Source: Acidimicrobiales bacterium
Lineage (GTDB): Bacteria; Actinomycetota; Acidimicrobiia; Acidimicrobiales; Bin134
Direction: 5' to 3'
DNA: 64,000 bases
Assembly: GCA_965116535.1 (NCBI GenBank)
Contig: OZ220703.1
Location: forward strand, 385,545-449,544
Positions 1-64,000 of this stretch are shown here, piece by piece (positions within the stretch are counted from its first letter, which is position 1; each line of letters starts with the position of its first letter). Made by a program: the position numbers and the translations under genes. A model generated the notes under the pieces. It searched no databases and was not told the DNA's origin. It saw only the letters and a list, made by a program, of their open reading frames with translations.

Positions 1-3000
1 GTCGCCGGCGGGGATGGTCAAAGTGGTCGTGGTGCCCAGCGCGGCGGGCGACGTCGCCCCCGCGGGCGCGCCGGCCTCCACGCCGACCGTGAAGGTGATT
101 GGATCGGCAGAGGTTCGGTCGATGGAGGCGGTGACGGTGGCGGTGACGGCGGCGTCGTCCTCGGGAACCGACGGCCGCGACAGCGTCAGGGTGGCCTTCG
201 GGGGCAAGTCGTAGGCGAACACCTTGTCGCGGACGTTGGAATCGGTGTTGTCGTTGACCACCCACAGGGTGATGCCGTCCGACCAGATTCCCACCGGAGA
301 GTCGTTGTCGGCGTGCAGGGCCAGGTCTTGGCCGGGGTCGTGCTGCCAGGTGATGAGAACGGGGTCGTCGTCGTCTTCAGTCTCTAGGGCCCCGTAGTCC
401 AGCACCATCTTGTAGGCGTACAGCTTCTGGTCGTCGGCATCGGTCACCCACATCGTGCGCCCGTCCGACCAGATGTACTCGGGAGCGTCGTTCTCGACGT
501 GGAGGGGCAGGTCTCTTTCGACGGTGTAGGAGCCGAATTCCGCATCGTACTCTTCGTTGATGTGGTAGGCGTACAGCCTGAGGTCTTCGGTATCGACCAC
601 CCAGATGGTGGTGCCGTCCGACCAGACACCGCCGGGGTTGGCGTTGGCTGAGTCGAGGGCGATCGTGTCAAACCTTCGGTAGGCGCGGTTGGAGAATAGG
701 TAGGCCCGCAGATTTCCTACGTCCTTATCGACTGCCCACAGCGTGGTGAGGTTCGACCACACGCCCTTGTGGACGCCATGCGATGCCAGGGTCCAATCGG
801 AGCTTTCGATGCGCGTGCCGTAGGTACTGCCTTCGGCCACCCCGTAGGCGAACAGCCTATGGGGGCCATCGGACGATGAAACGGGTTGGTCGACCACCCA
901 CAGCGTGGTGTCGTCCGACCACACGCCCCGGGGCCTGGCGTTGTCAGCAGCAAGATTGAAATCGCGGCTGGAGTCGTACCGGCCGACGCCCACCGGCACC
1001 GGCTCGTCGTCGGCCACGAGCAGGGTAATCGGTAGGGGGTTCTTGTCGACGAGTGAGATGCCGGTTGTGACGGTGGCGGTGAAGACCACCGGGCGGGGGC
1101 CGGTGCGGACGGCATCGTCTGATGAGGTGATGGTGATGGGGCTTGTGCTCTCCCCAGCGTTCGCTGCGAAGCTCAGGGTTGTGGAACTCAGCGTCACTGG
1201 CGAGTCGTCGGGCACCGAAACGGTGATGGTCACCGGCCCGTCCACCGTCGGGTCCAAAGTGGCGTACAGCTGCGCGGTGCCCCCGTTCTCGGAGATCTCG
1301 GAAATCCTCTCGCCTGAGGATTCGTCGCGCCTCAGCTTCAGAGTCACCGGGGACGGATCGGCGGTTTCGCGGCTGAACATGTTGTAGGAGTAGATGGCGT
1401 CGTCGCTGCCGCTGGCCACCCACAACGTGTCGCCGTCAGACCAGATGCTGAGCGATTTGTCCGGGTTCGGCGCCTGGCGGGGGCCGTTCTGGCCTACGGG
1501 CCCCTTCTGGTCGGGAGACCCGGAGCGGGAGCCGCCGGCGCCGCCGGCGCCGCCGATGAGGTTGTCGAACTCGAGATCGTCGGTAGCTCCAGTGCCGTCC
1601 TGGCGGGTGCCGTCCGACAGCGCGTAGGCATACAGCTTGTCGTCGGCGGTGTCGGCCACCCACATCACAGTCCCGTCCGACCAGATGCCGTCGGGGTCGC
1701 CGTTGTCGGCCGCGTCGTCGGTGGCGTGATCGGCCAGATCGAACTCGAGATCGTCGGTAGCACCGGTGCCGTCCTGGCGGGTGCCGTCCGACAGCGCGTA
1801 GGCATACAGCTTGTCGTCGCCCGCGTCGGCCACCCACATCACAGTCCCGTTCGACCAGATGCCCCGCGGGTCGCCGTTGTCGGCCGCGTCGTCGGTGGCG
1901 TGATCGGCCAGATCGAACTCGAGATCGTCGGTAGCACCGGTGCCGTCCTGGCGGGTGCCGTCCGACAGCGCGTAGGCATACAGTTTGTCGTCGCCCGCGT
2001 CGGCCACCCACATCACAGTCCCGTTCGACCAGGAGCCCCGCGGGTCGCTGTTGGCGGCGTCCAGAGCGAACCCGGCGCCGGAGTCGTGCTGCTTGGTGTC
2101 GGTGTTGTAGGCGTACAGCGCGCCACCAGCGTCGAGCACGTACATGCGGTCGCCCACGCGGAACAGGCCCCGGGGCTCGTCGTTGGCGGTCGCCAGCACG
2201 GGGATGTCGTCCACTGCCTTCCACTCGCCGGATGAGTCCGAGCCCAAATTGAGGGTGAGCACATAGGTGCGGGTGGCCAAGTTGTCGGAGCCGGTCACCT
2301 TCACCTTGACCGTGTTGGCGCCGGCGCTGAGCGCCACCTGGAAGCCGTTGCCGGCGTCGTTGTCCGCGTCGTCGAGCGTGCCGTCGTCGCCGTCGAGGAA
2401 CGCCACCCCCGCGCTCACGTCCGTCTTCGTCGGCGACACCGTCACCGGCGACGTGCCCGCAGCGAAGCCCGCTGTGTACTCGTGGACATCGGACGCGAAG
2501 GTCGGGCTGAGCACCGCGGGCTGCGAGTCGCTGCCGGTGACCTCGAGCGCTCTCAAGGAGGCGTCCGCCGGTACCGTGACGTCGATCAGATAACGGGCCA
2601 TGGTGCCGTCCTCGGCGGTGACCGTCACCACGATCCCGTTGGATCCCCGCACCAGGCTCACCTGATGGCCGTTCCCCGAATTACCGTCGGCGTCGGCGGG
2701 GGCGAACGAGACCTGCGACGTGGCCGCGGTGGGCTCAGCCGACACCGTCACCGTGTCAGCGCCCTCCAGCGCGGTGGCGATATAGAAAGTCGCGGTCAGG
2801 GGGGTCAGCGTAAGCGGGTTGTTGTAGCCGTCGGTCAGCTCGATGCTGTCGCTCTTGAGCGTGGCGTCGCCGTCGAGCGAGGTGTCGTGGGTGCTGTTGT
2901 AGGCGAACACCTTGGAGTGCTCGGCACCGTCACCGCGGCCCACATAGACCACGCCGCCGTCGTGCCACACACCCCCGATTTGGCCTCCCGAGCCGGTGTG

Positions 3001-6000
3001 GCTCTCGTGCAGACCGATGTCCCATGCCTCGTTGCGGGTTCCGTCGGCCAACTGGAACGCATACAGCTTGCCGTCGCTGTCGTTGAGCGCCCAGATCGCG
3101 GTGCCGTCGGAGGCGATGCCGCGCAGGCTCTCGCCGCTGTCGAACACCTCGGTGAGGCTGATGTCCTTGGCTGAGTCGTGAGCCTTCGTCGCAAGGGTGT
3201 ACGCGTAGATCTTTCGATCTTCAGAGTCGCCCACCCACATGGTGTCGCCGTTGGACCATATGCCCGCAGGGTCGTCGTGGCCCGCGGGCTGGGCGATGTC
3301 CTTGGCCGAATCGCGGTCGCCGTGAACCGGGCCCGCCGCCCCCGCAGCGGTGACGTCGATCTTGTACGCGTACAGCTTGTCGTCGTCGGGATCGGCCACC
3401 CACATCGTGCCGCTCACCGAGTCGTCGCCCGCCACCTCGACATCAGCGAAGACGCCGGCCCCCAGTGCTTCGTTGCCGTCGCCCGTGTTCAGCTCGATGT
3501 CGAGGACGGCCACGCGGCTGCCGTCGGAGCGGTTGAACGCCAGCACCTTGTCGCTGCCGTCGTCGGCCACCCACAGCGTGCCCGCGGTGCCCCACACATC
3601 CCGCGGCTCAATGTTCTCGGTGTCCCACAGGAAGTTGAAGTCGTCGCCGGCGCGCCATTTGCCGGCATCGGCCGAGCCGCGGCCCAGATGCAACGTGTAC
3701 TCGGTGGCCAAGACGCTGTCTGGCACCGACACCCGCACCGTCAACACAGTGACGGTGCCCGCCGCCCCCAGAGCCACCTGATGGCCCGCCGCTCCAGAAG
3801 TGGTGTCGGCGTCGTCGAGGCGGTCGCCGTTCGCGTCGAACACCGCCACCACGACATCGGCAGCATCCGCGGTCGTAGTCCAATCGAGCGTGACCTGCCC
3901 GACATCGCTGTCGAAACCGGCGTGATACACCAAATGATCAGCGGTGAAACCATGCAGCCTGTCGTCGGACTCGCCCGCCGCGGACGCCGACAATGCGGCC
4001 AATTCGGGGGAGGGCAGCTCATCCACCACCTGAAACACGCCCGACAACGCGTACAGCGGCAGAGCCCCATTGCTGGACGCGGTATTCGCATCGAACGCGT
4101 CGCCGGCCGTCTCCGGAGTGCCTATCTGCGCCTCTGGTGCCTTTCCGAGGTATCCGGTCGCGTGCGCGGTGCCGTCGGACGAACAGCCGGTCCAAGCCGA
4201 GGTCTCGCGGCTATTGTCCGCGCCCGAGGTGAACCTCGAAACCAAGCTTTGCCAGTCTTCGGTATAGAACGCCTTGTAGTGGTCGGCGATCTTGGCGCCG
4301 TTGAGCCAGTAGACGGGCACGCCGGTGTCATCGTCGGTGTAGGTGGTGCCGGTGTGGTCGCGTGCGCTCAGGCCCTGGGTGCATCCCAGCACCGTGAACA
4401 GGCCGCCGAACGAACCGACCGCGGCATGGCCGTTAGCGCCGATGTCGGCGCGCACATGGCTGTCGTAGTTGGCGATGGCGGTTGCGGTGGCGTCGCGTTT
4501 GCTGACCGTGAGCGCCAACAGCCGGAACTGGTCGCCGTCGTTCAGCCCCGACGGCGTGAGGGTCCAGCCGTCCGGCACCGCGGTCACGCCTTCGGCCAGT
4601 ATGACGGGTTCACGGCTGAAGGTGACGGTGTAGGTCTCAGTGGTGGTGGTGTCCTGGGCGGTGACGGTGACGGTCACGTCGACGGTGCCGTTCCCGGTGA
4701 GGCCCGACAGGTCCACTTGGTGGCCGCCGTCGGTGTTGCTGCTGTCCGCGGGCGAGGTGACCGCGGCGGTGGCCCTGAGCTGGCGCGCGCTGGCGGCCAC
4801 GGTGACCTCGTCGATGCCTGACGGAACGGTCACCAGCCGCACCGCATCGTTGTCGGGGTCGGCGACCACATCGAGCGTGCCGTCGGCGTGGGTGACGGTG
4901 ACTTTGCCGAGGTCGGCGTTGTCGGACACCGGCATGTTGAACGAATACAGCTTCTGGCCCGTGCCGGCGCCTTTCGGCCTGCCCGCACCGATGGCCGACA
5001 CCCACATCGTCACACCGTCAGACCACAGCCCCGCACGCGTCCACCTCGGCACACCAGCGGTGGTCGTGGCCAGGTCCTTCGCCGCGGCGCGCGACCCGTC
5101 AGCAAGGTTGTACGCGTACAGCTTGTCGTCGCCGTTGGTCTCGTCGGATTCGGTCACCCACACCGTCACACCGTCAGACCAGATGCCCTGCGCGTTGGCG
5201 TTGTCGCCATCCAGGTCAAACTCGCGGTCAGCGCGGCCGTCGTTGCCGTCCAAACGCAATCCGCTGGACAGATCGAACGCATACACCCGATCGGTGTCGG
5301 CATCAACAGTCCACAGCGTCGACCCGTCCGACCACAGGCCCGCCGCATCACCCGCCGCCGCCGGCACGCCGAACGGCTGAAGCGTGCCGTGAGGCGCGCC
5401 CGTCGAGATGTCATAGGGATGCACCCTCGCCGCGGGATCGTCGTAATTCAGCACCCACAGCGCGTCCGCGCCGCGCCACACCCCGTACACCGCCGGGCTG
5501 CACTTGTCATTGCCCGACAACCCGCAATTGCTCAACACCGTCAGCTCGGTGTCGTCAAGCTCCAGATCATCGGTGCCCGAGGTGCCGTCCTGGCGGACAC
5601 CACCAGGCCACGCGTAGGCGAACACCCGATCACCCCAGTCATCGGCCACCCACAGGGTCGAACCGTCCGACCACAAACCACGCGGGGCCCAATTCGTGCT
5701 GTCCAGCCACTCGACGTCATCGACCACCTTCCACACACCCACCTCCGACGACCCCAAACGCACCGTCAGCACATAGGTCTGCGTCGACGTGGTGTCCTGC
5801 GCGGTCACCACCACCTTCACCGTGCTGACCCCCGCCGGCAGCGCCGCCTGCAAACCATTCGACAGATCACCGTCAGAATCGGAGATCGCCGTGTCGTTGC
5901 CGTCGAAGTACGCCACAGACGCGCCGTCGTCGGAGAACACCGGCACCACCGACACCGACGCAGCCGCCGCCACATCCACCGCATAAGCCAAAGTCCCCGA

Positions 6001-9000
6001 CGCGAACCCCGCCACCGCAACGCCCTGCACCGACAAACCCGACAAAGACGCATCCTCCGACGGCGCAGCCGCCCGGGTCACTGTCAGGTTGTAGTCGCCG
6101 GTCGTGGTGCCGTCCTCGGCGGTGACCCGCAACCGCAACTTGTTGGCGCCCTCGGCCAGCGACGACACGGTGTGGGTCAGAATATGGGTGTCCGAGTCCT
6201 TGCCGGCCGAGTCGGCCAGCTCGGACTCGACCTCGCTGGGGGGGACGCCCGTCACCGACAGCAAGGCAACCGTCGCGTTCTCGTGGCCCGCGGTCGCCGA
6301 CACCGCCGCCTCCTCCACGTCATGGCCCACGTTCACCGTGTATTCCAGCTTGTCGGCCGCGAAACCCGGCACCGGCGTGCCCGCCACCGACAGCGCCGAC
6401 AGCGAGGCGTCCGCGGACTGGCGGCGCAGCCTGATCGTATAAGTCTTGGTGGTGCCGTCTTGGGCGGTGACCGTCACCGACACGTCCACGGTGCCGGTGA
6501 CGGGGAGGCTCACCTGGTGACCGCCGTCGACGTTGTTGCTGTCCACCGGCGAGGTGATCGCCGCGGTCGCCTTGAGCTGACGCGTCCCCACCGCCACAGT
6601 GACCTCAGCAACATCGGCAGGCGCAACCGCCAACAACAACGCGTCATCATCCGGGTCAGGCACCACATCCAAAGCGCCGCCGCTGTGAGTGACCGACACC
6701 ATGCCAAGCTCGACATTGTCCGACTCCGGCATCTTGTAGGAGAACAGCTTCTGGCCGACATACCCGCTTGGGCTGCTCCCCGATGCCCTCTCAGCCACCC
6801 ACATCACCTCGCCGTCGGACCAGATCCCCAACGGGAAACTCTGACCCGCCCCCGCCAGCGTGTTGAAGTCCTTCGAGGAGTCGCGGGCGCCCGTGTCCAG
6901 CGTGTACGCGTACAGCTTGTACTCGCTGTTGGTACTGTCGTTCTTGGCCACCCACATCGTGACCCCGTCGGACCAGACACCCTCCGGGTTGGCGTTGTCG
7001 GAGTGCAAGTCGAACTCGCGGCTCTCTCCGTCCTTGCTGTGTTGGCGGGCGCCGTCGTCGCGCGCATAAGCGAACATACGTTTAGAGGACGAGTCAGAGT
7101 TGAGCACCCACATCGTGGTGCCGTCGGACCACAGCGACCGAGGGTCGTTGTTTGACTGCACAAGCTCCAAGTCCGAGTCCGACGCACGGGAGAGGTCCGA
7201 CAGCTTGTACGCGTACGCCTTCTCGCTCCCGGAAGTTAGGGTGTTATGGACCACCCACATGGTGGTCCCGTCAGACCACAATCCCACGGGGTTCGGATCG
7301 CATCGACCTTCGGAGAAAGGACCGCAATCCGCCGCGTCAACCGACAGAGCGGCGCTGTCGAGCTCCTTGCTGGTGTCGCGCTCCCCGTCGGCCCGCGTGT
7401 ACGCGAACACATGATCGGCGGTGTCGTCGAGCACCCACAGCGTGGTGCCGTCAGACCATATGTCGTTCGGAAAGCCGTTGCCGGCCGCCAGCCAGTCCAT
7501 ATCGTCGACCACAAGCCAGCCGAAGGTCTCCGACGACCCCAAACGCACCGTCAACGTATACGTCTCCGTCGACGTCCCGTCCTCGGCGGTCACCACCACC
7601 TTCACCGTGCTGACCCCAGCCGGCAGCGCCGCCTGCAAACCATCCGCGTTGGCGTCCGCGTCGGTGATCGCCATGTCGCCGGCGTCTAAGAACGCCACCG
7701 ACGCGTTGTTGCCGCGGAACTCAGGCACCACCGACACCGAAGAGGCCGCCGCCACATCCACCGTATACGTCAGAGTCGCCGGATCGAACCCGTTCACCGC
7801 CTCGCCCTGCACCGTCAAACCCGACAGGGCCGCATCGTCGTCCAGCGAGGTGGCGAGGGCGTTGTAGGCGAACACCTTGGACCGCGTGCCGTCGCCGCGG
7901 CCCACGTACATGATGTCGTCGGAGAGCCACACACCGCGGATGCTGCCTCCCCCCGTGAGATGGCCGGAGTGGAGGCTGATGTCCCAATCGCTGTTGCGAT
8001 CCTTGCCGTCGATCTCGAACGCGTACAGCTTCCGGTCGTCTTGGTGGAGCGCCCAGATCGCGGTGCCGTCGCCGGTGATTCCCCGCAACTTGTTTCTTTC
8101 GACCTCGCTGGCGATATTGATGTCCTTGCCCGAGTCGCGGTCGCCGTAGTTGGCGCCGGTTTCGAGGGTGTAGGCGTAGAACCTTCGATCATCATCATCG
8201 GAGCGGTCAGAATCGCCCACCCACATGGTGGTCCCGTTCGACCACAAGCCTCGCGGCGTGTCATTCTTGGCGGTGTCTAGGCCGATGTCCTTGCCCGAGT
8301 CGCGGTCGCCGTGGTCCGTGCCCTTCGTGCCGTCGGCGTTGATGTCGATCTTGTAGGCAAAGATATGGTTCTTGCCGTCGTCGGCCACCCATATCGTGCC
8401 ACTCACCGACGAGTTGCCCTCCGCCTCCGCGTCGGTGAAGATCCCGCCGTCGAGATTTTGGTTAACTTCGCCACGGTCCGTAGCCGAGTTCACCAACACG
8501 ATGTCGAGACCCTCCGCCCGTCTGCCGTCGGAACGGTTGAACGCCAGCAGCGTCTTGGTGGTGTCGTCGCCCACCCACAGCGTGGCCTCAGTGACCGCGA
8601 TGCCGCGGGGCTTGATGCCCGCGACGTCCCACAAGTAGTTTATGTCGTCGCCGGCGCGCCAGCCTCCCGCCGCATCCGAGCCGCGGCCCAAGTACAGCGT
8701 GTACGTTCTAGTGTGGGTGGTGTCGGGAACGCTCGTCTTCACCTTGAACGTGTTGAGGCCGGCATTGAGGTTCACCTGGTGGCCCGCCCTGTTGTCGTCG
8801 GCGTCGTCGACGGCGGTGTCGCCGCTGTCAGTCACCGACACTGTGACGCCGGGGTCCGCTGTCCAGGCGATGGTGGCCTGTTCCACACCGTTGTCGAAGC
8901 CGACGTTATACACGTGATGGTCGGGCCTGAAGCCGTCCAGCCTCTCGTCGGACTCGCCTGCCGCGGTCACCGACAGGGGATGCAGATTCGCGGACAAGCC

Positions 9001-12000
9001 CAACCTGAAGACCGGCGAGAGGGCCATCACGGGGGGAATCGGGAAGGGGTCGAGGGGGGTCGTAAGACTGGTGAATGCGTGGATCGGCTCTCTGTCGGTT
9101 TGGCTGTGGGGCGGAATCGCGGTGTGACCCGGATCTCCGTAGATGATGGAGGACGGATTGCCCAAGGGGCTCAACTCATTGGGAAAGCCGTCATTGTCGC
9201 AGCCGGTCCCGACCGCGTACACCGTGGGGTCAGGGTCCTTGGTGCCATCTTCTGGGTCAACAATGACGGGCCAGCGTCCCTCCACCTTGCCATTCACCTC
9301 GCGCACCTCTTTACTGTCCCACCCGCCGTCGTAGAGGTCGGCGTAGTCGTCGGCCACCTTGTCGCCGCCGACCCAGTAGACGCCCACGCCCCGCAAACCG
9401 ACCGCATCGCGGTACTCGGTGCCGGTGTTCGCGCGCGCTGAGACCGTTGCAGTGCAGCCCAGCACGCGGAACCCAGCCGAGTGCGCCCTGAGGCTGGCGT
9501 GTCCGTTGGCAGACACATTGTTCTGCGCAAAAGTGTTGTAGCCGCCGATGGTGTTCAGGGAGGGGTAGGACGGGGGTGAGGTGGTGTTGCCCAGCAGACG
9601 GAACCGATCGCCGAACGAGAGGCCCGGCGGCCTGAGCTCCCAGTGGCCGACAACCTCCACCTCGCCGACGCTCACGAGCACTCGATAGGTCACGATGTGC
9701 CCGTTCGGCGCGGTTGCTGTGACCTCGATGGGCGTGTGGCCGAACGTCACCGCAACCTGGTGGCCGGTCTCGTTCGGGTCGGCGTCGACGGGGGCGATCT
9801 TGAGCCCGGTGCTGCCGGTGCTCAGGGCGGCGGCCACCGTCACCTCGCCGGCGCTTGCAACGGCCGCCTCGTAGTAGGTGACGCCGCCTGTGAACGTAGG
9901 GCTGAGCGTGAGTGCGCTGGAGTCGCTGCCCGTCAGCGTCAGGCTCGAAAGGGCGACGCCGGACGTCGACGTGTCGTGGGTGGTGTTGTAGGCGAAGGCC
10001 TTGGAGGACTCCTCGTCGCCGCGGCCCACGTAGATGACTCCGCCCTCGATCCAGGCGCCGCGGTTCCGGTTGCCCGAGCGCTGGCTGTCGTGCAGTTCGA
10101 TGTCCCAGCCCTCGTTGCGAAGCTTGTTGGCAATCTGGAACGCGTACAGCTTGTTGTCGCTGTCGTTGAACACCCAGATCGCGGTGCCGTCGCCGACAAT
10201 GGCGCGCGGCCGCTCGCTGTCGCTGAACACGCTCGAGACGTCGATCTCCTTGCTTGAGTCGCGGTCGCCGGTTGCCAGCGTGTAGGCGTACAACTTGTCG
10301 TCGCGGGAGTCGGTCACCCACATCGTCGAACCGTTCGACCACAAACCCTCCGGATCGCTGTTGCGCTCCGATGGAGGACTGCTGTCCTCCGACAACACGA
10401 TGTCTTTGTCCAAGTCGCGGTCGCCGTGGGTGCCGCCCGCGGTGCCGTCGGCGTTGACGGCGATCTTGTAGGCGTAGAGCTTGTCGTCGTCGGGGTCGGA
10501 CACCCACAACGTGCCGCTCACCGTGGAATCGGTGCCGTCCTTGACCATGTCGGACCAGATCCCGCCCCACAGCTTGCCGTTGTCGCCGCTCAAGTTGATG
10601 TCGAGGCCCGCCTCCCGGCTGCCGTCGGAGCGGTCGAACGCCCGCACCGTGTTGTCGCTCGCGTCGGCCACCCACAACGTGTCGACCGTGCCCGCCATAC
10701 CGCGGGGCTTGATGTTGTTGACGTTCCACAAGAAGTCGACGTCGTTGCCGGCGCGCCAGCCGCCCAGCTCCGTGGAGCTGACCCCAAGGTGCAGCGTGTA
10801 GTCGCTGCCCACGCCGGAGCCTGTGTCCAACACCCTGACGGTGACAGCGTTGAGGCCCTCTTCCAAGTCGACCTGGTGGTGGTCCTCCATGTCATCGGCG
10901 TCTTCGAGCTCACCGCCGTCTGCGTCGAGGACCGACACTGTCGCGTCGTCGTCGGCAGTCCAGTTGAGCGTCGCCTGCGACACGCCGTCGCTGAAACCCG
11001 CGTTGTAGACGAGGTGGTCGGACGTGAAGCTGTGCAGCCTGTCGTCGGACTCGCCCGCCGCGGTTACCGACAGCGCGCTCAACTGCTGGGACGCCGTGGC
11101 TCTGGAGGTGTTGTAGGCGAAAATCTTGGAGCCGGCGCCGTCGCCGAAACCCACATAGATGGCGCCGCCCTCGATCCAAGCGCCGCGGTTCCTGTTGCCT
11201 GCGCTCTGGTCGCGGTCCAGCTTGATGTCCCAGCCGCTGTTGCGCGCCCCGCCGGCGATCTCGAACGCATACAGCTTTTCGGTGGTCGCGTCGTTGAGCA
11301 CCCAGATGGCGGTGCCGTCACCGACGATGGCGCGACCCCTGCCGTCGTATTCGCCCGAGACGTTGATGTCCTTGTCCGAGTCGCGGTCGCCGTGGTTGGC
11401 GCCGCCGAGGTGGTAGGCGTACAGGTGGTGGTCCCTGCTGTCGCTCACCCACATCGTCGTACCGTTCGACCACAAGCCCTCCGGATCGTTGTTGTCGTCG
11501 TGCAAATCGATGTCTTTGTCCGAGTCGCGGTCGCCGTGGGTGCCGCCCTTTGTGCCGTCGGCGTTGACATCGATCTTGTATGCGTAGATCTTGTCGTCGT
11601 TGTTGCGCTCGGGGTTGGACACCCACATCGTGCCGCTCACCGTGGAGTCGTTGTCGTCCTTGACCATGTCGGACCAGATCCCGCCCCACAACCTCCTGTC
11701 GCTGTCGCTCAAGTGGATGTCGAGGCTCGCCTCCCGGGTGCCGTCGGAGCGGTCGAACGCCAGCACCTTGTTGCTGCCAGCGTCGGCCACCCACAACGTG
11801 TCCGCCGTGCCCGCCATGCCGCGGGGCTTGATGTTGTCGACGCCCGACAGGTAGTGGACGTCGTCGCCGGCGCGCCGGCCGCCCAACTCCCTCGAGTTGA
11901 CCGCCAGGTGCAGCGTGTAGTCACCGCTGAGGCCGGCGTCGGCGTCCAACACCCTGACAATGACGGTGTTGATGCCGGCCTCCAAGTCGACGACTTGGTG

Positions 12001-14514
12001 GCCGCTCTCGTCACCGTCGGCGTCCTCGAGCACGCCGCCGTCTGCGTCGAGGACCGACACTTCCGCGTCGTCGTCCTCGGCATCCCAGTTGATCGTCGCC
12101 TGCGACACGCCGCTACCGAGTCCCACCTGGTAGACGCGGTGATCGGCGGTGAAGCCGTGCAGCCTGTCGTCGGACTCGCCCGCCGCGGTCACCGACAGCG
12201 CGCTCAACGACGTGGACGCTGTGGCTCTGGAGGTGTTGTAGGCGAAGATCTTGGAGCGGTCGTTGTTGTCGCCGCGGCCCACGTAGATGACGTCGCCCTC
12301 GATCCAAGCGCCGCGAGTCGTTTCGTCGCCGTCCACACCGTTGGATTGGTGCGTGTCGTGCAGCTCGATGTCCCAGCCGCTGTTGCGCGCCCCACCGTCG
12401 ATCTCGAACGCGTGCAGCTCGTTGTCGTCTTCGTTGAGCACCCAGATCGCGGTGCCGTCGCCGACAACGGCACTGCCGGACGCACCCGAGACGTCGATGT
12501 CCTTGCCCGAGTCGCGGTCGCCGTGGTCGTCGCCCGTCGTGCCGTCGGCGTTGATGTCGATCTTGAAGGCGTACAGCTTCTTGTCCACGGGGTCGCTCAC
12601 CCACATCGTCGAGCCGTTCGACCACAAACCCCCCAGAAATGAGAGAACACCATTGTCCTCGCTGTCCAGCAGCTCAAAGTCCTTGTCCTCGTCGCGGTCG
12701 CCGTGGGCGCTGCCCGCGGTGCCGTCAGCAGCGACGTCCACCTTGTACGCAAACAGCGTTGTGAGCTCGGAATCGGCCACCCACATCGTGCCGCTCACCG
12801 AGCCGTCTCCCGCCTTGACCGCGTTTGACCAGATCCCGCCATCTAGATCGATAGGAAAGCTGTAATCCGGATCGATTTCCGGGAGGGGGTAGAAGCTGCC
12901 CAACTCGATGTCGAGGCCCGCCACCCGGCTGCCGTCGGAGCGGTCGAACGCCAGAAGCTTGTAAAAGCGCACACCGTCATCGAGGTAGCCGGACGCATCG
13001 GCCACCCACAACGTGTCGGCCGTGCCCGCCATGCCTCTGGGCCAGATGCGTCCGACGCTCCACAGGAAGTTGACGTCGTCGCCGGCGCGCCACCCGCCCA
13101 ACTCCGTCGAGCTGCGCCCCAGATGCAGCGTGTAGTCCCGGCTCAGGACGCTGTCGGTGTGCAACACCCTGACAGTGACGGTAGTGACGCCGACCTCCAG
13201 GTCGACCTGGTGGCCGCTCTCGGCACCGTCGGCGTCTTCGAGTACATCACCGTCGGCGTCCAGCACCGACACCTCCGCGACGACCTCGTTCGCGGCCGTC
13301 CATTCGAGCGTCGCCCGCGACACGCCGGCGCTGAACCCCGCGTGGTAGACGCGGTGACCGGCAGCGAAACCGTGCAGCCTGTCGTCGGACTCGCCCGCCG
13401 CGGTCGCCGACAACGCGGCCAATTCGGGGGCGGGCAGCTCATCCACCACCTGAAACACGTCCGACAGGCCCAGAAACCCAAACTCCATGGAGTTGTCGAG
13501 TGTGTTGTCCTTCCTTTCCCCAGTCGAGGAGCTGAACGTCGTAGCGGCCGACAAGTATGTCCCCGTACGCACGGTTGTCGAACCCAGCGTCGCCCCCTCC
13601 TTCTGGCTGCCGTCGGAAGCTGAGCCCGTCCAAATGCGGCTAAAGTAAGTGAAACCTGCCTCCGAGCCGTCCTCGGAGCGAGGGCGCCCTCTCCAAGGGT
13701 TGCCGATCTCCCAGAATTCCTCGTAGTCGTCGATCCTGTCATTGACTTCATTGCCGCGGAGATGATGGCCCTTCAGCCAGTGAATGGGCACGCCCTCGCC
13801 GCCGCCGTTGGTGAACGTCGTCCCGGTGTGGTCGCGGGCCGAGACCGCAGCGGTGCTGGCCAGCACCTTGAAGAACCGGGAATGCTGCCTGATGGATGGG
13901 TGGCCGTGGATGGCGATCGTGTCGCGCACGAACGCGTCGTAGTCTTCGATATCGGTCGATGTGGCGTCCCTCTTGGTGCTCGTCAAAATCATGAGCCGGA
14001 ACTGGTCGCCCGCGCTCACGCCAGCGGGGTTGCCGTCCCAGGTTGAGGGCACCCCGACCACGCCGGCGGGCAGGGCCCGAACTATGGTCAGGGTGTAGGT
14101 CTCCGTGTCTGCGGTGGTGTCCTCCGGAGTGACCACCAGCTTCACCGTGTTGACGCCGGCGGCCAAGTCGACCTGGAACCCGGTCGCGGCGTCCGCGTCG
14201 GTGAGGGCCGAGTCGTCGCCGTCGGTGAAAGCCACCGTCTGGCCGCTGTGGCCCTTGGTGAACCCGACCGTCACCCGAGCGTCGTCGTCGGCAACGTCCA
14301 CCCGGTAGGCGTACACGCCCGAGGAGAACACCGGCGACAGGGTCTCGCCGGTCACCGTGATGCCGTTGAGCGTGGCAACGCTCGACTGCGCCTGGGCCAA
14401 CGCCGGCGACGACGACGGCGGCAGCAGCGCGGCCACCAGCGCCAGCGCAACGGCCAGCATCGATGCCCGGATCCCTTTCCGCACCGCCCTCAACTTCCTA
14501 GAGAACCCCAACAC
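1..14514 (-). CDS. Giant secreted multi-repeat protein, N-terminal 4,838 codons; the C-terminus lies beyond the left window edge. Contains a signal peptide, about 14 cadherin-like beta-sandwich modules, nine 5-fold WSDG-type propeller units, three copies of an unassigned ~190-aa module, and Ig/Calx-like modules near the left edge.
   Basis: I hand-translated the reverse complement in the frame whose codon first bases fall on coordinates divisible by 3. It gives sensible protein at every point sampled: from 14514 VLGFSRKLRAVRKGIRASMLAVALALVAALLPPSSSPALAQAQSSVATLNGITVTGETLSPVFSSGVYAYRVDV; from 13440 ELPAPELAALSATAAGESDD; from 10020 GDEESSKAFAYNTTHDTSTS; from 7290 PVGLWSDGTTMWVVHNT; from 480 EYIWSDGRTMWVTDADDQKL; from 60 GATSPAALGTTTTLTIPAGD. 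An in-frame TGA at 14533-14535 closes the frame upstream. The supplied track has no minus-strand ORF in this frame between 1 and 14535, as expected for a frame with no stop before the edge. I prefer the GTG start at 14514, which gives a basic n-region, over ATG 14460. Confidence 0.85.
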   Translation of the reverse strand, partial: MLGFSRKLRAVRKGIRASMLAVALALVAALLPPSSSPALAQAQSSVATLNGITVTGETLSPVFSSGVYAYRVDVADDDARVTVGFTKGHSGQTVAFTDGDDSALTDADAATGFQVDLAAGVNTVKLVVTPEDTTADTETYTLTIVRALPAGVVGVPSTWDGNPAGVSAGDQFRLMILTSTKRDATSTDIEDYDAFVRDTIAIHGHPSIRQHSRFFKVLASTAAVSARDHTGTTFTNGGGEGVPIHWLKGHHLRGNEVNDRIDDYEEFWEIGNPWRGRPRSEDGSEAGFTYFSRIWTGSASDGSQKEGATLGSTTVRTGTYLSAATTFSSSTGERKDNTLDNSMEFGFLGLSDVFQVVDELPAPELAALSATAAGESDDRLHGFAAGHRVYHAGFSAGVSRATLEWTAANEVVAEVSVLDADGDVLEDADGAESGHQVDLEVGVTTVTVRVLHTDSVLSRDYTLHLGRSSTELGGWRAGDDVNFLWSVGRIWPRGMAGTADTLWVADASGYLDDGVRFYKLLAFDRSDGSRVAGLDIELGSFYPLPEIDPDYSFPIDLDGGIWSNAVKAGDGSVSGTMWVADSELTTLFAYKVDVAADGTAGSAHGDRDEDKDFELLDSEDNGVLSFLGGLWSNGSTMWVSDPVDKKLYAFKIDINADGTTGDDHGDRDSGKDIDVSGASGSAVVGDGTAIWVLNEDDNELHAFEIDGGARNSGWDIELHDTHQSNGVDGDETTRGAWIEGDVIYVGRGDNNDRSKIFAYNTSRATASTSLSALSVTAAGESDDRLHGFTADHRVYQVGLGSGVSQATINWDAEDDDAEVSVLDADGGVLEDADGDESGHQVVDLEAGINTVIVRVLDADAGLSGDYTLHLAVNSRELGGRRAGDDVHYLSGVDNIKPRGMAGTADTLWVADAGSNKVLAFDRSDGTREASLDIHLSDSDRRLWGGIWSDMVKDDNDSTVSGTMWVSNPERNNDDKIYAYKIDVNADGTKGGTHGDRDSDKDIDLHDDNNDPEGLWSNGTTMWVSDSRDHHLYAYHLGGANHGDRDSDKDINVSGEYDGRGRAIVGDGTAIWVLNDATTEKLYAFEIAGGARNSGWDIKLDRDQSAGNRNRGAWIEGGAIYVGFGDGAGSKIFAYNTSRATASQQLSALSVTAAGESDDRLHSFTSDHLVYNAGFSDGVSQATLNWTADDDATVSVLDADGGELEDADDMEDHHQVDLEEGLNAVTVRVLDTGSGVGSDYTLHLGVSSTELGGWRAGNDVDFLWNVNNIKPRGMAGTVDTLWVADASDNTVRAFDRSDGSREAGLDINLSGDNGKLWGGIWSDMVKDGTDSTVSGTLWVSDPDDDKLYAYKIAVNADGTAGGTHGDRDLDKDIVLSEDSSPPSERNSDPEGLWSNGSTMWVTDSRDDKLYAYTLATGDRDSSKEIDVSSVFSDSERPRAIVGDGTAIWVFNDSDNKLYAFQIANKLRNEGWDIELHDSQRSGNRNRGAWIEGGVIYVGRGDEESSKAFAYNTTHDTSTSGVALSSLTLTGSDSSALTLSPTFTGGVTYYEAAVASAGEVTVAAALSTGSTGLKIAPVDADPNETGHQVAVTFGHTPIEVTATAPNGHIVTYRVLVSVGEVEVVGHWELRPPGLSFGDRFRLLGNTTSPPSYPSLNTIGGYNTFAQNNVSANGHASLRAHSAGFRVLGCTATVSARANTGTEYRDAVGLRGVGVYWVGGDKVADDYADLYDGGWDSKEVREVNGKVEGRWPVIVDPEDGTKDPDPTVYAVGTGCDNDGFPNELSPLGNPSSIIYGDPGHTAIPPHSQTDREPIHAFTSLTTPLDPFPIPPVMALSPVFRLGLSANLHPLSVTAAGESDERLDGFRPDHHVYNVGFDNGVEQATIAWTADPGVTVSVTDSGDTAVDDADDNRAGHQVNLNAGLNTFKVKTSVPDTTHTRTYTLYLGRGSDAAGGWRAGDDINYLWDVAGIKPRGIAVTEATLWVGDDTTKTLLAFNRSDGRRAEGLDIVLVNSATDRGEVNQNLDGGIFTDAEAEGNSSVSGTIWVADDGKNHIFAYKIDINADGTKGTDHGDRDSGKDIGLDTAKNDTPRGLWSNGTTMWVGDSDRSDDDDRRFYAYTLETGANYGDRDSGKDINIASEVERNKLRGITGDGTAIWALHQDDRKLYAFEIDGKDRNSDWDISLHSGHLTGGGSIRGVWLSDDIMYVGRGDGTRSKVFAYNALATSLDDDAALSGLTVQGEAVNGFDPATLTYTVDVAAASSVSVVPEFRGNNASVAFLDAGDMAITDADANADGLQAALPAGVSTVKVVVTAEDGTSTETYTLTVRLGSSETFGWLVVDDMDWLAAGNGFPNDIWSDGTTLWVLDDTADHVFAYTRADGERDTSKELDSAALSVDAADCGPFSEGRCDPNPVGLWSDGTTMWVVHNTLTSGSEKAYAYKLSDLSRASDSDLELVQSNNDPRSLWSDGTTMWVLNSDSSSKRMFAYARDDGARQHSKDGESREFDLHSDNANPEGVWSDGVTMWVAKNDSTNSEYKLYAYTLDTGARDSSKDFNTLAGAGQSFPLGIWSDGEVMWVAERASGSSPSGYVGQKLFSYKMPESDNVELGMVSVTHSGGALDVVPDPDDDALLLAVAPADVAEVTVAVGTRQLKATAAITSPVDSNNVDGGHQVSLPVTGTVDVSVTVTAQDGTTKTYTIRLRRQSADASLSALSVAGTPVPGFAADKLEYTVNVGHDVEEAAVSATAGHENATVALLSVTGVPPSEVESELADSAGKDSDTHILTHTVSSLAEGANKLRLRVTAEDGTTTGDYNLTVTRAAAPSEDASLSGLSVQGVAVAGFASGTLAYAVDVAAAASVSVVPVFSDDGASVAYFDGNDTAISDSDGDLSNGLQAALPAGVSTVKVVVTAQDTTSTQTYVLTVRLGSSEVGVWKVVDDVEWLDSTNWAPRGLWSDGSTLWVADDWGDRVFAYAWPGGVRQDGTSGTDDLELDDTELTVLSNCGLSGNDKCSPAVYGVWRGADALWVLNYDDPAARVHPYDISTGAPHGTLQPFGVPAAAGDAAGLWSDGSTLWTVDADTDRVYAFDLSSGLRLDGNDGRADREFDLDGDNANAQGIWSDGVTVWVTESDETNGDDKLYAYNLADGSRAAAKDLATTTAGVPRWTRAGLWSDGVTMWVSAIGAGRPKGAGTGQKLYSFNMPVSDNADLGKVTVTHADGTLDVVADPDNDAVRLVTVPSGIDEVTVAASARQLRATAAVTSPADSSNTDGGHQVDLSGLTGNGTVDVTVTVTAQDTTTTETYTVTFSREPVILAEGVTAVPDGWTLTPSGLNDGDQFRLLALTVSKRDATATAIANYDSHVRADIGANGHAAVGSFGGLFTVLGCTQGLSARDHTGTTYTDDDTGVPVYWLNGAKIADHYKAFYTEDWQSLVSRFTSGADNSRETSAWTGCSSDGTAHATGYLGKAPEAQIGTPETAGDAFDANTASSNGALPLYALSGVFQVVDELPSPELAALSASAAGESDDRLHGFTADHLVYHAGFDSDVGQVTLDWTTTADAADVVVAVFDANGDRLDDADTTSGAAGHQVALGAAGTVTVLTVRVSVPDSVLATEYTLHLGRGSADAGKWRAGDDFNFLWDTENIEPRDVWGTAGTLWVADDGSDKVLAFNRSDGSRVAVLDIELNTGDGNEALGAGVFADVEVAGDDSVSGTMWVADPDDDKLYAYKIDVTAAGAAGPVHGDRDSAKDIAQPAGHDDPAGIWSNGDTMWVGDSEDRKIYAYTLATKAHDSAKDISLTEVFDSGESLRGIASDGTAIWALNDSDGKLYAFQLADGTRNEAWDIGLHESHTGSGGQIGGVWHDGGVVYVGRGDGAEHSKVFAYNSTHDTSLDGDATLKSDSIELTDGYNNPLTLTPLTATFYIATALEGADTVTVSAEPTAATSQVSFAPADADGNSGNGHQVSLVRGSNGIVVTVTAEDGTMARYLIDVTVPADASLRALEVTGSDSQPAVLSPTFASDVHEYTAGFAAGTSPVTVSPTKTDVSAGVAFLDGDDGTLDDADNDAGNGFQVALSAGANTVKVKVTGSDNLATRTYVLTLNLGSDSSGEWKAVDDIPVLATANDEPRGLFRVGDRMYVLDAGGALYAYNTDTKQHDSGAGFALDAANSDPRGSWSNGTVMWVADAGDDKLYAYALSDGTRQDGTGATDDLEFDLADHATDDAADNGDPRGIWSNGTVMWVADAGDDKLYAYALSDGTRQDGTGATDDLEFDLADHATDDAADNGDPDGIWSDGTVMWVADTADDKLYAYALSDGTRQDGTGATDDLEFDNLIGGAGGAGGSRSGSPDQKGPVGQNGPRQAPNPDKSLSIWSDGDTLWVASGSDDAIYSYNMFSRETADPSPVTLKLRRDESSGERISEISENGGTAQLYATLDPTVDGPVTITVSVPDDSPVTLSSTTLSFAANAGESTSPITITSSDDAVRTGPRPVVFTATVTTGISLVDKNPLPITLLVADDEPVPVGVGRYDSSRDFNLAADNARPRGVWSDDTTLWVVDQPVSSSDGPHRLFAYGVAEGSTYGTRIESSDWTLASHGVHKGVWSNLTTLWAVDKDVGNLRAYLFSNRAYRRFDTIALDSANANPGGVWSDGTTIWVVDTEDLRLYAYHINEEYDAEFGSYTVERDLPLHVENDAPEYIWSDGRTMWVTDADDQKLYAYKMVLDYGALETEDDDDPVLITWQHDPGQDLALHADNDSPVGIWSDGITLWVVNDNTDSNVRDKVFAYDLPPKATLTLSRPSVPEDDAAVTATVTASIDRTSADPITFTVGVEAGAPAGATSPAALGTTTTLTIPAGD
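1567..2088 (-). repeat. In-frame tandem repeat, 3 x 174 bp (58 aa, one propeller blade each) inside the giant CDS
   Basis: The string gaactcgagatcgtcggtag recurs at 1567, 1741 and 1915, an exact 174-nt period. Copies 2 and 3 are identical over the first ~130 nt except for one base. Copy 1 differs from copy 2 at about 10 positions. Each copy encodes ...GIWS(N/D)GTVMWVADAGDDKLYAYALSDGTRQDGTGATDDLEFDLADHATDDAADNGDP... Confidence 0.9.
9960..13440 (-). repeat. Tandem array of three ~1.1-1.2-kb super-modules, each a cadherin-like domain plus a 5-blade 'type II' propeller, inside the giant CDS
   Basis: The landmark gtcgtcggactcgcccgccgcgg (encoding AAGESDD) recurs at 13381, 12166 and 11041, periods 1215 and 1125 nt. 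Diverged copies lie at ~8945 and 3961. Each landmark is followed by blades of the form GTADTLWVAD / SVSGTMWVAD / GLWSNGxTMWVxD / GDGTAIWVLN / GAWIEGxxIYVG. Confidence 0.8.
14389..14514 (-). other. Predicted Sec-type signal peptide of the giant protein
   Basis: The translated N-terminus has a basic n-region (SRKLRAVRKGIR), a hydrophobic core (MLAVALALVAALL) and ALA-QA at the predicted cleavage position. Confidence 0.6.
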
Positions 14515-14729
14515 TCTCGGCCGCCCCCCGGGTCACGGTTGGGTCGGCGCGGGCGTCGCTGGCGTACATGCGCTCCCAGCTGAACGCGCTGTCTGCGAGA
14601 GGGCCGTCGGGATCGGAGCTATCCGTAGACATCTGGCCTCGATCTCTCCAATCTCGGTGCGGGTCGGACGCGAGCACCCGGCAGGACATCAGCGAACTGC
14701 CGGGCCTCTCCACATTAGCGCGGTGATCA

Positions 14730-14790
14730 GGGAATATAAAGAATCAGATATCTATAATTTATATATGAGCCGGTTCTCATAGACCGACTT
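14730..14790 (-). promoter_or_regulatory. AT-rich patch upstream of the giant CDS; candidate promoter or operator region
   Basis: The sequence gggaatataaagaatcagatatctataatttatatatgagccgg is sharply AT-rich against a GC-rich background and contains the 8-bp palindrome AGATATCT. It sits in the 298-nt gap between the stop of the LRR gene (14813) and the GTG at 14514. No promoter hexamers could be assigned with confidence. Confidence 0.35.
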
Positions 14791-14812
14791 CGCGAGCGAA
14801 ACCGACCAGGGA

Positions 14813-17800
14813 CTAGTCGGCGGCGGTGATGGTGAAGCTGATCTCGAGTGTGCCCACCTCGTCGCCTCTGAGGCCTCGTTGTGACCAGGCGTTGGCGGTG
14901 AGCGTGTACTCGCCGGCAGGCAGCGCCTGACCGTTGAGCTCGATGTCGCCGCCGCTGGAGGTGTCGCCGTGCAGCGAGTAGGGGGCGTAGCTCTCGGTCT
15001 TGGGCCCATAGGACACCGGCCCGGTCAGCTCCAAGCTGACACTGCCCACGCTGTGCCCATCAACGATGGCGGCCTCGATCGCGAAGCTCCCGGTGCCGGG
15101 GCTGTCGAGCTCCACGGTGCCGCCGTCGGCCAGCGACGCGATCAGCGATTGATCGCCGGCGTCCACCAGACGGAACCCCGCCAGTGACCCCGTGTCGGGC
15201 TTGGCGGTCACGGTGAAGCTGAACTCGAGAGTGCCGAGCTCGTCGCCGCTGAGGCCTCGTTGTGACCAGGCGGTGGCGGTGAGCGTGTACTCGCCGGCGG
15301 GCAGCGCCTGACCGTTGAGCTCGACGTCGTCGCCGCTGGAGGTGTCGCCGTGCAGCGAGTAGGGGGCGTAGCTCTCGGTCTTGGGCCCATAGGACACCGG
15401 CCCGGTCAGCTCGAAGCTGACACTGCCCACGCTCTCGCCGTCGGCGATGGTGGCCTCGATGGCGAAGCTCCCGGCGTCAGGGCTGTCGAGCTCGACAGTG
15501 TCGCCATCGGCCAGCAACGAGATCAGCGACTGATCAGCGGCGTCCACCAGACGGAACCCGTCCAGCGGCCCCGCAGGCGGCGTCTCGGGCGGTGCGGCGG
15601 GCACCGACACCGAGGCCTCATCGCTCGGCAAGCTCAGCCCGCTGTCGGCGGTGACCGTCTTCACCACATAGGAATAGTCCCTGCCGTACGCCACGTCGGT
15701 ATCGGTGAACGCAGTGGTCCCGCCGGTGGTCCCCAGCACCGAGAACTCCGACTCGCCCGGACCGCGACGCAGCACCTGATAGTCCGTGACGGCGATCTCG
15801 TTGCGCGGGTCGGACTCCACCTCATCCCACGACAGCAGCACCTGCGGCCCCTCAGGCGCCAACGACACCGACGCCGCCACGTTCTCCGGCCACGGCACCA
15901 ACGCACCCGACTCAGCAGCCGGCGGATTGTTCGTCTTCGTGATGTGGCGCGCGGACATCAGGTCGAACACCGCGCACCCGTCATATATCGAATGTTCGAC
16001 CTCAATGTCGACGGGGTTGCTAAACTTCAACTTGACGCACCAGTTCGCGAACCGGTTGGCGTTCGTCATGGCAATCACCGACGCCGACGGTGTGAAGGTG
16101 CGCTTCAGCGGCCCGACCGTCTGCGGCGGGGTAACTCGCAGGTAGCTGACGGCATTGATGCTCACTACTTCGATCTCGTCGCACATGAAGACCGTTGTGG
16201 AGTATTGCATTCTGCAGAACTCCCACGTGTACAAGCCGATGACGGGTCTCTCGCCCTCGTTCAACAAGCTGGGCGCCATCATGAGTACCTCGCCGTTTTG
16301 GGGGCCGCCGAGCTGTAGTCGAGCGTTGTAGACGACATCGTTGGCGTGGATGAGGCTGCCGTCGTCGTTGTAGGCATCCTGCCAGCTCTTGTCCAGGTCC
16401 AGGTAGGCAGGCATGACGGGTATCCACTCAGTGGAGGCCTGGCTGAACGACTCGTCGGTGCCGAAGCGCCGGATGGTGTACTGGAACGCCGTCCCTATGA
16501 CCGTTTCCGTGTCGCGCCAGCGTCCCTCAGCGTGGTCGTCGCTCGGTGGGACGCCGTTCCACTCCTTGACCAGCCGCTCCGCCTGGTACTGCCCATCCCC
16601 GCGCCACAGCTCGGTGCGGGCCACGCACTGCGGTTTGTCGACCTTGGCCCACCCCAGCACTATCCACTCGCGGAGGGGCCCGTCGAAGCTGTGCAGGCCG
16701 GGGAAGAGGTTGCCCTTGCGGCCGCCCTCGAGTCCGTCGCCGTCGCTGTAGACGGTGTTGAGCGACACCGCGCCAGGCGCGCACCCCTCGCGTCGCATCG
16801 GCGGCGGCTCGCGGTAGACGCGCACCCGCTCATGGTCGAAGTCCTCGACAAGGTCATCTGAGGCGAAGGTGGCGCCGGTCCACACCCTGTGCCAGCCGCC
16901 GTCGCGCAGCTTTACCTGGATGCCCGGCCGGTTCGTGTCGGCGTCGTGGTAGGCGTATTCGATGACGAGAGAGGACGGGAGATCGATGCGGGGCGCGGTG
17001 ATATCGATCTGGTCTCGGCCGCGCACCTTCTGGCGGTGGTGCGCCGCCAGAGGGGTGATGGTGACCTGGTCGACATCGGCGCCCACGTAGATGTCCCACC
17101 GGTCGTTGAGCTCGTCGTACTCCACCCACCCCGCGCTGGAGCGCACCTCGGCCAGCGGATCCTCGAACAGCGAGTATTCGCACGCCGTATTGAAGCTCGC
17201 CTCAATATGGAGTATGCCGGGCCGCTTGGCATTCACCGCCGTCTTCACCCTATTGAGGGCGGTCTGGCTCCCATAGGACGTCCCTGAGACGTCCACGAAA
17301 TCCAATCTCGTGGTTTCCTCGAAGCGGGCGGCAAAACTTGTCGCACTGGCCGCGTCCGGGGCGGTGAAGCTGTTGCACGCCAGGTCCAGTCGGATCAGGC
17401 CAGCGAGACCGTCGAAAATGTCAGCGCTCAGGCTGTCTGGGAGCTGGTTGGAGCGCAGCCCCAAGAACTTCAGATCCCCGCCCAGCGGGTCGAACACGTC
17501 GGCGGGCAGCGAGGAGATGAGGTTCTCGGACAAATCCAAGAATTTCATGTTGAAGGGGCCGACGGGGGTTGCGCTGTCGTCGCCCTTGAAGATGTCTTCG
17601 GGCAGAGTCGTCAGGCGGTTGCCGGAAAGGTCCAGAGTCTTCAGTTCCGCGAGCCCGTCAAGCAGGTCGACGTTCAGGCTGGCCAGCTCGTTGTCGTCCA
17701 ACTCCAGCACGAACAACTCCCCGAGCCCGTCGAACAGGCTCGCAGGCAGCGAAGTCAGATTGTTGCCGCTCAGATTCACAGCACTCAAGTTCGTGCGCCC

Positions 17801-20800
17801 GTCGAACAGGTTCGCGGGCACCGAGGACAGCTCGTTGTCCTGCAATTGCACCGATTCCAATGCTGCGTGGGCGTCCTCGAATAGGTTCGCAGGCACCGAG
17901 GTCAGCCCATTGCCGGCCAAACTCACATACCCATCTTGGCTCCCGAGCCCACTGAGACCCTGGAAGGGGAGCGAGGCCAGCGATGTCAGCCCGTTGCCCG
18001 CAAGATCCAAGCTCTCCAGGCCCGTGTACCCGTCGAATGGGTCGTTGTCCAGCGACGTCAGCCCAGTCCCCCCCAAATTCAACGTGAAGGTGCCAGACCC
18101 CGACAACGCCGCCATGCCGTCGAACAGGTCGGCGCCGATCTGGCCGTTGCTGTCGGCCAGCGGGTTCCGGCTCAAGTACAGTCCGGCCAACTTGTCCAAG
18201 GGCTCGAACAGCGCCCGCGACAGATCCGACTCCTCCAGATTGTTCCTCGACAGATCCAGCGTCACCAGTTTCGGCAGCTGCGAGAACGTGTCCCACTCAC
18301 CCCAACTCGGCGTGGTCGAGAACCCAGTCCACACATCGTCCCAGGCGACGGCATCCCATCCAGGCGGCGGTTGTGTGGGCGGGTACGACCTGACGCTCTC
18401 CAAGCCATTGTCCGCCAGCGATAGCTCCGTCAATGCCGCCAGCGGCGCCATAGCCTCGCGCAAATAGCCCGCGAACTCCAAGCCGTTCAAGCGCGACAGC
18501 TCGTTGCCGCTCAAATGGATTTCCTGCAAGGTGCTCTGCACCGGGCTGAAGACGAACGGGGCGATCGACTCGATCCGGTTGTCCGTCGCGTCGAACGTCT
18601 CCAGCTCCCCGAACGAGTGGAACAATCGGCCGTCGTCCAGCGCTGCAATCTGGTTGCCGCCCACCTGCAAGTGCAAGAGACCCCGTAAGCCGATGAACAT
18701 CTCCGAGTTCAGCTCCGAGATCAGATTGTCCGCCAGCACCAGCGTGTCCAGATTTTCCATCTCGAGCTCGCCCACATGATTGCCGTCCTCGTCGAACACC
18801 GCGCCGACGAACAGCCCTGGCTGCACTCCCCGCAACGCGTTGCGGCCCAGATCCAGCTTCACCAGATCCGGCAGATTTGCGAACGCGCCCGACTCGATCC
18901 AGCGGATGCTGTTGCCCGACAACACCAGATTCTCCAGCTTCGGCACCTCTGAGAACGCCAGCGTGGGCAGCGCCTTCAACGCCGGCGAGTCCACGATTTC
19001 CAGCTTGGTCAGCGCGTCCAGACCCGCAAGGTCAGCAGGCATGATCGAGAACCGTCCGTAGCCCTGCACGCCCAAACTCTCGATGTCGTCGAGATCGTCC
19101 TCGTCCACCGCCGAGCAGCTGAAATCATTGTCATCCAGCGCGAACTTGATCGCCTTCACCACCGCCGGATCACGGCCGCAGATCGAGATCTCAGAAGCCA
19201 TCACCTGCGGCGCGACGCTCTTGTCAGGATCCAGCGTCGGCTGCAATAGTTTCTCGCCGGGCAGCCACTGCTGGAGCACAGGCGGGGTGTCCACCTCGAC
19301 GGTGGCGGGTTCGCTCGACAGCTCGATGCCCACCGCCCCGACCTGGTAGGCGTAGGCCGTGCCTGCTTCCACGGTCGTGTCGGTGTAGGTGGTGGTGGCG
19401 CCCGCGGTCACGCCGAGGGGCTCGAAGTCTTCGGGCGGGTCGGCGTCGCGCACCTTGCGCGTCACCAGGTAGGTGACGATCGTCTGCGCCGGGGCGGTCC
19501 AGCTGAGCGTCACCGACGAACTGGTAGCGGTGGCCTGGAGGCTGGTGGGCGCGTCCGGCGGTGCCGGTATGTCTGCCGAGACAGCGTCGGTGAGCGTGCC
19601 GACCCCGTCGTCGTCTGCGGCCCGCACCTTGTAGGAGTAGGTGCCCGAGCCCGGCGGCGAGTCCGAATAGGAGTTAGCCGTGGGCGTGGCGAGCTTGAAA
19701 TACGCCGTCTCGTCGGGACCCTGGCGCAACACGTCATAGCCGGTGGCCCCCTCCACCGCGTCCCAGGCCAGGTTCACCGTGAGGCCCGACCGCGTGGCCG
19801 TCAGCCCTGCGGGGGCCGCCATCTCGTTGTCAGGCTCGGGAATGTCCACCTTCACCGTGGCCGGCTTGCTGCGGCCGCCGGTGTTGATGGCAGTGATGCT
19901 GTAGCGGTACGCCGCGCCGGCCACCGGGTTGCTGTCGGTCACCTGGGTGGCGTCAGCACCCACTTGCCCCACCAGCACCGCCTCCTGCGGCGGGCCCGCG
20001 TTCCGCAGCTTCCTGTCCACGATGTAGCCCGTGACAATGCCCTCGGTGGCGTCCCACGACAATGTCACCGAGTCCTCCCCCACATCGGCCTCAAAACTGG
20101 TAGGCGCCGCAGGCGGCACGGGGGGCACCGACACCGGCGCCTCATCGCTGGGCCGGCTCAGCCCCCTGTCGGTGGTGACCGTCTTCACCACGTATACATA
20201 GTCGCTGCCCCGGGCCACATCGGTATCGGTGAACCTAACGGCGCCACCAGTGGTTCCCAGCACCGAGAACTCCGACTCGCCCGGACCGCGGCGCAGCACC
20301 TGATAGTCCGCAACGGCGATCCCGTTGCTCGGATCAGACTCCACCTCATCCCACGACAGCAGCACCTGCGGCCCCTGAGGCGCCAACGACACCGACGCCG
20401 CCACGTTCTCCGGCCACGGCACCGCCACACCCGACCTCAAAAGAGCCGGATCGTCTGTCTCCCTGGTGATGTACCGCGACCACACCACGTCATACACCGC
20501 ACACCCGTCATAAAACGGGGTTACTTTCAAGGTGGCGGTGTTGGTGTGCTCGAGCCGGTAGCACACCATCGTGGAACGGTCCGCCGCCACGCAGAGATGC
20601 CCGGGATCGAAGCCAACATATGTGCCAACACCGCTGCCGTCGACGAAGTTGATGCTCTGTCGCGCACCTTTGTCTGTGCCGTCATGGACGAAATCCGCGC
20701 AGTTCCGGATTCCTTTATTTCCTATTCCGCCTTCTTTGAAGCTGCATCTGAGGACCGGGTACTTGCCCACGCAGAATTCGTACGTGTAGAGACCGGTGAC

Positions 20801-23800
20801 TATCTCACCCGCAGGCACCGCGCCTGCGTTAGTGATGACCTCTCCGTTTTCTAGGCCCACCTGGATCTTCATGTAGTACTTGACTTCGTTGGCGGGGCGC
20901 AGGCTGCCGTCGTCTCTGCGGGCGTCGCGAAAGCTCGCGTCCCCGTCCAAATAGAACGGCAGCACCGGTATCCATTTGGTCTTGGCCTCGCTGAACGACC
21001 CGTCAGTGCCGAAACGGCGGATCGTGTACTGATACGCATGCGCGAGGCGGGTCTCGTTGTCGCGCCAGCCGCCCTCGGCCTCATCGCTGCCGCGCGGCGC
21101 TCCGTTCCACGCCTTGACCAGCGCCGGCCGGTTGGTGGCACCGTCGGCGCGCCACACTTCGGTGCGGGCCACGCATTGCTGCTTTTGGGCGTTGGCCCAC
21201 GCCAGCACCAGGTACTCGCGGTGGGCCCCGTCGAAGCTGTGCAAGCCGGGGATGAGGTTGCCCCTTCGGCCGCCGGGGCGCCCGTCGCCGTCGCTGTACA
21301 CGGTGTTGAGCGACACCCTCCCCGGCCAGCACGGCCGGCGCAAGCGCGGCGGCTCGCGGTAGACGCGCACCGTTCCGCCTTCGAAGCCCTCCACAAGGTG
21401 ACCTGAGGCGTAGGCGACGCCGGTCCACACCTTGTGCCAGCCGCCGTCGCGCAGGTTCACCTGGATGCCCGGCCGGTTGGTGTCGGCGTCGTGGTAGCTG
21501 TACCCCTCGTCCCAATCGGACTGGGCATCGGTGTAGTCCTCGTCGATGTCGGGCGCTATCTCGCCGCGCACCGAATGGCGGGGGTGCGCCGCGACGGGGG
21601 TGATGGTGACCCGGTCGACATCTGCGCCCACGTACACCTCCCAGCGCTCGTAGAACTCGTTGTACTCCACCCGCCCCTCGCTGGAGCGCACCTCGGCCAG
21701 CGGATCCTCGAACAGCGAGTTGCTGCAAAGCCTGTCGAAGCTCGACTCGACGTGGAGCTCGCTGGTCAGCTTGGCCTCCACCGCCGTTTTCACCCGGTCG
21801 CGGGCGGCCTGGTTCCCATACGACGTCCCCGACAGGTCCACGAAGCGCAGCGAATCCTTGGGATCCTCGAGGCGGGCCGCGAAACTGGTCGCGCTGGCCG
21901 AGTCCGGGGCGGTGAAACTGTTGCACGACAAATCCAGGCTCTCCAGGCCGGTGAGGCCATCGAAAATGTCAGCGCTCAAGCTGTCTGGGAGCTGGTTGGA
22001 GCGCAGCCCCAAGAACTCCAGATCCTCGTCCAGCGGGTCGAACACGTCGACGGGCAGCGTCGAAAGGCTGTTGCGCGACAGATCCAGGAACTCCAGATCG
22101 ATCGGCCCGCTCCCGCTGGGCATGTCCCGGAAGATGTCCTCGGGCAGCGACGAAAGGCTGTTGCCCGCCAGATCCAGGTTTTTCAAGTAGTTGAGCCCGT
22201 CGAACAGGCCCGCGGTCAACGAAGTCAGATTGTTGTCTTCCAGGTCGATCTCGGTCAGGTAGGTCTGCCCGCTGAACAGGGTGGCGGGCACGCTGGCCAG
22301 TTGGTTGCCGCTCAGATTCACGGTCTCCAATTGGTTGAACCCGCTGAACAGGCCCGCGGGCACCTCGGTCAGCGCGTTGTCCTGCAAGAACACCGAGATC
22401 AATCCGGTGGCGTCCTCGAACACGTCGGCGGGCAGCGACTCCAGGTCGTTGCCGGCCAAATTCACATACCCACTACAACACCCCCCCAGCCCGGTGAGAC
22501 CCTGGAAGGGGAGCGAGTCCAGCGATGTCAGCTCGTTGTGGCCGAGATCGAGCTTCTCCAGCCCGATGTACCCGTCGAATGGATCGTTGTCCAACGACCG
22601 CAACCCGGTCCGGCCCAGGTGCAATGTGAACACCCCCCCACCCAAGTGCGGATCGGTCATGAACACCCTGCGCAGGCCGTCGAACAAGTCAGGATCTATC
22701 TCCCCGTCGGCAGCGAACAGCCTCGGATTCTTGGACAAATCCAGCTTGAACAACTTGTCCAAGGGCTCGAACAGCGCCTTCGACAGGCCCGACTCCACCA
22801 GATCGTTGCCATGCAAGGCCAGCGTCTCCAAACCCGGCAACTGCGAGAACGTGTCCCACTCACCCCAATCGGGCGTGGTCGAGAACCTAGACCACAAACC
22901 TGCCCAGGCGCCGGCGTCCCAACCAGGCGGCGCCTCGCTGGGCGGGTACGACCTGACGCTCTCCAAGCCGTTGTCCTCCAGCCACAGCTCCGTCAACGCC
23001 GTGAGCGGTGCCACGCCGCTCCTATTAAGGCCCGCGAACTCCAAGCCGTTCAAGTGGGACAGCTCGTTGCCGTCCAAATAGATCTCCTTCAAAGTCGACT
23101 GGAACGGGCTGAAGATAAACGGAGCGATCGACTCGATCCGGTTGTCCCTCGCGTCGAAAGTCTCCAGTTCGTTGAACGCGTATAGCAATCTTTCGTCGTC
23201 CAGTGCTGCAATCTGGTTGCCGCGCACCTGTAAGTGCAACAGACCGCCCAAGCCGAAGAACATGTCTTGGCGCAGCTCCGAGATCAGATTGTCCTCCAAG
23301 ATCAGCGTCTCCAAGCCACCCAGGTCGCTGTCGGCCCCAGTCATGCCATCCAGCTCGAAGGAGCCTCTGAATATTTCAGCCGGCAGACCGCGCAGCGCAT
23401 TGCGGCCCAAATCCAAAACCACCAGATGCTCCAAACCCGCGAACGCGCCCGACTCCATCCCGCGAATCCCGTTGCCCGACAGCACCAGCGTCTCCAGCTT
23501 CGGAGCCCCCCGGAACGCCCATCCCGAGATCACCTGCAACTCAGGAGAGTCTTCGATATGCAGCTTGGTCAACGCGTCCAGACCCGCGAAATCACCGCGA
23601 TCGATTGCGAAGCGGCCATAGCCCCGCACACCCAGATGCTCGATGTCGTCCAGTTCGTCCTCGTCCACCGCCGAGCAACTGAAGCTGTTGTCGTCCAGCG
23701 CCACCTCGATCGCGTCCACCACCGCCTGGTCACGACCGCAAATCGAGATATCAGCCGCCGCCGCCGGCAACGCCCCCGGCACCGCCACCAACAACACCGC

Positions 23801-23869
23801 CAGCAACGCAGCCGCCAAACCCGCAACGCCTACACGGCGCAACCCACCCCTGAGCCGGGCGAAGGCCAT
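14813..23869 (-). CDS. Giant secreted leucine-rich-repeat / fibronectin-III protein (3,018 aa) with an internal ~1,500-aa tandem duplication
   Basis: ORF track 14813..23872; a TTG lies at 23872 but I prefer the ATG at 23869. The signal peptide reads RLRGGLRRVGVAGLAAALLAVLLVAVPGALPAAAA. Each of the two units has a Cys-containing cap (ISICGRDxAVVxAI..ALDDNxFSCSAVDEDxLDDIE), about 20 LRRs (e.g. LETLVLSGNGIRGMESGAFAGLEHLVVLDLGRNALRGLP), a cadherin-like sandwich, a ~330-aa Cys-rich region of unknown fold, and FN3 domains (4 in unit 1, 1 in unit 2). The C-terminus carries two copies of the 127-aa PLxGFRLVDA module. Confidence 0.95.
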   Translation of the reverse strand: MAFARLRGGLRRVGVAGLAAALLAVLLVAVPGALPAAAADISICGRDQAVVDAIEVALDDNSFSCSAVDEDELDDIEHLGVRGYGRFAIDRGDFAGLDALTKLHIEDSPELQVISGWAFRGAPKLETLVLSGNGIRGMESGAFAGLEHLVVLDLGRNALRGLPAEIFRGSFELDGMTGADSDLGGLETLILEDNLISELRQDMFFGLGGLLHLQVRGNQIAALDDERLLYAFNELETFDARDNRIESIAPFIFSPFQSTLKEIYLDGNELSHLNGLEFAGLNRSGVAPLTALTELWLEDNGLESVRSYPPSEAPPGWDAGAWAGLWSRFSTTPDWGEWDTFSQLPGLETLALHGNDLVESGLSKALFEPLDKLFKLDLSKNPRLFAADGEIDPDLFDGLRRVFMTDPHLGGGVFTLHLGRTGLRSLDNDPFDGYIGLEKLDLGHNELTSLDSLPFQGLTGLGGCCSGYVNLAGNDLESLPADVFEDATGLISVFLQDNALTEVPAGLFSGFNQLETVNLSGNQLASVPATLFSGQTYLTEIDLEDNNLTSLTAGLFDGLNYLKNLDLAGNSLSSLPEDIFRDMPSGSGPIDLEFLDLSRNSLSTLPVDVFDPLDEDLEFLGLRSNQLPDSLSADIFDGLTGLESLDLSCNSFTAPDSASATSFAARLEDPKDSLRFVDLSGTSYGNQAARDRVKTAVEAKLTSELHVESSFDRLCSNSLFEDPLAEVRSSEGRVEYNEFYERWEVYVGADVDRVTITPVAAHPRHSVRGEIAPDIDEDYTDAQSDWDEGYSYHDADTNRPGIQVNLRDGGWHKVWTGVAYASGHLVEGFEGGTVRVYREPPRLRRPCWPGRVSLNTVYSDGDGRPGGRRGNLIPGLHSFDGAHREYLVLAWANAQKQQCVARTEVWRADGATNRPALVKAWNGAPRGSDEAEGGWRDNETRLAHAYQYTIRRFGTDGSFSEAKTKWIPVLPFYLDGDASFRDARRDDGSLRPANEVKYYMKIQVGLENGEVITNAGAVPAGEIVTGLYTYEFCVGKYPVLRCSFKEGGIGNKGIRNCADFVHDGTDKGARQSINFVDGSGVGTYVGFDPGHLCVAADRSTMVCYRLEHTNTATLKVTPFYDGCAVYDVVWSRYITRETDDPALLRSGVAVPWPENVAASVSLAPQGPQVLLSWDEVESDPSNGIAVADYQVLRRGPGESEFSVLGTTGGAVRFTDTDVARGSDYVYVVKTVTTDRGLSRPSDEAPVSVPPVPPAAPTSFEADVGEDSVTLSWDATEGIVTGYIVDRKLRNAGPPQEAVLVGQVGADATQVTDSNPVAGAAYRYSITAINTGGRSKPATVKVDIPEPDNEMAAPAGLTATRSGLTVNLAWDAVEGATGYDVLRQGPDETAYFKLATPTANSYSDSPPGSGTYSYKVRAADDDGVGTLTDAVSADIPAPPDAPTSLQATATSSSVTLSWTAPAQTIVTYLVTRKVRDADPPEDFEPLGVTAGATTTYTDTTVEAGTAYAYQVGAVGIELSSEPATVEVDTPPVLQQWLPGEKLLQPTLDPDKSVAPQVMASEISICGRDPAVVKAIKFALDDNDFSCSAVDEDDLDDIESLGVQGYGRFSIMPADLAGLDALTKLEIVDSPALKALPTLAFSEVPKLENLVLSGNSIRWIESGAFANLPDLVKLDLGRNALRGVQPGLFVGAVFDEDGNHVGELEMENLDTLVLADNLISELNSEMFIGLRGLLHLQVGGNQIAALDDGRLFHSFGELETFDATDNRIESIAPFVFSPVQSTLQEIHLSGNELSRLNGLEFAGYLREAMAPLAALTELSLADNGLESVRSYPPTQPPPGWDAVAWDDVWTGFSTTPSWGEWDTFSQLPKLVTLDLSRNNLEESDLSRALFEPLDKLAGLYLSRNPLADSNGQIGADLFDGMAALSGSGTFTLNLGGTGLTSLDNDPFDGYTGLESLDLAGNGLTSLASLPFQGLSGLGSQDGYVSLAGNGLTSVPANLFEDAHAALESVQLQDNELSSVPANLFDGRTNLSAVNLSGNNLTSLPASLFDGLGELFVLELDDNELASLNVDLLDGLAELKTLDLSGNRLTTLPEDIFKGDDSATPVGPFNMKFLDLSENLISSLPADVFDPLGGDLKFLGLRSNQLPDSLSADIFDGLAGLIRLDLACNSFTAPDAASATSFAARFEETTRLDFVDVSGTSYGSQTALNRVKTAVNAKRPGILHIEASFNTACEYSLFEDPLAEVRSSAGWVEYDELNDRWDIYVGADVDQVTITPLAAHHRQKVRGRDQIDITAPRIDLPSSLVIEYAYHDADTNRPGIQVKLRDGGWHRVWTGATFASDDLVEDFDHERVRVYREPPPMRREGCAPGAVSLNTVYSDGDGLEGGRKGNLFPGLHSFDGPLREWIVLGWAKVDKPQCVARTELWRGDGQYQAERLVKEWNGVPPSDDHAEGRWRDTETVIGTAFQYTIRRFGTDESFSQASTEWIPVMPAYLDLDKSWQDAYNDDGSLIHANDVVYNARLQLGGPQNGEVLMMAPSLLNEGERPVIGLYTWEFCRMQYSTTVFMCDEIEVVSINAVSYLRVTPPQTVGPLKRTFTPSASVIAMTNANRFANWCVKLKFSNPVDIEVEHSIYDGCAVFDLMSARHITKTNNPPAAESGALVPWPENVAASVSLAPEGPQVLLSWDEVESDPRNEIAVTDYQVLRRGPGESEFSVLGTTGGTTAFTDTDVAYGRDYSYVVKTVTADSGLSLPSDEASVSVPAAPPETPPAGPLDGFRLVDAADQSLISLLADGDTVELDSPDAGSFAIEATIADGESVGSVSFELTGPVSYGPKTESYAPYSLHGDTSSGDDVELNGQALPAGEYTLTATAWSQRGLSGDELGTLEFSFTVTAKPDTGSLAGFRLVDAGDQSLIASLADGGTVELDSPGTGSFAIEAAIVDGHSVGSVSLELTGPVSYGPKTESYAPYSLHGDTSSGGDIELNGQALPAGEYTLTANAWSQRGLRGDEVGTLEISFTITAAD
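14816..15577 (-). repeat. Tandem 2 x 381-bp (127-aa) repeat encoding the 'PLxGFRLVDAxDQ' module at the C-terminus of the LRR protein
   Basis: Identical antisense peptides (MQRVGGVALGLGPIGHRPGQL) start at 14969 and 15350, an exact 381-nt period. Long stretches such as 14945-15050 and 15326-15431 are nearly identical at the DNA level. Confidence 0.9.
15600..23750 (-). repeat. Internal duplication of the LRR gene (unit offset 4,560 nt)
   Basis: Cap-encoding DNA 'cgcaaatcgagatatcagc' at ~23738 matches 'cgcagatcgagatctcaga' at ~19178. The two protein halves stay collinear (cap, LRRs, SFAARxE..., YHDADTNRPGIQV.LRDGGWH.VWTG, CVARTE, PWPENVAASVSLAP.GPQVLLSWDEVESDP). Confidence 0.85.
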
Positions 23870-23873
23870 CAAG

Positions 23874-23884
23874 CCCCCCCCCCC
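23874..23884 (-). repeat. Homopolymer tract, C11 on the plus strand (G11 on the coding strand), 4 nt upstream of the LRR gene ATG
   Basis: The plus strand reads aag ccccccccccc tc. On the coding strand this is TTTTGA-G11-CTTG-ATG, so the tract itself forms the Shine-Dalgarno-like purine run. Confidence 0.95.
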
Positions 23885-24049
23885 TCAAAATCTTGCACTG
23901 ATTGATTGCCTCAACCACAAATAAGGCGCAATGCCCCAGGCCCCGCCAGCAATGTCTCCGCTGTCCCGGACAATCGAGTCCACTGGCATTGCGCACCCCG
24001 CCTTCGTGTATACGACTAGCGCTGGTATGTCGAACTGGACATAGCAGTA

Positions 24050-24187
24050 TAGAAAACTAGTCGAAATGACGCACCACGCTAAAACATTCGAGGCCTATGG
24101 GGAGATTACTCGTGTTGTTGCGCCTATTTTTTCTTTGATCATGCGAAATACTCATCACTATCGAGGGAGTTCCGGCCCGCCACGGCC
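24050..24187 (-). promoter_or_regulatory. Conserved intergenic element, copy 1 (upstream of the LRR gene)
   Basis: This ~120-138-nt segment is collinear with 38019-38157. Shared blocks sit at the same spacing: ta[gr]aaactag, ggggaNaNtacttgtgttgt-like, catNNgaaatNctcaNNaNtNtcgagggag, then cggcc..cca.cg. Confidence 0.6.
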
Positions 24188-24234
24188 AAAGTACACCCGA
24201 ATGCGTGACACGCTTGACTCGCGGCTGATGCCGG

Positions 24235-27200
24235 CTAGCCGGCGACGTAGTAGTTGCCTCCGGCGTCGTCGGCCCAGCCCTTCATGGCGGCGCGGTCGGC
24301 GTGGTCGCCCCAGGCCACCACGTCGAGGGTGACGCTGCTGTCGTTGTTGTACTTGTCCAGGGTTTCGGCCGTGACCGCGTCTTCGGTGATCCCGTCGGTG
24401 ACGAGCACCACCCGCTTGTTGGCGGGCGACGCTCCGGATACGGTTGAAAAGGCCTCTTTCAGCGCATGTTCGACGTTTGAGCTGCCGCCGCCGAAGCGGG
24501 CGACGTAGTACTTGCTGGGCGACGACCCGATCGCATATTTGACGACAAAGGCCCCCTCCAAGTCGTTCGGAGAAAAGTCATTATTGGCACGGCCATAGCC
24601 CATGAACTGGGCCATTCCGATCTGGGCGCCCGTTGTCGTGCCGGCCTTGGTCGCTGCCGCGGCGAGCGCACTCTCCAAGGGTCCGTCGCCGAGGCTTCGG
24701 TCGGGCCCCGCCATCGAGCGAGTCTCGTCGATCACGAACAGCGTGGCGGTGTTCTCCGCGACGGCGCCCGTGAAGATGTCGGCGATTGCCGTTGCGGTGA
24801 CGACCGGGTCGTTGGCGGTGGCCGAGCTCGGCTTCTTCACCCCTATGTAGGTCCCGCCGGAGTCGGTCGCGAGCTTCTGGACCTCCCCGAAGTAGCTCAG
24901 TTCCACGCCGAAGGCAATGGAATCAAGGACGATGCCCGCATCCGCGAGCGTCTCGAGGAAGCTATCGCGGCTTTGGAGACTACCCTGCCCGTCGGTCAAG
25001 AAGATGATTTTCTTCACCGAGGCCGAGTCTGCTGCGAGCATGCCCCGCGCCCGCCCGAGCGCCAGCCCGAAGCTTGTCTTGCCCCGTCTGCCGCTGAACT
25101 GGTCGATGTAGTCATCCCAGGGTGCTGTTGCGTGGTCTTGAAGGCCGAAGAATGTCGTGGGGATGGTTCCGAATGCGATGAGCGCGACTTTGGTGTTGGG
25201 CATGCTCTCGTCGCGCACGGCCTCCAACGCGGTGCGCACCTCGGGGAAGCCGAAGTCCATGGACCCGGAGTCGTCGACGACGTAGACGATGCTGTTCGTC
25301 GGCGTCGATTCCGCCGCTTTGGCCCAGCCGCGTTTGAAGCCTCCCGCCCCGGCGTCGGCACCGAAGGCGGCGGCGGTGGCGCCGACCGTGGCCCGGGTCA
25401 GCTGCAACACGGCATCGGCCAGCTCGCCCGTAGTGCCTTCGGCGGCCGCCGTGTTTCTGCCGATGACGTGGACCTCTTCGTCGTCGCCGTCGAGGATCCA
25501 CATCGTGGTGCCGTTGGACCACACGCCTGTCGGATCGTCGATGCCGAACTCGAGGGACACGTCGATATCGAGCCGCGGGTTCCGCGACTGGTCGGCCAGC
25601 GTGTAGGCGTACAGCTTGGGCTCGACCCACTCGGCCACCCACAGGGTGGTGCCGTCGGACCACACGTCGTTGTGCTGCGCGAGCAGGTGCTCGCCGGTCA
25701 GCTCGATGTCGTTGGCGGAGTCGCGGTGCCAGCCCGACATCTGGTAGGCGTGGGCGCGGTCGGCGTATCCGTCCACGATCCACATGGTGGTGCCGTCGGA
25801 CCAGAGCCCGTCGGGCTTTTGGCCTGTTGCCAGCGGGCGGTCGGCGGCGATGTCCCGGCTGCCGTCGGCCAGCGAGTAGGCGTACAGCTTCTCGTCCTCT
25901 TGGTCGCCCACCCACATGGTGGTGCCGTCGGACCAGATCCCCCGGGGAGTGGTGTGGCCAGAGTGCAGGTCGAGGTCCCAGTTGCGCGTCCGAGACCCGT
26001 CGGCCAGCGAGTAGGCGTAGACGTATTCGTCGTAGATGTCCAGCACCCACATGGTGGTGCCGTTGGACCAGATGCCCATGGGATCGCGGTTGAAGTTGGC
26101 CAGCTCGAAACCGGAGTACGTCGGCGGCGGGCCCTCGCCGTAGTAGTCGCCGTCCTCGTCGAGGGTGACGGAGAAGGAAACCTCGAGGGTGCCGTGTACG
26201 GTGCCGCGCAGGCCCGGCTGGGAGTACACCGTGGCCGCAAGGGTGTAGTCGCCGACCGGCAGCGTTCCGCCGTTGAGGTCACGGAACCATCGGTTCTTGC
26301 GGTCGCCGTACAGCGAGTAGGGGCCGGTGCTCTCGGTCCTCGCCGGGACGTCCTTGGCCCCCGACAGCTCCAGGCTCATGCTGCCCACGACCCCGCCCCT
26401 CACGACGTCGGCGCGGATCGCGTAGCTGCCCCCGTCGGGATCGCCCACGCCCACCGAGGCGCCATCGGTGAGCCGGGCCATCAACCGCTGGTTCGCGGCG
26501 TTCACCAGCGAGAAGCCCGCCAGCGGCCCCGACGCCGGCCGGCCCGGCTGGCCGATGGCCGGCTTGTCGATGACGCGCACCCTGAGGTTCTCGTTGTCGA
26601 TGACCCACATCGTGGTGCCGTTCGACCACACGCCGCCCGGATCGCCGACGCCCAAATCGCGGGACGTGTCAACAGACAGCCCCGGGTGCCGCGTCAGGTC
26701 CGACAGCGTGTAGGCGTGCAGTTTGCCCTCGGTCCACTCGGCCACCCACATGGTGGTCCCGTCCGACCACACGTCGTTGTGCACCGCCAACAGGTGATCG
26801 GAGAACAGCGTGAAGTCGTTGGCGGAGTCGCGGGACCAATCCGACGCCGAGTAGGCGTACACACGCTCGTCGAAGCCGTCCACGATCCACATGGTGGTGC
26901 CGTTCGACCAGAACCCGTCGGGCTTCAGGCCCGTCTCCAGCGAGCGGTCGCTGGCGGAGTCGCGGCTGCCGTCGGCCAGCGCATAGGCGTACAGCTTCTC
27001 GTCCTCCCGGTCGCCCACCCACACGGTGGTGCCGTCGGACCAGATCCCCGAGGGGGCCGTGTGGCCCGAATGCAGCGTGATGTCGCTGCCGGAGTCCCGG
27101 CTCCCGTCAGACAGCGAATACGCGAAGACCTGATTGGTGTTCCACTCCACCACCCACATCGTGGTGCCGTCCGACCACATCCCGTTGGGCTCTTCGTTGA

Positions 27201-28788
27201 AGGCGTCCAGCGAGAAGTCGGGGTAACCCGACGGCCCGCCTTCGGTGACGGTGAAAGCAGCCTGGAGGGTGCCCGTGCGGGCGCCGGTGAGCCCGCGGCC
27301 GTGGTAGGCGGTGGCGGTGAGGGTGTAGTCGCCCGCGGGCAGGGGCCGGCCCCACAGCTGGGGGTCGAGGGGGTTGGTGTTGTCGCCGTGCAGCGAGTAG
27401 GGGGCGGAGTTCTCGGTGCTGGGCCCGTACGACGCGGCGCCCGACAGCGTGAGGCTGACGCTGCCCACCGACTCGCCGTCGGCGATGTCGGCGCGGATCG
27501 CGTAGCTGCCGCCGTCGGGGTCGGCGAGCGCCACGGCGCTCTCGTCGGCGCTGTCGGCGCCCAGCGCGGCGATGACGGTCTGGTCTGAGGCGTCGATCAG
27601 GCTGAACCCCGCCAAAGGCCCGGCCGGGTCGGCGAGCTGGGGGGCCGCAGCCGGGTCGGGGTCGGCGATGGTGAACGCGATGTCGAGGGCGCCGAGCACG
27701 TCGCCGCGCCGGTACCTCATGCCGTACGCAGTCGCGCTCAGCGTGTACTCGCCCGCGGGCAGCGGCCCCCCGCCGAACAGATCGTCCGAGCCGTTGTCGC
27801 CATACAGCACATAGGGCAGAAAGCTCTCCGTGCGCGTCGCCGACACCGGTCCGGCCAGCTCGAAGTGCACGCTGCCCACCGTCGGCCCGTCGGCGATGTC
27901 GGCGCGAATGGTGAAATCGCCCGACGCCGCACCGGCCAACTCCACCGTGTCGCCATCGGCGACCACCGCCCGCAGCAACTGGCTAGACGCGTCGATCAGG
28001 CTGAACCCCGCCAAAGGCCCCGCCCCGGAGGCCACCTGAGCGGGAACCGTCACCTCCAACTCGTCGCCGTAGATCCAGCGGCCCCCGGCGACCATCTTCA
28101 CCCGATACCAAAGGGCCAGCCCTCGCCGGGGGCTCTCATCGACCGCGCTATACGCAGTGACACCCCGCTCCCAGTCCACATCGGCCACCTGACCGAAATG
28201 AGCCTCCCCCCCGCTGTCGCGGCGGTCCACCACCAACTCCTCCAGATCGTCCACCCAATCGGGCTGAGCCGGCACCGTCCACGACAAGCTCACCCGCCCG
28301 TCCTCGCCCACCGACGCCGACAAGCCCTCCGGCGCCGCCGGCGGCTCGGACTGCGTCGACACCGTCACCGTCTCCGAGAACACATCGTCGTGGCCCGTCG
28401 TCGCCAAACGCACCCGGAACCGATACTCAGTCCCCGCCTCCAGGTGATCGACCCTCTCAGACCACGACGACTCCTCGCTCAAATCCCAGTCATCGGCCAC
28501 ATCCTTGGACAACACCGCCACATCGACGCCATTGCCGTCATCTTCGACGCGCTCCAAGAACATATCGTCCAAATACACCCCAGGCTGCGCCGGCACCACC
28601 CACGACACCGTCACCGACACATCCGTCGACGCCGCAGACACACCCGACGGCGCCACCGGCGACGCATCCCCGGAAACAGCCGAAACCCCACCGGAAACCG
28701 GTGCCAAAACCACCGCCAACACAACCAGCGCCAAAACAACCCTGCGGCCCCTCGACACGCCGCCGCGAACAAAAGCTCCAGTATTCAT
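24235..28788 (-). CDS. Secreted 1,517-aa protein: 2 FN3, 3 'GPLAGFSL' modules, two 5-blade WSDG propellers and two C-terminal vWA domains
   Basis: From the ORF track. The signal peptide reads RGRRVVLALVVLAVVLAPVSGGVSA. Each propeller has five blades (MWSDGTTMWVVE, IWSDGTTVWVGD, FWSNGTTMWIVD, VWSDGTTMWVAE, VWSNGTTMWVID). The first vWA has a MIDAS-like motif IVYVVDDSGSMD (~25258-25290) and KIIFLTDG; the second has LFVIDETRSM and VVLVTDG. Confidence 0.95.
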   Translation of the reverse strand: MNTGAFVRGGVSRGRRVVLALVVLAVVLAPVSGGVSAVSGDASPVAPSGVSAASTDVSVTVSWVVPAQPGVYLDDMFLERVEDDGNGVDVAVLSKDVADDWDLSEESSWSERVDHLEAGTEYRFRVRLATTGHDDVFSETVTVSTQSEPPAAPEGLSASVGEDGRVSLSWTVPAQPDWVDDLEELVVDRRDSGGEAHFGQVADVDWERGVTAYSAVDESPRRGLALWYRVKMVAGGRWIYGDELEVTVPAQVASGAGPLAGFSLIDASSQLLRAVVADGDTVELAGAASGDFTIRADIADGPTVGSVHFELAGPVSATRTESFLPYVLYGDNGSDDLFGGGPLPAGEYTLSATAYGMRYRRGDVLGALDIAFTIADPDPAAAPQLADPAGPLAGFSLIDASDQTVIAALGADSADESAVALADPDGGSYAIRADIADGESVGSVSLTLSGAASYGPSTENSAPYSLHGDNTNPLDPQLWGRPLPAGDYTLTATAYHGRGLTGARTGTLQAAFTVTEGGPSGYPDFSLDAFNEEPNGMWSDGTTMWVVEWNTNQVFAYSLSDGSRDSGSDITLHSGHTAPSGIWSDGTTVWVGDREDEKLYAYALADGSRDSASDRSLETGLKPDGFWSNGTTMWIVDGFDERVYAYSASDWSRDSANDFTLFSDHLLAVHNDVWSDGTTMWVAEWTEGKLHAYTLSDLTRHPGLSVDTSRDLGVGDPGGVWSNGTTMWVIDNENLRVRVIDKPAIGQPGRPASGPLAGFSLVNAANQRLMARLTDGASVGVGDPDGGSYAIRADVVRGGVVGSMSLELSGAKDVPARTESTGPYSLYGDRKNRWFRDLNGGTLPVGDYTLAATVYSQPGLRGTVHGTLEVSFSVTLDEDGDYYGEGPPPTYSGFELANFNRDPMGIWSNGTTMWVLDIYDEYVYAYSLADGSRTRNWDLDLHSGHTTPRGIWSDGTTMWVGDQEDEKLYAYSLADGSRDIAADRPLATGQKPDGLWSDGTTMWIVDGYADRAHAYQMSGWHRDSANDIELTGEHLLAQHNDVWSDGTTLWVAEWVEPKLYAYTLADQSRNPRLDIDVSLEFGIDDPTGVWSNGTTMWILDGDDEEVHVIGRNTAAAEGTTGELADAVLQLTRATVGATAAAFGADAGAGGFKRGWAKAAESTPTNSIVYVVDDSGSMDFGFPEVRTALEAVRDESMPNTKVALIAFGTIPTTFFGLQDHATAPWDDYIDQFSGRRGKTSFGLALGRARGMLAADSASVKKIIFLTDGQGSLQSRDSFLETLADAGIVLDSIAFGVELSYFGEVQKLATDSGGTYIGVKKPSSATANDPVVTATAIADIFTGAVAENTATLFVIDETRSMAGPDRSLGDGPLESALAAAATKAGTTTGAQIGMAQFMGYGRANNDFSPNDLEGAFVVKYAIGSSPSKYYVARFGGGSSNVEHALKEAFSTVSGASPANKRVVLVTDGITEDAVTAETLDKYNNDSSVTLDVVAWGDHADRAAMKGWADDAGGNYYVAG

Positions 28789-28806
28789 GGCTGCTTGGTG
28801 TTCCTT

Positions 28807-31800
28807 TTAGGTGGTGGCTCGGGTGATGGTGACGGTGTAGGTGTAGGTGTCGGTGCCGTTGGGGGCGGTCACCTCGATGGTGATGGTGTTCACGCCGGTG
28901 GCGAGGTTGACCTGGTAGCCGCCGGTCTTGTCGTCGGCGTCCTCGGTGACGTCCTCGGTGGAGTCGTCGCTGTCGGCCGCGGTGATGGACACTTCCGAGT
29001 CGCCGCGGTCGAAGGCGGCCACCGCGGCCACGGTGGTGGTCGACACGCTGTTGGCCACCTCGGCGGTGTAGTTCGGCTTGCCGTGGATGAAGTGGCCGAA
29101 GTCGACATCGCTCATCGTCAGCGAGTACAGCTTGGCGTTGGAGGGCAGGCTGAACGCCTTGATGCCCGACAAATGCCGGTTTTCCCGCACTTCATAGGGA
29201 GCGTCCAGGACCCACATGGTGCGGCCGTCGGACCACAGGCCGCGGGGGTGGGTGACGCCGTCGAGGCCCACGGGGATGTCCATGCCCGGCATCCGGGCGC
29301 CGTCGGCCAGCGCGTAGGCCTCGAGCCGCGACGTGGCGTCGCCCTCATTCGCGGCGACCCACATGACCGTGCCGTCGGACCACAGGGCGAACGACACCTT
29401 GTTATCGGCTGCGAATCTGGAGTCCCCGGTGGTGGTGACGGTGATGTCGCGGTCGGCCTTTCGGGCCTTGGTGGCGAAGTCGAACGCCTGGAGCTTGCCC
29501 CCCAGAGGCACGCTGTCGTCGGCAGGACTGTCGTCGACTGACGCCACCCAGATGGTCTCGCCGTCTGACCACAGGTCCCGCGGCCCCTCGGTGTCGAAGA
29601 ACGACTGGGTGTGGATGTACTCCCCAGTGGATGACGCCATGTCGATGGCTTCGATGAAGGGGTGCCATGTCTTGGTGTTGACCCAGGGCTGGGCCATCCA
29701 CATGGTGTCGCCGTCGGCCCACAGGCCGGTGTCGTACCAGCTGTGCTCTTCGTTGCGCCGGAGGTCGTGCTGGGACTGGCGGTCCCCGGTGTCGAGGTCG
29801 TAGGCGTAGATGGTGTAGCTGGCGGAGCCCAGCAGCCACAGGGTGTCGCCGTCGGACCAGATGTCGTAGGGGCCGAAAAACTTCGAGTGTTGGCTGGGAA
29901 TGTTGCCGAGCAGGTCTTTGGTGGTGTCGCGTCTGGTGCGCAGCAGGTGCACGGTGTAGGCCTTGGCGGGGGAGCCGTCTTGGGGGGCGACGGTGACGGT
30001 GACGGCGGCCGGCGCGCCGTCGTCGATGTCGATCTGGTGCCCGCTGGTGCCGCCGTCGTCGTCGGCGGGCAGCGGGGTGACCGTGGCGTTGGCGTTGCCC
30101 GCGGTGTAGGCGACCGTGGTGGTGAACCCGTCGTCGGACTGGGCGTTGGTGAGCCGGTAGGTGTAGTCGGTGACGGCCGAGTCGAACGTCGGCGACAGCG
30201 TCACGCCGGTCAGGCTCAGCGCCGACAGCGTGTTGTCGCTCGACAGGTTGCCGGTGGTGCCGGCGAGGGTGGTGAGCTTGAGCGTGTACTCCATCGACTC
30301 GCCGTCTCTGGTCAGCGTGACGGAGATGTCGGTGACCCCGTCGGCGTCGAGGGTCACCTGGTGGCCCTCGTCGTTGGTATCGGCGTCGCCCGGCGAGATC
30401 GCCACCGTCGCGCCGGTGTGGATCGACACGGCCTCCACCGTCACCTCGGTGGCATCCGCGGCGATGTTGCGGGCGTAGTCGGTGACCGAGGGGGTGAAAT
30501 CGTCGAGGTTCACGCCGCTCACCTCGAGGCTCCGCAGGCCGTCCTGGACCAGCGTCACCTTGTAGACCTGCGCATACCGGGACGGCACGCCCGGGACATT
30601 CGATTTCAGGGTGAACGTGGTGGAGCCGTCGGCGTCCAGGCTGACCTGCTGCCCTCTGCTGCCGATACGGTACGGGCCCCCGTCGATGGACACCCGGAGA
30701 TCGCCTTGATGTGAGATCGCAAACAAGCTCACTTCGGTGAGCTCGGGGGACACCTCGTGGGTGAACTCGTCGGCGGCCGGGTCCCAGCCCGGCAGACCCG
30801 CACTGTCGATATTGTTGAGACGGAGAGAATTTATGCGATTGTCCTCGCCGCTCGGCGTCGGCGGGACCCGCACCTTGATGTTGTTGACCATCGTCTGGCG
30901 GTGGCCGGTGGGGCCTTGGACGACGGTGACGGTGACGGCGGCGATGCCGCTTGAGGGGATGTTCACCTGGTGCCCTTCGGCGACGCCGTCGGCGTCGGCG
31001 GGGGTGATGGTGACCTCTGCGTCGGATCGCAGCGCCTTGGCGTCGATTGTCGCCTGGGTGGTGCCATAGGACACATGGGTCGAGCCCGAGAGCGGTTGGG
31101 ATCTTTGGGATCTACTGCCCCCCAGCCAGTCCTTGCCGTTGATGGCGAGGCGGTGCAGGCGGGCGTCGGCGGGGAGGTTGTAGATGAACACCTTGGTGGT
31201 GTCGGCGTCGGCGATCCACAGCTGGGACTGGTCGGACCACATGGCCAGGGGCTGGTCGTTGTCGTCGGAGAGCCGCTGGTCGGCGTCGGACAGGCGCCGC
31301 TTGATGTCCTGGCTGGCGTCCCTTTGGCCGTTGTCGAGGCGGTAGGCGTAGACCCGGGCGTCGGCGCGGTCCGACACCCACAGGGTCGCGCCGTCGGACC
31401 ACACCCCGACGGGGTCTTGGTGGGGTCGGCCCGAGGTGTCGATGGTGCGCTCGAGGGCCTTGGTGGAGCGGTTGTACACGTAGATTCTGGCGTCGTCGTT
31501 GTCCACCACGTACAGGTCGGAGCTGTCGGCCCAGATGCCCATCGGGTTGGCGTTGCCCGCCGCGGACAGCGTCGTGAAGTCCGCGGCGGACTTGCGGGCG
31601 CCCGCCTCGATCTCAGGGGTGGCGTCGGAGTCGGCGTTGCGGTGGTAGCCCAAAATCGCCGCGGTTGCGTCGCTGGCGACCCACACCGTGTCGGCGTCCA
31701 TCCACAGGCCGTGCGACGTGCCGGCCTGGCTGGGGTTGTCGGTGGACGCGGGCAGGTCCAAGTCGATGTCCTTGTCGCTGTCGCGGGCGCCGCCCGACAG

Positions 31801-33327
31801 CGTGTACGCGTAGATCTTGCCGTCCCAGTCGCCGGTGCTGCCGCGCGCCGACACCCAGATCGTGGTCCCGTCAGACCAGAACGCCTGCGCGACCAGGTTG
31901 TTGGTGGCCAGGTCCGACACGATGTCGTCGGACGCGCCCGACGCCATCATCCCCGAAGCCATCATCATGCCCGACGGTGGGCCCTTGGGCGGCTCGAATG
32001 CTTTGCCGCCGGGGAAGAACCTGCTCTGCGCCGCGGCCGCAGGCTGGGCGTCGGCGGGGAACTCGATGAACGCCACCCCGTCGTCGGTGGTGCTCAGCTT
32101 GGCCACCGCGTCGGGCCCCTGGGTCAGCCCCGCCGCCGCCGAGCCCGCCGGCGGCGTCGCCACCAGAACGACCTCGCTGGACAAACCGCCGCCGGCGGCG
32201 AACTCGTAGCCGTCGTCGGCCACCGCGCCCGCAAAGGCCACCACCGCGTACCGGTACGAGCGGCCCGGCTCAGCGGTGCCGTCGAAGAACTCGTAGCCCG
32301 TGCGGCCCCGCTCCCACTCCACGGCGCCCACCACGTCCAACGGCGCGCGCCTAGCGCTGTCGGTGCGCCTCACCTGCACGAAGAACACCTCCGCCCACGA
32401 CGGCTGCTCGGGCACCGTCCAGCTCAGCGCCACCCCGCCGCCCTGCGCCACAGCCCCCAAACCCCCAGGCGCCACCGGCGCCTCAGACTCCACAGTCACC
32501 GCCACCGCATCGGAGAACACGTCGGGCAGACGCTCATGGACGCCGTCGCGGAACCTGTGGGCCTCCAGCCCCACCCGATACTCATAGGCCGCGCCCGCCA
32601 CAACACCGCTGGTGTCGTGGTACCAGGCCTCGCCGGAGTCCCAATCGATCCCGAAATACGACACCCAGTCCAGCGTCGACCACGCCCCGCCCCCCTCGCG
32701 GCGCTCCACAAACATATCGCCGATCGAAAAGTCCCCATACCCGTGATCCGGCAAATGCGGCGCCACCCACGCCAGCCGCACCGACCGGTGCGTCGCCGTC
32801 GCCGACAACCCCACAGGCGCCAACACCCCCGACACCGCCTCCTCACCCGACACCGAAACGGTGAACGACACCTCCAAAACCCCCAACACCACACCCGACA
32901 ACCGCCGACCCGAATACGCCACCGCCCGCAACACATACTCCCCCTCCGGCAACGCCCCGCCCGACAACCACCGGGCCGCGCCGTTGCGATAATCCCCATA
33001 CAGCGAATACGGCGCATAATTCTCCACCTGGGAATGCGCCGCCGCCCCGCTCAACTCCAAACCCACACTCCCCACAACCTCGCCAGCCGCCAACTCCACC
33101 CGGAACCCATAACTCCCCCCAACCGGATCGCCCACCACCACATCCGAACCATCCACCAACTCCGCAACCACCGACTGATCCCCCGCATCCACCACAACAA
33201 AACCCGCCAACGGCCCCGCACCCACAACATCGTCCTGCGCCGCCAAAGGCACCACAGCCAAACCGCTGAAGATCAGCACCACGACAAGCGCCATCCACGT
33301 GGTCTTCAACTTTGCAGATAGCGCCAT
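28807..33327 (-). CDS. Secreted 1,506-aa protein, paralog 1: GPLAGF module, 2 FN3-like domains, a 5-blade propeller, cadherin-like sandwiches, a second 5-blade propeller and a C-terminal cadherin-like domain
   Basis: From the ORF track. The signal peptide reads MALSAKLKTTWMALVVVLIFSGLAVVPLAAQ. Blades are FWSDGTTIWVSA, LWMDADTVWVAS, IWADSSDLYVVD, VWSDGATLWVSD, MWSDQSQLWIAD, then IWSDGDTLWLLG through LWSDGRTMWVLD. Cadherin-like motifs include LSALSLTGVTLSPTFDSAVTDYTY...YTVHLLR. Only 18 nt separate its stop from the next gene's ATG. Confidence 0.95.
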   Translation of the reverse strand: MALSAKLKTTWMALVVVLIFSGLAVVPLAAQDDVVGAGPLAGFVVVDAGDQSVVAELVDGSDVVVGDPVGGSYGFRVELAAGEVVGSVGLELSGAAAHSQVENYAPYSLYGDYRNGAARWLSGGALPEGEYVLRAVAYSGRRLSGVVLGVLEVSFTVSVSGEEAVSGVLAPVGLSATATHRSVRLAWVAPHLPDHGYGDFSIGDMFVERREGGGAWSTLDWVSYFGIDWDSGEAWYHDTSGVVAGAAYEYRVGLEAHRFRDGVHERLPDVFSDAVAVTVESEAPVAPGGLGAVAQGGGVALSWTVPEQPSWAEVFFVQVRRTDSARRAPLDVVGAVEWERGRTGYEFFDGTAEPGRSYRYAVVAFAGAVADDGYEFAAGGGLSSEVVLVATPPAGSAAAGLTQGPDAVAKLSTTDDGVAFIEFPADAQPAAAAQSRFFPGGKAFEPPKGPPSGMMMASGMMASGASDDIVSDLATNNLVAQAFWSDGTTIWVSARGSTGDWDGKIYAYTLSGGARDSDKDIDLDLPASTDNPSQAGTSHGLWMDADTVWVASDATAAILGYHRNADSDATPEIEAGARKSAADFTTLSAAGNANPMGIWADSSDLYVVDNDDARIYVYNRSTKALERTIDTSGRPHQDPVGVWSDGATLWVSDRADARVYAYRLDNGQRDASQDIKRRLSDADQRLSDDNDQPLAMWSDQSQLWIADADTTKVFIYNLPADARLHRLAINGKDWLGGSRSQRSQPLSGSTHVSYGTTQATIDAKALRSDAEVTITPADADGVAEGHQVNIPSSGIAAVTVTVVQGPTGHRQTMVNNIKVRVPPTPSGEDNRINSLRLNNIDSAGLPGWDPAADEFTHEVSPELTEVSLFAISHQGDLRVSIDGGPYRIGSRGQQVSLDADGSTTFTLKSNVPGVPSRYAQVYKVTLVQDGLRSLEVSGVNLDDFTPSVTDYARNIAADATEVTVEAVSIHTGATVAISPGDADTNDEGHQVTLDADGVTDISVTLTRDGESMEYTLKLTTLAGTTGNLSSDNTLSALSLTGVTLSPTFDSAVTDYTYRLTNAQSDDGFTTTVAYTAGNANATVTPLPADDDGGTSGHQIDIDDGAPAAVTVTVAPQDGSPAKAYTVHLLRTRRDTTKDLLGNIPSQHSKFFGPYDIWSDGDTLWLLGSASYTIYAYDLDTGDRQSQHDLRRNEEHSWYDTGLWADGDTMWMAQPWVNTKTWHPFIEAIDMASSTGEYIHTQSFFDTEGPRDLWSDGETIWVASVDDSPADDSVPLGGKLQAFDFATKARKADRDITVTTTGDSRFAADNKVSFALWSDGTVMWVAANEGDATSRLEAYALADGARMPGMDIPVGLDGVTHPRGLWSDGRTMWVLDAPYEVRENRHLSGIKAFSLPSNAKLYSLTMSDVDFGHFIHGKPNYTAEVANSVSTTTVAAVAAFDRGDSEVSITAADSDDSTEDVTEDADDKTGGYQVNLATGVNTITIEVTAPNGTDTYTYTVTITRATT

Positions 33328-33378
33328 TTGAATTTGTCCTTTCGCTTGGCCCTCGCCCGCCGGCGGGATGCGCTCCCC

Positions 33379-36300
33379 TCAGGTGGTGGCTCGGGTGATG
33401 GTGACGGTGTAGGTGTAGGTGTCGGTGCCGTTGGGGGCGGTCACCTCGATGGTGATGGTGTTCACGCCGGTGGCGAGGTTGACCTGGTAGCCGTCGGTCT
33501 TGTCGTCGGCGTCCTCGGTGACGTCTTCGGTGGAGTCGTCGCTGTCGGCCGCGGTGATGGACACTTCTGAGTCGCCGCGGTCGAAGGCGGCCACCGCGGC
33601 CACGGTGGTGGTCGACACGCTGTTGGCCACCTCGGCGGTGTAGTGGGGTTTGCCGTGGATGAAGTGGCCGAAGTCGACGTCGCTCATCGTCAGCGAGTAC
33701 AGCTTGGCGTTGGAGGGCAGGCTGAACGCCTTGATGCCCGACAAGGGCCGCCTGTCTGGGTCGTCGTAGGGAGCGTCCAGGACCCACATGGTGCGGCCGT
33801 CGGACCACAGGCCGCGGGGGTGGGTGACGCCGTCGAGGCCCACGGGGATGTCCATGCCCGGCATCCGGGCGCCGTCGGCCAGCGCGTAGGCCTCGAGCCG
33901 CGACGTGGCGTCGCCCTCATTCGCGGCGACCCACATGACCGTGCCGTCGGACCACAGGGCGAACGACACCTTGTATCGAAATACGTATCTGGAGTCCCCG
34001 GTGGTGGTGACGGTGATGTCGCGGTCGGCCTTTCGGGCCTTGGTGGCGAAGTCGAACGCCTGGAGCTTGCCCCCCAGAGGCACGCTGTCGTCGGCACGAC
34101 GGCCGTCGACCGAGGCCACCCAGATGGTCTCGCCGTCTGACCACAGGTCTCGCGGCCCCTTGGTGTCGAAGAACGACTCGGCGTCGATATGGGTGGCGGC
34201 AGACGACGCCATGTCGATGGCTTCGATATAGGGATGTTTGATGGACCCGGAGGACCAAGCCTCGGCGATCCACATGGTGTCGCCGTCGGCCCACAGGCCG
34301 GTGTCGTAATTGCTGTGCTCTCTGCTGCGCCGGAGGTCGTGCTGGGACTGGCGGTCCCCGGTGTCGAGGTCGAAAGCGTGCATCGTGAAGCTGGCGGAGT
34401 TCAGGACCCACATGGTGTCGCCGTCGGACCAGATGTCGTAGGGGCCGGTCAATTTCGGCTCGTAGTCGAGAATGCCGTCGAGCAGGTCCTTGGTGGTGTC
34501 GCGCCTGGTGCGCAGCAGGTGCACCGTGTAGACCTTTGCGGGGGAGCCGTCTTGGGGGGCGACGGTGACGGTGACGGCGGCCGGCGCGCCGTCGTCGATG
34601 CTGATCTGGTGCCCGCTGGTGCCGCCGTCGTCGTCGGCGGGCAGCGGGGTGACCGTGGCGTTGGCGTTGCCCGCGGTGTAGGCGACCGTGGTGGTGAACC
34701 CGTCGTCGGACTGGGCGTTGGTGAGCCGGTAGGTGTAGTCGGTGACGGCCGAGTCGAACGTCGGCGACAGCGTCACCCCCGACAGGCTCAGCGCCGACAG
34801 CGTGTTGTCGCTCGACAGGTTGCCGGTGGTGCCGGCGAGGGTGGTGAGCTTGAGCGTGTATTGCATCGACTCGCCGTCTCTGGTCAGCGTGACGGAGATG
34901 TCGGTGACCCCGTCGGCGTCGAGGGTCACCTGGTGGCCCTCGTCGTTGGTATCGGCGTCGCCCGGCGAGATCGCCACCGTCGCGCCGGTGTGGATCGACA
35001 CGGCCTCCACCGTCACCTCGGTGGCATCCGCGGCGATGTTGCGGGCGTAGTCGGTGACCGAGGGGGTGAAGTCGTCGAGGTTCACGCCGCTCACCTCGAG
35101 GCTCCGCAGGCCGTCCTGGACCAGCGTCACCTTGTAGACCTGCGCATACTTGGGCGCCACCAACCGGGAATTCGATTTCAGGGTGATCGTGGTGGAGCCG
35201 TCGGCGTCGAGGCTGAGCCGGCGCTCTTCACCGCCGTAGCGGTACAGGCCCCCGTCGACGGACACCCGGAGATCGGCATCAGTTCCGAACGCCTTCAACG
35301 TCACTTCGGTGAGCTCGGGGGCCACCTTGTAGGTGTACTCCCCGGGGACGGGGCCGAAGCCCGGCACTTCCGCACCGTTGAGATAGAAAGAATGTATGCG
35401 GTTGTCCCAGCCGCTCGGCGTCGGCGGAACCCGAAGTCCCACCTCGTAGACCATCGTCTGGCGGTGGCCGGCGGGGCCTTGGACGACGGTGACGGTGATG
35501 TCGGCGGTGGCGCCGTTTGGGGGGAAGTTCACCTGGTGCCCTTCGGCGACGCCGTCGGCGTCGGCGGGGGTGATGGTGACCTCTGCGTCGGATCGCAGCG
35601 CCTTGGCGTCGATTGTCGCCTGGGTGGTGCCATAGGGCATATAGGTCCAGCCCCCTCCCTCATTGGAGCGCTGGCCCCCCAGCCAGTCCTTGCCGTTGAA
35701 GGCGAGGCGGTGCAGGCGGGCGTCGGCGGGGAGGTTGTAGATGAACACCTTGGTGGTGTCGGCGTCGGCGATCCACAGCTGGGACTGGTCGGACCACATG
35801 GCCAGGGGCTGGTCGTTGTCGTCGGAGAGCCGCTGGGTTGCGTCGGACAGGCGCCGCTTGATGTCCTGGCTGGCGTCCCTTTGGCCGTTGTCGAGGCGGT
35901 AGGCGTAGACCCGGGCGTCGGCGCGGTCCGACACCCACAGGGTCGCGCCGTCGGACCACACCCCGACGGGGTCTTGGTGGGGTCGGCCCGAGGTGTCGAT
36001 GGTCCGCTCGAGGGCCTTGGTGGAGCGGTTGTAGACGTAGATTCTGGCGTCGTCGTTGTCCACCACGTACATGTCCGACGCGTCGGCCCAGATCCCCATG
36101 GGGTTGGCGTTGCCCGCCGCGGACAGCGTCGTGAAGTCCGCGGCGGACTTGCGGGCGCCCGCCTCGATCTCAGGGGTGGCGTCGGAGTCGGCGTTGCGGT
36201 GGTAGCCCAAAATCGCCGCGGTTCCGTCGCTGGCGACCCACACCGTGTCGGCGTCCATCCACAGGCCGTGCGACGTGCCGGCCTGGCTGGGGTTGTCGGT

Positions 36301-37932
36301 GGACGCGGGCAGGTCCAAGTCGATGTCCTTGTCGCTGTCGCGGGCGCCGCCCGACAGCGTGTACGCGTAGATCTTGCCGTCCCAGTCGCCGGTGCTGCCG
36401 CGCGCCGACACCCAGATCGTGGTCCCGTCAGACCAGAACGCCTGCGCGACCAGGTTGTTGGTGGCCAGGTCCGACACGATGTCGTCCGACGCGCCCGACG
36501 CCATCATCCCCGACGCCATCATCATGCCCGACGGTGGGCCCTTGGGCGGCTCGAATGCTTTGCCGCCGCGCACGAGCCTCTGCTGCGCGGCGGCGGGCTG
36601 GATGTCGGTGTCGGCGGGGAACTCGATGAACGCCACCCCGTCGTCGGTGGTGCTCAGCTTGGCCACCGCGTCGGGCCCCTGGGTCAGCTTGGCCGCCGCC
36701 GAGCCCGCCGGCGGCGTCGCCACCAGAACGACCTCGCTGGACAAACCGCCGCCGGCGGCGAACTCGTAGCCGTCGTCGGCCACCGCGCCCGCAAAGGCCA
36801 CCACCGCGTACCGGTACGAGCGGCCCGGCTCAGCGGTGCCGTCGAAGAACTCGTAGCCGGTGCGGCCCCGCTCCCACTCCACGGCGCCCACCACGTCCAA
36901 CGGCGCGCGCCTAGCGCTGTCGGTGCGCCTCACCTGCACGAAGAACACCTCCGCCCACGACGGCTGCTCGGGCACCGTCCAGCTCAGCGCCACCCCGCCG
37001 CCCTGCGCCACAGCCCCCAAACCCCCAGGCGCCACCGGCGGCGCGGACTCCACAGTCACCGCCACCGCATCGGAGAACACGTCGGGCAGACGCTCATGGA
37101 CGCCGTCGCGGAACCTGTGGGCCTCCAGCCCCACCCGATACTCATAGGCCGCGCCCGCCACAACACCGCTGGTGTCGTGGTACCAGGCCTCGCCGGAGTC
37201 CCAATCGATCCCGAAATACGACACCCAGTCCAGCGTCGACCACGCCCCGCCCCCCTCGCGGCGCTCCACAAACATATCGCCGATCGAAAAGTCCCCATAC
37301 CCGTGATCCGGCAAATGCGGCGCCACCCACGCCAGCCGCACCGACCGGTGCGTCGCCGTCGCCGACAACCCCACAGGCGCCAACACCCCCGACACCGCCT
37401 CCTCACCAGGCCGCGCGCCCGACACCGAGAACGCAACCTCCAAAACCCCCAACACCACACCCGACAACCGCCGACCCGAATACGCCACCGCCCGCAACAC
37501 ATACTCCCCCTCCGGCAACGCCCCGCCCGACAACCACCGGGCCGCGCCGTTGCGATAATCCCCATACAGCGAATACGGCGCATAATTCTCCACCTGGGAA
37601 TGCGCCGCCGCCCCGCTCAACTCCAAACCCACACTCCCCACAACCTCGCCAGCCGCCAACTCCACCCGGAACCCATAACTCCCCCCAACCGGATCGCCCA
37701 CCACCACATCCGAACCATCCACCAACTCCGCAACCACCGACTGATCCCCCGCATCCACCACAACAAAACCCGCCAACGGCCCCGCACCCACAACATCGTC
37801 CTGCGCCGCCAAAGGCACCACAGCCCCCGACAACCCCAACACCAATAACAACAACGCCGCGGCAAGCGTCAAAACAACCCGACGGCCACCCGACCAACCA
37901 GCAACAACCCGGAACACCGACCTAACGGCCAT
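33379..37932 (-). CDS. Secreted ~1,517-aa protein, paralog 2 of the preceding gene
   Basis: ORF track 33379..38016. I prefer the ATG at 37932, which gives MAVRSVFRVVAGWSGGRRVVLTLAAALLLLVLGLSGAVVPLAAQ. The upstream 28 codons are AT-richer, include the hairpin CGATGGG-N10-CCCATCG, and abut the conserved intergenic element. The architecture is identical to paralog 1. Confidence 0.9.
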   Translation of the reverse strand: MAVRSVFRVVAGWSGGRRVVLTLAAALLLLVLGLSGAVVPLAAQDDVVGAGPLAGFVVVDAGDQSVVAELVDGSDVVVGDPVGGSYGFRVELAAGEVVGSVGLELSGAAAHSQVENYAPYSLYGDYRNGAARWLSGGALPEGEYVLRAVAYSGRRLSGVVLGVLEVAFSVSGARPGEEAVSGVLAPVGLSATATHRSVRLAWVAPHLPDHGYGDFSIGDMFVERREGGGAWSTLDWVSYFGIDWDSGEAWYHDTSGVVAGAAYEYRVGLEAHRFRDGVHERLPDVFSDAVAVTVESAPPVAPGGLGAVAQGGGVALSWTVPEQPSWAEVFFVQVRRTDSARRAPLDVVGAVEWERGRTGYEFFDGTAEPGRSYRYAVVAFAGAVADDGYEFAAGGGLSSEVVLVATPPAGSAAAKLTQGPDAVAKLSTTDDGVAFIEFPADTDIQPAAAQQRLVRGGKAFEPPKGPPSGMMMASGMMASGASDDIVSDLATNNLVAQAFWSDGTTIWVSARGSTGDWDGKIYAYTLSGGARDSDKDIDLDLPASTDNPSQAGTSHGLWMDADTVWVASDGTAAILGYHRNADSDATPEIEAGARKSAADFTTLSAAGNANPMGIWADASDMYVVDNDDARIYVYNRSTKALERTIDTSGRPHQDPVGVWSDGATLWVSDRADARVYAYRLDNGQRDASQDIKRRLSDATQRLSDDNDQPLAMWSDQSQLWIADADTTKVFIYNLPADARLHRLAFNGKDWLGGQRSNEGGGWTYMPYGTTQATIDAKALRSDAEVTITPADADGVAEGHQVNFPPNGATADITVTVVQGPAGHRQTMVYEVGLRVPPTPSGWDNRIHSFYLNGAEVPGFGPVPGEYTYKVAPELTEVTLKAFGTDADLRVSVDGGLYRYGGEERRLSLDADGSTTITLKSNSRLVAPKYAQVYKVTLVQDGLRSLEVSGVNLDDFTPSVTDYARNIAADATEVTVEAVSIHTGATVAISPGDADTNDEGHQVTLDADGVTDISVTLTRDGESMQYTLKLTTLAGTTGNLSSDNTLSALSLSGVTLSPTFDSAVTDYTYRLTNAQSDDGFTTTVAYTAGNANATVTPLPADDDGGTSGHQISIDDGAPAAVTVTVAPQDGSPAKVYTVHLLRTRRDTTKDLLDGILDYEPKLTGPYDIWSDGDTMWVLNSASFTMHAFDLDTGDRQSQHDLRRSREHSNYDTGLWADGDTMWIAEAWSSGSIKHPYIEAIDMASSAATHIDAESFFDTKGPRDLWSDGETIWVASVDGRRADDSVPLGGKLQAFDFATKARKADRDITVTTTGDSRYVFRYKVSFALWSDGTVMWVAANEGDATSRLEAYALADGARMPGMDIPVGLDGVTHPRGLWSDGRTMWVLDAPYDDPDRRPLSGIKAFSLPSNAKLYSLTMSDVDFGHFIHGKPHYTAEVANSVSTTTVAAVAAFDRGDSEVSITAADSDDSTEDVTEDADDKTDGYQVNLATGVNTITIEVTAPNGTDTYTYTVTITRATT

Positions 37933-38018
37933 ATTCAGACCACGTCCCTCTAATCCGATGGGATTTGGTATACCCATCGCATACTTGCCGAAGTTATGCC
38001 AAAACCGACACAACATCG

Positions 38019-38157
38019 TAGGAAACTAGCAGATAGGACGTACATGGCTCAGATATACGCGGTCACAGAGGGGATAACTTGTGTTGTCACGTCTATATCT
38101 AGTGTCTCTCATATGAAATCCTCACAATAGTCGAGGGAGCCTCGGCCACCGACGGTG
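38019..38157 (-). promoter_or_regulatory. Conserved intergenic element, copy 2 (upstream of paralog 2)
   Basis: See 24050-24187. It has the same block order and a length within 1 nt (121 vs 120 nt from tagRaaactag to tcgagggag). Confidence 0.6.
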
Positions 38158-38421
38158 ATGCCGTTTCGTCGAGTGGTTGGCACCATGCCGCTGCCACGTT
38201 GTGTTTGGGCCGGGAGGCTCAGCTTCCCGGCCCCTGCCCTGAAACGTCTTGGCACGCAGTTGTGAGTGGCTCTACACAACAGTCCGGGGTATGTCGGGGT
38301 TGGCAGGCGCGGTGTGCGGGACCGCACGAACCCCTATTCAGAAGGCGAGGCCCGAGGGTGGGGTGGAACTGGAATGAGGAGAGGCCCACGAGGGGTGCCG
38401 TCGAGCGCGAACTAGACCGTG

Positions 38422-41400
38422 CTAAACGGCAACGGCCGCAGGAACAGCAGCCGGGGTGATGGAGGCCGAGGTGATTTCGGCACTAGCGCCGAAGCTGTTC
38501 ACCGCCCGCACCTGGAAGGTGTAGCTGACGCCGTTGGTCAGGCCTCCCACGGTGTGGCCGGTGGTGTCGGGACCGCTGTTGGCGATGTCGGTCCAGGGGC
38601 GGTAGCCGCCGCCCGACTCGCTTTGGCGGTACTGCCAGCCGGTGATGGGGCGTCCGCCGTTGCTTCCCAGGACCCAGGTGAGCTCCGCTTGGGTGTCGCC
38701 GGCCTCGGCGTCCAGCATGGCAACGGTAGGTGCGCCGGTCGGGGTGATGGGGGCCGAGGTGGTGGCGGGGCCGGGGCCGAAGGCGTTCACGGCCCGTATC
38801 TGGAAGGTGTAGGTGACGCCGTTGATGAGACCGGATACCACTGCGCCGCCCTCAGCCGACGGCCTCGCCATAGATGTGGCGGTGGTGCCCAGGGCCTCCC
38901 AGGCGTCGTAGGGGCCGTCGCCGCGGCGTTTGCGAACCTCATAGCCCACGATTGAGCTGCCGTTGTCCTCCAGCGGCGGATAGACGGTGATGGTGACCCG
39001 GCCGCTGCCTGCGTCCACCAGTAGCCGAGAAGGAGCGCCCGGCACCCGCCCCGGCGTGGCCGGATATGTCTGGGCGGGAGCTCCGCCGCCGATGGAGTTG
39101 CGGGCCCGCACCTGGAAGGTGTAGCTCTTGCCGTTGGTGAGGGGCGTTTGGGTGCCCAAAAGGGTGGTGATGGTGTGCGACGTGGTGCCGGAACGGCTGT
39201 AGTGAATGTCGGCCCAATTTTCGTCGGCACCGCAGTCTGGGTACGTTCCCAGTGGCGGGGTCTCGCCGCCGCACACCTGCCACCGGATGATGGGCCGGCC
39301 GCCGCTGCCCTGCGACATCCACGACAAGGTGATCTGTTCATCGCCGGGGGTCGCTCTCAGCCCCAGCGGCGCTGGCGGGGCGACCCCCGGCCTGACCGAG
39401 GCCGACACCAGCTCAGGGCCGGCGAGTCCGCCGGCGTTCACGGCGCGGATCCTGAAGTTGTGGGTCACGCCGTTGCGCAGGCCGTCGATGGGGTTGATGT
39501 TGCCGGGGTTGAACTGAGCGCCGGTGTTGCTGTAGGTCCAATCGCTGTAGCGGCCGAATCCAATCCGGTAGGAGTACTCCCACCGGGTGGTGGCGTCGGT
39601 ATTGCCGGTGGTGCCGGTCAGGGACAGGGTGATCTGGGAATTCCCCGGTGAGGCGTTGAGGCTGGGGGCATTGTCGGTGGCGAGGCCGGCGGCGCCCGGA
39701 GTTCCGGGAGCGCCGGCAACGATGGCCGGCGATTGGGTGTAGGTGCCGGGGCCTTCGCCGTTCACCGCCCGAACTCTGAACCGATGCACCGCACCCGCGG
39801 GCGTGGAGGAGGCCACGTCGTAGGTCAACGTGGTTCCGGTGCCTGCGTTCGTCCAGGCGCCCCACGATCCGGTACCGGTACTCACCGCGTACTCGTAGCG
39901 CAAAATCGGGCTGCCGCCTGAGAGCGATGGCCGCCAATTCAGCGTGATGTTGGCACTCGACACAGAGCCGGTGGCGCCTCCGATGTAGACGGCTTCGGGG
40001 GCGGTGGGCACGCTCACCGGGAATTCGGCGCTGGCCGTGACCGATAGCAAGCCGTCGCCGTGGGCATTGACGGCCCGGATCACGAAGAAGTGCTCGCTGC
40101 CAATCGTGAACGCCAATGTGCCGTCGGGGCCGTCGGTGCCGCCTGGAGTCAGCGGGTCCCGGGGCAGAGTGACTCTGTCGGTGGATGAGTGACAGCGCAG
40201 CGCAGGACCGGAGTAGGCGGGAAGGCTGTTGCAGATGTCCACCCAGGAGCTGAGCGAATTGTTGCTCAAGCCGGCCAGGGTGGTGTGGGTTCGGTACTGC
40301 CACCGGGTGATGGGGGAGTCGCCGTCGCCGCCGGAGGTCCACGCCAAGTCCACTTCGGCCGTGCCGGTGGAAACGCTGTAGATGGCGCGGGCGCTGAACT
40401 CAGCCGGCGACGGCGGCCGTGTTCCCAAGTACACCGGATGGTCGTCTTGGAACCCGACATGATCGCTGGCGCCGATGGCGTTGACGGCGCGAACCCTGAA
40501 CCGATACGGCGTTCCCCTGGTGAGGTCGCGAACAATGTGGGCCACTTCGGCAGTGCGAGCGTTGATGTCGGACACCACCATGGGAGCTGCGGGAGGTGCC
40601 CGCACCGGCGCCTTGAACAGGGCGTCGGCGGGAACGGGTATCCACTCGCCGTAGTCGCCGCCATCGGCGCTCACCGAGTACTCATAGCGCACGATCGGGT
40701 TGCCTCCGTTGTTCACTGCGGTGGTGGCCTCATTGAGCGGCGGGGACCACGTCAAGGTGATGGAATCATGGGTGGCGGCCCCCGACAGCCCCGTGGGCGC
40801 GCCCGGCGCCGTGCCGGGGTCGGCCACCGCGCTCTCAGCCGTCGCGCCCTCTCCGCGGGCATTCACCGCCCGCACCTGGAACTTGTATCGCCTCGCGTTG
40901 TCCAAGCTGACCACGGTGTAGAAGGTGGTGTCGGCCCCGCTTTCGGGAATGGCGACCCAGGCCGGTGCGGTTTCGGTAAAGACGCCATCGTCCGTTGTCA
41001 GCCGGAACTGCCAACTGGTGACGGGGTAGCCGCCGTCGCTGCTGGCCGTCCACGACAACGTGACCATCTGGTCGCCCGGAACCGCGCTCAACGAGCGGGG
41101 ACGCCCCGGCACAGTGCCCACCGTGGCTAATGTCGTCTCAGCCGACGCCCCCGCCCCGTTGTCGTTCACCGCACGAATTTGGAACTGATAGCTGGTGCCG
41201 TTGAGCAGCCCGCCCACGGTGTGGTCCGCGGTGGCCGCACCAGACCCGACGATCACAGTCCAGGGGCCATAGTCGCTGCTACCAGTTCTCTGGCGATACT
41301 GATACGAACTGATGGCAGAGAAGCCGTCGGCCGCGGTATCGGCGACCGCCGCCGTCCACAACAGCACCGCCACGGAATTGCCGACGTCGACCCGCAAACC

Positions 41401-41817
41401 AGCAGGAGCGGCCGGAACCGTCGACGGAACAACGTCTGGAGAAGCCGTGGACGCCGCTCCGTTGCCCGCACCGCTCACCGCCCGAACCTGAAAACCGTAA
41501 GCGGTGCCGTTGGTCAAACCAGTGACAGTGTGTCGGAAGGTGTTGCGATGGCTGCCGGGTATCGGAATCCACACATTGGTGGCCGGAGTCGATTGCCTGT
41601 ATTCCCACCGCAGCACCGTGCTGCCGTTGTCGACGCCCGCGGTCCAACTCAGCGTGACCTGCCCATTGCCGGGCACCGCATTCAAGTTGTCCGGGGCCGC
41701 AGGCCCAACCTGCGCTCCCGCAGAAGTCAAAGGGGCCAACAACGCGACAAGCAGCGCCACGCCGCCGAGCGCGGCCCACACCGAACCCCTGCGCGCCCGA
41801 GACCTAGTACTCACCAT
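38422..41817 (-). CDS. Secreted protein made of ten fibronectin type III domains (~1,131 aa)
   Basis: ORF track 38422..41826. A GTG lies at 41826, but I prefer the ATG at 41817 with GGAGA 4 nt upstream. The signal peptide reads RSRARRGSVWAALGGVALLVALLAPLTSAGAQ. Ten repeats each show ...(V/I)TLSWT...W(E/Q)YR... and Y.F(Q/R)(V/I)RAVN..G.G. Confidence 0.93.
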   Translation of the reverse strand: MVSTRSRARRGSVWAALGGVALLVALLAPLTSAGAQVGPAAPDNLNAVPGNGQVTLSWTAGVDNGSTVLRWEYRQSTPATNVWIPIPGSHRNTFRHTVTGLTNGTAYGFQVRAVSGAGNGAASTASPDVVPSTVPAAPAGLRVDVGNSVAVLLWTAAVADTAADGFSAISSYQYRQRTGSSDYGPWTVIVGSGAATADHTVGGLLNGTSYQFQIRAVNDNGAGASAETTLATVGTVPGRPRSLSAVPGDQMVTLSWTASSDGGYPVTSWQFRLTTDDGVFTETAPAWVAIPESGADTTFYTVVSLDNARRYKFQVRAVNARGEGATAESAVADPGTAPGAPTGLSGAATHDSITLTWSPPLNEATTAVNNGGNPIVRYEYSVSADGGDYGEWIPVPADALFKAPVRAPPAAPMVVSDINARTAEVAHIVRDLTRGTPYRFRVRAVNAIGASDHVGFQDDHPVYLGTRPPSPAEFSARAIYSVSTGTAEVDLAWTSGGDGDSPITRWQYRTHTTLAGLSNNSLSSWVDICNSLPAYSGPALRCHSSTDRVTLPRDPLTPGGTDGPDGTLAFTIGSEHFFVIRAVNAHGDGLLSVTASAEFPVSVPTAPEAVYIGGATGSVSSANITLNWRPSLSGGSPILRYEYAVSTGTGSWGAWTNAGTGTTLTYDVASSTPAGAVHRFRVRAVNGEGPGTYTQSPAIVAGAPGTPGAAGLATDNAPSLNASPGNSQITLSLTGTTGNTDATTRWEYSYRIGFGRYSDWTYSNTGAQFNPGNINPIDGLRNGVTHNFRIRAVNAGGLAGPELVSASVRPGVAPPAPLGLRATPGDEQITLSWMSQGSGGRPIIRWQVCGGETPPLGTYPDCGADENWADIHYSRSGTTSHTITTLLGTQTPLTNGKSYTFQVRARNSIGGGAPAQTYPATPGRVPGAPSRLLVDAGSGRVTITVYPPLEDNGSSIVGYEVRKRRGDGPYDAWEALGTTATSMARPSAEGGAVVSGLINGVTYTFQIRAVNAFGPGPATTSAPITPTGAPTVAMLDAEAGDTQAELTWVLGSNGGRPITGWQYRQSESGGGYRPWTDIANSGPDTTGHTVGGLTNGVSYTFQVRAVNSFGASAEITSASITPAAVPAAVAV

Positions 41818-41984
41818 GCTCTCCACGCCCCATCACCGAGACCGACCGGCCAAAGGGGGGGCTCATAGGACACATGACTTCGGCGGATGCATACGCAGGT
41901 GGTGGAGGCCACTGAGCTGGCTGGGTCTGAATAGCGGGCAACATACGGCCTGCATAATGCACCAACAACAGTGGGTCTGACAAA

Positions 41985-42042
41985 ATATTGCTATTAGGAA
42001 AACATCATGTCTCATATTGCCATTAGGAAAACATCATGTCTC
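41985..42042. repeat. Tandem 2 x 29-nt direct repeat in the region upstream of the FN3 gene
   Basis: atattgctattaggaaaacatcatgtctc (41985-42013) is followed directly by atattgccattaggaaaacatcatgtctc (42014-42042), a 28/29 match. Confidence 0.9.
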
Positions 42043-42332
42043 GGGTCGAACCTTCACGTTGCCGTCGAGCGCACTAAGACGCGCCAACCGGCATCGGTCT
42101 GGGAGTGCGGGCTGCGCGGCAGCCGCCGCGGCCGCCCCAGATCCCGCCCCATCCACGCGCGTTCGCCCTCATAGACCTCCGCTGGATAGGTTCAGCCCCA
42201 TCATTCAAACCAAAATCACCGGCGAGACGCTCAAATACAAGTAGGTCGGACCGCCCAGTACGCGAGTAGAGTACGTGAGCCCCCGTCAGTCGCGTCCAGC
42301 GCGTGGACCTCATGGGAGGGCAGTTAAAGCAA

Positions 42333-42407
42333 GGTCCCGTGGTGCAGTTTGGAGTGCACGCCGGCCTGTCAAGCCGGAGGTCGCGGGTTCAAATCCCGTC
42401 GGGACCG
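42333..42407 (+). tRNA. tRNA-Asp(GTC): tRNA-Asp (anticodon GTC at 42368-42370)
   Basis: I folded a 75-nt cloverleaf by hand: acceptor GGTCCCG/CGGGACC, D stem GTGC/GCAC, anticodon stem CCGGC/GCCGG with loop CTGTCAA, T arm GCGGG-TTCAAAT-CCCGT, discriminator G. CCA is not encoded. Confidence 0.9.
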
Positions 42408-42420
42408 CACAACAGAACAT

Positions 42421-42496
42421 GGTCGGGTAGCTCAGTTGGCAGAGCGTCCGCCTGAAAAGCGGAAGGTCACCGGATCGACGCCGGTCCCGACCACCA
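42421..42496 (+). tRNA. tRNA-Phe(GAA): tRNA-Phe (anticodon GAA at 42454-42456), CCA encoded
   Basis: Hand-folded cloverleaf: acceptor GGTCGGG/CCCGACC, D stem GCTC/GAGC, anticodon stem TCCGC/GCGGA with loop CTGAAAA, T stem ACCGG/CCGGT with loop ATCGACG (A rather than T at position 54), discriminator A, then CCA. Confidence 0.85.
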
Positions 42497-42509
42497 CCCA
42501 CCCCCCAAC

Positions 42510-42542
42510 GGCCCGGAGCGAAGCCCAACCCCGCTCCGGGCC
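42510..42542 (+). terminator. Stem-loop between tRNA-Phe and the convergent oxygenase gene; candidate intrinsic or bidirectional terminator
   Basis: A perfect 11-bp inverted repeat GGCCCGGAGCG / CGCTCCGGGCC has an 11-nt loop and is followed by gtgccctttg. The U-tract is weak. Confidence 0.55.
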
Positions 42543-42565
42543 GTGCCCTTTGCGGTGGATGTTGT

Positions 42566-43639
42566 TCAGCCGTAATGGGCGGCGACGTTTTCGGGGTAGC
42601 TGCGCGAGAAGTAGTTCCAGAGCTGCTCGCCGTAGGTTGTGGGGCGATAGGAGCTGGACATGTCGGCCACTCCGGCCTCGGTTTCGGCAATGCTGGCCAT
42701 GAACCCGGCGCTGTTGTGGTGGGGGCTATCGGCCACAGCCTGGGCGAATCGGTCGCCGAGGGGCAGCGGGGCCAGACAAACATCCAGCGAGGGGCCGTGG
42801 AAATAGCCCGCCGAGTAGCGCTCTTCGGTGGTGATCACCTGATGGGCGGTGGCCACCAGGTAGTTGCCGGTCATGGCTTGGAGGGTTTCGCCAAGGTTGA
42901 TCACGTACGACTCCTCAATCGAGGGCACGTCGATCCACTCCCCCTCCTGGTTCTGTACTTGCAGCCCGGCGGTGGGCCCAGGGTCGAGCACGGTCAAGAA
43001 CCCGGTGTCGCGGTGGGCATTGACCCCGGCCTCGCCCTCGGGGGTGGGGGGATAGTGGATGAATTTGGCCAACGACATGGTTTGGGCTCCGAAGAACCGC
43101 TCCAGGTAGTCCTCCCCCAGCCCCAGCCCCAGAGATAGCGCCCCCAAGAGGCGGTTGGCCAAGGCGCCCAATTCGTCGAACCACTGGTTGGTGAGTTCTT
43201 GGTGACCGGGCAAAACCTCTTCGGGAAGCCACTGGTTGGGACCCAGCAGGCGCAGGTAGTAGGGCTCGACGTCGACGGGGTAGGCGGGCCACTCAGTCCA
43301 CCAGTCGATCTGCTCTCGGATGTCGGGACGGTTGTTGGTGTACTCGGCCCCTTCAGGCTCCCAGCCCCGGAAGTGGCGAGAGCGCCGCTTGTCGATCAAT
43401 TTCTTCTGCTCGCCGGACAGGGCGAAGAAGCGGTGCATCATGTCGAAGATGCCCTCGCTCAGCCCGCTGGACACTCCGTGGTTAACCACCAGCAAGAAGC
43501 CGACCTCGTGGCAGATTCGGCATAGCTCCTCGGCGATGGTCTCCCGCTCAGCCCGAGAACCCGACAGTGGACCCAGATCCACCACCGGAATCTGATCGAA
43601 GACGGGCGCGGCAGTCACCCCGTCAAGAGTAGCGGTCAT
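42566..43639 (-). CDS. 2-oxoglutarate/Fe(II)-dependent oxygenase (isopenicillin-N-synthase-like family)
   Basis: 357-aa ORF. The N-terminus matches the non-haem dioxygenase pattern (IPVVDLGPL). The facial triad and 2OG-binding pattern is AHRDTGFLTVL...GLQV...W..V......VINLGE.....TN.....AHQV....ERYSAGYF. Confidence 0.9.
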   Translation of the reverse strand: MTATLDGVTAAPVFDQIPVVDLGPLSGSRAERETIAEELCRICHEVGFLLVVNHGVSSGLSEGIFDMMHRFFALSGEQKKLIDKRRSRHFRGWEPEGAEYTNNRPDIREQIDWWTEWPAYPVDVEPYYLRLLGPNQWLPEEVLPGHQELTNQWFDELGALANRLLGALSLGLGLGEDYLERFFGAQTMSLAKFIHYPPTPEGEAGVNAHRDTGFLTVLDPGPTAGLQVQNQEGEWIDVPSIEESYVINLGETLQAMTGNYLVATAHQVITTEERYSAGYFHGPSLDVCLAPLPLGDRFAQAVADSPHHNSAGFMASIAETEAGVADMSSSYRPTTYGEQLWNYFSRSYPENVAAHYG

Positions 43640-43660
43640 CGCCCGAAGTTCTCCCGGCGA

Positions 43661-44128
43661 TCAGCCGAACTCTCCGCCCGCGAACCAGCGGTCGAAGGCG
43701 GGGCGCATGGCCACGTCGATCAGCTCGATCCTCATCCCCGCAGAGGGCGGCACCAGAAAGGCGAATCCTTCCAGGCCGCCACCCTCGGCGGCCCCGCCGT
43801 ACATCAGCTCGCACCCGCCGTCCTGCAAGGCGGCGATGTCGCCGTGAAGGTTCTCGGTCCAGTAGCCCATGTGGTTCAGGCCACCGTAGAGGTCGGCATC
43901 CCAGAACGAGCCCTTGGGGCCGTCGGCCACCTCAAGTTGCACCGGCCCTTCCACGGTGTAGGAGAACCGCACACTGGTGGGCACCACCTCGCCGTCTATC
44001 AGCAAGTCCAGATCAAGAGACTGCAACGAGTGCCAGGTCAGCCCGGTGGAGGCCGAGATTTCGGCCATAGCCTCCTCTACATCAGACACAACGATGCCGG
44101 TATGGAATGGGTCGGTGATCAAAGCCAT
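43661..44128 (-). CDS. VOC (glyoxalase / bleomycin-resistance / extradiol dioxygenase) family protein
   Basis: 155-aa ORF with the typical N-terminus FHTGIVVSDVEEAM and an internal NHMGYW. The size fits a two-module VOC fold. Confidence 0.75.
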   Translation of the reverse strand: MALITDPFHTGIVVSDVEEAMAEISASTGLTWHSLQSLDLDLLIDGEVVPTSVRFSYTVEGPVQLEVADGPKGSFWDADLYGGLNHMGYWTENLHGDIAALQDGGCELMYGGAAEGGGLEGFAFLVPPSAGMRIELIDVAMRPAFDRWFAGGEFG

Positions 44129-44152
44129 CCCGGCACGGTAGCTCGGTTAGAA

Positions 44153-45043
44153 CTAATCCGACTTCTCCAGGTCGTCGATGTCGATGACGAAATCCCGGGC
44201 GTTCTCGTTGAACTGGGCCACTGCGCCGATGGTCTTGGCCTTGGCGGTACCGCCTCGCAGAGCGGCCAGAGGATCGGTTTGGTCGCCTACATAGCCGAGG
44301 GCGAAGGCGCCTTGGGTGTAGCCCATCATTCGCAGCAGGCCGTCGTCGAGGGTGCGGGCGATTTCGGGCGGGCAGGCCAGGTACTGGTTCTCCTCCTGGC
44401 GAACCCAGCCTGCCGCGTAGGTGATGTTCACCCCCCGGCGCACGCCATCACTGGAGTTGGCCCCGGCGCCATGCAGCACCTTTCCTTCGTAAAACAGCAC
44501 GCTGCCCCGACCCATCTCGGCCTGGGCGTCGGGCAGTTGGAAAGACTCAGCATCAGAGAGTCCCGAGGAACCGGCCAGGATGTGAGTGGCACCGTTGGCC
44601 GAGGTGAAATCGGTGAGCGCCCACATGGTGTTGCACTGCACGTGGTAATCGGCGCCGAACGGGAAGAAGTCAAAGGCCATCTCGTCGCGGTGCAGCTTTT
44701 GGCGGGTCTCTCCCGGCTCCACTGAGATGATTTGGGTGAGGTGGAGTTGTACCGCGCTCACATGGTTGAGGAAGTGGCTCACCACCCCGACCACCACCGG
44801 GTCCATTACCAGCTCACGGGCAGTGGGACAGCGGGCCACCAGGGCGCCGGTGCGGCGGGTGAAGCGGCCGTCGTACTCGTCTCGCCCCGCGTCCGAAGCC
44901 TCGATGTAGGGCATGGCCTCGGTTTGGAGCCGGTCCATAGTGGCCGGGTCGGCCACATCGTCGACGATGGCGTAGCCGAAGCGTCGCAGGTGATCGCTTA
45001 CTTCGGCCGGGTCGGCGGTGGACGGGAAATGACTCAGGGCCAC
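44153..45043 (-). CDS. Phytanoyl-CoA dioxygenase (PhyH) family Fe(II)/2OG oxygenase
   Basis: 296-aa ORF with the LHRDE (HxD) motif, a distal VLHGAGAN histidine and a GVNITY arginine region. Overall PhyH-like layout. Confidence 0.8.
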   Translation of the reverse strand: MALSHFPSTADPAEVSDHLRRFGYAIVDDVADPATMDRLQTEAMPYIEASDAGRDEYDGRFTRRTGALVARCPTARELVMDPVVVGVVSHFLNHVSAVQLHLTQIISVEPGETRQKLHRDEMAFDFFPFGADYHVQCNTMWALTDFTSANGATHILAGSSGLSDAESFQLPDAQAEMGRGSVLFYEGKVLHGAGANSSDGVRRGVNITYAAGWVRQEENQYLACPPEIARTLDDGLLRMMGYTQGAFALGYVGDQTDPLAALRGGTAKAKTIGAVAQFNENARDFVIDIDDLEKSD

Positions 45044-45075
45044 GACAAGATGGTAAGCGGGCTAGTTTCCAAACT

Positions 45076-45930
45076 GTGACTCGACTGGTGATCCACGCCG
45101 ACGACGTGGGGATGTGCCACGGGGCCAACCGGGCTTACGTGGAGCTGTCGCACTTCGGCACCATCACCTCCGGCTCGGTGATGGTGCCGTGCCCGTGGTT
45201 CAGCGAGATTGCCGAGATCGCCGCCGGTGATGACTCCCTCGACTGCGGCATCCATCTCACCCTCAACGCCGAGAAGAAGCACTACCGCTGGGGTCCGGTG
45301 AGCTCGGTGGGTCCGTCTTCGGGGTTGGTTGACGAGCACGGTTTGTTGTGGCGCGATGTGGCCTCGGTTCGGCGCCACGCCCACCCCGAGGCGGTGGAAC
45401 AGGAATGGCGGGCGCAGATCGACCGGGCGCTGGAATTCGGGATCAACGTGACCCACCTCGACGCCCACATGGGCTCGGCGCTAGCCCCGGAGTGGTGCGA
45501 CCGGTATGTGGCCGTGGGCATCGACTACGGCGTGCCGGTGCTCATTTGCGACTCGTTGGCCGCCTACGGACCCAACCGCCATGTGGCCAGCTCCCAGGAG
45601 GCTCATGCCGCCGACCAGGGCATCGGGGCGGCGGCGGCCACCGCTCGGGCTGCGGGTATGCCGGTGTTCGATTTGGTGCTGGAGACCGACTTCTCCCGGC
45701 CACCGCACCAGCCGGCCGACTACCAAGGGATGCTCGGCGGCCTGGAAGAGGGCTTGGTGTTCTGCGCGTTCCATCCCAACGCCCCCGGCGGGGCCGAGAT
45801 AGAAGCGATCGAGCCCGACACGTTCCATGTCCGCACCGACGAATACGAGCTATTCGGCCTTGCCGACTGGAAGGAGTGGCTAACCAGCCAGCCCTATGAG
45901 CTGGCCTCCATGGCTGATCTGGCTACCTGA
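45076..45930 (+). CDS. YdjC/ChbG-family carbohydrate deacetylase-like protein
   Basis: 284-aa ORF with a GTG start. The N-terminus LVIHADDVGMCHGANRA and the HLDAHMG motif are characteristic of the YdjC family. Confidence 0.8.
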   Translation: MTRLVIHADDVGMCHGANRAYVELSHFGTITSGSVMVPCPWFSEIAEIAAGDDSLDCGIHLTLNAEKKHYRWGPVSSVGPSSGLVDEHGLLWRDVASVRRHAHPEAVEQEWRAQIDRALEFGINVTHLDAHMGSALAPEWCDRYVAVGIDYGVPVLICDSLAAYGPNRHVASSQEAHAADQGIGAAAATARAAGMPVFDLVLETDFSRPPHQPADYQGMLGGLEEGLVFCAFHPNAPGGAEIEAIEPDTFHVRTDEYELFGLADWKEWLTSQPYELASMADLAT

Positions 45931-46635
45931 TCAGCCCGTGGGGTGCGCGTCGAGGTGGCGTTGGCCTTGGCGGCGCATGAGGGTCCAGGTCTGCTCCAGG
46001 TAGCCGGCTTGGTCGTCCACCAGCTTCTTCAGGCCGAGCCGCAGGTGCTCGGGGATCTCCGGTGCGTCGGTGGGTTCGAGTCTCACGTCGAGCTGGGCCT
46101 GGTCTTCCAGGGTGGCGTGCAGGGCCGCGGCCCGGGCCAGGGTTTCGCCGACGGTGATGGCGCCGTGCCAGGGGATGATCACAGTGTGGTTGGTCTCGAT
46201 GGCCGGGCCAATGGACTCGAAGCGGTCGTCGGGGCTGAGCACCTGGTCGTCATGGAAGATGCAACAAAGGTTGTGGCGCATCTTGAGCGGGCGGGCCAGT
46301 GAGGCCAGCGCGGTGATCCACCGGCCGTGGCTGTGGACGATGGCGTTGACGTCGTTGCGGTGCTGGTACACCCCGGCGTGGAACTCGAAGCCCAGGCTCA
46401 CCTCCCGGTTGCCCTCCAGCAGGTTGCCGTCGTAATCGAGCTTCATCACATCGTCGGGAGTTATCTCGCCCAAGGTTCGGTCGAAGGCGTTGATCCAGAA
46501 GGCGTCCTCGCCGGTGGCCCGAACGCTCACGTGGCCGCCAATGCCGGTGTCACATCCCCGTACGGTCAGGGCCCGACTGGCCAACACGATGTCGTGGACA
46601 ATCTCCGGTGCAGTCATGGCTCTAGGGTATGGCAC
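45931..46635 (-). CDS. Class II aldolase/adducin-family protein
   Basis: 234-aa ORF with GGHVSVR, NAIVHSHGRW (metal-binding His cluster) and IIPWHGAITVGET motifs. The start may instead be the ATG at 46617 (MTAPEIV). Confidence 0.8.
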   Translation of the reverse strand: MPYPRAMTAPEIVHDIVLASRALTVRGCDTGIGGHVSVRATGEDAFWINAFDRTLGEITPDDVMKLDYDGNLLEGNREVSLGFEFHAGVYQHRNDVNAIVHSHGRWITALASLARPLKMRHNLCCIFHDDQVLSPDDRFESIGPAIETNHTVIIPWHGAITVGETLARAAALHATLEDQAQLDVRLEPTDAPEIPEHLRLGLKKLVDDQAGYLEQTWTLMRRQGQRHLDAHPTG

Positions 46636-46651
46636 AGATGAGAGCTAGCCA

Positions 46652-47611
46652 ATGACGACCGTAGTGGTGCTGGGCGCGGGTGCGCTGGGGTCGGTGTACG
46701 GCGCGTGGTTCGCCGAGACCGGTGCCGATGTGACCCTGGTGGCCCGTCCCGCCCACGCCGAAGCCATAAGCCAGGGTGGCCTGCGCATCGACGACCAGCC
46801 TCCGATGGCAATCAGAGCAGTGTCGGATCCTGCCGATGCCGGCGACTGCGACATCTTGCTTTTGGCCAGCAAAGCGTTTGACAACCCCGAACTGCTGACG
46901 GGCTACCGGGGAACCGCTCAAGCGGCCTTCTCAGTGCAGAACGGGGTGCGCCAGGCCGAGCCGCTGGTGGCTCGGTTCGGATCGGCCGCGGTGGGCTGCG
47001 TGTCGCTGGTGGGCGGCACACTGGGCGAGCCCGGGCACGCTTCCCACTCCTTTGACGGCCCCACCCTGCTGGGCGACTTGTCCACCACTGCGACGGGCAC
47101 CGCCGACGCCATCGCCCAAGCCTTGCCGGAGCGCAAGCTCGAGGTTCACGATGACATTGCCCCTGCGCTGTGGTCCAAAGGAGTGCTGGCCGCCGCAGCC
47201 ATGGGGGTGGTGGGGCTGACCCGGCTGGTGTATCACCGGATATTCCTCATGGCCGAGACCCGGGACGTGTTCTACGACCTGGCCTGCGAGGGGGCGGCCG
47301 TCGCCGCCGCCGAGGGAGTGGAGTTGATCGACGGTCACGGGCCGTTCCAGATACGTGCTCTGACCCAGGAGAGCCGAGCGGAAGCCCATCAGCGGCTAGC
47401 CGCGGTGGGCGAGGGCATGGAGGCGGCCGGGGAGACCGGAGTGCGAGTATCCATATTGCAGAGCATCGACCGGGGTCGGCCTTTCGAAGTGCAAGCGGTG
47501 TTCGGGGACTTGGTGGATATCGCCGACGGCCACGGCCTTGAGGTGCCAACGCTGCGAGCCGTCACGCGGCTGCTGGTTGCGGCCATGCCCGGGGCGTCGG
47601 CAGGCCCATGA
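46652..47611 (+). CDS. 2-dehydropantoate 2-reductase (ApbA/PanE) family oxidoreductase
   Basis: 319-aa ORF with an N-terminal Rossmann motif VVVLGAGALGSVYGAWFAETGADVTLVAR. Length and C-terminal helical domain fit the ApbA family. Confidence 0.8.
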   Translation: MTTVVVLGAGALGSVYGAWFAETGADVTLVARPAHAEAISQGGLRIDDQPPMAIRAVSDPADAGDCDILLLASKAFDNPELLTGYRGTAQAAFSVQNGVRQAEPLVARFGSAAVGCVSLVGGTLGEPGHASHSFDGPTLLGDLSTTATGTADAIAQALPERKLEVHDDIAPALWSKGVLAAAAMGVVGLTRLVYHRIFLMAETRDVFYDLACEGAAVAAAEGVELIDGHGPFQIRALTQESRAEAHQRLAAVGEGMEAAGETGVRVSILQSIDRGRPFEVQAVFGDLVDIADGHGLEVPTLRAVTRLLVAAMPGASAGP

Positions 47612-48792
47612 GGCTGCGCGCCCTGCCCGGGATGCTGGCCCGAGCCCCTAAGGGGGCGGCCCGGTGGCACTCCTACGCCGACTTCCGGGAGGAGGCCCGA
47701 CGACGGCTCCCCAAAATGGTGTTCGACTTCGTGGAGGGCGGCGCGGAGGGAGAGCTGACCATCGCCGCCAACCGGGCGGCCATCGACGAAGTGGAGCTGG
47801 CCCCGAGCTTTCTGGTGGACGTGGCCGACCGCGATGTGTCCACCACCGTGTTGGGTCAGCCAGTGTCCCTGCCGTTTCTGCTGGCCCCCGCCGGTTTGGC
47901 CACGCTGGTACACCGCGAGGGCGAGCTGGCTGCGGCCCGAGCAGCCGCCGCCGCGGGCACTGTCTTCGCGGTGAGCACCGGCTCGGGCTATTCGCTGGAG
48001 GACATCGCCGCCGCCGCTCCCAACGGCCGGCGCTGGTTTCAGCTCTATTTGTGGAAAAGCCCCGAGGTGGTGCGCTCACTGGTCAACCGAGCCCGAGACG
48101 CTGGCTACGAGGCCCTCGTGCTGACCGTGGACGTGCCCGTGGTGGGCAAGCGAGAGCGCGACCTGCGCAATGGCATGTCGCTTCCCCCCCGCATCCGCTG
48201 GAACAGCGCGCTGGACACCGCCCGGCGGCTGCGGTGGTTGCGTCAGCTGATCACTGGCCCCGACATCACCTTTGGAAGCCTGGTGGAGTTGGGCGTGGGC
48301 GACGACGCTAGCGCCATCGGGGCCTACGTCGACCGAGAGCTGGCCGACCCGTCTCGCACCTGGGACGATCTGGTCTGGCTGCGGCGAGAGTGGGAGGGTC
48401 CACTGCTGGTGAAGGGAGTCATCACCGTGGCCGACGCTGAGGCCGCCGTGAGATGGGGGGCCGACGGGGTGATCGTGTCCAACCACGGGGGTCGCCAACT
48501 CGATTCGGTGCCGGGGGCCTTTGCCGTGCTCCCTCAGATCGCCGAAGCGGTGGACGACCGGGCCGAGGTTCTGGTGGACGGCGGCTGCCAGAGGGGTTCC
48601 GACGTGGTGAAGGCCCGGGCCCTGGGTGCCCAAGCGGTGATGGGCGGGCGGAGCTGGTTCTGGGGTCTGGCGGTGGCCGGCGAGGCCGGAGTGGCCCGCA
48701 TACTCGACACATACCGCACCGACATCGACCGCACACTGGCGCTGATAGGTCGTCCCCGCTTCGACGACATCGCCCCTGACCTGGTGACCTGA
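47608..48792 (+). CDS. FMN-dependent alpha-hydroxy-acid dehydrogenase/oxidase family protein (LldD / glycolate-oxidase-like)
   Basis: 394-aa ORF with an ATGA overlap with the upstream gene. Motifs seen: RWFQLY, ALVLTVD, LLVKGV, VSNHGGRQLD and DGG.RRG.DV-like (DGGCQRGSDV). Confidence 0.88.
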   Translation: MRLRALPGMLARAPKGAARWHSYADFREEARRRLPKMVFDFVEGGAEGELTIAANRAAIDEVELAPSFLVDVADRDVSTTVLGQPVSLPFLLAPAGLATLVHREGELAAARAAAAAGTVFAVSTGSGYSLEDIAAAAPNGRRWFQLYLWKSPEVVRSLVNRARDAGYEALVLTVDVPVVGKRERDLRNGMSLPPRIRWNSALDTARRLRWLRQLITGPDITFGSLVELGVGDDASAIGAYVDRELADPSRTWDDLVWLRREWEGPLLVKGVITVADAEAAVRWGADGVIVSNHGGRQLDSVPGAFAVLPQIAEAVDDRAEVLVDGGCQRGSDVVKARALGAQAVMGGRSWFWGLAVAGEAGVARILDTYRTDIDRTLALIGRPRFDDIAPDLVT

Positions 48793-48891
48793 CCGGAGTG
48801 CGAATTCGGATATGAGCGACCATTTGACCCATTGTTGCTATTCGCCTGGTGTGGGCTTACGCTTTGGTATCCCGCATTCAGCCAACAAACC

Positions 48892-48898
48892 AGGAGGG
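48892..48898 (+). promoter_or_regulatory. Shine-Dalgarno sequence for the substrate-binding protein gene
   Basis: AGGAGGG lies 6 nt upstream of the in-frame GTG at 48905. Confidence 0.6.
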
Positions 48899-48904
48899 AC
48901 AGCT

Positions 48905-50221
48905 GTGGATGGGTCTGGATTCTTCAGAAAACATCGTCGGGCATGGACCATATTGCTCGCCATGGTGGCGGTGTTCTCGCTGCTGGCAACAAGTTGCGGC
49001 AACGACGATGGCGTTGACATCGGTGACCGGGGCACTGCCATGGGCGACGGCTCGCTGGGCATTGTCGAGGTTGAGGAGGGCGACGCTATCCAGATCCGCT
49101 CGCTGGAGGCCATCACCGGCGATGTGGCCTTCTTGGGCTTGCCCAATCAACGTGCAGTCGAGTTCGCCATCGAGCACTTTGGGCAGATCCACGGCTTTGA
49201 TGTCGACATGGGCACAGGCCTCGACGATCTGTGCTCCGCCGATGGCGGACAGGCCGCGGCCCAGATCATTGTCGCCGACGAAGACGTAATCGGGGTGATT
49301 GGCACATCGTGCTCCGGCGCGGCGGTGGCCGCAGCGCCACTCATCACTAACGCAGGCATGGTGATGATCTCGGCGTCGAATACCTCGCCCGCGCTGACAT
49401 CGGATCTTGCCGGCACAGAGGGGGAGAATCGCAGCGTCGGCTACTACCGCACAGCGCACAACGACCGTGCTCAGGGCGAGGCCGTGTCCACGTTCGTTCT
49501 TGAGGAGTTGGGACTCACCAAGGCCGCGACAATCCACGACGGCGACCCCTATACACAAGGATTGGCCGAGGCATTCAAGGATTTCTTTGAGCGCGACGGA
49601 GGCACAGTGACCGCCGCGACGGCGGTAAACAAGGACGACACCGACATGGTCCCGGTCTTGACGGAGATTGCAGCAAGCTCACCTGAGCTGTTGTTCTTTC
49701 CGATCTTCCAACCGGCGGGCAACTTCGTGGCGGATCAGGCCCCGGGGGTCTCAGGTCTGGAGAGCACTGTTCTGATGGGGGCTGACGGTCTGCTCAATCT
49801 CGACTACCTCGCGTTGCCGCAGACAGCCGGCATGTACCTGTCGGGCCCCGATACGCGGTTCGGGTCGAACGAGAATGAGAGCACCGGAACGACCGCCGAC
49901 GAGTTCTTGGAAGTGTACGAAGAGTTATTTGGCGAGCGGCCCGCTGCGCCATTCTGGGCCCACGCATACGACGCAGCAACTTTGCTGCTCAAGGCAATCA
50001 AGGCCGCTTCGTGGGTGGATAGCGGCACGCTGATGATCGACCGTCAGGGCATCCGCGACTACCTCAATGGCGTGCAAGGCTTCGAAGGCCTGATCGGCAC
50101 GATCAACTGCGATGAGTTCGGCGACTGCGGTGCATCTCGAATCACCGTTGTCCAGAACATCGGTGGTGAGGAGAACGCCGACGCAAGCATGGAGAACGTG
50201 GTGTACGCGTGGGCCAGATGA
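48905..50221 (+). CDS. ABC transporter substrate-binding lipoprotein, branched-chain amino acid (LivJ/LivK-like, type I periplasmic binding fold)
   Basis: The track ORF starts at 48812. I prefer the GTG at 48905 because of the strong SD and because it yields VDGSGFFRKHRRAWTILLAMVAVFSLLATSCGNDDG, a basic n-region followed by the lipobox LLATSC. The rest is collinear with Leu/Ile/Val-binding proteins, and the gene leads a livHMGF-type operon. Confidence 0.85.
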   Translation: MDGSGFFRKHRRAWTILLAMVAVFSLLATSCGNDDGVDIGDRGTAMGDGSLGIVEVEEGDAIQIRSLEAITGDVAFLGLPNQRAVEFAIEHFGQIHGFDVDMGTGLDDLCSADGGQAAAQIIVADEDVIGVIGTSCSGAAVAAAPLITNAGMVMISASNTSPALTSDLAGTEGENRSVGYYRTAHNDRAQGEAVSTFVLEELGLTKAATIHDGDPYTQGLAEAFKDFFERDGGTVTAATAVNKDDTDMVPVLTEIAASSPELLFFPIFQPAGNFVADQAPGVSGLESTVLMGADGLLNLDYLALPQTAGMYLSGPDTRFGSNENESTGTTADEFLEVYEELFGERPAAPFWAHAYDAATLLLKAIKAASWVDSGTLMIDRQGIRDYLNGVQGFEGLIGTINCDEFGDCGASRITVVQNIGGEENADASMENVVYAWAR

Positions 50222-50263
50222 GATGATCGCCCTGATTGCATGCCGATGCTGAATTCGCTCTAG

Positions 50264-51415
50264 TTGCGAAGGCGCGACTCGATGGCTCGCGCTGAAGTAC
50301 GTCCCGTGCGACGCCGTGCTCGTAAATCGCGCACCGGTGTCGACTGGTTCCTTACCTTCATGCGGGTGGCCGCGCTCACGGTTATAGGTCTGGGTCTGCT
50401 GGCATTTATCGCCCAGGAGATCAACACCGACAATCCGTTCGCCCAGTGGGCCAACCCCGACGCCACCGGCCTCACCGGCGCCCAGTTCCAAGGGCTGATT
50501 ATTTCGGGGGTCACCCAGGGCGCCATGTACGGGTTGATCGCCTTGGGATACTCGATGGTCTACGGGGTGCTCGGGTTCATCAACTTCGCCCACGGCGAGG
50601 TGTTCATGGTGGGAGCCATGACCGGCATGATCACCTCCAACAAGCTGGCTGACGCCGGATTGTGGGAGAGCAACTTCGTCGGCTCCCTTGTGTTCATCAT
50701 GGTCGTGTCGATCCTGGTGTGCTCATTGACTGCGGTCATCATGGAACGGGTGGCCTATCGGCCGCTGCGGGGGTCCCCCCGGCTGATACCGCTGATCACG
50801 TCGATCGGCGTGTCCTTCTTCCTCCAGAACGCGTCAGTCGTGCTGCTCGGGCCCGCGGCCAAGGCCTATCCCGACGTGCCCGACTGGATAAGGACAAAGC
50901 ACACGTTCCTGGATATCGAGGGAGCCAAAATACTGGTGATCTTGGTGGCGGCGGCTTCGATGATCTGCCTGTGGTACTTCGTGGAACGCACCAAGAGCGG
51001 CAAGGCCATGCGGGCCGTAGCCGAAGACGCCGAGATTGCGGCGCTGATGGGCATCAACGTCAACCGCACCATCGTGAAGGTGTTCGCGCTAGGCGGGGCC
51101 ATGGCGGGGCTGGCCGGGATCCTGTGGGGAATCTTGTTCCGCAGCGTGATCCACACCACCGGCTTCCTCCCCGGCATCAAGGCCTTCAGCGCCGCGGTGG
51201 TGGGCGGCATCGGCCATCTGGGCGGGGCCATGGCTGGAGGGCTCTCCATCGGAGTGGCCGAATCGGTGGGGCCGCTGGTAATCCTTGAACCGCTGGGGGT
51301 GAGCGGCGTATCGCAACTGCGCGATGCGGTGGCTTTCGCCGTGCTCATCGGCGTGCTGTTGCTGCGGCCCGCTGGGCTGTTCGGCGAGCGCTTGCCAGCT
51401 GAGGATCGCACATGA
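50264..51415 (+). CDS. livH: Branched-chain amino acid ABC transporter permease (LivH-type) with an N-terminal extension
   Basis: 383-aa ORF with the conserved core GLIISGVTQGAMYGLIALGYSMVYGVLGFINFAHGEVFMVGAM. The start is uncertain (TTG 50264 or ATG 50282). Confidence 0.88.
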   Translation: MRRRDSMARAEVRPVRRRARKSRTGVDWFLTFMRVAALTVIGLGLLAFIAQEINTDNPFAQWANPDATGLTGAQFQGLIISGVTQGAMYGLIALGYSMVYGVLGFINFAHGEVFMVGAMTGMITSNKLADAGLWESNFVGSLVFIMVVSILVCSLTAVIMERVAYRPLRGSPRLIPLITSIGVSFFLQNASVVLLGPAAKAYPDVPDWIRTKHTFLDIEGAKILVILVAAASMICLWYFVERTKSGKAMRAVAEDAEIAALMGINVNRTIVKVFALGGAMAGLAGILWGILFRSVIHTTGFLPGIKAFSAAVVGGIGHLGGAMAGGLSIGVAESVGPLVILEPLGVSGVSQLRDAVAFAVLIGVLLLRPAGLFGERLPAEDRT

Positions 51416-53274
51416 CCGCCACCCTGCCCCCGACGACCGGGCCCCAACCGGGTGGGCCGCAGCCGGAAGCTCCGCTGGCTGCCCCTCGGCCCGCGTTCGC
51501 CCACGATTGGCGGCGGATCGCCCGCATGGGTTCGATCGCCGCCTTCGGGCAGATCTTCATCGCCTTGTCCAACATGCCGGTCAGGCTCGACGAGCGGCTG
51601 ATCGTCAAGCCGGTGCTGAGCTTGGGGTACCTCGTCTTGTTGATCCTGCCGTTCGCCGTCGGCTACCGCCAGGGCCATCAGATCAAACGCGAGGGCGTGC
51701 TCACCTACGCCCCGGGACCGAATGAGGTAGTGGGCGGGGTCTGCTGCGGAGCCTTGGCGGGCGGAGGTCTGTCGCTGCTGGCGGTGCTAATCACTCACTT
51801 CGACCTTCGCGAGCCCCTGGTCAATTGGAGCCCAATACTCCTCGACTTGCTGTCCTTCGGCGACGCGACGTGGTTCGCAGTAGTGATCTGGCTGGTGATC
51901 GGCGCGGGGATGGGCGCGGCGGGAGGCGGGTTACGACTGCTCGGGCCTCGGAGCCGTCGGGCGATTATCACCATTGTCCTCGCCGTGGCCGGTGCGGCGG
52001 TGCTGGAGTCACTGGTGGTGGACTTGGCCGAGGGATTGGGGCTCGAAGCGCTGACCGACCGCTTGTATGCCCGGCGGGGCGGAGTGGACTGGCCCAGTGC
52101 CGTGGGACTGGCCGTCGTCTCGGGCATGCTCGGCGTGCTGGGCCGGGGCCGTTTCCGCCAGGCCCGGGCCCGCGTCACCGAGCTGGAGGGCGCTCAGCGC
52201 ACCCGGGCCAACGTGGGGCTCATCCTCTTGACCGCGGCCGTGCTGATCGTGTTGCCGCTGTTCGCGGGCAAGCTCACCAATGAGCTGCTGGCCAATGTCG
52301 GGCTGTTCGTGCTGCTGGCCCTGGGCCTCAACGTGGTGGTCGGCCTGGCCGGCATTCTCGATTTGGGCTACGTGGCCTTCTTCGCCGTCGGCAGCTACTC
52401 GGCCGCGGTGCTCACCGCGGCCACTTCTCCCAAGATCGCCCCCGAGATGCCCTGGCTGGCGGCCCTCATCGTGGTGGTGATCATCACCGGCCTCGTGGGG
52501 CTGTTCATCGGCGCGCCGGTGATCCGAATGCGGGGCGACTATTTGGCCATCGTCACCCTGGGATTCGGCGAGATCATCCGACTGCTTTTCTTGTCCGACT
52601 GGTTGTCGGGGTGGTTTGGCGGGTCCCAGGGCATTACCAATATCCCCGCGGCGGGCATTTTCGGCCTCACCGATGTGGCCGGCACCGACCCGCGCCGGGT
52701 CTTCTATTTGGTATTGGCCTTCTGCGCCCTGGCCATCTACGTCTCGTGGCGGCTGGAGCGCTCCCGGCTGGGGCGGGCCTGGATGGCGGTGCGCGAGGAC
52801 GAGACGGTGGCCGAGGCCATGGGCATCAACACCGTCAACGTGAAGCTGCTGGCCTTCGTGGTGGGCGCGGTGCTGGGATCGTTCAGCGGGGCCATCTTCG
52901 CGGCCAAGGTCGGATCGGTGTTCCCGGCGAGCTTTCTGATCTTGGTGTCGATTGTGATCCTCGTGGTGGTGATCTTCGGGGGCATGGGCAACATCGTTGG
53001 AGTGATCGCCGGCTCCGCGGTGCTGATCGGGGTGCTGGGGGGTCCGAAGCAGCCCGGCCTGCTGGTGGAATTCTCCGAGTTCAAGCTGCTCATTTACGGG
53101 GCGCTGCTCATCTGGATGATGCTGGCCCGGCCCGAGGGCCTCATCCCCAGCGTGCGGCGCACGCGCGAGCTGCGCCAGCATGAGATGGCCCAGGATGCCT
53201 GGCTCCGGGGCGAAGTCGATGACGATGACGGCGGGAACGGGACTGGCGGCTCGCCGTCGGCGGTGAAGCCATGA
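51412..53274 (+). CDS. livM: Branched-chain amino acid ABC transporter permease (LivM-type) with a ~260-aa extra N-terminal membrane region
   Basis: 620-aa ORF with an ATGA overlap with livH. The C-terminal half shows the LivM pattern LALGLNVVVGLAGILDLGYVAFFAVGSY...GDYLAIVTLGFGEI. Confidence 0.85.
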   Translation: MTATLPPTTGPQPGGPQPEAPLAAPRPAFAHDWRRIARMGSIAAFGQIFIALSNMPVRLDERLIVKPVLSLGYLVLLILPFAVGYRQGHQIKREGVLTYAPGPNEVVGGVCCGALAGGGLSLLAVLITHFDLREPLVNWSPILLDLLSFGDATWFAVVIWLVIGAGMGAAGGGLRLLGPRSRRAIITIVLAVAGAAVLESLVVDLAEGLGLEALTDRLYARRGGVDWPSAVGLAVVSGMLGVLGRGRFRQARARVTELEGAQRTRANVGLILLTAAVLIVLPLFAGKLTNELLANVGLFVLLALGLNVVVGLAGILDLGYVAFFAVGSYSAAVLTAATSPKIAPEMPWLAALIVVVIITGLVGLFIGAPVIRMRGDYLAIVTLGFGEIIRLLFLSDWLSGWFGGSQGITNIPAAGIFGLTDVAGTDPRRVFYLVLAFCALAIYVSWRLERSRLGRAWMAVREDETVAEAMGINTVNVKLLAFVVGAVLGSFSGAIFAAKVGSVFPASFLILVSIVILVVVIFGGMGNIVGVIAGSAVLIGVLGGPKQPGLLVEFSEFKLLIYGALLIWMMLARPEGLIPSVRRTRELRQHEMAQDAWLRGEVDDDDGGNGTGGSPSAVKP

Positions 53275-54101
53275 CCGACGTCCGACCTGCCAATGGAGCT
53301 GTGGCGGCAGGTGCCCGCCAACCGCTGCTGGAGACCCGAGGTCTCAGCGTGGACTTCGGGGGATTGCACGCTTTGGACGATCTCACTTTTGAGGTGCACG
53401 AAGGCGAGATCGTCTCGGTGATCGGACCCAACGGCGCTGGCAAGACCACCCTCTTTAACGCCATCACCGCCACGGTTGAGTCCACTGACGGCGACATCGT
53501 CTTCGAGGGCCAGTCCCTGCTGGGGCTGGATCCCAACCGGGTGACCTCGCGGGGCATTGCCCGGACGTTTCAAAACGTGCGCCTGTTCGCCAACATGTCA
53601 GTGCTGGAGAACGTGATGGTGTCGCAACACTGCCGCACCAAACAGCACGCCTTCGGGGCCTTGTTCTACACCCGGGCCTTTCGCCAGGAGGAGGCCGAGA
53701 TTCGCCAGCGGGCCGAGGGAATCCTCGGGTTTTTTGGCACCAGGCTGATCGGCTATCGGATGGACCAGCCCGCCTTCACCCTCTCCTACGCCAACCGACG
53801 CCGACTGGAGATCGCCCGGGCCATGGCCACCCAACCCAAGCTCATCCTGCTCGACGAGCCGGTGGCAGGGATGAACCCGGTGGAGTCAGCTGAGCTCACC
53901 GGCCTGATCGGCCGACTGCGCGACGAGTGGGGTTTCGCCATCGTGGTCATCGAGCACGACATGGGGGTGGTGCAAGAAGTGTCGGACCGGGTGGTGGTGC
54001 TGGACCACGGGGTGAAGATCGCCGAGGGCGACTATGCCGATGTGGCCAATGATCCCCTGGTGATCGAGGCCTATCTCGGCAAAGGAGTCGGGGAGAAATG
54101 A
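53271..54101 (+). CDS. livG: ABC transporter ATP-binding protein (LivG-type)
   Basis: 276 aa. Walker A GPNGAGKTT, a signature-like LSYANRRRLEIARA, Walker B LILLDEPVAGMN and the H-loop VIEHDM. It overlaps the upstream gene by 4 nt. Confidence 0.92.
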   Translation: MTDVRPANGAVAAGARQPLLETRGLSVDFGGLHALDDLTFEVHEGEIVSVIGPNGAGKTTLFNAITATVESTDGDIVFEGQSLLGLDPNRVTSRGIARTFQNVRLFANMSVLENVMVSQHCRTKQHAFGALFYTRAFRQEEAEIRQRAEGILGFFGTRLIGYRMDQPAFTLSYANRRRLEIARAMATQPKLILLDEPVAGMNPVESAELTGLIGRLRDEWGFAIVVIEHDMGVVQEVSDRVVVLDHGVKIAEGDYADVANDPLVIEAYLGKGVGEK

Positions 54102-54847
54102 GCAACTCCCCTTTCGAACCAGCCGCTACCCCCCTGCTGGAGATGCGCTCGGTGAATGCCCACTACGGCGCGGTGCATGCCCTGGTCGATGTGAACCTGG
54201 CGATTTACGAGGGCGAGCTGGTGTGCCTGCTCGGCGGCAACGCCAGTGGCAAGTCCACCACTCTCAAGACGCTGCTGGGAATGCTCAAGCCCACCTCAGG
54301 CGAGGTAGTGCTCGACGGCGAAGTGGTCAACGACATGCCCACCAGTTACCGGGTGTCCCGCGGTGTGACCATGGTCCCGGAGAACCGCCGGCTGTTCAAG
54401 CGGCTCACGGTGCGCGAGAACCTCGACCTCGGCGCCTATCTGCGTACCGACTCCGGTCAGATCGCGGCCGACATGGAGCGGGTGTTCGAATTGTTCCCCC
54501 GGGTCAAGGAGCGGCTCAACCAGAAGTCGGGGACGCTGTCGGGCGGCGAACAGCAGATGGTGGCCATCGGCCGGGCTCTGATGGCCGATCCGAGAGTCCT
54601 GCTCATGGACGAACCGTCGATGGGCTTGGCCCCCGCGCTGGTGCAGCAAAATTTCGAGCTGATCCAGCAGATCCACGAAGCAGGAATGACCGTGTTCATG
54701 GTGGAGCAGAACGCCAACATGGCCCTGTCCATCGCCGACCGAGGCTGGGTTCTGCAAACCGGCCGAGTCGTGCTCGACGACACCGCCGAGAACCTGCTTG
54801 CCCACCCCGACCTCCAAGCCTCCTACCTCGGCACCGCCGAGCAGTAG
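54098..54847 (+). CDS. livF: ABC transporter ATP-binding protein (LivF-type)
   Basis: 249 aa. Walker A GGNASGKST, signature LSGGEQQMVAIGRAL, Walker B LLMDEPSMGLAP and the H-loop VEQN. Confidence 0.92.
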   Translation: MSNSPFEPAATPLLEMRSVNAHYGAVHALVDVNLAIYEGELVCLLGGNASGKSTTLKTLLGMLKPTSGEVVLDGEVVNDMPTSYRVSRGVTMVPENRRLFKRLTVRENLDLGAYLRTDSGQIAADMERVFELFPRVKERLNQKSGTLSGGEQQMVAIGRALMADPRVLLMDEPSMGLAPALVQQNFELIQQIHEAGMTVFMVEQNANMALSIADRGWVLQTGRVVLDDTAENLLAHPDLQASYLGTAEQ

Positions 54848-54885
54848 GGTTGTTTTCCAACAGGCGAAGGCACTAGGAGGCAGAC

Positions 54886-55539
54886 ATGTCTGACACCCAA
54901 ACAATGACAAGCGAAATGGGCGATGCTTACCCGGCACGGTTGGATGTCGACTATCCAGAAGGGGGACTCAGTCGGGTCAAGACGCTGTTCCGGATCGTGC
55001 TGATTATCCCCATCGCGATCGTGGCGGGTTTGGTCACCGGCCAGTTCGGCGGCATCGGGCTGGACGATAGCGAGAACTGGCGGGGGCTGGTTGGTGGCGC
55101 GCTGTTCCTTCCCACACTGCTGATGATTCTGTTCCGCCGCAAGTACCCGCGTTGGTGGTTCGACTGGAACCTCGAAGTCACGAGATTCACAACCCGTGTG
55201 GGGGCCTACTTGGGCCTGCTGCGAGACGAATACCCATCAACCGATGAGAAACAAGCCGTCCGCCTCGACTTGGACTATCCCGACGCAGCCCGCGACCTGA
55301 ACCGTTGGCTGCCGATTGTCAAGTGGATTCTTGCCATCCCCCACTACATCGTTCTGGCCATCCTGTGGGTCGCAGCCATGCTCAGTGTCGTGATCGCATG
55401 GTTCGCGATCATCTTCACTGGCCGCTTCCCGCGCCGCCTCTTCGATTTCGTGGTCGGCGTTGACCGCTGGTCGCTGCGAGTAGGGGCCTATATGTGGCTG
55501 CTCATCACCGACCGCTATCCCCCCTTCTCGCTGAAGTAA
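54886..55539 (+). CDS. DUF4389-like integral membrane protein
   Basis: 217 aa. The pattern YPARLDVDYPEGGLSRVKTLFRIVLIIPIAIV ... WILAIPHYIVLAIL ... IIFTGRFPRRLFDF..G..RW.LRV.AY...LTDRYPPFSL matches my recollection of the DUF4389 family. Confidence 0.7.
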   Translation: MSDTQTMTSEMGDAYPARLDVDYPEGGLSRVKTLFRIVLIIPIAIVAGLVTGQFGGIGLDDSENWRGLVGGALFLPTLLMILFRRKYPRWWFDWNLEVTRFTTRVGAYLGLLRDEYPSTDEKQAVRLDLDYPDAARDLNRWLPIVKWILAIPHYIVLAILWVAAMLSVVIAWFAIIFTGRFPRRLFDFVVGVDRWSLRVGAYMWLLITDRYPPFSLK

Positions 55540-56023
55540 CGCAACCCAAATCGACCTGCGGACCGCCGGGCCCCTCTCAACCGAGGGTGATTTCGCGTCG
55601 GGAATCTTGTCGATTGCCATTGGGGAATGCGTCAGAGGACACGTCATTGGCGGCGGGAAACGGCCCGGCCGGTGAATCGAGCCCTACCCAGCCGAATACC
55701 GAGTTGCTGGCGACGGTACGAGGTGCCTCTTCGACACCTGGAACGTCCTGACCACCATGGACGACGCCGACCAATTCCATTGGGGCTGGAAGAACTTCTA
55801 CGACAAAGACTCCCCCATGGCCACTCCGGAACAAGTTCTAGAACTCACCCCCAACTCGGTCTTCGTGTCGTTCCAATAGTCAAGACAGCCGCCGAACGCC
55901 TGATCAGCTCTCCTGCCTGTTGGTATTAATTGCGCTTCTGAGAAGTGGCAATAAGCGGAACTGTCACTCACGTCGGGATCATGGAGGTCTAACAGCCCGC
56001 ATCCGCTGGCCAGGAGACCTGCT

Positions 56024-57679
56024 ATGTCAGACTTCAAACAGATGAAGCTGGTGGACCATGATGATCCCCTCGATGTGACGGCGCGAGTGGAGTCAGAGCA
56101 AGAACTGGCGGCTTTGGCTTGGGCCATCATCAGCAACGGGTCACTTACTGATCTCTCTGCAGCGGAGAGGGAACTCGTTGAAGCAGCTAGTGAGGCTCCT
56201 AGCGGCACCATTGGCAACTTTGTCCCTGCCATCCAGCAAGGAGGCGACCCTTTGGGGGATGCGTTCGTGCAACTGCGGTCTGCCCGGCAGCGACGCTCTT
56301 CGGGTGCGGTGTACACCCCTCCTGAGATTGTGGATGCAATGGTTGGCTGGATTTCCTCAAAGGAGCGGCCTGCTCGAATCATCGATCCTGGCTCAGGGTC
56401 GGGACGATTCGCCCTGAAGGCTGGACGTATCTTTCACGATGCTTCGCTGGTGGCGGTCGAGCTGGACCCGCTTGCCGCCCTGTTGTGCCGAGCCAATTTG
56501 ACGGCGGCAGGGCTCGATGGTCGCTCCCGTGTAGTGGTGGACGACTACCGACAAGCTGATCTCGGCCGGTGTGAAGGGGTAACCGCATTTGTGGGCAATC
56601 CTCCATACGTTCGCCACCACCAGATCGAACGCCGATGGAAGGAATGGCTGACGAGCAGCGCGGCCAGCCGCGGATTGCCTGTAAGTGCTCTTGCCGGCAT
56701 GCACATCCACTTTTTCTTGGCCACACTGCTGCACGCGCGATCAGGAGACGTCGGTGCCTTCATCACTTCAGCCGAGTGGATGGATGTCAACTACGGGCGA
56801 CTGCTGCGAGGAATGCTCACCGACGGTCTGGGCGGTGAGTCCGTCCACGTCCTCGCTCCAGATGCGATGCCCTTCGAAGGTACAGCAACGACAGCATCGG
56901 TGGTCTGCTTTCGAGTCGGCTCGGAGGCTTCCTCGGTCAAGATGCGCCAAGTCAAGAAGGTGGAAGACCTCGCCAACCTCGCCCGAGGGCGCAGAATGGA
57001 CAAACAGAAGCTGAAGCAAGAGAAGAGGTGGTCGCCGCTGCTGATCTCGGCCCCGCCGACGCCCGAGGGATACGTCCAGTTAGGAGAACTCTGCCGGGTA
57101 CATCGGGGAGCTGTCACCGGTGCCAACTCCACCTGGATCACCAAAGCCAATGATCCCGCACTGCCACCAAGGGCGCTATTCCCGTCTGTGACTAAAGCCC
57201 GGGAGCTATTCGACTCCCCCAACGGTGTGCTGTCGAGCTTCGCCGGCCTTCGAGCTGTTATCGACTTGCCCGCCGACTTGGAAGAACTCGATGACGAAGA
57301 ACGCATTCAAGTAGAGCGATTTTTACGGCTGGCAGAGCGAGACGGCGCTCGCTCATCTTATGTTGCTCGACATCGCAATCCCTGGTGGTCTGTAGGCCTG
57401 CGGTCCCCAGCCCCGATATTGGCAACATATATGGCCCGACGCCCTCCGGCATTTGTCCGCAACCTCGTTGGCGCCCGGCACGTCAACGTCGCCCACGGCA
57501 TCTACCCGAGGGAACCTCTGCCCGACGACCTCTTGGATGCTCTCGCCGCGGCGCTGAGAACCGGCGTCTCTGTGGCACAGGGAAGGACATACGCAGGCGG
57601 GCTAACCAAGTTCGAGCCCTCGGAGATGGAGCGCATCCCCGTTCCCAATCCCGTATTGCTGGCTGATCTGTCGTCGTGA
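56024..57679 (+). CDS. Gamma-class N6-adenine DNA methyltransferase (Eco57I/TaqI-like type II methylase)
   Basis: 551 aa. Motifs seen: GAVYTPPEIVDAMV, SAM-binding motif I IIDPGSGSGRF, and catalytic motif IV FVGNPPYV (NPPY at 56597-56608). Motif I precedes motif IV, which defines the gamma class. A TaqI-C-like target-recognition region is present (LGELCRVHRGAVTGANSTW). Confidence 0.9.
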   Translation: MSDFKQMKLVDHDDPLDVTARVESEQELAALAWAIISNGSLTDLSAAERELVEAASEAPSGTIGNFVPAIQQGGDPLGDAFVQLRSARQRRSSGAVYTPPEIVDAMVGWISSKERPARIIDPGSGSGRFALKAGRIFHDASLVAVELDPLAALLCRANLTAAGLDGRSRVVVDDYRQADLGRCEGVTAFVGNPPYVRHHQIERRWKEWLTSSAASRGLPVSALAGMHIHFFLATLLHARSGDVGAFITSAEWMDVNYGRLLRGMLTDGLGGESVHVLAPDAMPFEGTATTASVVCFRVGSEASSVKMRQVKKVEDLANLARGRRMDKQKLKQEKRWSPLLISAPPTPEGYVQLGELCRVHRGAVTGANSTWITKANDPALPPRALFPSVTKARELFDSPNGVLSSFAGLRAVIDLPADLEELDDEERIQVERFLRLAERDGARSSYVARHRNPWWSVGLRSPAPILATYMARRPPAFVRNLVGARHVNVAHGIYPREPLPDDLLDALAAALRTGVSVAQGRTYAGGLTKFEPSEMERIPVPNPVLLADLSS

Positions 57680-58626
57680 GCCTCTCAGATCCACCCCGTT
57701 GGACAACCGAGGAGTTCGACGAACAACGCGAATTGGCCCGAGAAGTGTTCCGCTCCCAACGCCTCAATGAGTCTCAAGGCGTGTATTCCGAATCCTTCTC
57801 CGAGTGCCTCCGCTACGTGAAGGAACTGCTGGAGAAGACAGAAGGGCTCTCACGGCTGGCAACTATTCCGGGCAGCCAGTTGCCTGATCCTGAGCTATTG
57901 GAAGTACTCACCAACCCCGACCTGCTAGAGACTTTGCGCTATGTGGTCGGCCCACCCATCTCTGCCGATGATCTGGCTGAATTGGCCGACACATCACTTG
58001 CTCCCCGCGTTTTGCTGGAAGACGCTGTGGCGTCCATCCGAGTGGCAAACACCATCGCTCAAGGACTCGACCCCAAGCGGTTCCCTTGGGTCAACCAAGG
58101 TCGCCAACCCGAACATTCCGAGCAGGACGCTGCTGCCTTGGCAACGGCAGCCCTCATGGCCACCCGACGGGTAGAAACCGCCCGGCGCATGCAGTCGAAG
58201 GACCAGGAAGAGGCAGTGAAGGCCCGCCTCAGGGAAGCGGGTATGACCGAAGTCGAACCGCGGACCGTCTCTCCCGGCTTGCTCAATGCTCCAGATCCGG
58301 GTGAATTTTGCGGAGAAGCAAAGTTCGGTACTCGAAAGGCAGACCTGATCGTGAGACTGCACGATGGACGGTGCATGCCCATCGAGTGCAAAGTGTCCAA
58401 CTCCTCCACAAACTCCGTCAAGCGGCTCAACAACGACGCCGCCGCCAAAGCCTCCGCTTGGATCGAAGAATTCGGAAGCGGAGCCACCGTCCCCAGCGCC
58501 GTTCTTTCAGGCATTTTCAAAACCCACAATCTCGAACAAGCCCAAGCTCAACACCTAACCATCTTCTGGACCCACAACCTCGACCCGCTGGCATCCTTTA
58601 TCCGCTCGACGGAGGAAATCGCCTAG
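57676..58626 (+). CDS. Candidate type II restriction endonuclease (PD-(D/E)xK fold), partner of the upstream methylase
   Basis: 316 aa. Its GTG start overlaps the methylase stop (GTGA), indicating translational coupling. The motif KADLIVRLHDGRCMPIECKV supplies D...ExK (D 58342 or 58363, E 58384, K 58390). Assignment to the SalI/XamI-like family is only a guess from the size and the partner type. Confidence 0.6.
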   Translation: MSLSDPPRWTTEEFDEQRELAREVFRSQRLNESQGVYSESFSECLRYVKELLEKTEGLSRLATIPGSQLPDPELLEVLTNPDLLETLRYVVGPPISADDLAELADTSLAPRVLLEDAVASIRVANTIAQGLDPKRFPWVNQGRQPEHSEQDAAALATAALMATRRVETARRMQSKDQEEAVKARLREAGMTEVEPRTVSPGLLNAPDPGEFCGEAKFGTRKADLIVRLHDGRCMPIECKVSNSSTNSVKRLNNDAAAKASAWIEEFGSGATVPSAVLSGIFKTHNLEQAQAQHLTIFWTHNLDPLASFIRSTEEIA

Positions 58627-59417
58627 ATGGTTCCGGAGGTTCCGACGGGCTGATCCGCCTCAGAAAGGACAAAGGCGCAATAGTTGAGAAACGCTATGGC
58701 TCTTAGGCTGTTCTCCTCTGTGCCATAGTCCACTGACTCACCGTGCAAAACGAGGTGTCGGTTCAAGTCGCTAAAGTTGTCGGGCCTCTTCTTTTTTGAA
58801 AGAGCGAGTGGCCAGTCTGGCGTGCTTAGAGCGAGCACAAACTCGCGTGAATTTGCATCTTCGGCTAACTCGGCGAGCGTTTCAATGGCGTTACCGATGT
58901 CTCCGCTGAACAAGTTGCAATCGATCCTGTCACGCCAAATTCCATCTGCTTGAGCCAACAAGACGGGAACGGACAGAAAGTAACTGCCACCTCGATGCGC
59001 GTCGAACGCCTGCCGCAGGACCGGTCCACGGTGTGGAAATTCGGCAATCAACTTCGCTTCAATACTCTCCAAGCCCTCTCGATATGCGTTCTTCATGATC
59101 TCGTCGACCGCGTCGGGATCGCTGTCACTCCATGACGCCAGCATCACAATCTGAATAGGAGCCATCCGAGGATCGGGGTACCAACCGTGCTCGATCAGGA
59201 TGCCTATTTCACTGTGGTCAACCTGCACGAAGCGTGCAAGTTGGTTGCCTCTCAGTTCTTCCAGTGGCAACGCAGCATTGGCAATTGCTGCCATTGCAGT
59301 TTCGCCATGTTCTGCGAACCAAGCCACAAAGGTATGCATGGAAGTAGCAAATTTCTCCAGACCTGAGGTCCATTCAGGGGGCAGGATGCGAACGATGTGG
59401 TCCAAAATCGTTGGCAT
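58623..59417 (-). CDS. Orphan 264-aa protein with a C-terminal RxxxxHG (HEPN-like) motif
   Basis: ORF track 58623..59495. I prefer the ATG at 59417 (MPTILDH), which has AGGAAAGGA 4 nt upstream. The motif NRHLVLHG lies at 58743-58760, followed by a predicted helix (LRAIAFLNYCAFVL). I recognise no other family signature. Coding looks real: the ORF is long and has an SD. GC is lower, like the R-M genes. Confidence 0.65.
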   Translation of the reverse strand: MPTILDHIVRILPPEWTSGLEKFATSMHTFVAWFAEHGETAMAAIANAALPLEELRGNQLARFVQVDHSEIGILIEHGWYPDPRMAPIQIVMLASWSDSDPDAVDEIMKNAYREGLESIEAKLIAEFPHRGPVLRQAFDAHRGGSYFLSVPVLLAQADGIWRDRIDCNLFSGDIGNAIETLAELAEDANSREFVLALSTPDWPLALSKKKRPDNFSDLNRHLVLHGESVDYGTEENSLRAIAFLNYCAFVLSEADQPVGTSGTI

Positions 59418-59550
59418 TCTGTCCTTTCCTGCGAACCCTTCACTTGCGGTCCACAGTGCGCAAAGCTGATGGGAAGCTTGAGCAAACCGCCACAAAGTTT
59501 AGTTGACCAGGGACTTTGCACGAGGTGCGATTTTCCTGGTTTCTCAGAGA

Positions 59551-61368
59551 TCAATCAGCAAATTTGATGCTGTGGGCATCGGCAAATGCGGTGAGGATGG
59601 TGCCGGGGGTGCGGGCGTCTCCAATGACATGGACCTTGAGGTTGGCGGTGGCGAGATCCGCCGACAACGGGTCGTGGGGCTGTTTGGCCACGGTGAGAGT
59701 GAAGTCGGCCTCGGGCGGAGCTTCGACTCTGGTTTGGATTTCGACATTAAGGGTCTGGAGGCGTTCCAAGGCGGGCTGGACTACCAGATCGAGGAGGGCG
59801 TTAGCCGCTACCCGGCGGCCGGGGGTGGTCAGCATGACCGAGAACCCCTCAGTAGACAACCACTCTGCCAGGCCGAGAGCCTCATAGCCGCCGAATCGGT
59901 CGTCGACCACCGCGGTGGCGCCCACGGGCACTGTGCTGATGTCGGGAATCTCAGCACCGGTGGCACCGGTAGCCACCACAACAAGGTCGGGGCGGGCCGC
60001 GGTAATGGAATGCACATCGGCGGTTTGGTTCAACCGCACATCTACGCCTAAGCGGGCCAATTCACGTTCCTGCCAGTCGCAGATGTCCCCCAGCAAACCC
60101 CGAGTGGGCAGCTCTTGGGCCTGGCGAACGGCACCGCCCAAGTAAGCCTGAGCCTCGTACAGCACCACATTGTGCCCCTGGACAGCAGCCAGTCGGGCTG
60201 CTTCCATGCCGCCGGGGCCCCCGCCGACAACTACAACTTGTCGGGGTTGAGGACTCGGTCTCAGCGGTGTTAACTCCAATTCGTGGCCCACCGCGGGATT
60301 GACCGCGCACGACAGTCGGCCTCGGTTGAGGCCACCGACACAACCGTCATTTCCAGCGATACAGGGGCGGACTTCCGTCTCTCGGCCTTCGATGCTCTTG
60401 ACCACCAGCTCGGGGTCGGCGATATGGGCTCGGGTGAGGCCCACCATGTCGGCCACCCCGTCGGCTATCAGCTCGTCGGCCTCGGCCAGGGTGCGGAACC
60501 GGCCGGTCACGATGGCGGGCAGGTCTACAGCCGCCACCACCGGGGCAGCCGCCTCCAGCTCATAGCCGGGGGGCTCGTGCATCCCGCCCATGATCTTGTG
60601 GGGCCGCAGACAACTGCCGTAGGTGAGGTTCACGTAGTCGATGAGGCCGTCGTCGGCCAGCACCTTCACCAGCTCGGCACAGTCGTGCTCGGTCACTCCC
60701 CCGTCGCCCACTGCCTCTGATCCGACTCGAACACCCAGCGGGATCCTTGCGCCGATCGCCTCCCGAACCGCGGCGACGACCTCGCGGGCCAGTCGGATGC
60801 GGTTCTCCCACGAACCGCCGTAGCGGTCGGCGCGCTGGTTGGTGGCCGGCGACATGAACTGCTGGAGCAGGTAGCCGTGGGCGATGTGGACCTCAACCCC
60901 GTGCAGGCCGCCCTCGATGCTCCAATGGGCCGCTTGGGCGAAGGCATCGGTGAGCGCAGCGATATCGTCGGCGGTCATGGCCTTGGCCGGGCGGCGGATG
61001 CTGGGGCCGGCCAGTTCCGATGCCGACCACGGCGGTTCGCCGTCGGCGGTCACTCCCTCATAGCCAAGATGGCCAAGCTGCTGGAACACGGCCATGCTGT
61101 ACGGGGCCAAACGGTCCATCAGCCGCCGGTAGTCATCCACTACCGAGGCGTCGTGCAGCCACAGCGTGCCCATATCCGTGGGATGCACCGATGCCGCCTC
61201 CAGAATGGTCAGCCCGCACCCCCCGACGGCCCGGGCCTCGTGATAAGCGATCAGCTCGTCGGTGATGCGCCCCTGCCCGATGTTGGTGCCGTGCGCGGTG
61301 CGCACCACGCGGTTCTTGATCTCCAGCCCATTGATCTCAATCGGCGCCAGAACTTGCTCGTAACTCAT
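59551..61368 (-). CDS. NADH:flavin oxidoreductase (Old Yellow Enzyme domain) fused to an FAD/NAD(P)-binding domain; 2,4-dienoyl-CoA-reductase-like
   Basis: 605 aa. The N-terminus reads IEINGLEIKNRVVRTAHGT...LIAYHEARA.GG.GL. The OYE barrel shows HGYLL.QF.SP..N.R.D.YGGS.ENR. The C-terminal Rossmann motif is VVVVGGGPGGMEAA. Confidence 0.88.
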   Translation of the reverse strand: MSYEQVLAPIEINGLEIKNRVVRTAHGTNIGQGRITDELIAYHEARAVGGCGLTILEAASVHPTDMGTLWLHDASVVDDYRRLMDRLAPYSMAVFQQLGHLGYEGVTADGEPPWSASELAGPSIRRPAKAMTADDIAALTDAFAQAAHWSIEGGLHGVEVHIAHGYLLQQFMSPATNQRADRYGGSWENRIRLAREVVAAVREAIGARIPLGVRVGSEAVGDGGVTEHDCAELVKVLADDGLIDYVNLTYGSCLRPHKIMGGMHEPPGYELEAAAPVVAAVDLPAIVTGRFRTLAEADELIADGVADMVGLTRAHIADPELVVKSIEGRETEVRPCIAGNDGCVGGLNRGRLSCAVNPAVGHELELTPLRPSPQPRQVVVVGGGPGGMEAARLAAVQGHNVVLYEAQAYLGGAVRQAQELPTRGLLGDICDWQERELARLGVDVRLNQTADVHSITAARPDLVVVATGATGAEIPDISTVPVGATAVVDDRFGGYEALGLAEWLSTEGFSVMLTTPGRRVAANALLDLVVQPALERLQTLNVEIQTRVEAPPEADFTLTVAKQPHDPLSADLATANLKVHVIGDARTPGTILTAFADAHSIKFAD

Positions 61369-61447
61369 GGTGTCAACCTGGGAGCTTGTCAGCTTGCTCG
61401 TAGCTCATTGCCTCAACCTGGGAGCTTGGTCGTCGCCGCATCATCGA

Positions 61448-62632
61448 TCAAGGCACAATGTCGCCCACTCGGTTGGCGCGGGTGAAGCAGGCGGCGGCCG
61501 CGGCGCTGCCCAGGGCCATTACCAGCCAAGCCCAGGTGTAGGTGCCCAGCCAGTCGACCAAGGCGCCGAAGCTCACCGGGGTGGCCAGCGCTCCAAAGTA
61601 GTAGCCGGTCATGGTGACGCCGGTGGCCCGGGCCACGGCGTGAGAGGCTCTGTCGACCACAGCGGCGTGCATGATGCCGATGGCCGCTAGCTGGGCAACG
61701 AACCCGACGATCAAGCCGACCGTGGCAACGGCCACGCCCAACGTCAGGCCGCTCATCACCACCACATTGGACACCGCCAATACCGAGCACAGCCCGACGA
61801 TGAGAGGCACTCGCCGGGTTCGGCCCAGATAGTCGGCCCGCAACGCGGTCAGCGACATGCAGATCGCCCCGGCACCGGCTCCAGCACCGGCGATGGCCCC
61901 GGCCACCGGTTTGGAGGTGCCCAATCCCTCATCCAAATAGGGCACCGCCCACGAGAACAGCGGCTGCGAAGAACCGACCAAGAAGAAAGCTGACACGGCG
62001 AACCACCAGAACCCCTGGGGAAGCACCGATCCACCGTGTGCTCTGGCTACTCGGACGGCGCGGATGTCGGGAATGACGACCGACGAAATGAGTGCGCTGG
62101 CCGCCGCTAGGGTTCCGCCGATCATGAGGATGAGGTTCCAGCTCCAACGGTCGGAAGCCCACGGCACCAAAGTCGCGCTGATCAACGCGAGCAACGGCAC
62201 TCCAGACGTTTTGGCGGCCAACGCCAAGGTGCGGCGGGTCTCAGGCACTGCGGCGGCCACCGCCTCATTAGTGGCCGCATTGGCCAGGGCGTAGCCGAAA
62301 CCGGCGAACACGGCGGCGCCCACCAAGGCGGCGTAGCTGTCGAGGAGTGCAGCCGCCCACGCGGCCACGGCCACCATCAGCTGATCGACGATCACTGCGG
62401 TGCGGGTACCGATCTTCTCGGTGATCCTTGCGCCGAGAATCGAGCCCAGACCGGTGCATCCGAAGTGCAGGCTCACCAATAGGCCGACTTGCGCCCGGGA
62501 AACCCCGAGGTCATCTCGCACCGCGGCCACGTAGTAGCCGGGAAAGAAGCCCAAGCTGGAGCCAATGCCTAGAGCGAGCATGCTGGCCACCACCACGGTC
62601 GGGCCGCGGCCAACCGTAGTCTGTGGTCTCAT
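61448..62632 (-). CDS. Major facilitator superfamily transporter
   Basis: 394 aa. The hydrophobic profile shows about 12 predicted TM segments and an MFS-like loop (GARITEKIGTR) between TM2 and TM3. Confidence 0.8.
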   Translation of the reverse strand: MRPQTTVGRGPTVVVASMLALGIGSSLGFFPGYYVAAVRDDLGVSRAQVGLLVSLHFGCTGLGSILGARITEKIGTRTAVIVDQLMVAVAAWAAALLDSYAALVGAAVFAGFGYALANAATNEAVAAAVPETRRTLALAAKTSGVPLLALISATLVPWASDRWSWNLILMIGGTLAAASALISSVVIPDIRAVRVARAHGGSVLPQGFWWFAVSAFFLVGSSQPLFSWAVPYLDEGLGTSKPVAGAIAGAGAGAGAICMSLTALRADYLGRTRRVPLIVGLCSVLAVSNVVVMSGLTLGVAVATVGLIVGFVAQLAAIGIMHAAVVDRASHAVARATGVTMTGYYFGALATPVSFGALVDWLGTYTWAWLVMALGSAAAAACFTRANRVGDIVP

Positions 62633-62674
62633 CTAGCTGGCCCGCCCAACACTCCGGGCGACGTTACCGGGCCG

Positions 62675-63625
62675 ATGAGTCGGTCCAATGGTTCGACGCT
62701 CTTGGGCAACCAGGCGGCCCGGTACGCTCCCCAGGTGGACTTGTCGCCCGCAGCAGTGGGTCAAGCGGTGGCCGAAGTATTCGACGGGGTCGATGCCCGG
62801 CCCCAAGTCGAGCGGCTCAGCCGGGGATTCTCGTGGGTGACGCTGGCAGTGGATGAGGTGATCGTGCGGGTGGCGCCCCAGGGCGGTTCGCTCGATCCGT
62901 ACGATCCGGAAGTCGAAGCAGCCAACCTGCGCCGGGTGGAGGGGATTGTGGCTGCGCCTCAAGTGCTGGCCGTGCAGGCTGAGACCGACAACCCCATCGG
63001 ACGGCCCTTTGGGGTTCACACACGGGTGCCGGGGCAGGTCTTGCGGCTCGACGATGTGACCGAGCGGCGCTCGGAATACACCGCCGCGGCGGCCAAAGCA
63101 CTGGGCAAGCTCCATCAACTGACCACGCCGATGACTGTGGCCGAGGCCTACGACGCCGAGTTGGATCGAACTGAGGCCGTCTATCGGCGGGCTGCCCCCA
63201 ACCGCCACCCCGAATTTGAGGCTGCTCTGGAGTGGCTGCGAGCTAGTCGACCCGACTGCGACGAGGCCGCGGTGTGGTGCCACGGCGACTTCCGATTCGC
63301 CAACCTGAGTTGGACCGGGCCGGGAGAGCTGAGCGGGATCTTGGATTGGGAGCGGGCTTGGGCCGGCGACTCCATGTGCGACGTGGCCTTCACCCGCCGC
63401 TTTTCTGGCTGGTGCTCTGTTGAGGATTCCGCCCAATACGGCCACCGGCTCAACGAGGAACGGCTGGCCTACGCGGCCCGCTTCGAGCGGGTCCGCTCCT
63501 TCACCGCTTCGATGCGGGCCATCCGAGCCTGGCTTGACGGCCGTTCCCACGACCCCCGCCTGCTCACCATTGGCCGCCGGGGCGAGCAGGCCATGAAGAC
63601 AGAACTCAACTGGGCGACGGACTAG
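62675..63625 (+). CDS. Phosphotransferase-family (APH / choline-kinase-like) protein
   Basis: 316 aa. Catalytic loop CHGDFRFANLSW and metal-binding ILDWERAWAGD, both typical of the APH fold. Confidence 0.82.
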   Translation: MSRSNGSTLLGNQAARYAPQVDLSPAAVGQAVAEVFDGVDARPQVERLSRGFSWVTLAVDEVIVRVAPQGGSLDPYDPEVEAANLRRVEGIVAAPQVLAVQAETDNPIGRPFGVHTRVPGQVLRLDDVTERRSEYTAAAAKALGKLHQLTTPMTVAEAYDAELDRTEAVYRRAAPNRHPEFEAALEWLRASRPDCDEAAVWCHGDFRFANLSWTGPGELSGILDWERAWAGDSMCDVAFTRRFSGWCSVEDSAQYGHRLNEERLAYAARFERVRSFTASMRAIRAWLDGRSHDPRLLTIGRRGEQAMKTELNWATD

Positions 63626-63635
63626 CCCCGGGCAC

Positions 63636-64000
63636 CTATCCCCGGCCCAACACCATGGCATTGTGGTACTGGGCGCCGGAGCCGGCGCCGGAAACTAGGG
63701 CAGTCTCGGCGTTGGAAACTTGGCCGGTGCCGGCGGTGCCTCGCAGTTGGCGCACGGCCTCGACGATTTTGAGGGTGGGACCGCCCCAGCCAATGTGGCT
63801 GTAGCTGAGTAAGCCGCCGTCGGTGTTGAGGGGATGGCGGCCATTGACGTCGATGCCCGCCTCCCATAGGTAGTCGGCCCCTTCGCCCTCGGCGCATAAT
63901 CCCAGCATCTCGAATTGGCGCACCACCTCGTAGGTGTTGATGTCGTAGAGCTCGAACACGTCCACGTCGTGCGGTCCCAATTCGGCCAACTCGAACGCCC
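63636..64000 (-). CDS. Thiolase-family protein (SCP-x / lipid-transfer-type), C-terminal part only; the N-terminus lies beyond the right edge
   Basis: The translation ...AFELAELGPHDVDVFELYDINTYEVVRQFEMLGLC..GEG.......G......G..PLNTDGGLLSYSHIGWGGP matches the thiolase C-terminal domain pattern. The frame stays open upstream of the track's TTG at 63989. Confidence 0.8.
   Translation of the reverse strand, partial: AFELAELGPHDVDVFELYDINTYEVVRQFEMLGLCAEGEGADYLWEAGIDVNGRHPLNTDGGLLSYSHIGWGGPTLKIVEAVRQLRGTAGTGQVSNAETALVSGAGSGAQYHNAMVLGRG

Follow-up and report, generated by a model that had tools for sequence, protein, structure and literature searches.

What kind of system is encoded by an almost uninterrupted run of giant repeat genes in a bacterium, and what might its exported products bind? 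The window analyzed here, a 64,000-nt stretch from an Acidimicrobiales metagenome-assembled genome (MAG), devotes its first 41.8 kb to six such genes. The nearest relatives of this genome appear to be sponge-symbiont MAGs, and from the names of those relatives a sponge habitat is probable. The locus contains three domain modules absent from domain databases, while the protein class itself is already known. The best explanation, in our judgment probably correct, is a cluster specific to this lineage that encodes six giant repeat proteins, all Sec-exported, very acidic and without enzymatic domains.

Organization of the array

As the first-pass annotation had reported, six minus-strand ORFs (genes A–F, Table 1) cover 97% (40542/41817) of positions 1..41817. 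Their GC3 of 0.82–0.90 (0.87 in gene A) confirms the reading frames. All six are intact, and the concern that some might be pseudogenized applies only to gene B, which is frameshifted in a sister assembly. The open frame of gene A extends over 14532..1, with alternative starts at 14484, 14493 and 14514 that would give an extra basic n-region. The gaps of 51 nt (E-D) and 18 nt (D-C) are exactly as first described. Elsewhere, the spacing of roughly 300–400 nt holds for C-B (365 nt) and B-A (~350 nt), while F-E, at 405–489 nt, is somewhat wider. The gaps are indeed richer in AT, with intergenic GC at 54–61% versus ~66% within genes. Two similar elements, upstream of E and of B, match at 67% identity over 138 nt (E 1.7e-6) and might represent a promoter or leader common to both genes. 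A promoter and terminator scan of the array found sites no more frequent than chance, and the four transcription units suggested at first (F; E-D-C; B; A) stay putative. Codon usage in the array correlates with that of the flank at 0.97, and the genes are therefore native rather than recent imports. The flank (42–64 kb) holds ordinary metabolic and transport genes and one R-M pair.

Export and anchoring

On inspection, the N-termini of all six proteins show a basic n-region, a hydrophobic h-region and an AxA-type site, supporting the signal peptides proposed earlier. Other hydrophobic 19-mers (Kyte-Doolittle >1.8) are absent, except for one marginal window inside A (1.82); in B the only hydrophobic segment is at aa 10–25. 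The proteins are very acidic. In B–F, the hydrophobicity scan finds no C-terminal anchor, nor is there a C-terminal LPXTG with hydrophobic segment and basic tail; surface display of these five, in which no wall or membrane anchor was found, is thus putative. The C-terminus of A lies outside the window, which leaves room there for an effector or an anchor. An LPxTG at aa 2652 of A, the sole such pattern, is internal to a domain and was rejected as a sorting signal. Pfam and NCBIfam detect no SLH, LysM or other wall-binding domain, the Pfam scans match no RTX repeats, and Pfam identifies no enzyme, toxin or secretion component in the array proteins. Type 1 secretion genes are absent from the window, whose sole ABC transporter is a Liv-type amino-acid importer. 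The original description of the array as free of enzymes, toxins, sortase/LPxTG signals, transmembrane anchors and secretion components therefore survives the Pfam, motif and hydrophobicity scans, the C-terminus of A lying beyond their reach.

Long strings of Ig-like, cadherin-like and vWA domains, with presumed multivalent adhesion, are shared with the giant adhesins of Gram-negatives (LapA, SiiE, MpIBP; type 1 secretion RTX) and the LPXTG-anchored adhesins of Gram-positives. In contrast, the proteins described here have Sec signal peptides, lack a C-terminal RTX signal and type 1 secretion genes and, in B–F, lack LPXTG, a TM segment and a charged tail.

A shared set of modules

Counting with our own HMMs and Pfam recovers 75 WSDG blades that fall into 15 sets, each of exactly five (A 9, C 2, D 2, E 2), seven GPLAGF modules (B 2, C 3, D 1, E 1), three DQFRLL modules, all in A, and two vWA domains, both in C, in agreement with the earlier tally. 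There are also 26 cadherin-like domains (A 14, B 2, D 5, E 5), 21 FN3 domains (B 5, C 2, D 2, E 2, F 10) and two LRR blocks, both in B. The eukaryote-like character claimed for this repertoire (LRR, FN3, cadherin, propeller, vWA) is upheld. PF12733, PF13855 and PF00041 all match above the curated Pfam cut-offs; PF12733 scores 316 bits in A (13 stretches), 96 in D and 101 in E against a cut-off of 24.2. Gene B matches LRR_8 in 17 stretches (E 4e-117) as well as fn3. The vWA domains reach 67 bits with Pfam VWA; vWA1 has an intact MIDAS motif (DDSGS, C aa 1172), while that of vWA2 is degenerate (DETRS). In most cases, one to four cadherin-like sandwiches come after a five-blade unit.

Table 1. 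Genes and modules of the array. P5, five-blade WSDG unit; CADL, cadherin-like; DQF, DQFRLL module.
Feature	Position	Strand	Evidence or remark
Gene A	1..14460	-	at least 4820 aa; frame open to base 1, C-terminus outside window
Gene A, module order			CADL-DQF-CADL-[P5-CADL]x3-DQF-CADL-[P5-CADL]x2-CADL-CADL-P5-CADL-DQF-CADL-P5-CADL-CADL-P5-(130 aa)-P5-...
Gene A, P5 units (n=9)	within 142..13044: 12136-13044, 11014-11829, 9925-10710, 7801-8613, 6682-7476, 4885-5691, 2830-3609, 1330-2181, 142-939	-	blade HMM, 45 blades
DQFRLL module 1 of A	13423..14064	-	alignment; fold from copy 3 model
DQFRLL module 2 of A	8986..9654	-	own HMM, alignment; fold from copy 3 model
DQFRLL module 3 of A (modelled copy)	4003..4602	-	AF2 pLDDT 96.7, pTM 0.92
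Gene B	14813..23869	-	3018 aa
Gene B, N-terminal part	signal peptide; LRR block 1 21710-23692; CADL 21353-21700; FN3 x4 19286-20413	-	Pfam, own HMMs
Gene B, C-terminal part	LRR block 2 17165-19192; CADL 16808-17155; 306 aa without assignment 15890-16807; FN3 15608-15889; GPLAGF x2 14819-15598	-	
Gene C	24235..28788	-	1517 aa
Gene C, N-terminal part	signal peptide; FN3 x2 28045-28659; GPLAGF x2 27238-28047; P5 26518-27195	-	Pfam, own HMMs
Gene C, C-terminal part	GPLAGF 26158-26556; P5 25399-26088; vWA1 24832-25290; vWA2 24238-24771	-	Pfam VWA, VWA_2, fn3 and own HMMs
Gene D	28807..33327	-	1506 aa
Gene D, modules	signal peptide; GPLAGF 32848-33243; FN3 x2 32191-32826; P5 31129-31893; CADL x4 29926-31158; P5 29092-29877; CADL 28810-29130	-	
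Gene E	33379..37932	-	1517 aa
Gene E, modules	GPLAGF 37414-37809; FN3 x2 36751-37386; P5 35686-36450; CADL x4 34498-35715; P5 33664-34449; CADL 33382-33702	-	same architecture as D
Gene F	38422..41817	-	1131 aa
Gene F, modules	signal peptide, then 10 FN3, 38455-41703	-	own HMM 10; Pfam fn3 7 stretches, E 1.6e-64
GPLAGF, second copy in C (modelled copy)	27238..27648	-	own HMM, AF2
GPLAGF, other six copies	27658-28047, 26158-26556, 32848-33243, 37414-37809, 15200-15598, 14819-15208	-	
Element upstream of E	38019..38155	-	resembles element upstream of B at 24050-24185

Predicted folds of the three unrecognized modules

The WSDG, GPLAGF and DQFRLL modules are recognized by neither Pfam nor NCBIfam. 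From an AlphaFold2 model of a unit in C (pLDDT 88), the WSDG unit is predicted to be a five-bladed, NHL-like beta-propeller, the blade number being five in 15/15 local units and in 57 homologue units. A profile of the units matches Pizza6/NHL propellers among PDB sequences (Pizza6 E 2e-6), and Foldseek retrieves NHL propellers with the model at E 1e-10 to 1e-11. The likeness to NHL propellers (TRIM71/Lin41, Brat and the designed Pizza6) extends to blade sequence pattern and blade fold, and with Lin41 also to the pairing of propeller and Ig-like sandwich. However, the units here have five blades rather than six, are presumably extracellular, are tandemly reiterated, and have no match to PF01436 (NHL), whether the full-length proteins or a single excised unit (E<=1) is searched. 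The top Foldseek matches are five-bladed glutaminyl cyclases of the plant/bacterial type (3mbr, 3nol, 2iwa), which share the blade number and give the best global superposition (TMt 0.67–0.76, the best matches 0.72–0.76, 3mbr 0.76; rmsd 3.4–5.4 A over ~245 columns), a likeness known from fold, with identity of just 10–11%. The presence of nine propellers in one protein argues for a binding module rather than an enzyme. The propeller family comprises at least 2,363 50%-identity clusters at E<=1e-30.

The seven GPLAGF copies (own HMM E 1e-58 to 1e-67) have no match in Pfam, NCBIfam or PDB sequences, and the modelled copy points to an eight-strand beta-sandwich (block pLDDT mostly 84–98).

The DQFRLL module is predicted to adopt the endostatin fold of collagen XV/XVIII. 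Foldseek against PDB with copy 3 returns the endostatins 1dy0, 1koe, 1dy2 and 1bnl (E 1.7e-6 to 6.6e-5, probability 1.00, TM 0.59–0.71), with C-type lectin domains in the tail of the matches. No Pfam family, including PF06482 and PF07588, matches any of the three copies at E<=1, and none of 69 homologues has a precomputed match to either of these two. What is shared with endostatin (the NC1 domain of collagen XVIII/XV) is the predicted fold and a presumed extracellular context, at 12–15% identity. Within A the module occurs three times between cadherin-like domains of a giant protein, whereas its homologues elsewhere are small stand-alone proteins. The Len proteins of Leptospira (DUF1554, PF07588) have a similar endostatin-like fold and extracellular context, and are described as bacterial adhesins that bind fibronectin, laminin and factor H (PMC2387172, citing Stevenson 2007).

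Relatives and membership of the ELP class

In GTDB species genomes we find 496 relatives, the best being in Acidimicrobiales MAGs (96% and 93% identity), followed by Ca. Poriferisodalis, Ca. Poriferisocius, Ca. Spongiisociaceae, Ca. Aldehydirespiratoraceae, Dehalococcoidia, Tepidiformaceae, Limisphaerales and Pseudomonadales MAGs. Module relatives occur in sponge-symbiont MAGs of four phyla, and also in MAGs not obviously host-associated (Glaciecola, Planctomycetes, marine Verrucomicrobia). Homologues are common, and none has an assigned function; named ones are annotated only as “hypothetical”, “cadherin domain-containing” or “PQQ-binding-like beta-propeller”.

The impression that the organization matches no described system is not sustained, as these proteins belong by their domains to the known eukaryotic-like protein (ELP) class of sponge symbionts, built here from undescribed domain families. 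PMC11706023 reports a statistical enrichment of cadherin (including PF12733), LRR, fn3 and Calx-beta domains in the Acidimicrobiia that live in symbiosis with sponges; its list of ELP classes also names cadherin PF00028 and NHL. Cadherin and fn3 proteins of a sponge symbiont have been detected by metaproteomics in Ianthella basta (PMC10947273). The ELPs of PMC11706023 and the array share the bacterial order, PF12733/PF00041/PF13855, export, multiple copies, variability and relatives in sponge MAGs of several phyla. On the other hand, ELP censuses, which reported NHL (PF01436) as not enriched, use Pfam lists that miss the commonest module here (75 blades) along with two others, and the ELP papers cited describe neither proteins of such giant size nor a tandem layout.

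Paralogy and strain variation

D and E are 89.9% identical over 1498 aa (BLASTP), in a mosaic of 98–100% blocks alternating with 48–78% patches. The E/D pair and the P0003 pair have these variable patches in common, with 93–100% identity within a type and 53–80% between types; apart from the patches, the N-terminal two-thirds of each gene are ~100% identical within either pair. This pattern suggests concerted evolution with retention of type-specific patches. Such patches, kept despite gene conversion, look like ligand-specificity variation.

The six-gene order does not recur among the related genomes compared. A protein identical to that of gene D exists in a public collection (P0001), D/E-like pairs lie at another site of a near-identical genome, flanked by NUDIX and CysS genes, and a single D/E-like copy occupies a third context. 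A-like giants, one of them called at 15,945 aa, are likewise found in other contexts, and in the sister assembly a different gene stands at the position of A. In related MAGs, paralogous propeller/cadherin-like genes are commonly arranged as co-directional tandem arrays. The array is therefore neither a conserved system nor a co-evolved machine, and the cluster appears recombination-prone and variable between close strains. It probably grew through tandem and segmental duplications combined with shuffling of modules and gene conversion.

What the proteins may do

The first-pass proposal of a surface adhesion or ligand-capture locus stands as regards secreted, enzyme-free, multi-module proteins of binding type; the role itself we infer, in agreement with PMC11706023, along with extracellular localization, ligand binding and a part in symbiosis. 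Our preferred reading, which we consider somewhat better than evenly supported, is a lineage-specific cluster of sponge-symbiont ELP-type secreted binding proteins with a host-binding role. Each protein would be a string of autonomous binding modules (P5, cadherin-like, GPLAGF, FN3 spacers, LRR solenoids, vWA with MIDAS and the endostatin-like module of C-type-lectin fold). After signal-peptide cleavage, the proteins would be released or loosely attached to the wall and would engage ligands of the host or the matrix multivalently; sponge extracellular matrix, glycoconjugates on cell surfaces and other cells are examples. As a result, the symbiont might be retained in its host, host-cell recognition might be altered, or both.

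It is possible, if unlikely, that the modules serve nutrition instead, as lectins or carbohydrate-binding modules that hold sponge or seawater polysaccharides and glycoproteins for enzymes encoded elsewhere. Some five-bladed propellers are lectins (tachylectin-2, for example), the endostatin fold is a member of the C-type-lectin-like superfamily, with which the Foldseek tail is consistent, and the strong acidity of the proteins is a frequent trait of Ca-dependent binders. Bacterial cadherin domains, moreover, act as carbohydrate-binding modules according to Fraiberg 2010 and 2011 as cited in PMC10947273. However, neither the array nor the adjacent DNA encodes a glycoside hydrolase, lyase, sulfatase or matching transporter, our analysis identified no conserved sugar-binding motif in the modules, and LRR, FN3 and vWA domains are more typical of protein-protein adhesion.

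Strings of FN3 and Ig-like domains are common in envelope and matrix proteins, and large, repetitive, acidic, exported products with many paralogues per genome would suit an S-layer-like coat or a matrix for inter-bacterial aggregation or biofilm, requiring no specific host ligand. We regard this as improbable: the wall-binding domains sought with Pfam and NCBIfam (SLH, LysM, LPXTG and others) are absent, the strain-level presence or absence of A and the frameshift in B speak against an essential envelope part, and type-specific patches are kept despite gene conversion. Very improbable, finally, is that A is a polymorphic-toxin-type or contact-dependent competition protein with its effector beyond the window and the smaller genes as accessory or decoy paralogues. 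The position of the C-terminus of A, the differing gene at its position between strains and the lengths reached by A-like genes would allow it, such sizes being shared with some toxin-delivery giants. Yet B–F are complete and end in binding modules, toxin and immunity genes are absent, no small immunity-like ORFs follow the genes, and the 4820 aa of A seen contain no RHS/YD, haemagglutinin or pre-toxin domains.

A broader extension of the host-binding reading, which we offer tentatively and consider doubtful, is that the WSDG propeller with its cadherin-like sandwiches constitutes a large unannotated secreted family across phyla, exchanged among sponge symbionts (Actinomycetota, Chloroflexota, Verrucomicrobiota, Pseudomonadota) as their main host-matrix recognition device. 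In Acidimicrobiales, this device would be supplemented by a bacterial module mimicking endostatin, a domain of animal basement-membrane collagens. It would be displayed on proteins reaching ~16,000 aa, in which gene conversion would not have erased the differences between specificity patches.

Implications for sponge symbiosis

Censuses of symbiosis factors in sponge microbiomes rely on Pfam domain counts. Three modules of this array escape both Pfam and NCBIfam, so counts of this kind probably underestimate the repertoire of exported binding proteins, and the propeller family could bear on the published non-enrichment of NHL-type propellers. In one of the oldest symbioses between animals and microbes, the predicted endostatin-like module offers a new candidate mimic of the animal extracellular matrix, for which the Len adhesins of Leptospira provide an experimentally supported precedent. 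All three modules are small, and their folds are predicted with high confidence, which makes them well suited to assays of binding to sponge matrix and cells; the long-standing question of ELP ligands would thereby become testable.

Six probably secreted proteins in a native setting

Six long minus-strand ORFs occupy window 1–41817 at a coding density of 97%. The frames of genes A–F are favoured over the long antisense shadow ORFs that are typical of 66% GC DNA, because array GC3 is 0.82–0.90; the intergenic GC is 54–61%. The gaps are 51 nt between E and D, 18 nt between D and C, and approximately 350–490 nt elsewhere.

Genes of the array, in window coordinates
Gene	Coordinates	Strand	Product
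A	1..14460	-	at least 4820 aa; frame open to base 1, C-terminus beyond the window
B	14813..23869	-	3018 aa
C	24235..28788	-	1517 aa
D	28807..33327	-	1506 aa
E	33379..37932	-	1517 aa
F	38422..41817	-	1131 aa

The first-pass annotation gave each protein a signal peptide and found no transmembrane or sortase anchor; the first reading is supported for all six and the second for B–F. By inspection, all six N-termini have a basic stretch, a hydrophobic core of 12–20 residues and an AxA-type site, while B–F lack a second hydrophobic segment or C-terminal anchor, and the sole LPxTG pattern is internal (A aa 2652). Asp and Glu together make up 14–16% of the residues of proteins A–E.

Directly upstream of F, the array adjoins a tRNA pair, tRNA-Asp(GTC) at 42333–42408 (+) and tRNA-Phe(GAA) at 42421–42496 (+), the only Rfam matches in the whole window; a 157-aa ORF overlapping the pair (42310..42783) is spurious. 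A genomic island recently imported at the tRNA pair was ruled out: there is no integrase within the window, and since codon usage matches that of the flank (r 0.97), the array is native. In the flank at 42–64 kb lie ordinary genes of metabolism: 2OG oxygenases, a Liv-type ABC importer, MFS and oxidoreductases. A restriction-modification pair is present there too, an N6-adenine methylase and a XamI-type restriction endonuclease (56024–58626, +), which lies in a lower-GC patch (GC3 approximately 0.65 versus 0.8–0.9) and looks recently acquired.

Module composition

Modules were counted with HMMs made from the window's own repeats and then iterated, and because this census agrees with the counts of the first-pass annotation, those counts are correct. 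The 75 blades of the WSDG unit fall into 15 groups of exactly five (nine in A and two each in C, D and E), a number also kept in 57 propeller units across 76 homologues. There are seven GPLAGF modules (two in B, three in C, one each in D and E), three DQFRLL modules of approximately 210 aa, all in A, 26 cadherin-like domains, 21 FN3 domains, 10 of them in F, and two LRR blocks, both in B and each followed by a cadherin-like domain. Pfam matches comprise cadherin-like PF12733 in A, D and E, LRR and fn3 in B, fn3 and two vWA domains in C, and fn3 in F; the first vWA domain of C has an intact MIDAS motif, DDSGS.

Two segments of A, aa 4378–4507 and 4774–4820 (window 940–1329 and 1–141, -), lie outside the named modules and have no Pfam match; by eye they resemble Ig-like or Calx-beta-like repeats (e.g. 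...ITFTVGV...TLTIPAGD), and evidently further module types continue in A past the window edge. A search with the last 444 aa of A returned matches that are all shorter than 800 aa. In B, a 306-aa segment containing cysteine (aa 2355–2660; window 15890–16807, -) is without a match in Pfam, NCBIfam or the local module HMMs.

Folds of the unnamed modules

When isolated, the WSDG, GPLAGF and DQFRLL modules, like the 306-aa segment of B and the 130-aa segment of A, match nothing in Pfam (E≤1) or NCBIfam (E≤0.1), and a literature search for "WSDG" found nothing relevant. The WSDG profile does, against PDB sequences, find the NHL-derived Pizza6 propeller (E 2e-6), along with NHL repeats, SMP-30 and Vgb lyase. 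An AlphaFold2 model of C aa 379–762 (pLDDT 88) has an eight-strand sandwich and then five blades; isolated long propeller units, which misaligned over the sandwich, were left out of the underlying two-domain alignment. Foldseek relates this model to NHL domains (E 1e-10 to 1e-11), with five-bladed glutaminyl cyclases as the top global superposition of the propeller (3mbr, TMt 0.76, rmsd 3.4 Å), and the closest matches in a viral structure library, at 15–25% identity, are marine phage and baseplate proteins that are uncharacterised. The dominant module of the array is a five-bladed NHL-like propeller missed by domain databases, which is new.

The GPLAGF module is confidently modelled as a beta-sandwich. 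Foldseek with the two-domain model against the PDB and viral libraries gave it no fold family, because propeller matches swamped the output. This sandwich, which has no family assignment, is new. PDB sequence-profile searches with GPLAGF or DQFRLL found nothing credible. For DQFRLL, the homologues of which are chiefly small stand-alone hypothetical proteins of 170–390 aa, a model from 58 sequences (pLDDT 96.7, pTM 0.92) matches the PDB significantly only at the endostatin domains of collagen XVIII and XV (E 1.7e-6 to 6.6e-5, TM 0.59–0.71), with C-type lectin domains trailing behind. This endostatin-fold module is also new, and distinct from DUF1554.

Upstream regions

A promoter and terminator scan of 37800–42700 gave counts no better than those in shuffled sequence, and the four transcription units suggested by the first-pass annotation are therefore hypothetical. 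A tandem direct repeat of approximately 29 nt in two copies, GAGACATGATGTTTTCCTAAT[G/A]GCAATAT (41993–42042, -), lies approximately 180–220 nt upstream of the F start, adjoins the only sigma-70-like match (41954–41983), and may be a regulator-binding site. An element of approximately 138 nt is common to the regions upstream of E (38019–38155) and B (24050–24185), both on the minus strand, its two copies being 67% identical (E 1.7e-6). It may represent a shared promoter or leader; the P0003 and P0005 homologues lack it in their upstream regions. Immediately before the TTG/ATG start of B, at the ribosome-binding-site position, is a run of 11 G (23874–23884, -), a candidate slipped-strand (phase-variable) tract or sequencing hazard, at which the near-identical 3.66-Mb sister assembly is identical to the window.

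Mosaic evolution of D and E

D and E share 90% identity overall, in a mosaic of 98–100% blocks alternating with patches of 48–78% in cadherin-like domains 1–2 and blades 1–3 of the second propeller. The sister assembly carries a second E/D-like pair (L001 10001–19033), 1.4 Mb from its F-E-D-C genes; NUDIX and CysS genes flank this pair, whose members are again 51 nt apart. Comparison with E/D of the window (28807–37932) reveals two types, D resembling the second gene of that pair and E the first (P0003): the variable patches are 93–100% identical within a type and 53–80% between types, while the remainder of the N-terminal two-thirds is approximately 100% identical within a pair. The shared types and the homogenized remainder indicate that a two-gene cassette was duplicated and that gene conversion followed within each pair. 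The type-specific patches outlast conversion, as would be expected if they carry different specificities. Such mosaic evolution, with gene conversion and preserved patches, is new, as are proteins of up to approximately 16,000 aa.

Conservation and distribution of the array

The array is not conserved as a system. The six-gene order is not kept and contexts differ. Related MAG loci commonly contain two to five paralogous propeller/cadherin-like genes arrayed in the same direction. A single D/E-like copy lies in a third context in a relative. In OZ220692.1 (L069 14989–22973), a C-like gene is followed by a small sCache-like gene and then by an A-like gene with a called length of 15,945 aa, and unrelated genes lie alongside. 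In OZ220724.1, an uninterrupted A-like ORF, 7039 aa or longer and with at least five endostatin-like modules, fills the 21-kb locus; segments are 91–97% identical to A, in different order and copy number.

In the sister assembly (ena:ERZ25072196:ctg194526_13x_l, 403440–427993, against window 14815–38788), F-E-D-C is 99.7% identical. All six ORFs are intact in the window; B, in the sister assembly, is frameshifted by one missing G (window 23338) and called as three genes. The B LRR segment (22724–21476) has diverged there beyond alignment, the remainder being 95.9% identical, and A is replaced by a 1455-aa fn3 gene.

A protein identical to D is encoded on a 3.70-Mb and a 3.66-Mb contig. The propeller plus cadherin-like C-terminus has 496 relatives in a scan of one genome per GTDB species. 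Among them, "MAG: Acidimicrobiales bacterium" OZ220724.1 (96%) and OZ220692.1 (93%) rank first, followed by MAGs of Ca. Poriferisodalis, Ca. Poriferisocius, Ca. Spongiisociaceae and Ca. Aldehydirespiratoraceae, and of Dehalococcoidia, Tepidiformaceae, Limisphaerales and Pseudomonadales. Searched against 1.84 billion representatives, the propeller profile matches 14,291 clusters (50% identity) at E≤1e-3; the stricter cut-off of E≤1e-30 leaves 2,363. No array relative has a functional name in the sources searched. Relatives' names and the literature, rather than sample metadata, point to a sponge habitat for the source genome.

Proposed role

The first-pass annotation could not match the organization to a described system; its kind is in fact known, that of the ELP-type (eukaryotic-like protein) secreted repeat proteins of sponge symbionts, and we assign A–F to this class of secreted binding-module proteins with high confidence. 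Cadherin, LRR, fn3 and Calx-beta domains are enriched in sponge-symbiotic Acidimicrobiia (PMC11706023), and a sponge symbiont's cadherin and fn3 proteins have turned up in metaproteomic data (PMC10947273). Endostatin-like Len proteins of Leptospira are adhesins binding matrix and factor H (PMC2387172). Our confidence in a host-adhesion role is moderate.

Capture of glycans for nutrition has a precedent in cadherin domains that serve as carbohydrate-binding modules, but CAZymes are absent nearby and we regard it as unlikely. A structural envelope or biofilm matrix is less likely again, as the proteins have no wall-binding domain and strain-level loss speaks against it. That A delivers an effector is very improbable: its C-terminus does lie outside the window, but nothing toxin-like occurs in its visible 4820 aa or in B–F.

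Secreted ELP-class binding proteins with a host role, taken as one explanation, seem to us reasonably probable. The six proteins would probably be exported by Sec and, after cleavage of the signal peptide, released or loosely wall-associated. Their propellers, sandwiches, LRRs, vWA-MIDAS and endostatin-like modules would bind ligands multivalently outside the cell, and in a sponge host these would probably be matrix or cell-surface components. The probable outcome would be that the symbiont is retained in its host, that host-cell recognition is altered, or both.

Follow-up and report, generated by a model that had tools for sequence, protein, structure and literature searches.

Sequence searches place the five-bladed WSDG propeller in a large family that, as far as they reach, is named by no curated library. 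We consider it most likely to be an extracellular recognition or adhesion module, and give this explanation, taken as a whole, a probability of roughly 60%. The propeller occurs in giant proteins with apparent signal peptides, both in this Acidimicrobiales bacterium and in many further bacteria and archaea associated with sponges, and is joined there in series to cadherin-like beta-sandwiches, fn3, vWA and other modules.

Seventy-five blades form fifteen units in four proteins

We searched the window (the whole 64,000-nt stretch of DNA analysed here) with a blade HMM, which was started from ten vWA-protein blades and rebuilt over successive rounds until it converged. Across the proteins of the window the HMM detected 75 blades, of which the giant gene, G1, has 45 and the genes G3, G4 and G5 have 10 each. 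The LRR/fn3 gene (14813-23872) and the fn3 gene (38422-41826) gave no blade matches. When all six frames of the window were scanned, the same 75 blades were returned, located from 196 to 36447 in a single frame of the minus strand, and the HMM gave 0 blade matches in 20 residue shuffles that served as a control. Each unit consists of exactly five blades, and there are 15 units, nine in G1 and two each in G3, G4 and G5. Successive blades are 44–70 aa apart, and one unit spans about 215–270 aa. The genes and their units are as follows.

1..14532, minus strand: giant gene G1, frame open for 4844 aa, C-terminus beyond the left window edge; N-terminal signal-like segment, cadherin-like beta-sandwich domains, nine propeller units and three copies of an unnamed domain of ~210 aa
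12223..13041, minus strand: G1 unit 1, type II, five blades (aa 498-770)
11098..11835, minus strand: G1 unit 2, type II, five blades (aa 900-1145)
9958..10716, minus strand: G1 unit 3, type II, five blades (aa 1273-1525)
7831..8613, minus strand: G1 unit 4, type II, five blades (aa 1974-2234)
6724..7479, minus strand: G1 unit 5, type I, five blades (aa 2352-2603)
4930..5694, minus strand: G1 unit 6, type I, five blades (aa 2947-3201)
2869..3615, minus strand: G1 unit 7, type II, five blades (aa 3640-3888)
1378..2184, minus strand: G1 unit 8, type I, five blades (aa 4117-4385)
196..942, minus strand: G1 unit 9, type I, five blades (aa 4531-4779)
24235..28788, minus strand: gene G3 (vWA protein), 1517 aa; signal-like N-terminus, fn3, three unnamed 'GPLAGF' domains, two propeller units and, at the C-terminus, two vWA domains
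26572..27198, minus strand: G3 unit 1, type I, five blades (aa 531-739)
25447..26091, minus strand: G3 unit 2, type I, five blades (aa 900-1114)
28807..33327, minus strand: gene G4 (first paralog), 1506 aa; 'GPLAGF' domain, fn3-like region, two propeller units and cadherin-like domains
31141..31890, minus strand: G4 unit 1, five blades, motifs partly degenerate (aa 480-729)
29197..29871, minus strand: G4 unit 2, five blades (aa 1153-1377)
33379..38016, minus strand: gene G5 (second paralog), 1545 aa
35698..36447, minus strand: G5 unit 1, five blades (aa 524-773)
33769..34446, minus strand: G5 unit 2, five blades (aa 1191-1416)

Five units of the giant gene (units 1–4 and 7) are of type II, with a fixed series of motifs and HGDRDSxKDI linkers. 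The remaining ten units are WSDG-like (type I), and some of them contain degenerate blades (e.g., GLWMDADTVWV, GIWADSSDLYV, GVWRGADALWV and GLFRVGDRMYV). In G1 unit 8, blades 2–4 correspond to a 174-nt tandem repeat of 2.8 copies with 95% identity (1565-2058). G5 is a mosaic, near-identical paralog of G4, with an overall identity of 87%. An earlier note on this DNA had described exactly five blades in every unit, two flavours of unit, and the propeller as the core building block of these proteins. All three are borne out here, and the unit placement given there agrees with our blade spans to within about 50 nt. The minus-strand location of every blade is absent from that note. No recognisable cell-wall anchor was found in the four proteins; thus, they may be released rather than surface-bound.

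Predicted fold and blade architecture

One unit of each type was modelled with AF2. Both the type I unit (G3 unit 1; pLDDT 91.7, pTM 0.89) and the type II unit (G1 unit 2; pLDDT 88.4, pTM 0.88) were predicted to be closed five-bladed propellers. DSSP assigned five sets of three long strands and one short strand to the models, and in both models an N-terminal strand lies ahead of blade 1. As modelled, the units are beta-propellers, with antiparallel four-stranded blades and a ring closed by strand exchange. In the predicted blade, strand A would be formed by P-x-G-I-W-S and followed by a tight D-G-T turn, and strand B would be formed by T-M-W-V-A-D, after which the variable B-C loop begins. K-[LI]-Y-A-Y would then constitute strand C, and R-D-x-x-K-D-F-x-L the short strand D. 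The ring appears to be closed by the DFxxL strand ahead of blade 1, which would serve as the missing fourth strand of blade 5.

A Foldseek search yielded more than 1000 matches to propellers in the PDB. The top matches by E-value (1e-10 to 1e-8) were Pizza6, PknD, NHL domains (TRIM71, Thin and Lin41), Vgb lyase and YVTN propellers, with the best values, 2e-10 to 6e-9, obtained for Pizza6 and PknD at 18–23% identity. The highest TM scores, 0.74–0.75, were those of the five-bladed glutaminyl cyclases 3mbr, 3nol and 2iwa, with which the units share 9–12% identity. The best E-values (Pizza6, PknD, TRIM71, Thin and Lin41) point to an NHL-type blade geometry. The likeness extends to four-stranded blades of about 42–47 aa and to the same motif logic: a hydrophobic strand A ending in Asp/Gly, an x-[IM]-[YW]-V-[AT]-D motif, and a K/R-[IL]-x-x-[FY] strand. 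However, NHL domains have six blades while the units described here have five, and the Pfam NHL model gives these units no score. The WSDG family also differs from NHL in its distinctive Trp-rich WSDGTTMWV core and in an internal symmetry far above that of natural NHL domains. Judging by the models, the blade is a remote relative of the NHL/PknD/SGL/Vgb class, arranged in a ring of five blades and not of six or seven.

Searches for a named family

Pfam and NCBIfam searches with whole proteins and with single units returned no domain-level family. Searches of PDB sequences (phmmer and profile hmmsearch) returned only antibody noise and marginal matches to an SMP-30 family protein and Vgb lyase. 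NHL (PF01436) had no match to single units at E ≤ 10, and was absent from the 25 most-matched families listed when 98 family members were scanned at E ≤ 1. Tachylectin (PF14517) matched no single unit even at E ≤ 10 and was not among the families listed for the 98 members, while Glu_cyclase_2 (PF05096) was never listed in the Pfam scans of single units or members. Nothing that describes the family turned up in the literature, whether the motif or propellers of sponge symbionts were looked for, and the accession numbers likewise gave nothing.

Several Pfam labels were considered and rejected. Sub-threshold to marginal whole-protein scores were obtained for SGL in 42 of the 98 members, for arylesterase in 18 and for lactonase in 14. 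These scores, like those for NCH3, add up the matches of individual blades to a single short stretch of each profile. For SGL (PF08450), the whole-protein scores of 25–34 bits are summed over blades, no stretch is significant alone, and profile positions about 137-199 of 246 are matched, which falls short of a domain-level match. NCH3 (PF22729) matched 88/98 members, sometimes above the cutoff. It was rejected as an artefact, since the match always covers ~25 residues (profile positions 35-61) on a beta-strand region modelled at pLDDT >90.

The earlier note had read the units as five-bladed propellers of a possibly unclassified family, and had proposed predicted structures and Foldseek for one type I and one type II unit as a check. 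For both flavours this check returned a propeller with five blades, in keeping with the TM scores to five-bladed glutaminyl cyclases, and the family is unclassified in that Pfam, NCBIfam and PDB sequence searches gave no domain-level match. The statement that the motif could not be placed in a named family holds for the curated libraries; at the level of the fold it does not, since Foldseek assigns the blade to the NHL/PknD/Vgb/SGL class.

Family size, blade number and hosts

Homologs were counted as representatives of clusters at 50% identity, of which 1.84 billion were searched. The search yielded 13,087 representatives at E ≤ 1e-3, 6,807 at E ≤ 1e-10 and 2,840 at E ≤ 1e-30. For ten of the top representatives, looking up the clusters gave no names. 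Throughout the family, units normally have five blades: exactly five blades were present in 119/176 short homologs, and 77 genome loci contained 149 five-bladed units and 12 arrays of 10, 15 or 20 blades. One archaeal protein has 35 blades. Small secreted proteins with little beyond one unit are common and occur in multiple copies per genome. In larger proteins, the partner domains are cadherin-like, cadherin, fn3, vWA, LRR and CARDB domains, a PKD-like module (read by eye), and a C-terminal tail of the EF-hand/FG-GAP type. A dedicated search for type II homologs retrieved mostly type I proteins, and motif searches found the type II motifs only in P0198 and L003.

Genomes were scanned with a profile built from a trimmed alignment. 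Among the 80 best genome matches, out of at least 569, the hosts included Acidimicrobiales, Dehalococcoidia, Latescibacterota, Gemmatimonadota, Ekhidna, Limisphaerales, Vicinamibacterales, Salinispira, Gammaproteobacteria, Nitrosopumilus and Nitrosopumilaceae. Sponge association was verified for three host MAGs, L020 (RHO1_bin_28), L031 (IRC4_bin_29) and L057 (VXPS, IRC_PAM_SB0662_bin_61), which appear in the list of sponge-derived MAGs in the PMC8163846 supplement. Other hosts are probably sponge-associated as well, as suggested by their names, which are those of sponge lineages (e.g., Ca. Poriferisodalis and Ca. Spongiisociaceae). The occurrence of the propeller in phyla that are not related to one another would be consistent with lateral transfer. 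No relatives turned up when viral contigs were scanned. Since no eukaryotic homolog was found among the named matches, the label "eukaryote-like" is unjustified for this propeller.

A conserved scaffold with variable loops

Among 1,745 unique blades, 19 of the 42 positions have a residue at >80% frequency. The near-invariant residues occupy strands A–C and the A-B turn, and two Trp are invariant in each blade. Conservation is lowest at the x-x and x of N-x-x-P-x-G and at the residues after WVAD. The same variable hot spots were found in a close subfamily of 30 members, in which variability is twofold higher in the propeller than in the C-terminal domain attached to it. Likewise, most of the unit 2 differences between the recent paralogs G4 and G5 are located in the D-A and B-C loops. 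The dN/dS between G4 and G5 was 0.87 in unit 2, compared with 0.13-0.34 elsewhere, a comparison of two sequences only that form a mosaic, gene-converted pair. In an alignment of the regular units of eight members, all invariant columns lie within the repeated blade motif and none is specific to one blade. The aligned blades point to a pattern of scaffold and variable loops, with variation concentrated in the D-A and B-C loops. According to standard propeller topology, rather than model coordinates, both loops would lie on one face.

Alternative explanations

The earlier note had compared the propeller to tachylectin-2 and suggested a carbohydrate-binding role. Tachylectin-2 has five blades of ~47 aa with high internal repeat identity, and acts in extracellular recognition. 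If the WSDG propeller were a multivalent lectin of this type, the invariant Trp, Asp and Thr would build a conserved sugar pocket that is the same in every blade or at every junction between blades, and tandem units would bind sponge or microbial glycans with high avidity. The five blades, their very high symmetry and their two invariant Trp fit this explanation, as do partner domains of the extracellular adhesion type and the FGE-sulfatase genes that adjoin the small Latescibacterota paralogs. The hosts, moreover, are sponge-associated, and the use of host glycans by symbionts is well described (PMC8163846). However, tachylectin-2 was outside the 50 best Foldseek matches, its Pfam model gave no score, and the conserved positions, in strands A–C and the A-B turn, resemble the scaffold motif of NHL and SGL more than a pocket. 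The most variable positions are the surface loops, presumably of one face, the opposite of what is expected for a conserved pocket; therefore, a variable recognition surface fits better than five identical sugar pockets. Neither the tachylectin-2 analogy nor a carbohydrate role found specific support, and we regard a lectin of this type as unlikely.

Equally doubtful is a passive spacer, in which rigid propeller "beads" extend or stiffen giant surface fibres while the cadherin-like, vWA or LRR parts do the binding. The extremely conserved scaffold and the regular alternation of units with beta-sandwich domains would suit such a role, and no signature of a ligand site was identified. Yet a spacer cannot explain the small secreted one-unit proteins, common and multi-copy as they are, and the focus of variation on two loops, together with the raised dN/dS between paralogs, suggests a selected surface. 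Even less probable is an enzymatic role, whether as SGL, arylesterase, lactonase or glutaminyl cyclase, in which the central channel would house the active site. The weak whole-protein Pfam scores, the marginal PDB profile matches to an SMP-30 family protein and Vgb lyase, and the top TM scores to glutaminyl cyclases can be cited in its favour. SGL (SMP-30/gluconolactonase/LRE), arylesterase and lactonase show repeated weak matches to single blades and belong to the same broad propeller class, but the Pfam scores are summed over blades on one profile segment with no significant domain-level stretch. SGL-type enzymes have six or seven blades and bind a metal in the channel, whereas in the eight-member alignment of the WSDG family no invariant residue is confined to a single blade. 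The glutaminyl cyclases share a closed five-bladed propeller of ~235–250 residues and gave the best global superposition; however, identity to them is very low, the Glu_cyclase_2 model is scoreless, and they are single-domain enzymes with an asymmetric active site, while the WSDG family is fivefold pseudo-symmetric and modular. No asymmetric active site is apparent in the eight-member alignment, and up to nine units per protein here, or 35 blades in the archaeal protein, interleaved with adhesion domains, would be atypical of an enzyme.

Proposed function

We favour a binding module for recognition or adhesion because the partner domains are of extracellular adhesion types and the variation is focused in loops. 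A ligand-binding role in general seems the best reading of these data. We infer that the module acts outside the cell and binds through one face: the scaffold would be rigid and almost without variation, the D-A and B-C loops of each blade would expose about five variable residues around the central axis, and with units in tandem a protein could bind multivalently to the host's matrix or cells, or to other microbes. NHL-type domains bind ligands by their top face, which is the function proposed here for the WSDG propeller. Against this reading, the polar residues under strong conservation (S, D, T, T, D, K, R, D, K and D) may make up five equivalent sites for a ligand or metal and not a purely structural network.

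More tentatively, the WSDG propeller may be an overlooked, symbiosis-specific recognition platform, exchanged laterally among at least ten bacterial phyla and the ammonia-oxidising archaea in sponges, whose nearly unchanging fivefold scaffold would carry ~25 rapidly diversifying top-face residues that recognise or evade surfaces of the host or of neighbours. These residues can be likened to the hypervariable repeats of NLR immune receptors, here on the microbial side.

Significance

The WSDG propeller is a natural minimal propeller with nearly perfect fivefold symmetry, and may thus be of interest to protein designers. An HMM built from the 1,745 blades would help in choosing small one-unit proteins for binding or structural work, and would allow the spurious NCH3, SGL and arylesterase labels to be corrected. 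The propeller occurs in the same hosts, and in the same type of giant secreted multi-domain protein, as the eukaryote-like repeat and adhesion proteins of sponge symbionts (cadherin, fn3, LRR, ankyrin, WD40 and NHL). Surveys of such proteins use fixed Pfam lists, and have reported Actinobacteriota and Thaumarchaeota to be poor in classical repeat proteins (PMC8163846, PMC11706023). Since the WSDG propeller is a domain without a Pfam model, it goes uncounted in these surveys, and it comprises thousands of protein clusters with up to 35 blades per protein, including in Actinobacteriota and Thaumarchaeota. The blade HMM would allow its enrichment in sponge symbionts to be tested.

Propeller blades in a cluster of giant genes

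The leftmost 42 kb of the window is occupied by six very large genes, every one on the minus strand and each with a hydrophobic signal-like N-terminus; the remainder of the window holds ordinary genes for metabolism and transport.

The six giant genes, numbered left to right
G1, 1–14532, minus strand: open frame of 4844 aa, C-terminus past the window edge
G2, 14813–23872, minus strand: 3019 aa, LRR and fn3
G3, 24235–28788, minus strand: 1517 aa, the "vWA protein" of the earlier note
G4, 28807–33327, minus strand: mosaic paralog of G5
G5, 33379–38016, minus strand: mosaic paralog of G4
G6, 38422–41826, minus strand: fn3 array

Cadherin-like beta-sandwich (PF12733), fn3 and vWA domains were detected in the giant proteins with Pfam and NCBIfam. 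To delimit blades, an HMM was seeded with ten blades of G3 and iterated to convergence. It identified 75 blades: G1 has 45, and G3, G4 and G5 have 10 apiece; neither G2 nor G6 has any. When the entire window was scanned in six frames, the identical 75 blades came back, in a single minus-strand frame between 196 and 36447, and 20 residue shuffles gave no match. The blades form 15 units of five each, as the earlier note had claimed, and its unit coordinates agree with ours to within ~50 nt. The two flavours that it distinguished were also recovered: five G1 units carry the type II series GTADTLWVAD, SVSGTMWVAD, WSNGTTMWV, GDGTAIWVL and GAWIEGxxIYVG, with HGDRDSxKDI linkers in between, and the other ten are WSDG-like (type I), with a few degenerate blades. 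The eighth unit of G1 contains a 174-nt tandem repeat (1565–2058, minus strand; 2.8 copies, 95% identity) encoding three near-identical blades of 58 aa; these were recently duplicated or homogenised, and the unit still totals five blades.

Two further domains recur in the giant proteins. The second recurrent domain after the propeller, of ~120 aa, has the motif GPLAGF(S/V)L(I/V)DA and, even at E ≤ 10, is matched by nothing in Pfam. The other, of ~210 aa with the motif GDxFRLL..T...RDATS..I..Y..FV, apparently occurs three times in G1 and is also found in P0198, a homologous protein; its copies were identified by eye, and the first is without a Pfam match at E ≤ 10.

Copies of the two domains
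GPLAGF domain, G3: aa ~236–345, ~388–505 and ~752–866
GPLAGF domain, G2 C-terminus, 14822–15573: 381-nt tandem, 2 copies
GPLAGF domain: N-termini of G4 and G5
~210-aa domain, ~13498–14085, minus strand: G1 aa ~150–345
~210-aa domain, ~9043–9660, minus strand: G1 aa ~1625–1830
~210-aa domain, ~4018–4599, minus strand: G1 aa ~3312–3505

G2 has no propeller blades, yet it is clustered with the other giant secreted proteins; it consists of an internally duplicated ~1,400-aa LRR-plus-unknown-domain module, followed by fn3 repeats and the two GPLAGF domains. Farther along, a plus-strand gene (56024–57679) encodes N-6 DNA methylase and Eco57I-like domains. The surrounding G+C is 0.58–0.61, against ~0.65 elsewhere, and the stretch may be an acquired restriction-modification island.

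Predicted fold and relation to named families

The structure of the first unit of G3 was predicted from 98 aligned family members (mean pLDDT 91.7, pTM 0.89). In the model, a set of three long strands, a short fourth one and a helix of a single turn recurs five times. Because an additional strand precedes blade 1 and blade 5 has only three strands of its own, the N-terminal "DFxxL" strand would complete blade 5 and close the ring. A type II model (G1 unit 2; pLDDT 88.4, pTM 0.88) also has five blades, with a long hairpin in blade 2. In a Foldseek search of the PDB, the best E-values for the G3 unit (2e-10 to 1e-8) belonged to the designed Pizza6 proteins, the PknD sensor domain, NHL domains (TRIM71, Thin, Lin41), Vgb lyase and YVTN propellers, at a TM of 0.55–0.66, which is what five blades superposed on six or seven should give. 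The highest TM, 0.74–0.75 over nearly the full length, was reached by glutaminyl cyclases with five blades (3mbr, 3nol and 2iwa), at 9–12% identity. The type II model matched the same classes. Thus, the models of one unit of each type and their Foldseek matches bear out the five-bladed propeller proposed from the sequence.

Neither whole proteins nor single units gave a curated-threshold match on the blades in Pfam or NCBIfam. Queries of PDB sequences, made with a single unit and with the family profile, returned only noise and marginal hits, the latter to an SMP-30 protein (E 0.013) and to Vgb lyase. When the 98 alignment members were scanned one by one against Pfam, NCH3 was matched by the most members (88), followed by SGL (42), arylesterase (18) and lactonase (14). 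In all cases inspected, these scores summed short matches of several blades on one profile segment, and no single stretch was significant. We take the SGL, arylesterase and lactonase matches to mean that the blade motif is distantly related to these families without belonging to any of them. No match to NHL, Tachylectin or Glu_cyclase_2 was among those listed in the unit and 98-member scans. Homologs, where named, are called "hypothetical protein" or after an attached cadherin domain, and literature searches found no publication describing the blade motif.

NCH3 (PF22729, "NACHT C-terminal helical domain 3") was rejected as a false positive: its score sums matches of 20–25 residues, at profile positions 35–61, on beta-strand regions. 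It exceeds its whole-protein cutoff on some members (e.g., P0025, P0031 and P0045) and is likely to give rise to false annotations of the propellers; alternatively, the NCH3 model itself could include a blade-like segment.

The earlier note had been unable to place the motif. That holds for names, since the family has none in the libraries searched; at the fold level the blade is of the NHL/SGL class. We put the probability that the units represent an unnamed family of five-bladed, NHL/SGL-like propellers at roughly 0.9.

Family size and hosts

When 1.84 billion cluster representatives were searched with a profile, 13,087 of them matched at E ≤ 1e-3, 6,807 at 1e-10 and 2,840 at 1e-30. Many of these proteins are giant (1,000–6,400 aa) and contain as many as 28 matched stretches. 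Five is the blade number of the family: exactly five were counted in 119 of 176 short homologs, the others being mostly fragments, and 77 genome loci held 149 five-blade units, 12 arrays of 10, 15 or 20 blades and 7 of four. Type II units are a lineage-restricted offshoot, because they were found only in P0198 (6,437 aa, ~41–45% identical to G1) and at one locus (L003) of a related Acidimicrobiales MAG.

Relatives are encoded by at least 569 stretches of one-genome-per-species contigs, and host lineages were taken from the best 80. These include Acidimicrobiales (among them Ca. Poriferisodalis, Ca. Poriferisocius and Ca. Aldehydirespirator; closest match listed 80% identical), Dehalococcoidia and other Chloroflexota, Latescibacterota, Gemmatimonadota, Ekhidna, Limisphaerales, Vicinamibacterales, Salinispira and Gammaproteobacteria with Ca. 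Spongiisociaceae, and the archaea Nitrosopumilus and Nitrosopumilaceae. Scanned viral contigs held no relatives. RHO1_bin_28, IRC4_bin_29 and IRC_PAM_SB0662_bin_61, all of which encode relatives, are sponge-derived MAGs (PMC8163846, supplement), and the Acidimicrobiia families Poriferisodalaceae and Aldehydirespiratoraceae contain sponge-symbiont lineages (PMC11706023).

The archaeal copies (L067, Nitrosopumilus sp.; L078, Nitrosopumilaceae) are ~45–50% identical to bacterial ones, and one Nitrosopumilus protein of 2,520 aa has 35 blades alternating with PKD-like modules. The propeller domain has likely been transferred laterally between bacteria and archaea. At two Latescibacterota loci (L079, 9168–12299; L081, 6281–7564), small one-unit genes (P0006, P0023) directly adjoin FGE-sulfatase (PF03781) genes; upstream at L079 there is also a sigma-54 regulator that carries a Reg_prop/Y_Y_Y sensor.

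Variable loops and possible function

The consensus of 1,745 unique blades is N-x-x-P-x-G-[IL]-W-S-[DN]-G-T-T-M-W-V-A-D-x-x-D-D-K-[LI]-Y-A-Y-x-[LM]-x-x-x-x-R-D-x-x-K-D-[FI]-x-[LT], with a frequency above 80% at 19 of 42 positions. Information is lowest at the three x of N-x-x-P-x-G (D-A loop) and at the two residues after WVAD (B-C loop); by standard four-stranded blade topology, both loops would lie on one face. A 377-aa subfamily (30 members, median identity 74%) has its variable hot spots at the same positions, and its propeller shows twice the variability of the C-terminal domain attached to it. In the tandem paralogs G4 and G5, long stretches of 100% identity are interspersed with divergent patches, a mosaic that suggests gene conversion and local diversification. 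One of two divergent patches is unit 2, with several differences in the D-A and B-C loops. NG86 dN/dS, from these two sequences only, reaches 0.87 for unit 2, compared with 0.34 for unit 1 and 0.13 for the C-terminal region, a contrast suggestive at best of a variable face. Their cadherin-like region (aa 740–900; genes at 28807–38016) has an NG86 dN/dS of 1.98.

A tachylectin-like lectin with five conserved pockets is possible, and many invariant blade residues are indeed polar. However, the variable loops speak against such pockets, and structural or sequence support is lacking: tachylectin-2 was absent from the 50 best Foldseek matches listed for either model. An enzymatic role is unlikely. 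Across eight regular units that were aligned, no residue is invariant in one blade only, which argues against a single asymmetric active site, and in the cases inspected the scores to enzyme families (SGL, arylesterase, lactonase) dissolve into summed blade matches. The units could also be pure spacers, but this leaves single-unit proteins unexplained; in many small secreted proteins, all that accompanies the one unit is a small C-terminal domain or a tail of the EF-hand/FG-GAP type.

Partner domains of the propellers are of extracellular adhesion types. Taken together with the loop variability, the G4/G5 dN/dS values and the lack of one-blade invariants, they are best read as pointing to a rigid, conserved propeller scaffold that would display a variable recognition face, its units being used multivalently within surface or secreted proteins. 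For binding as the function we would give slightly better than even odds. The propeller family is of interest for its abundance, its cross-domain spread among sponge-associated microbes and the blindness of Pfam-based surveys to it.
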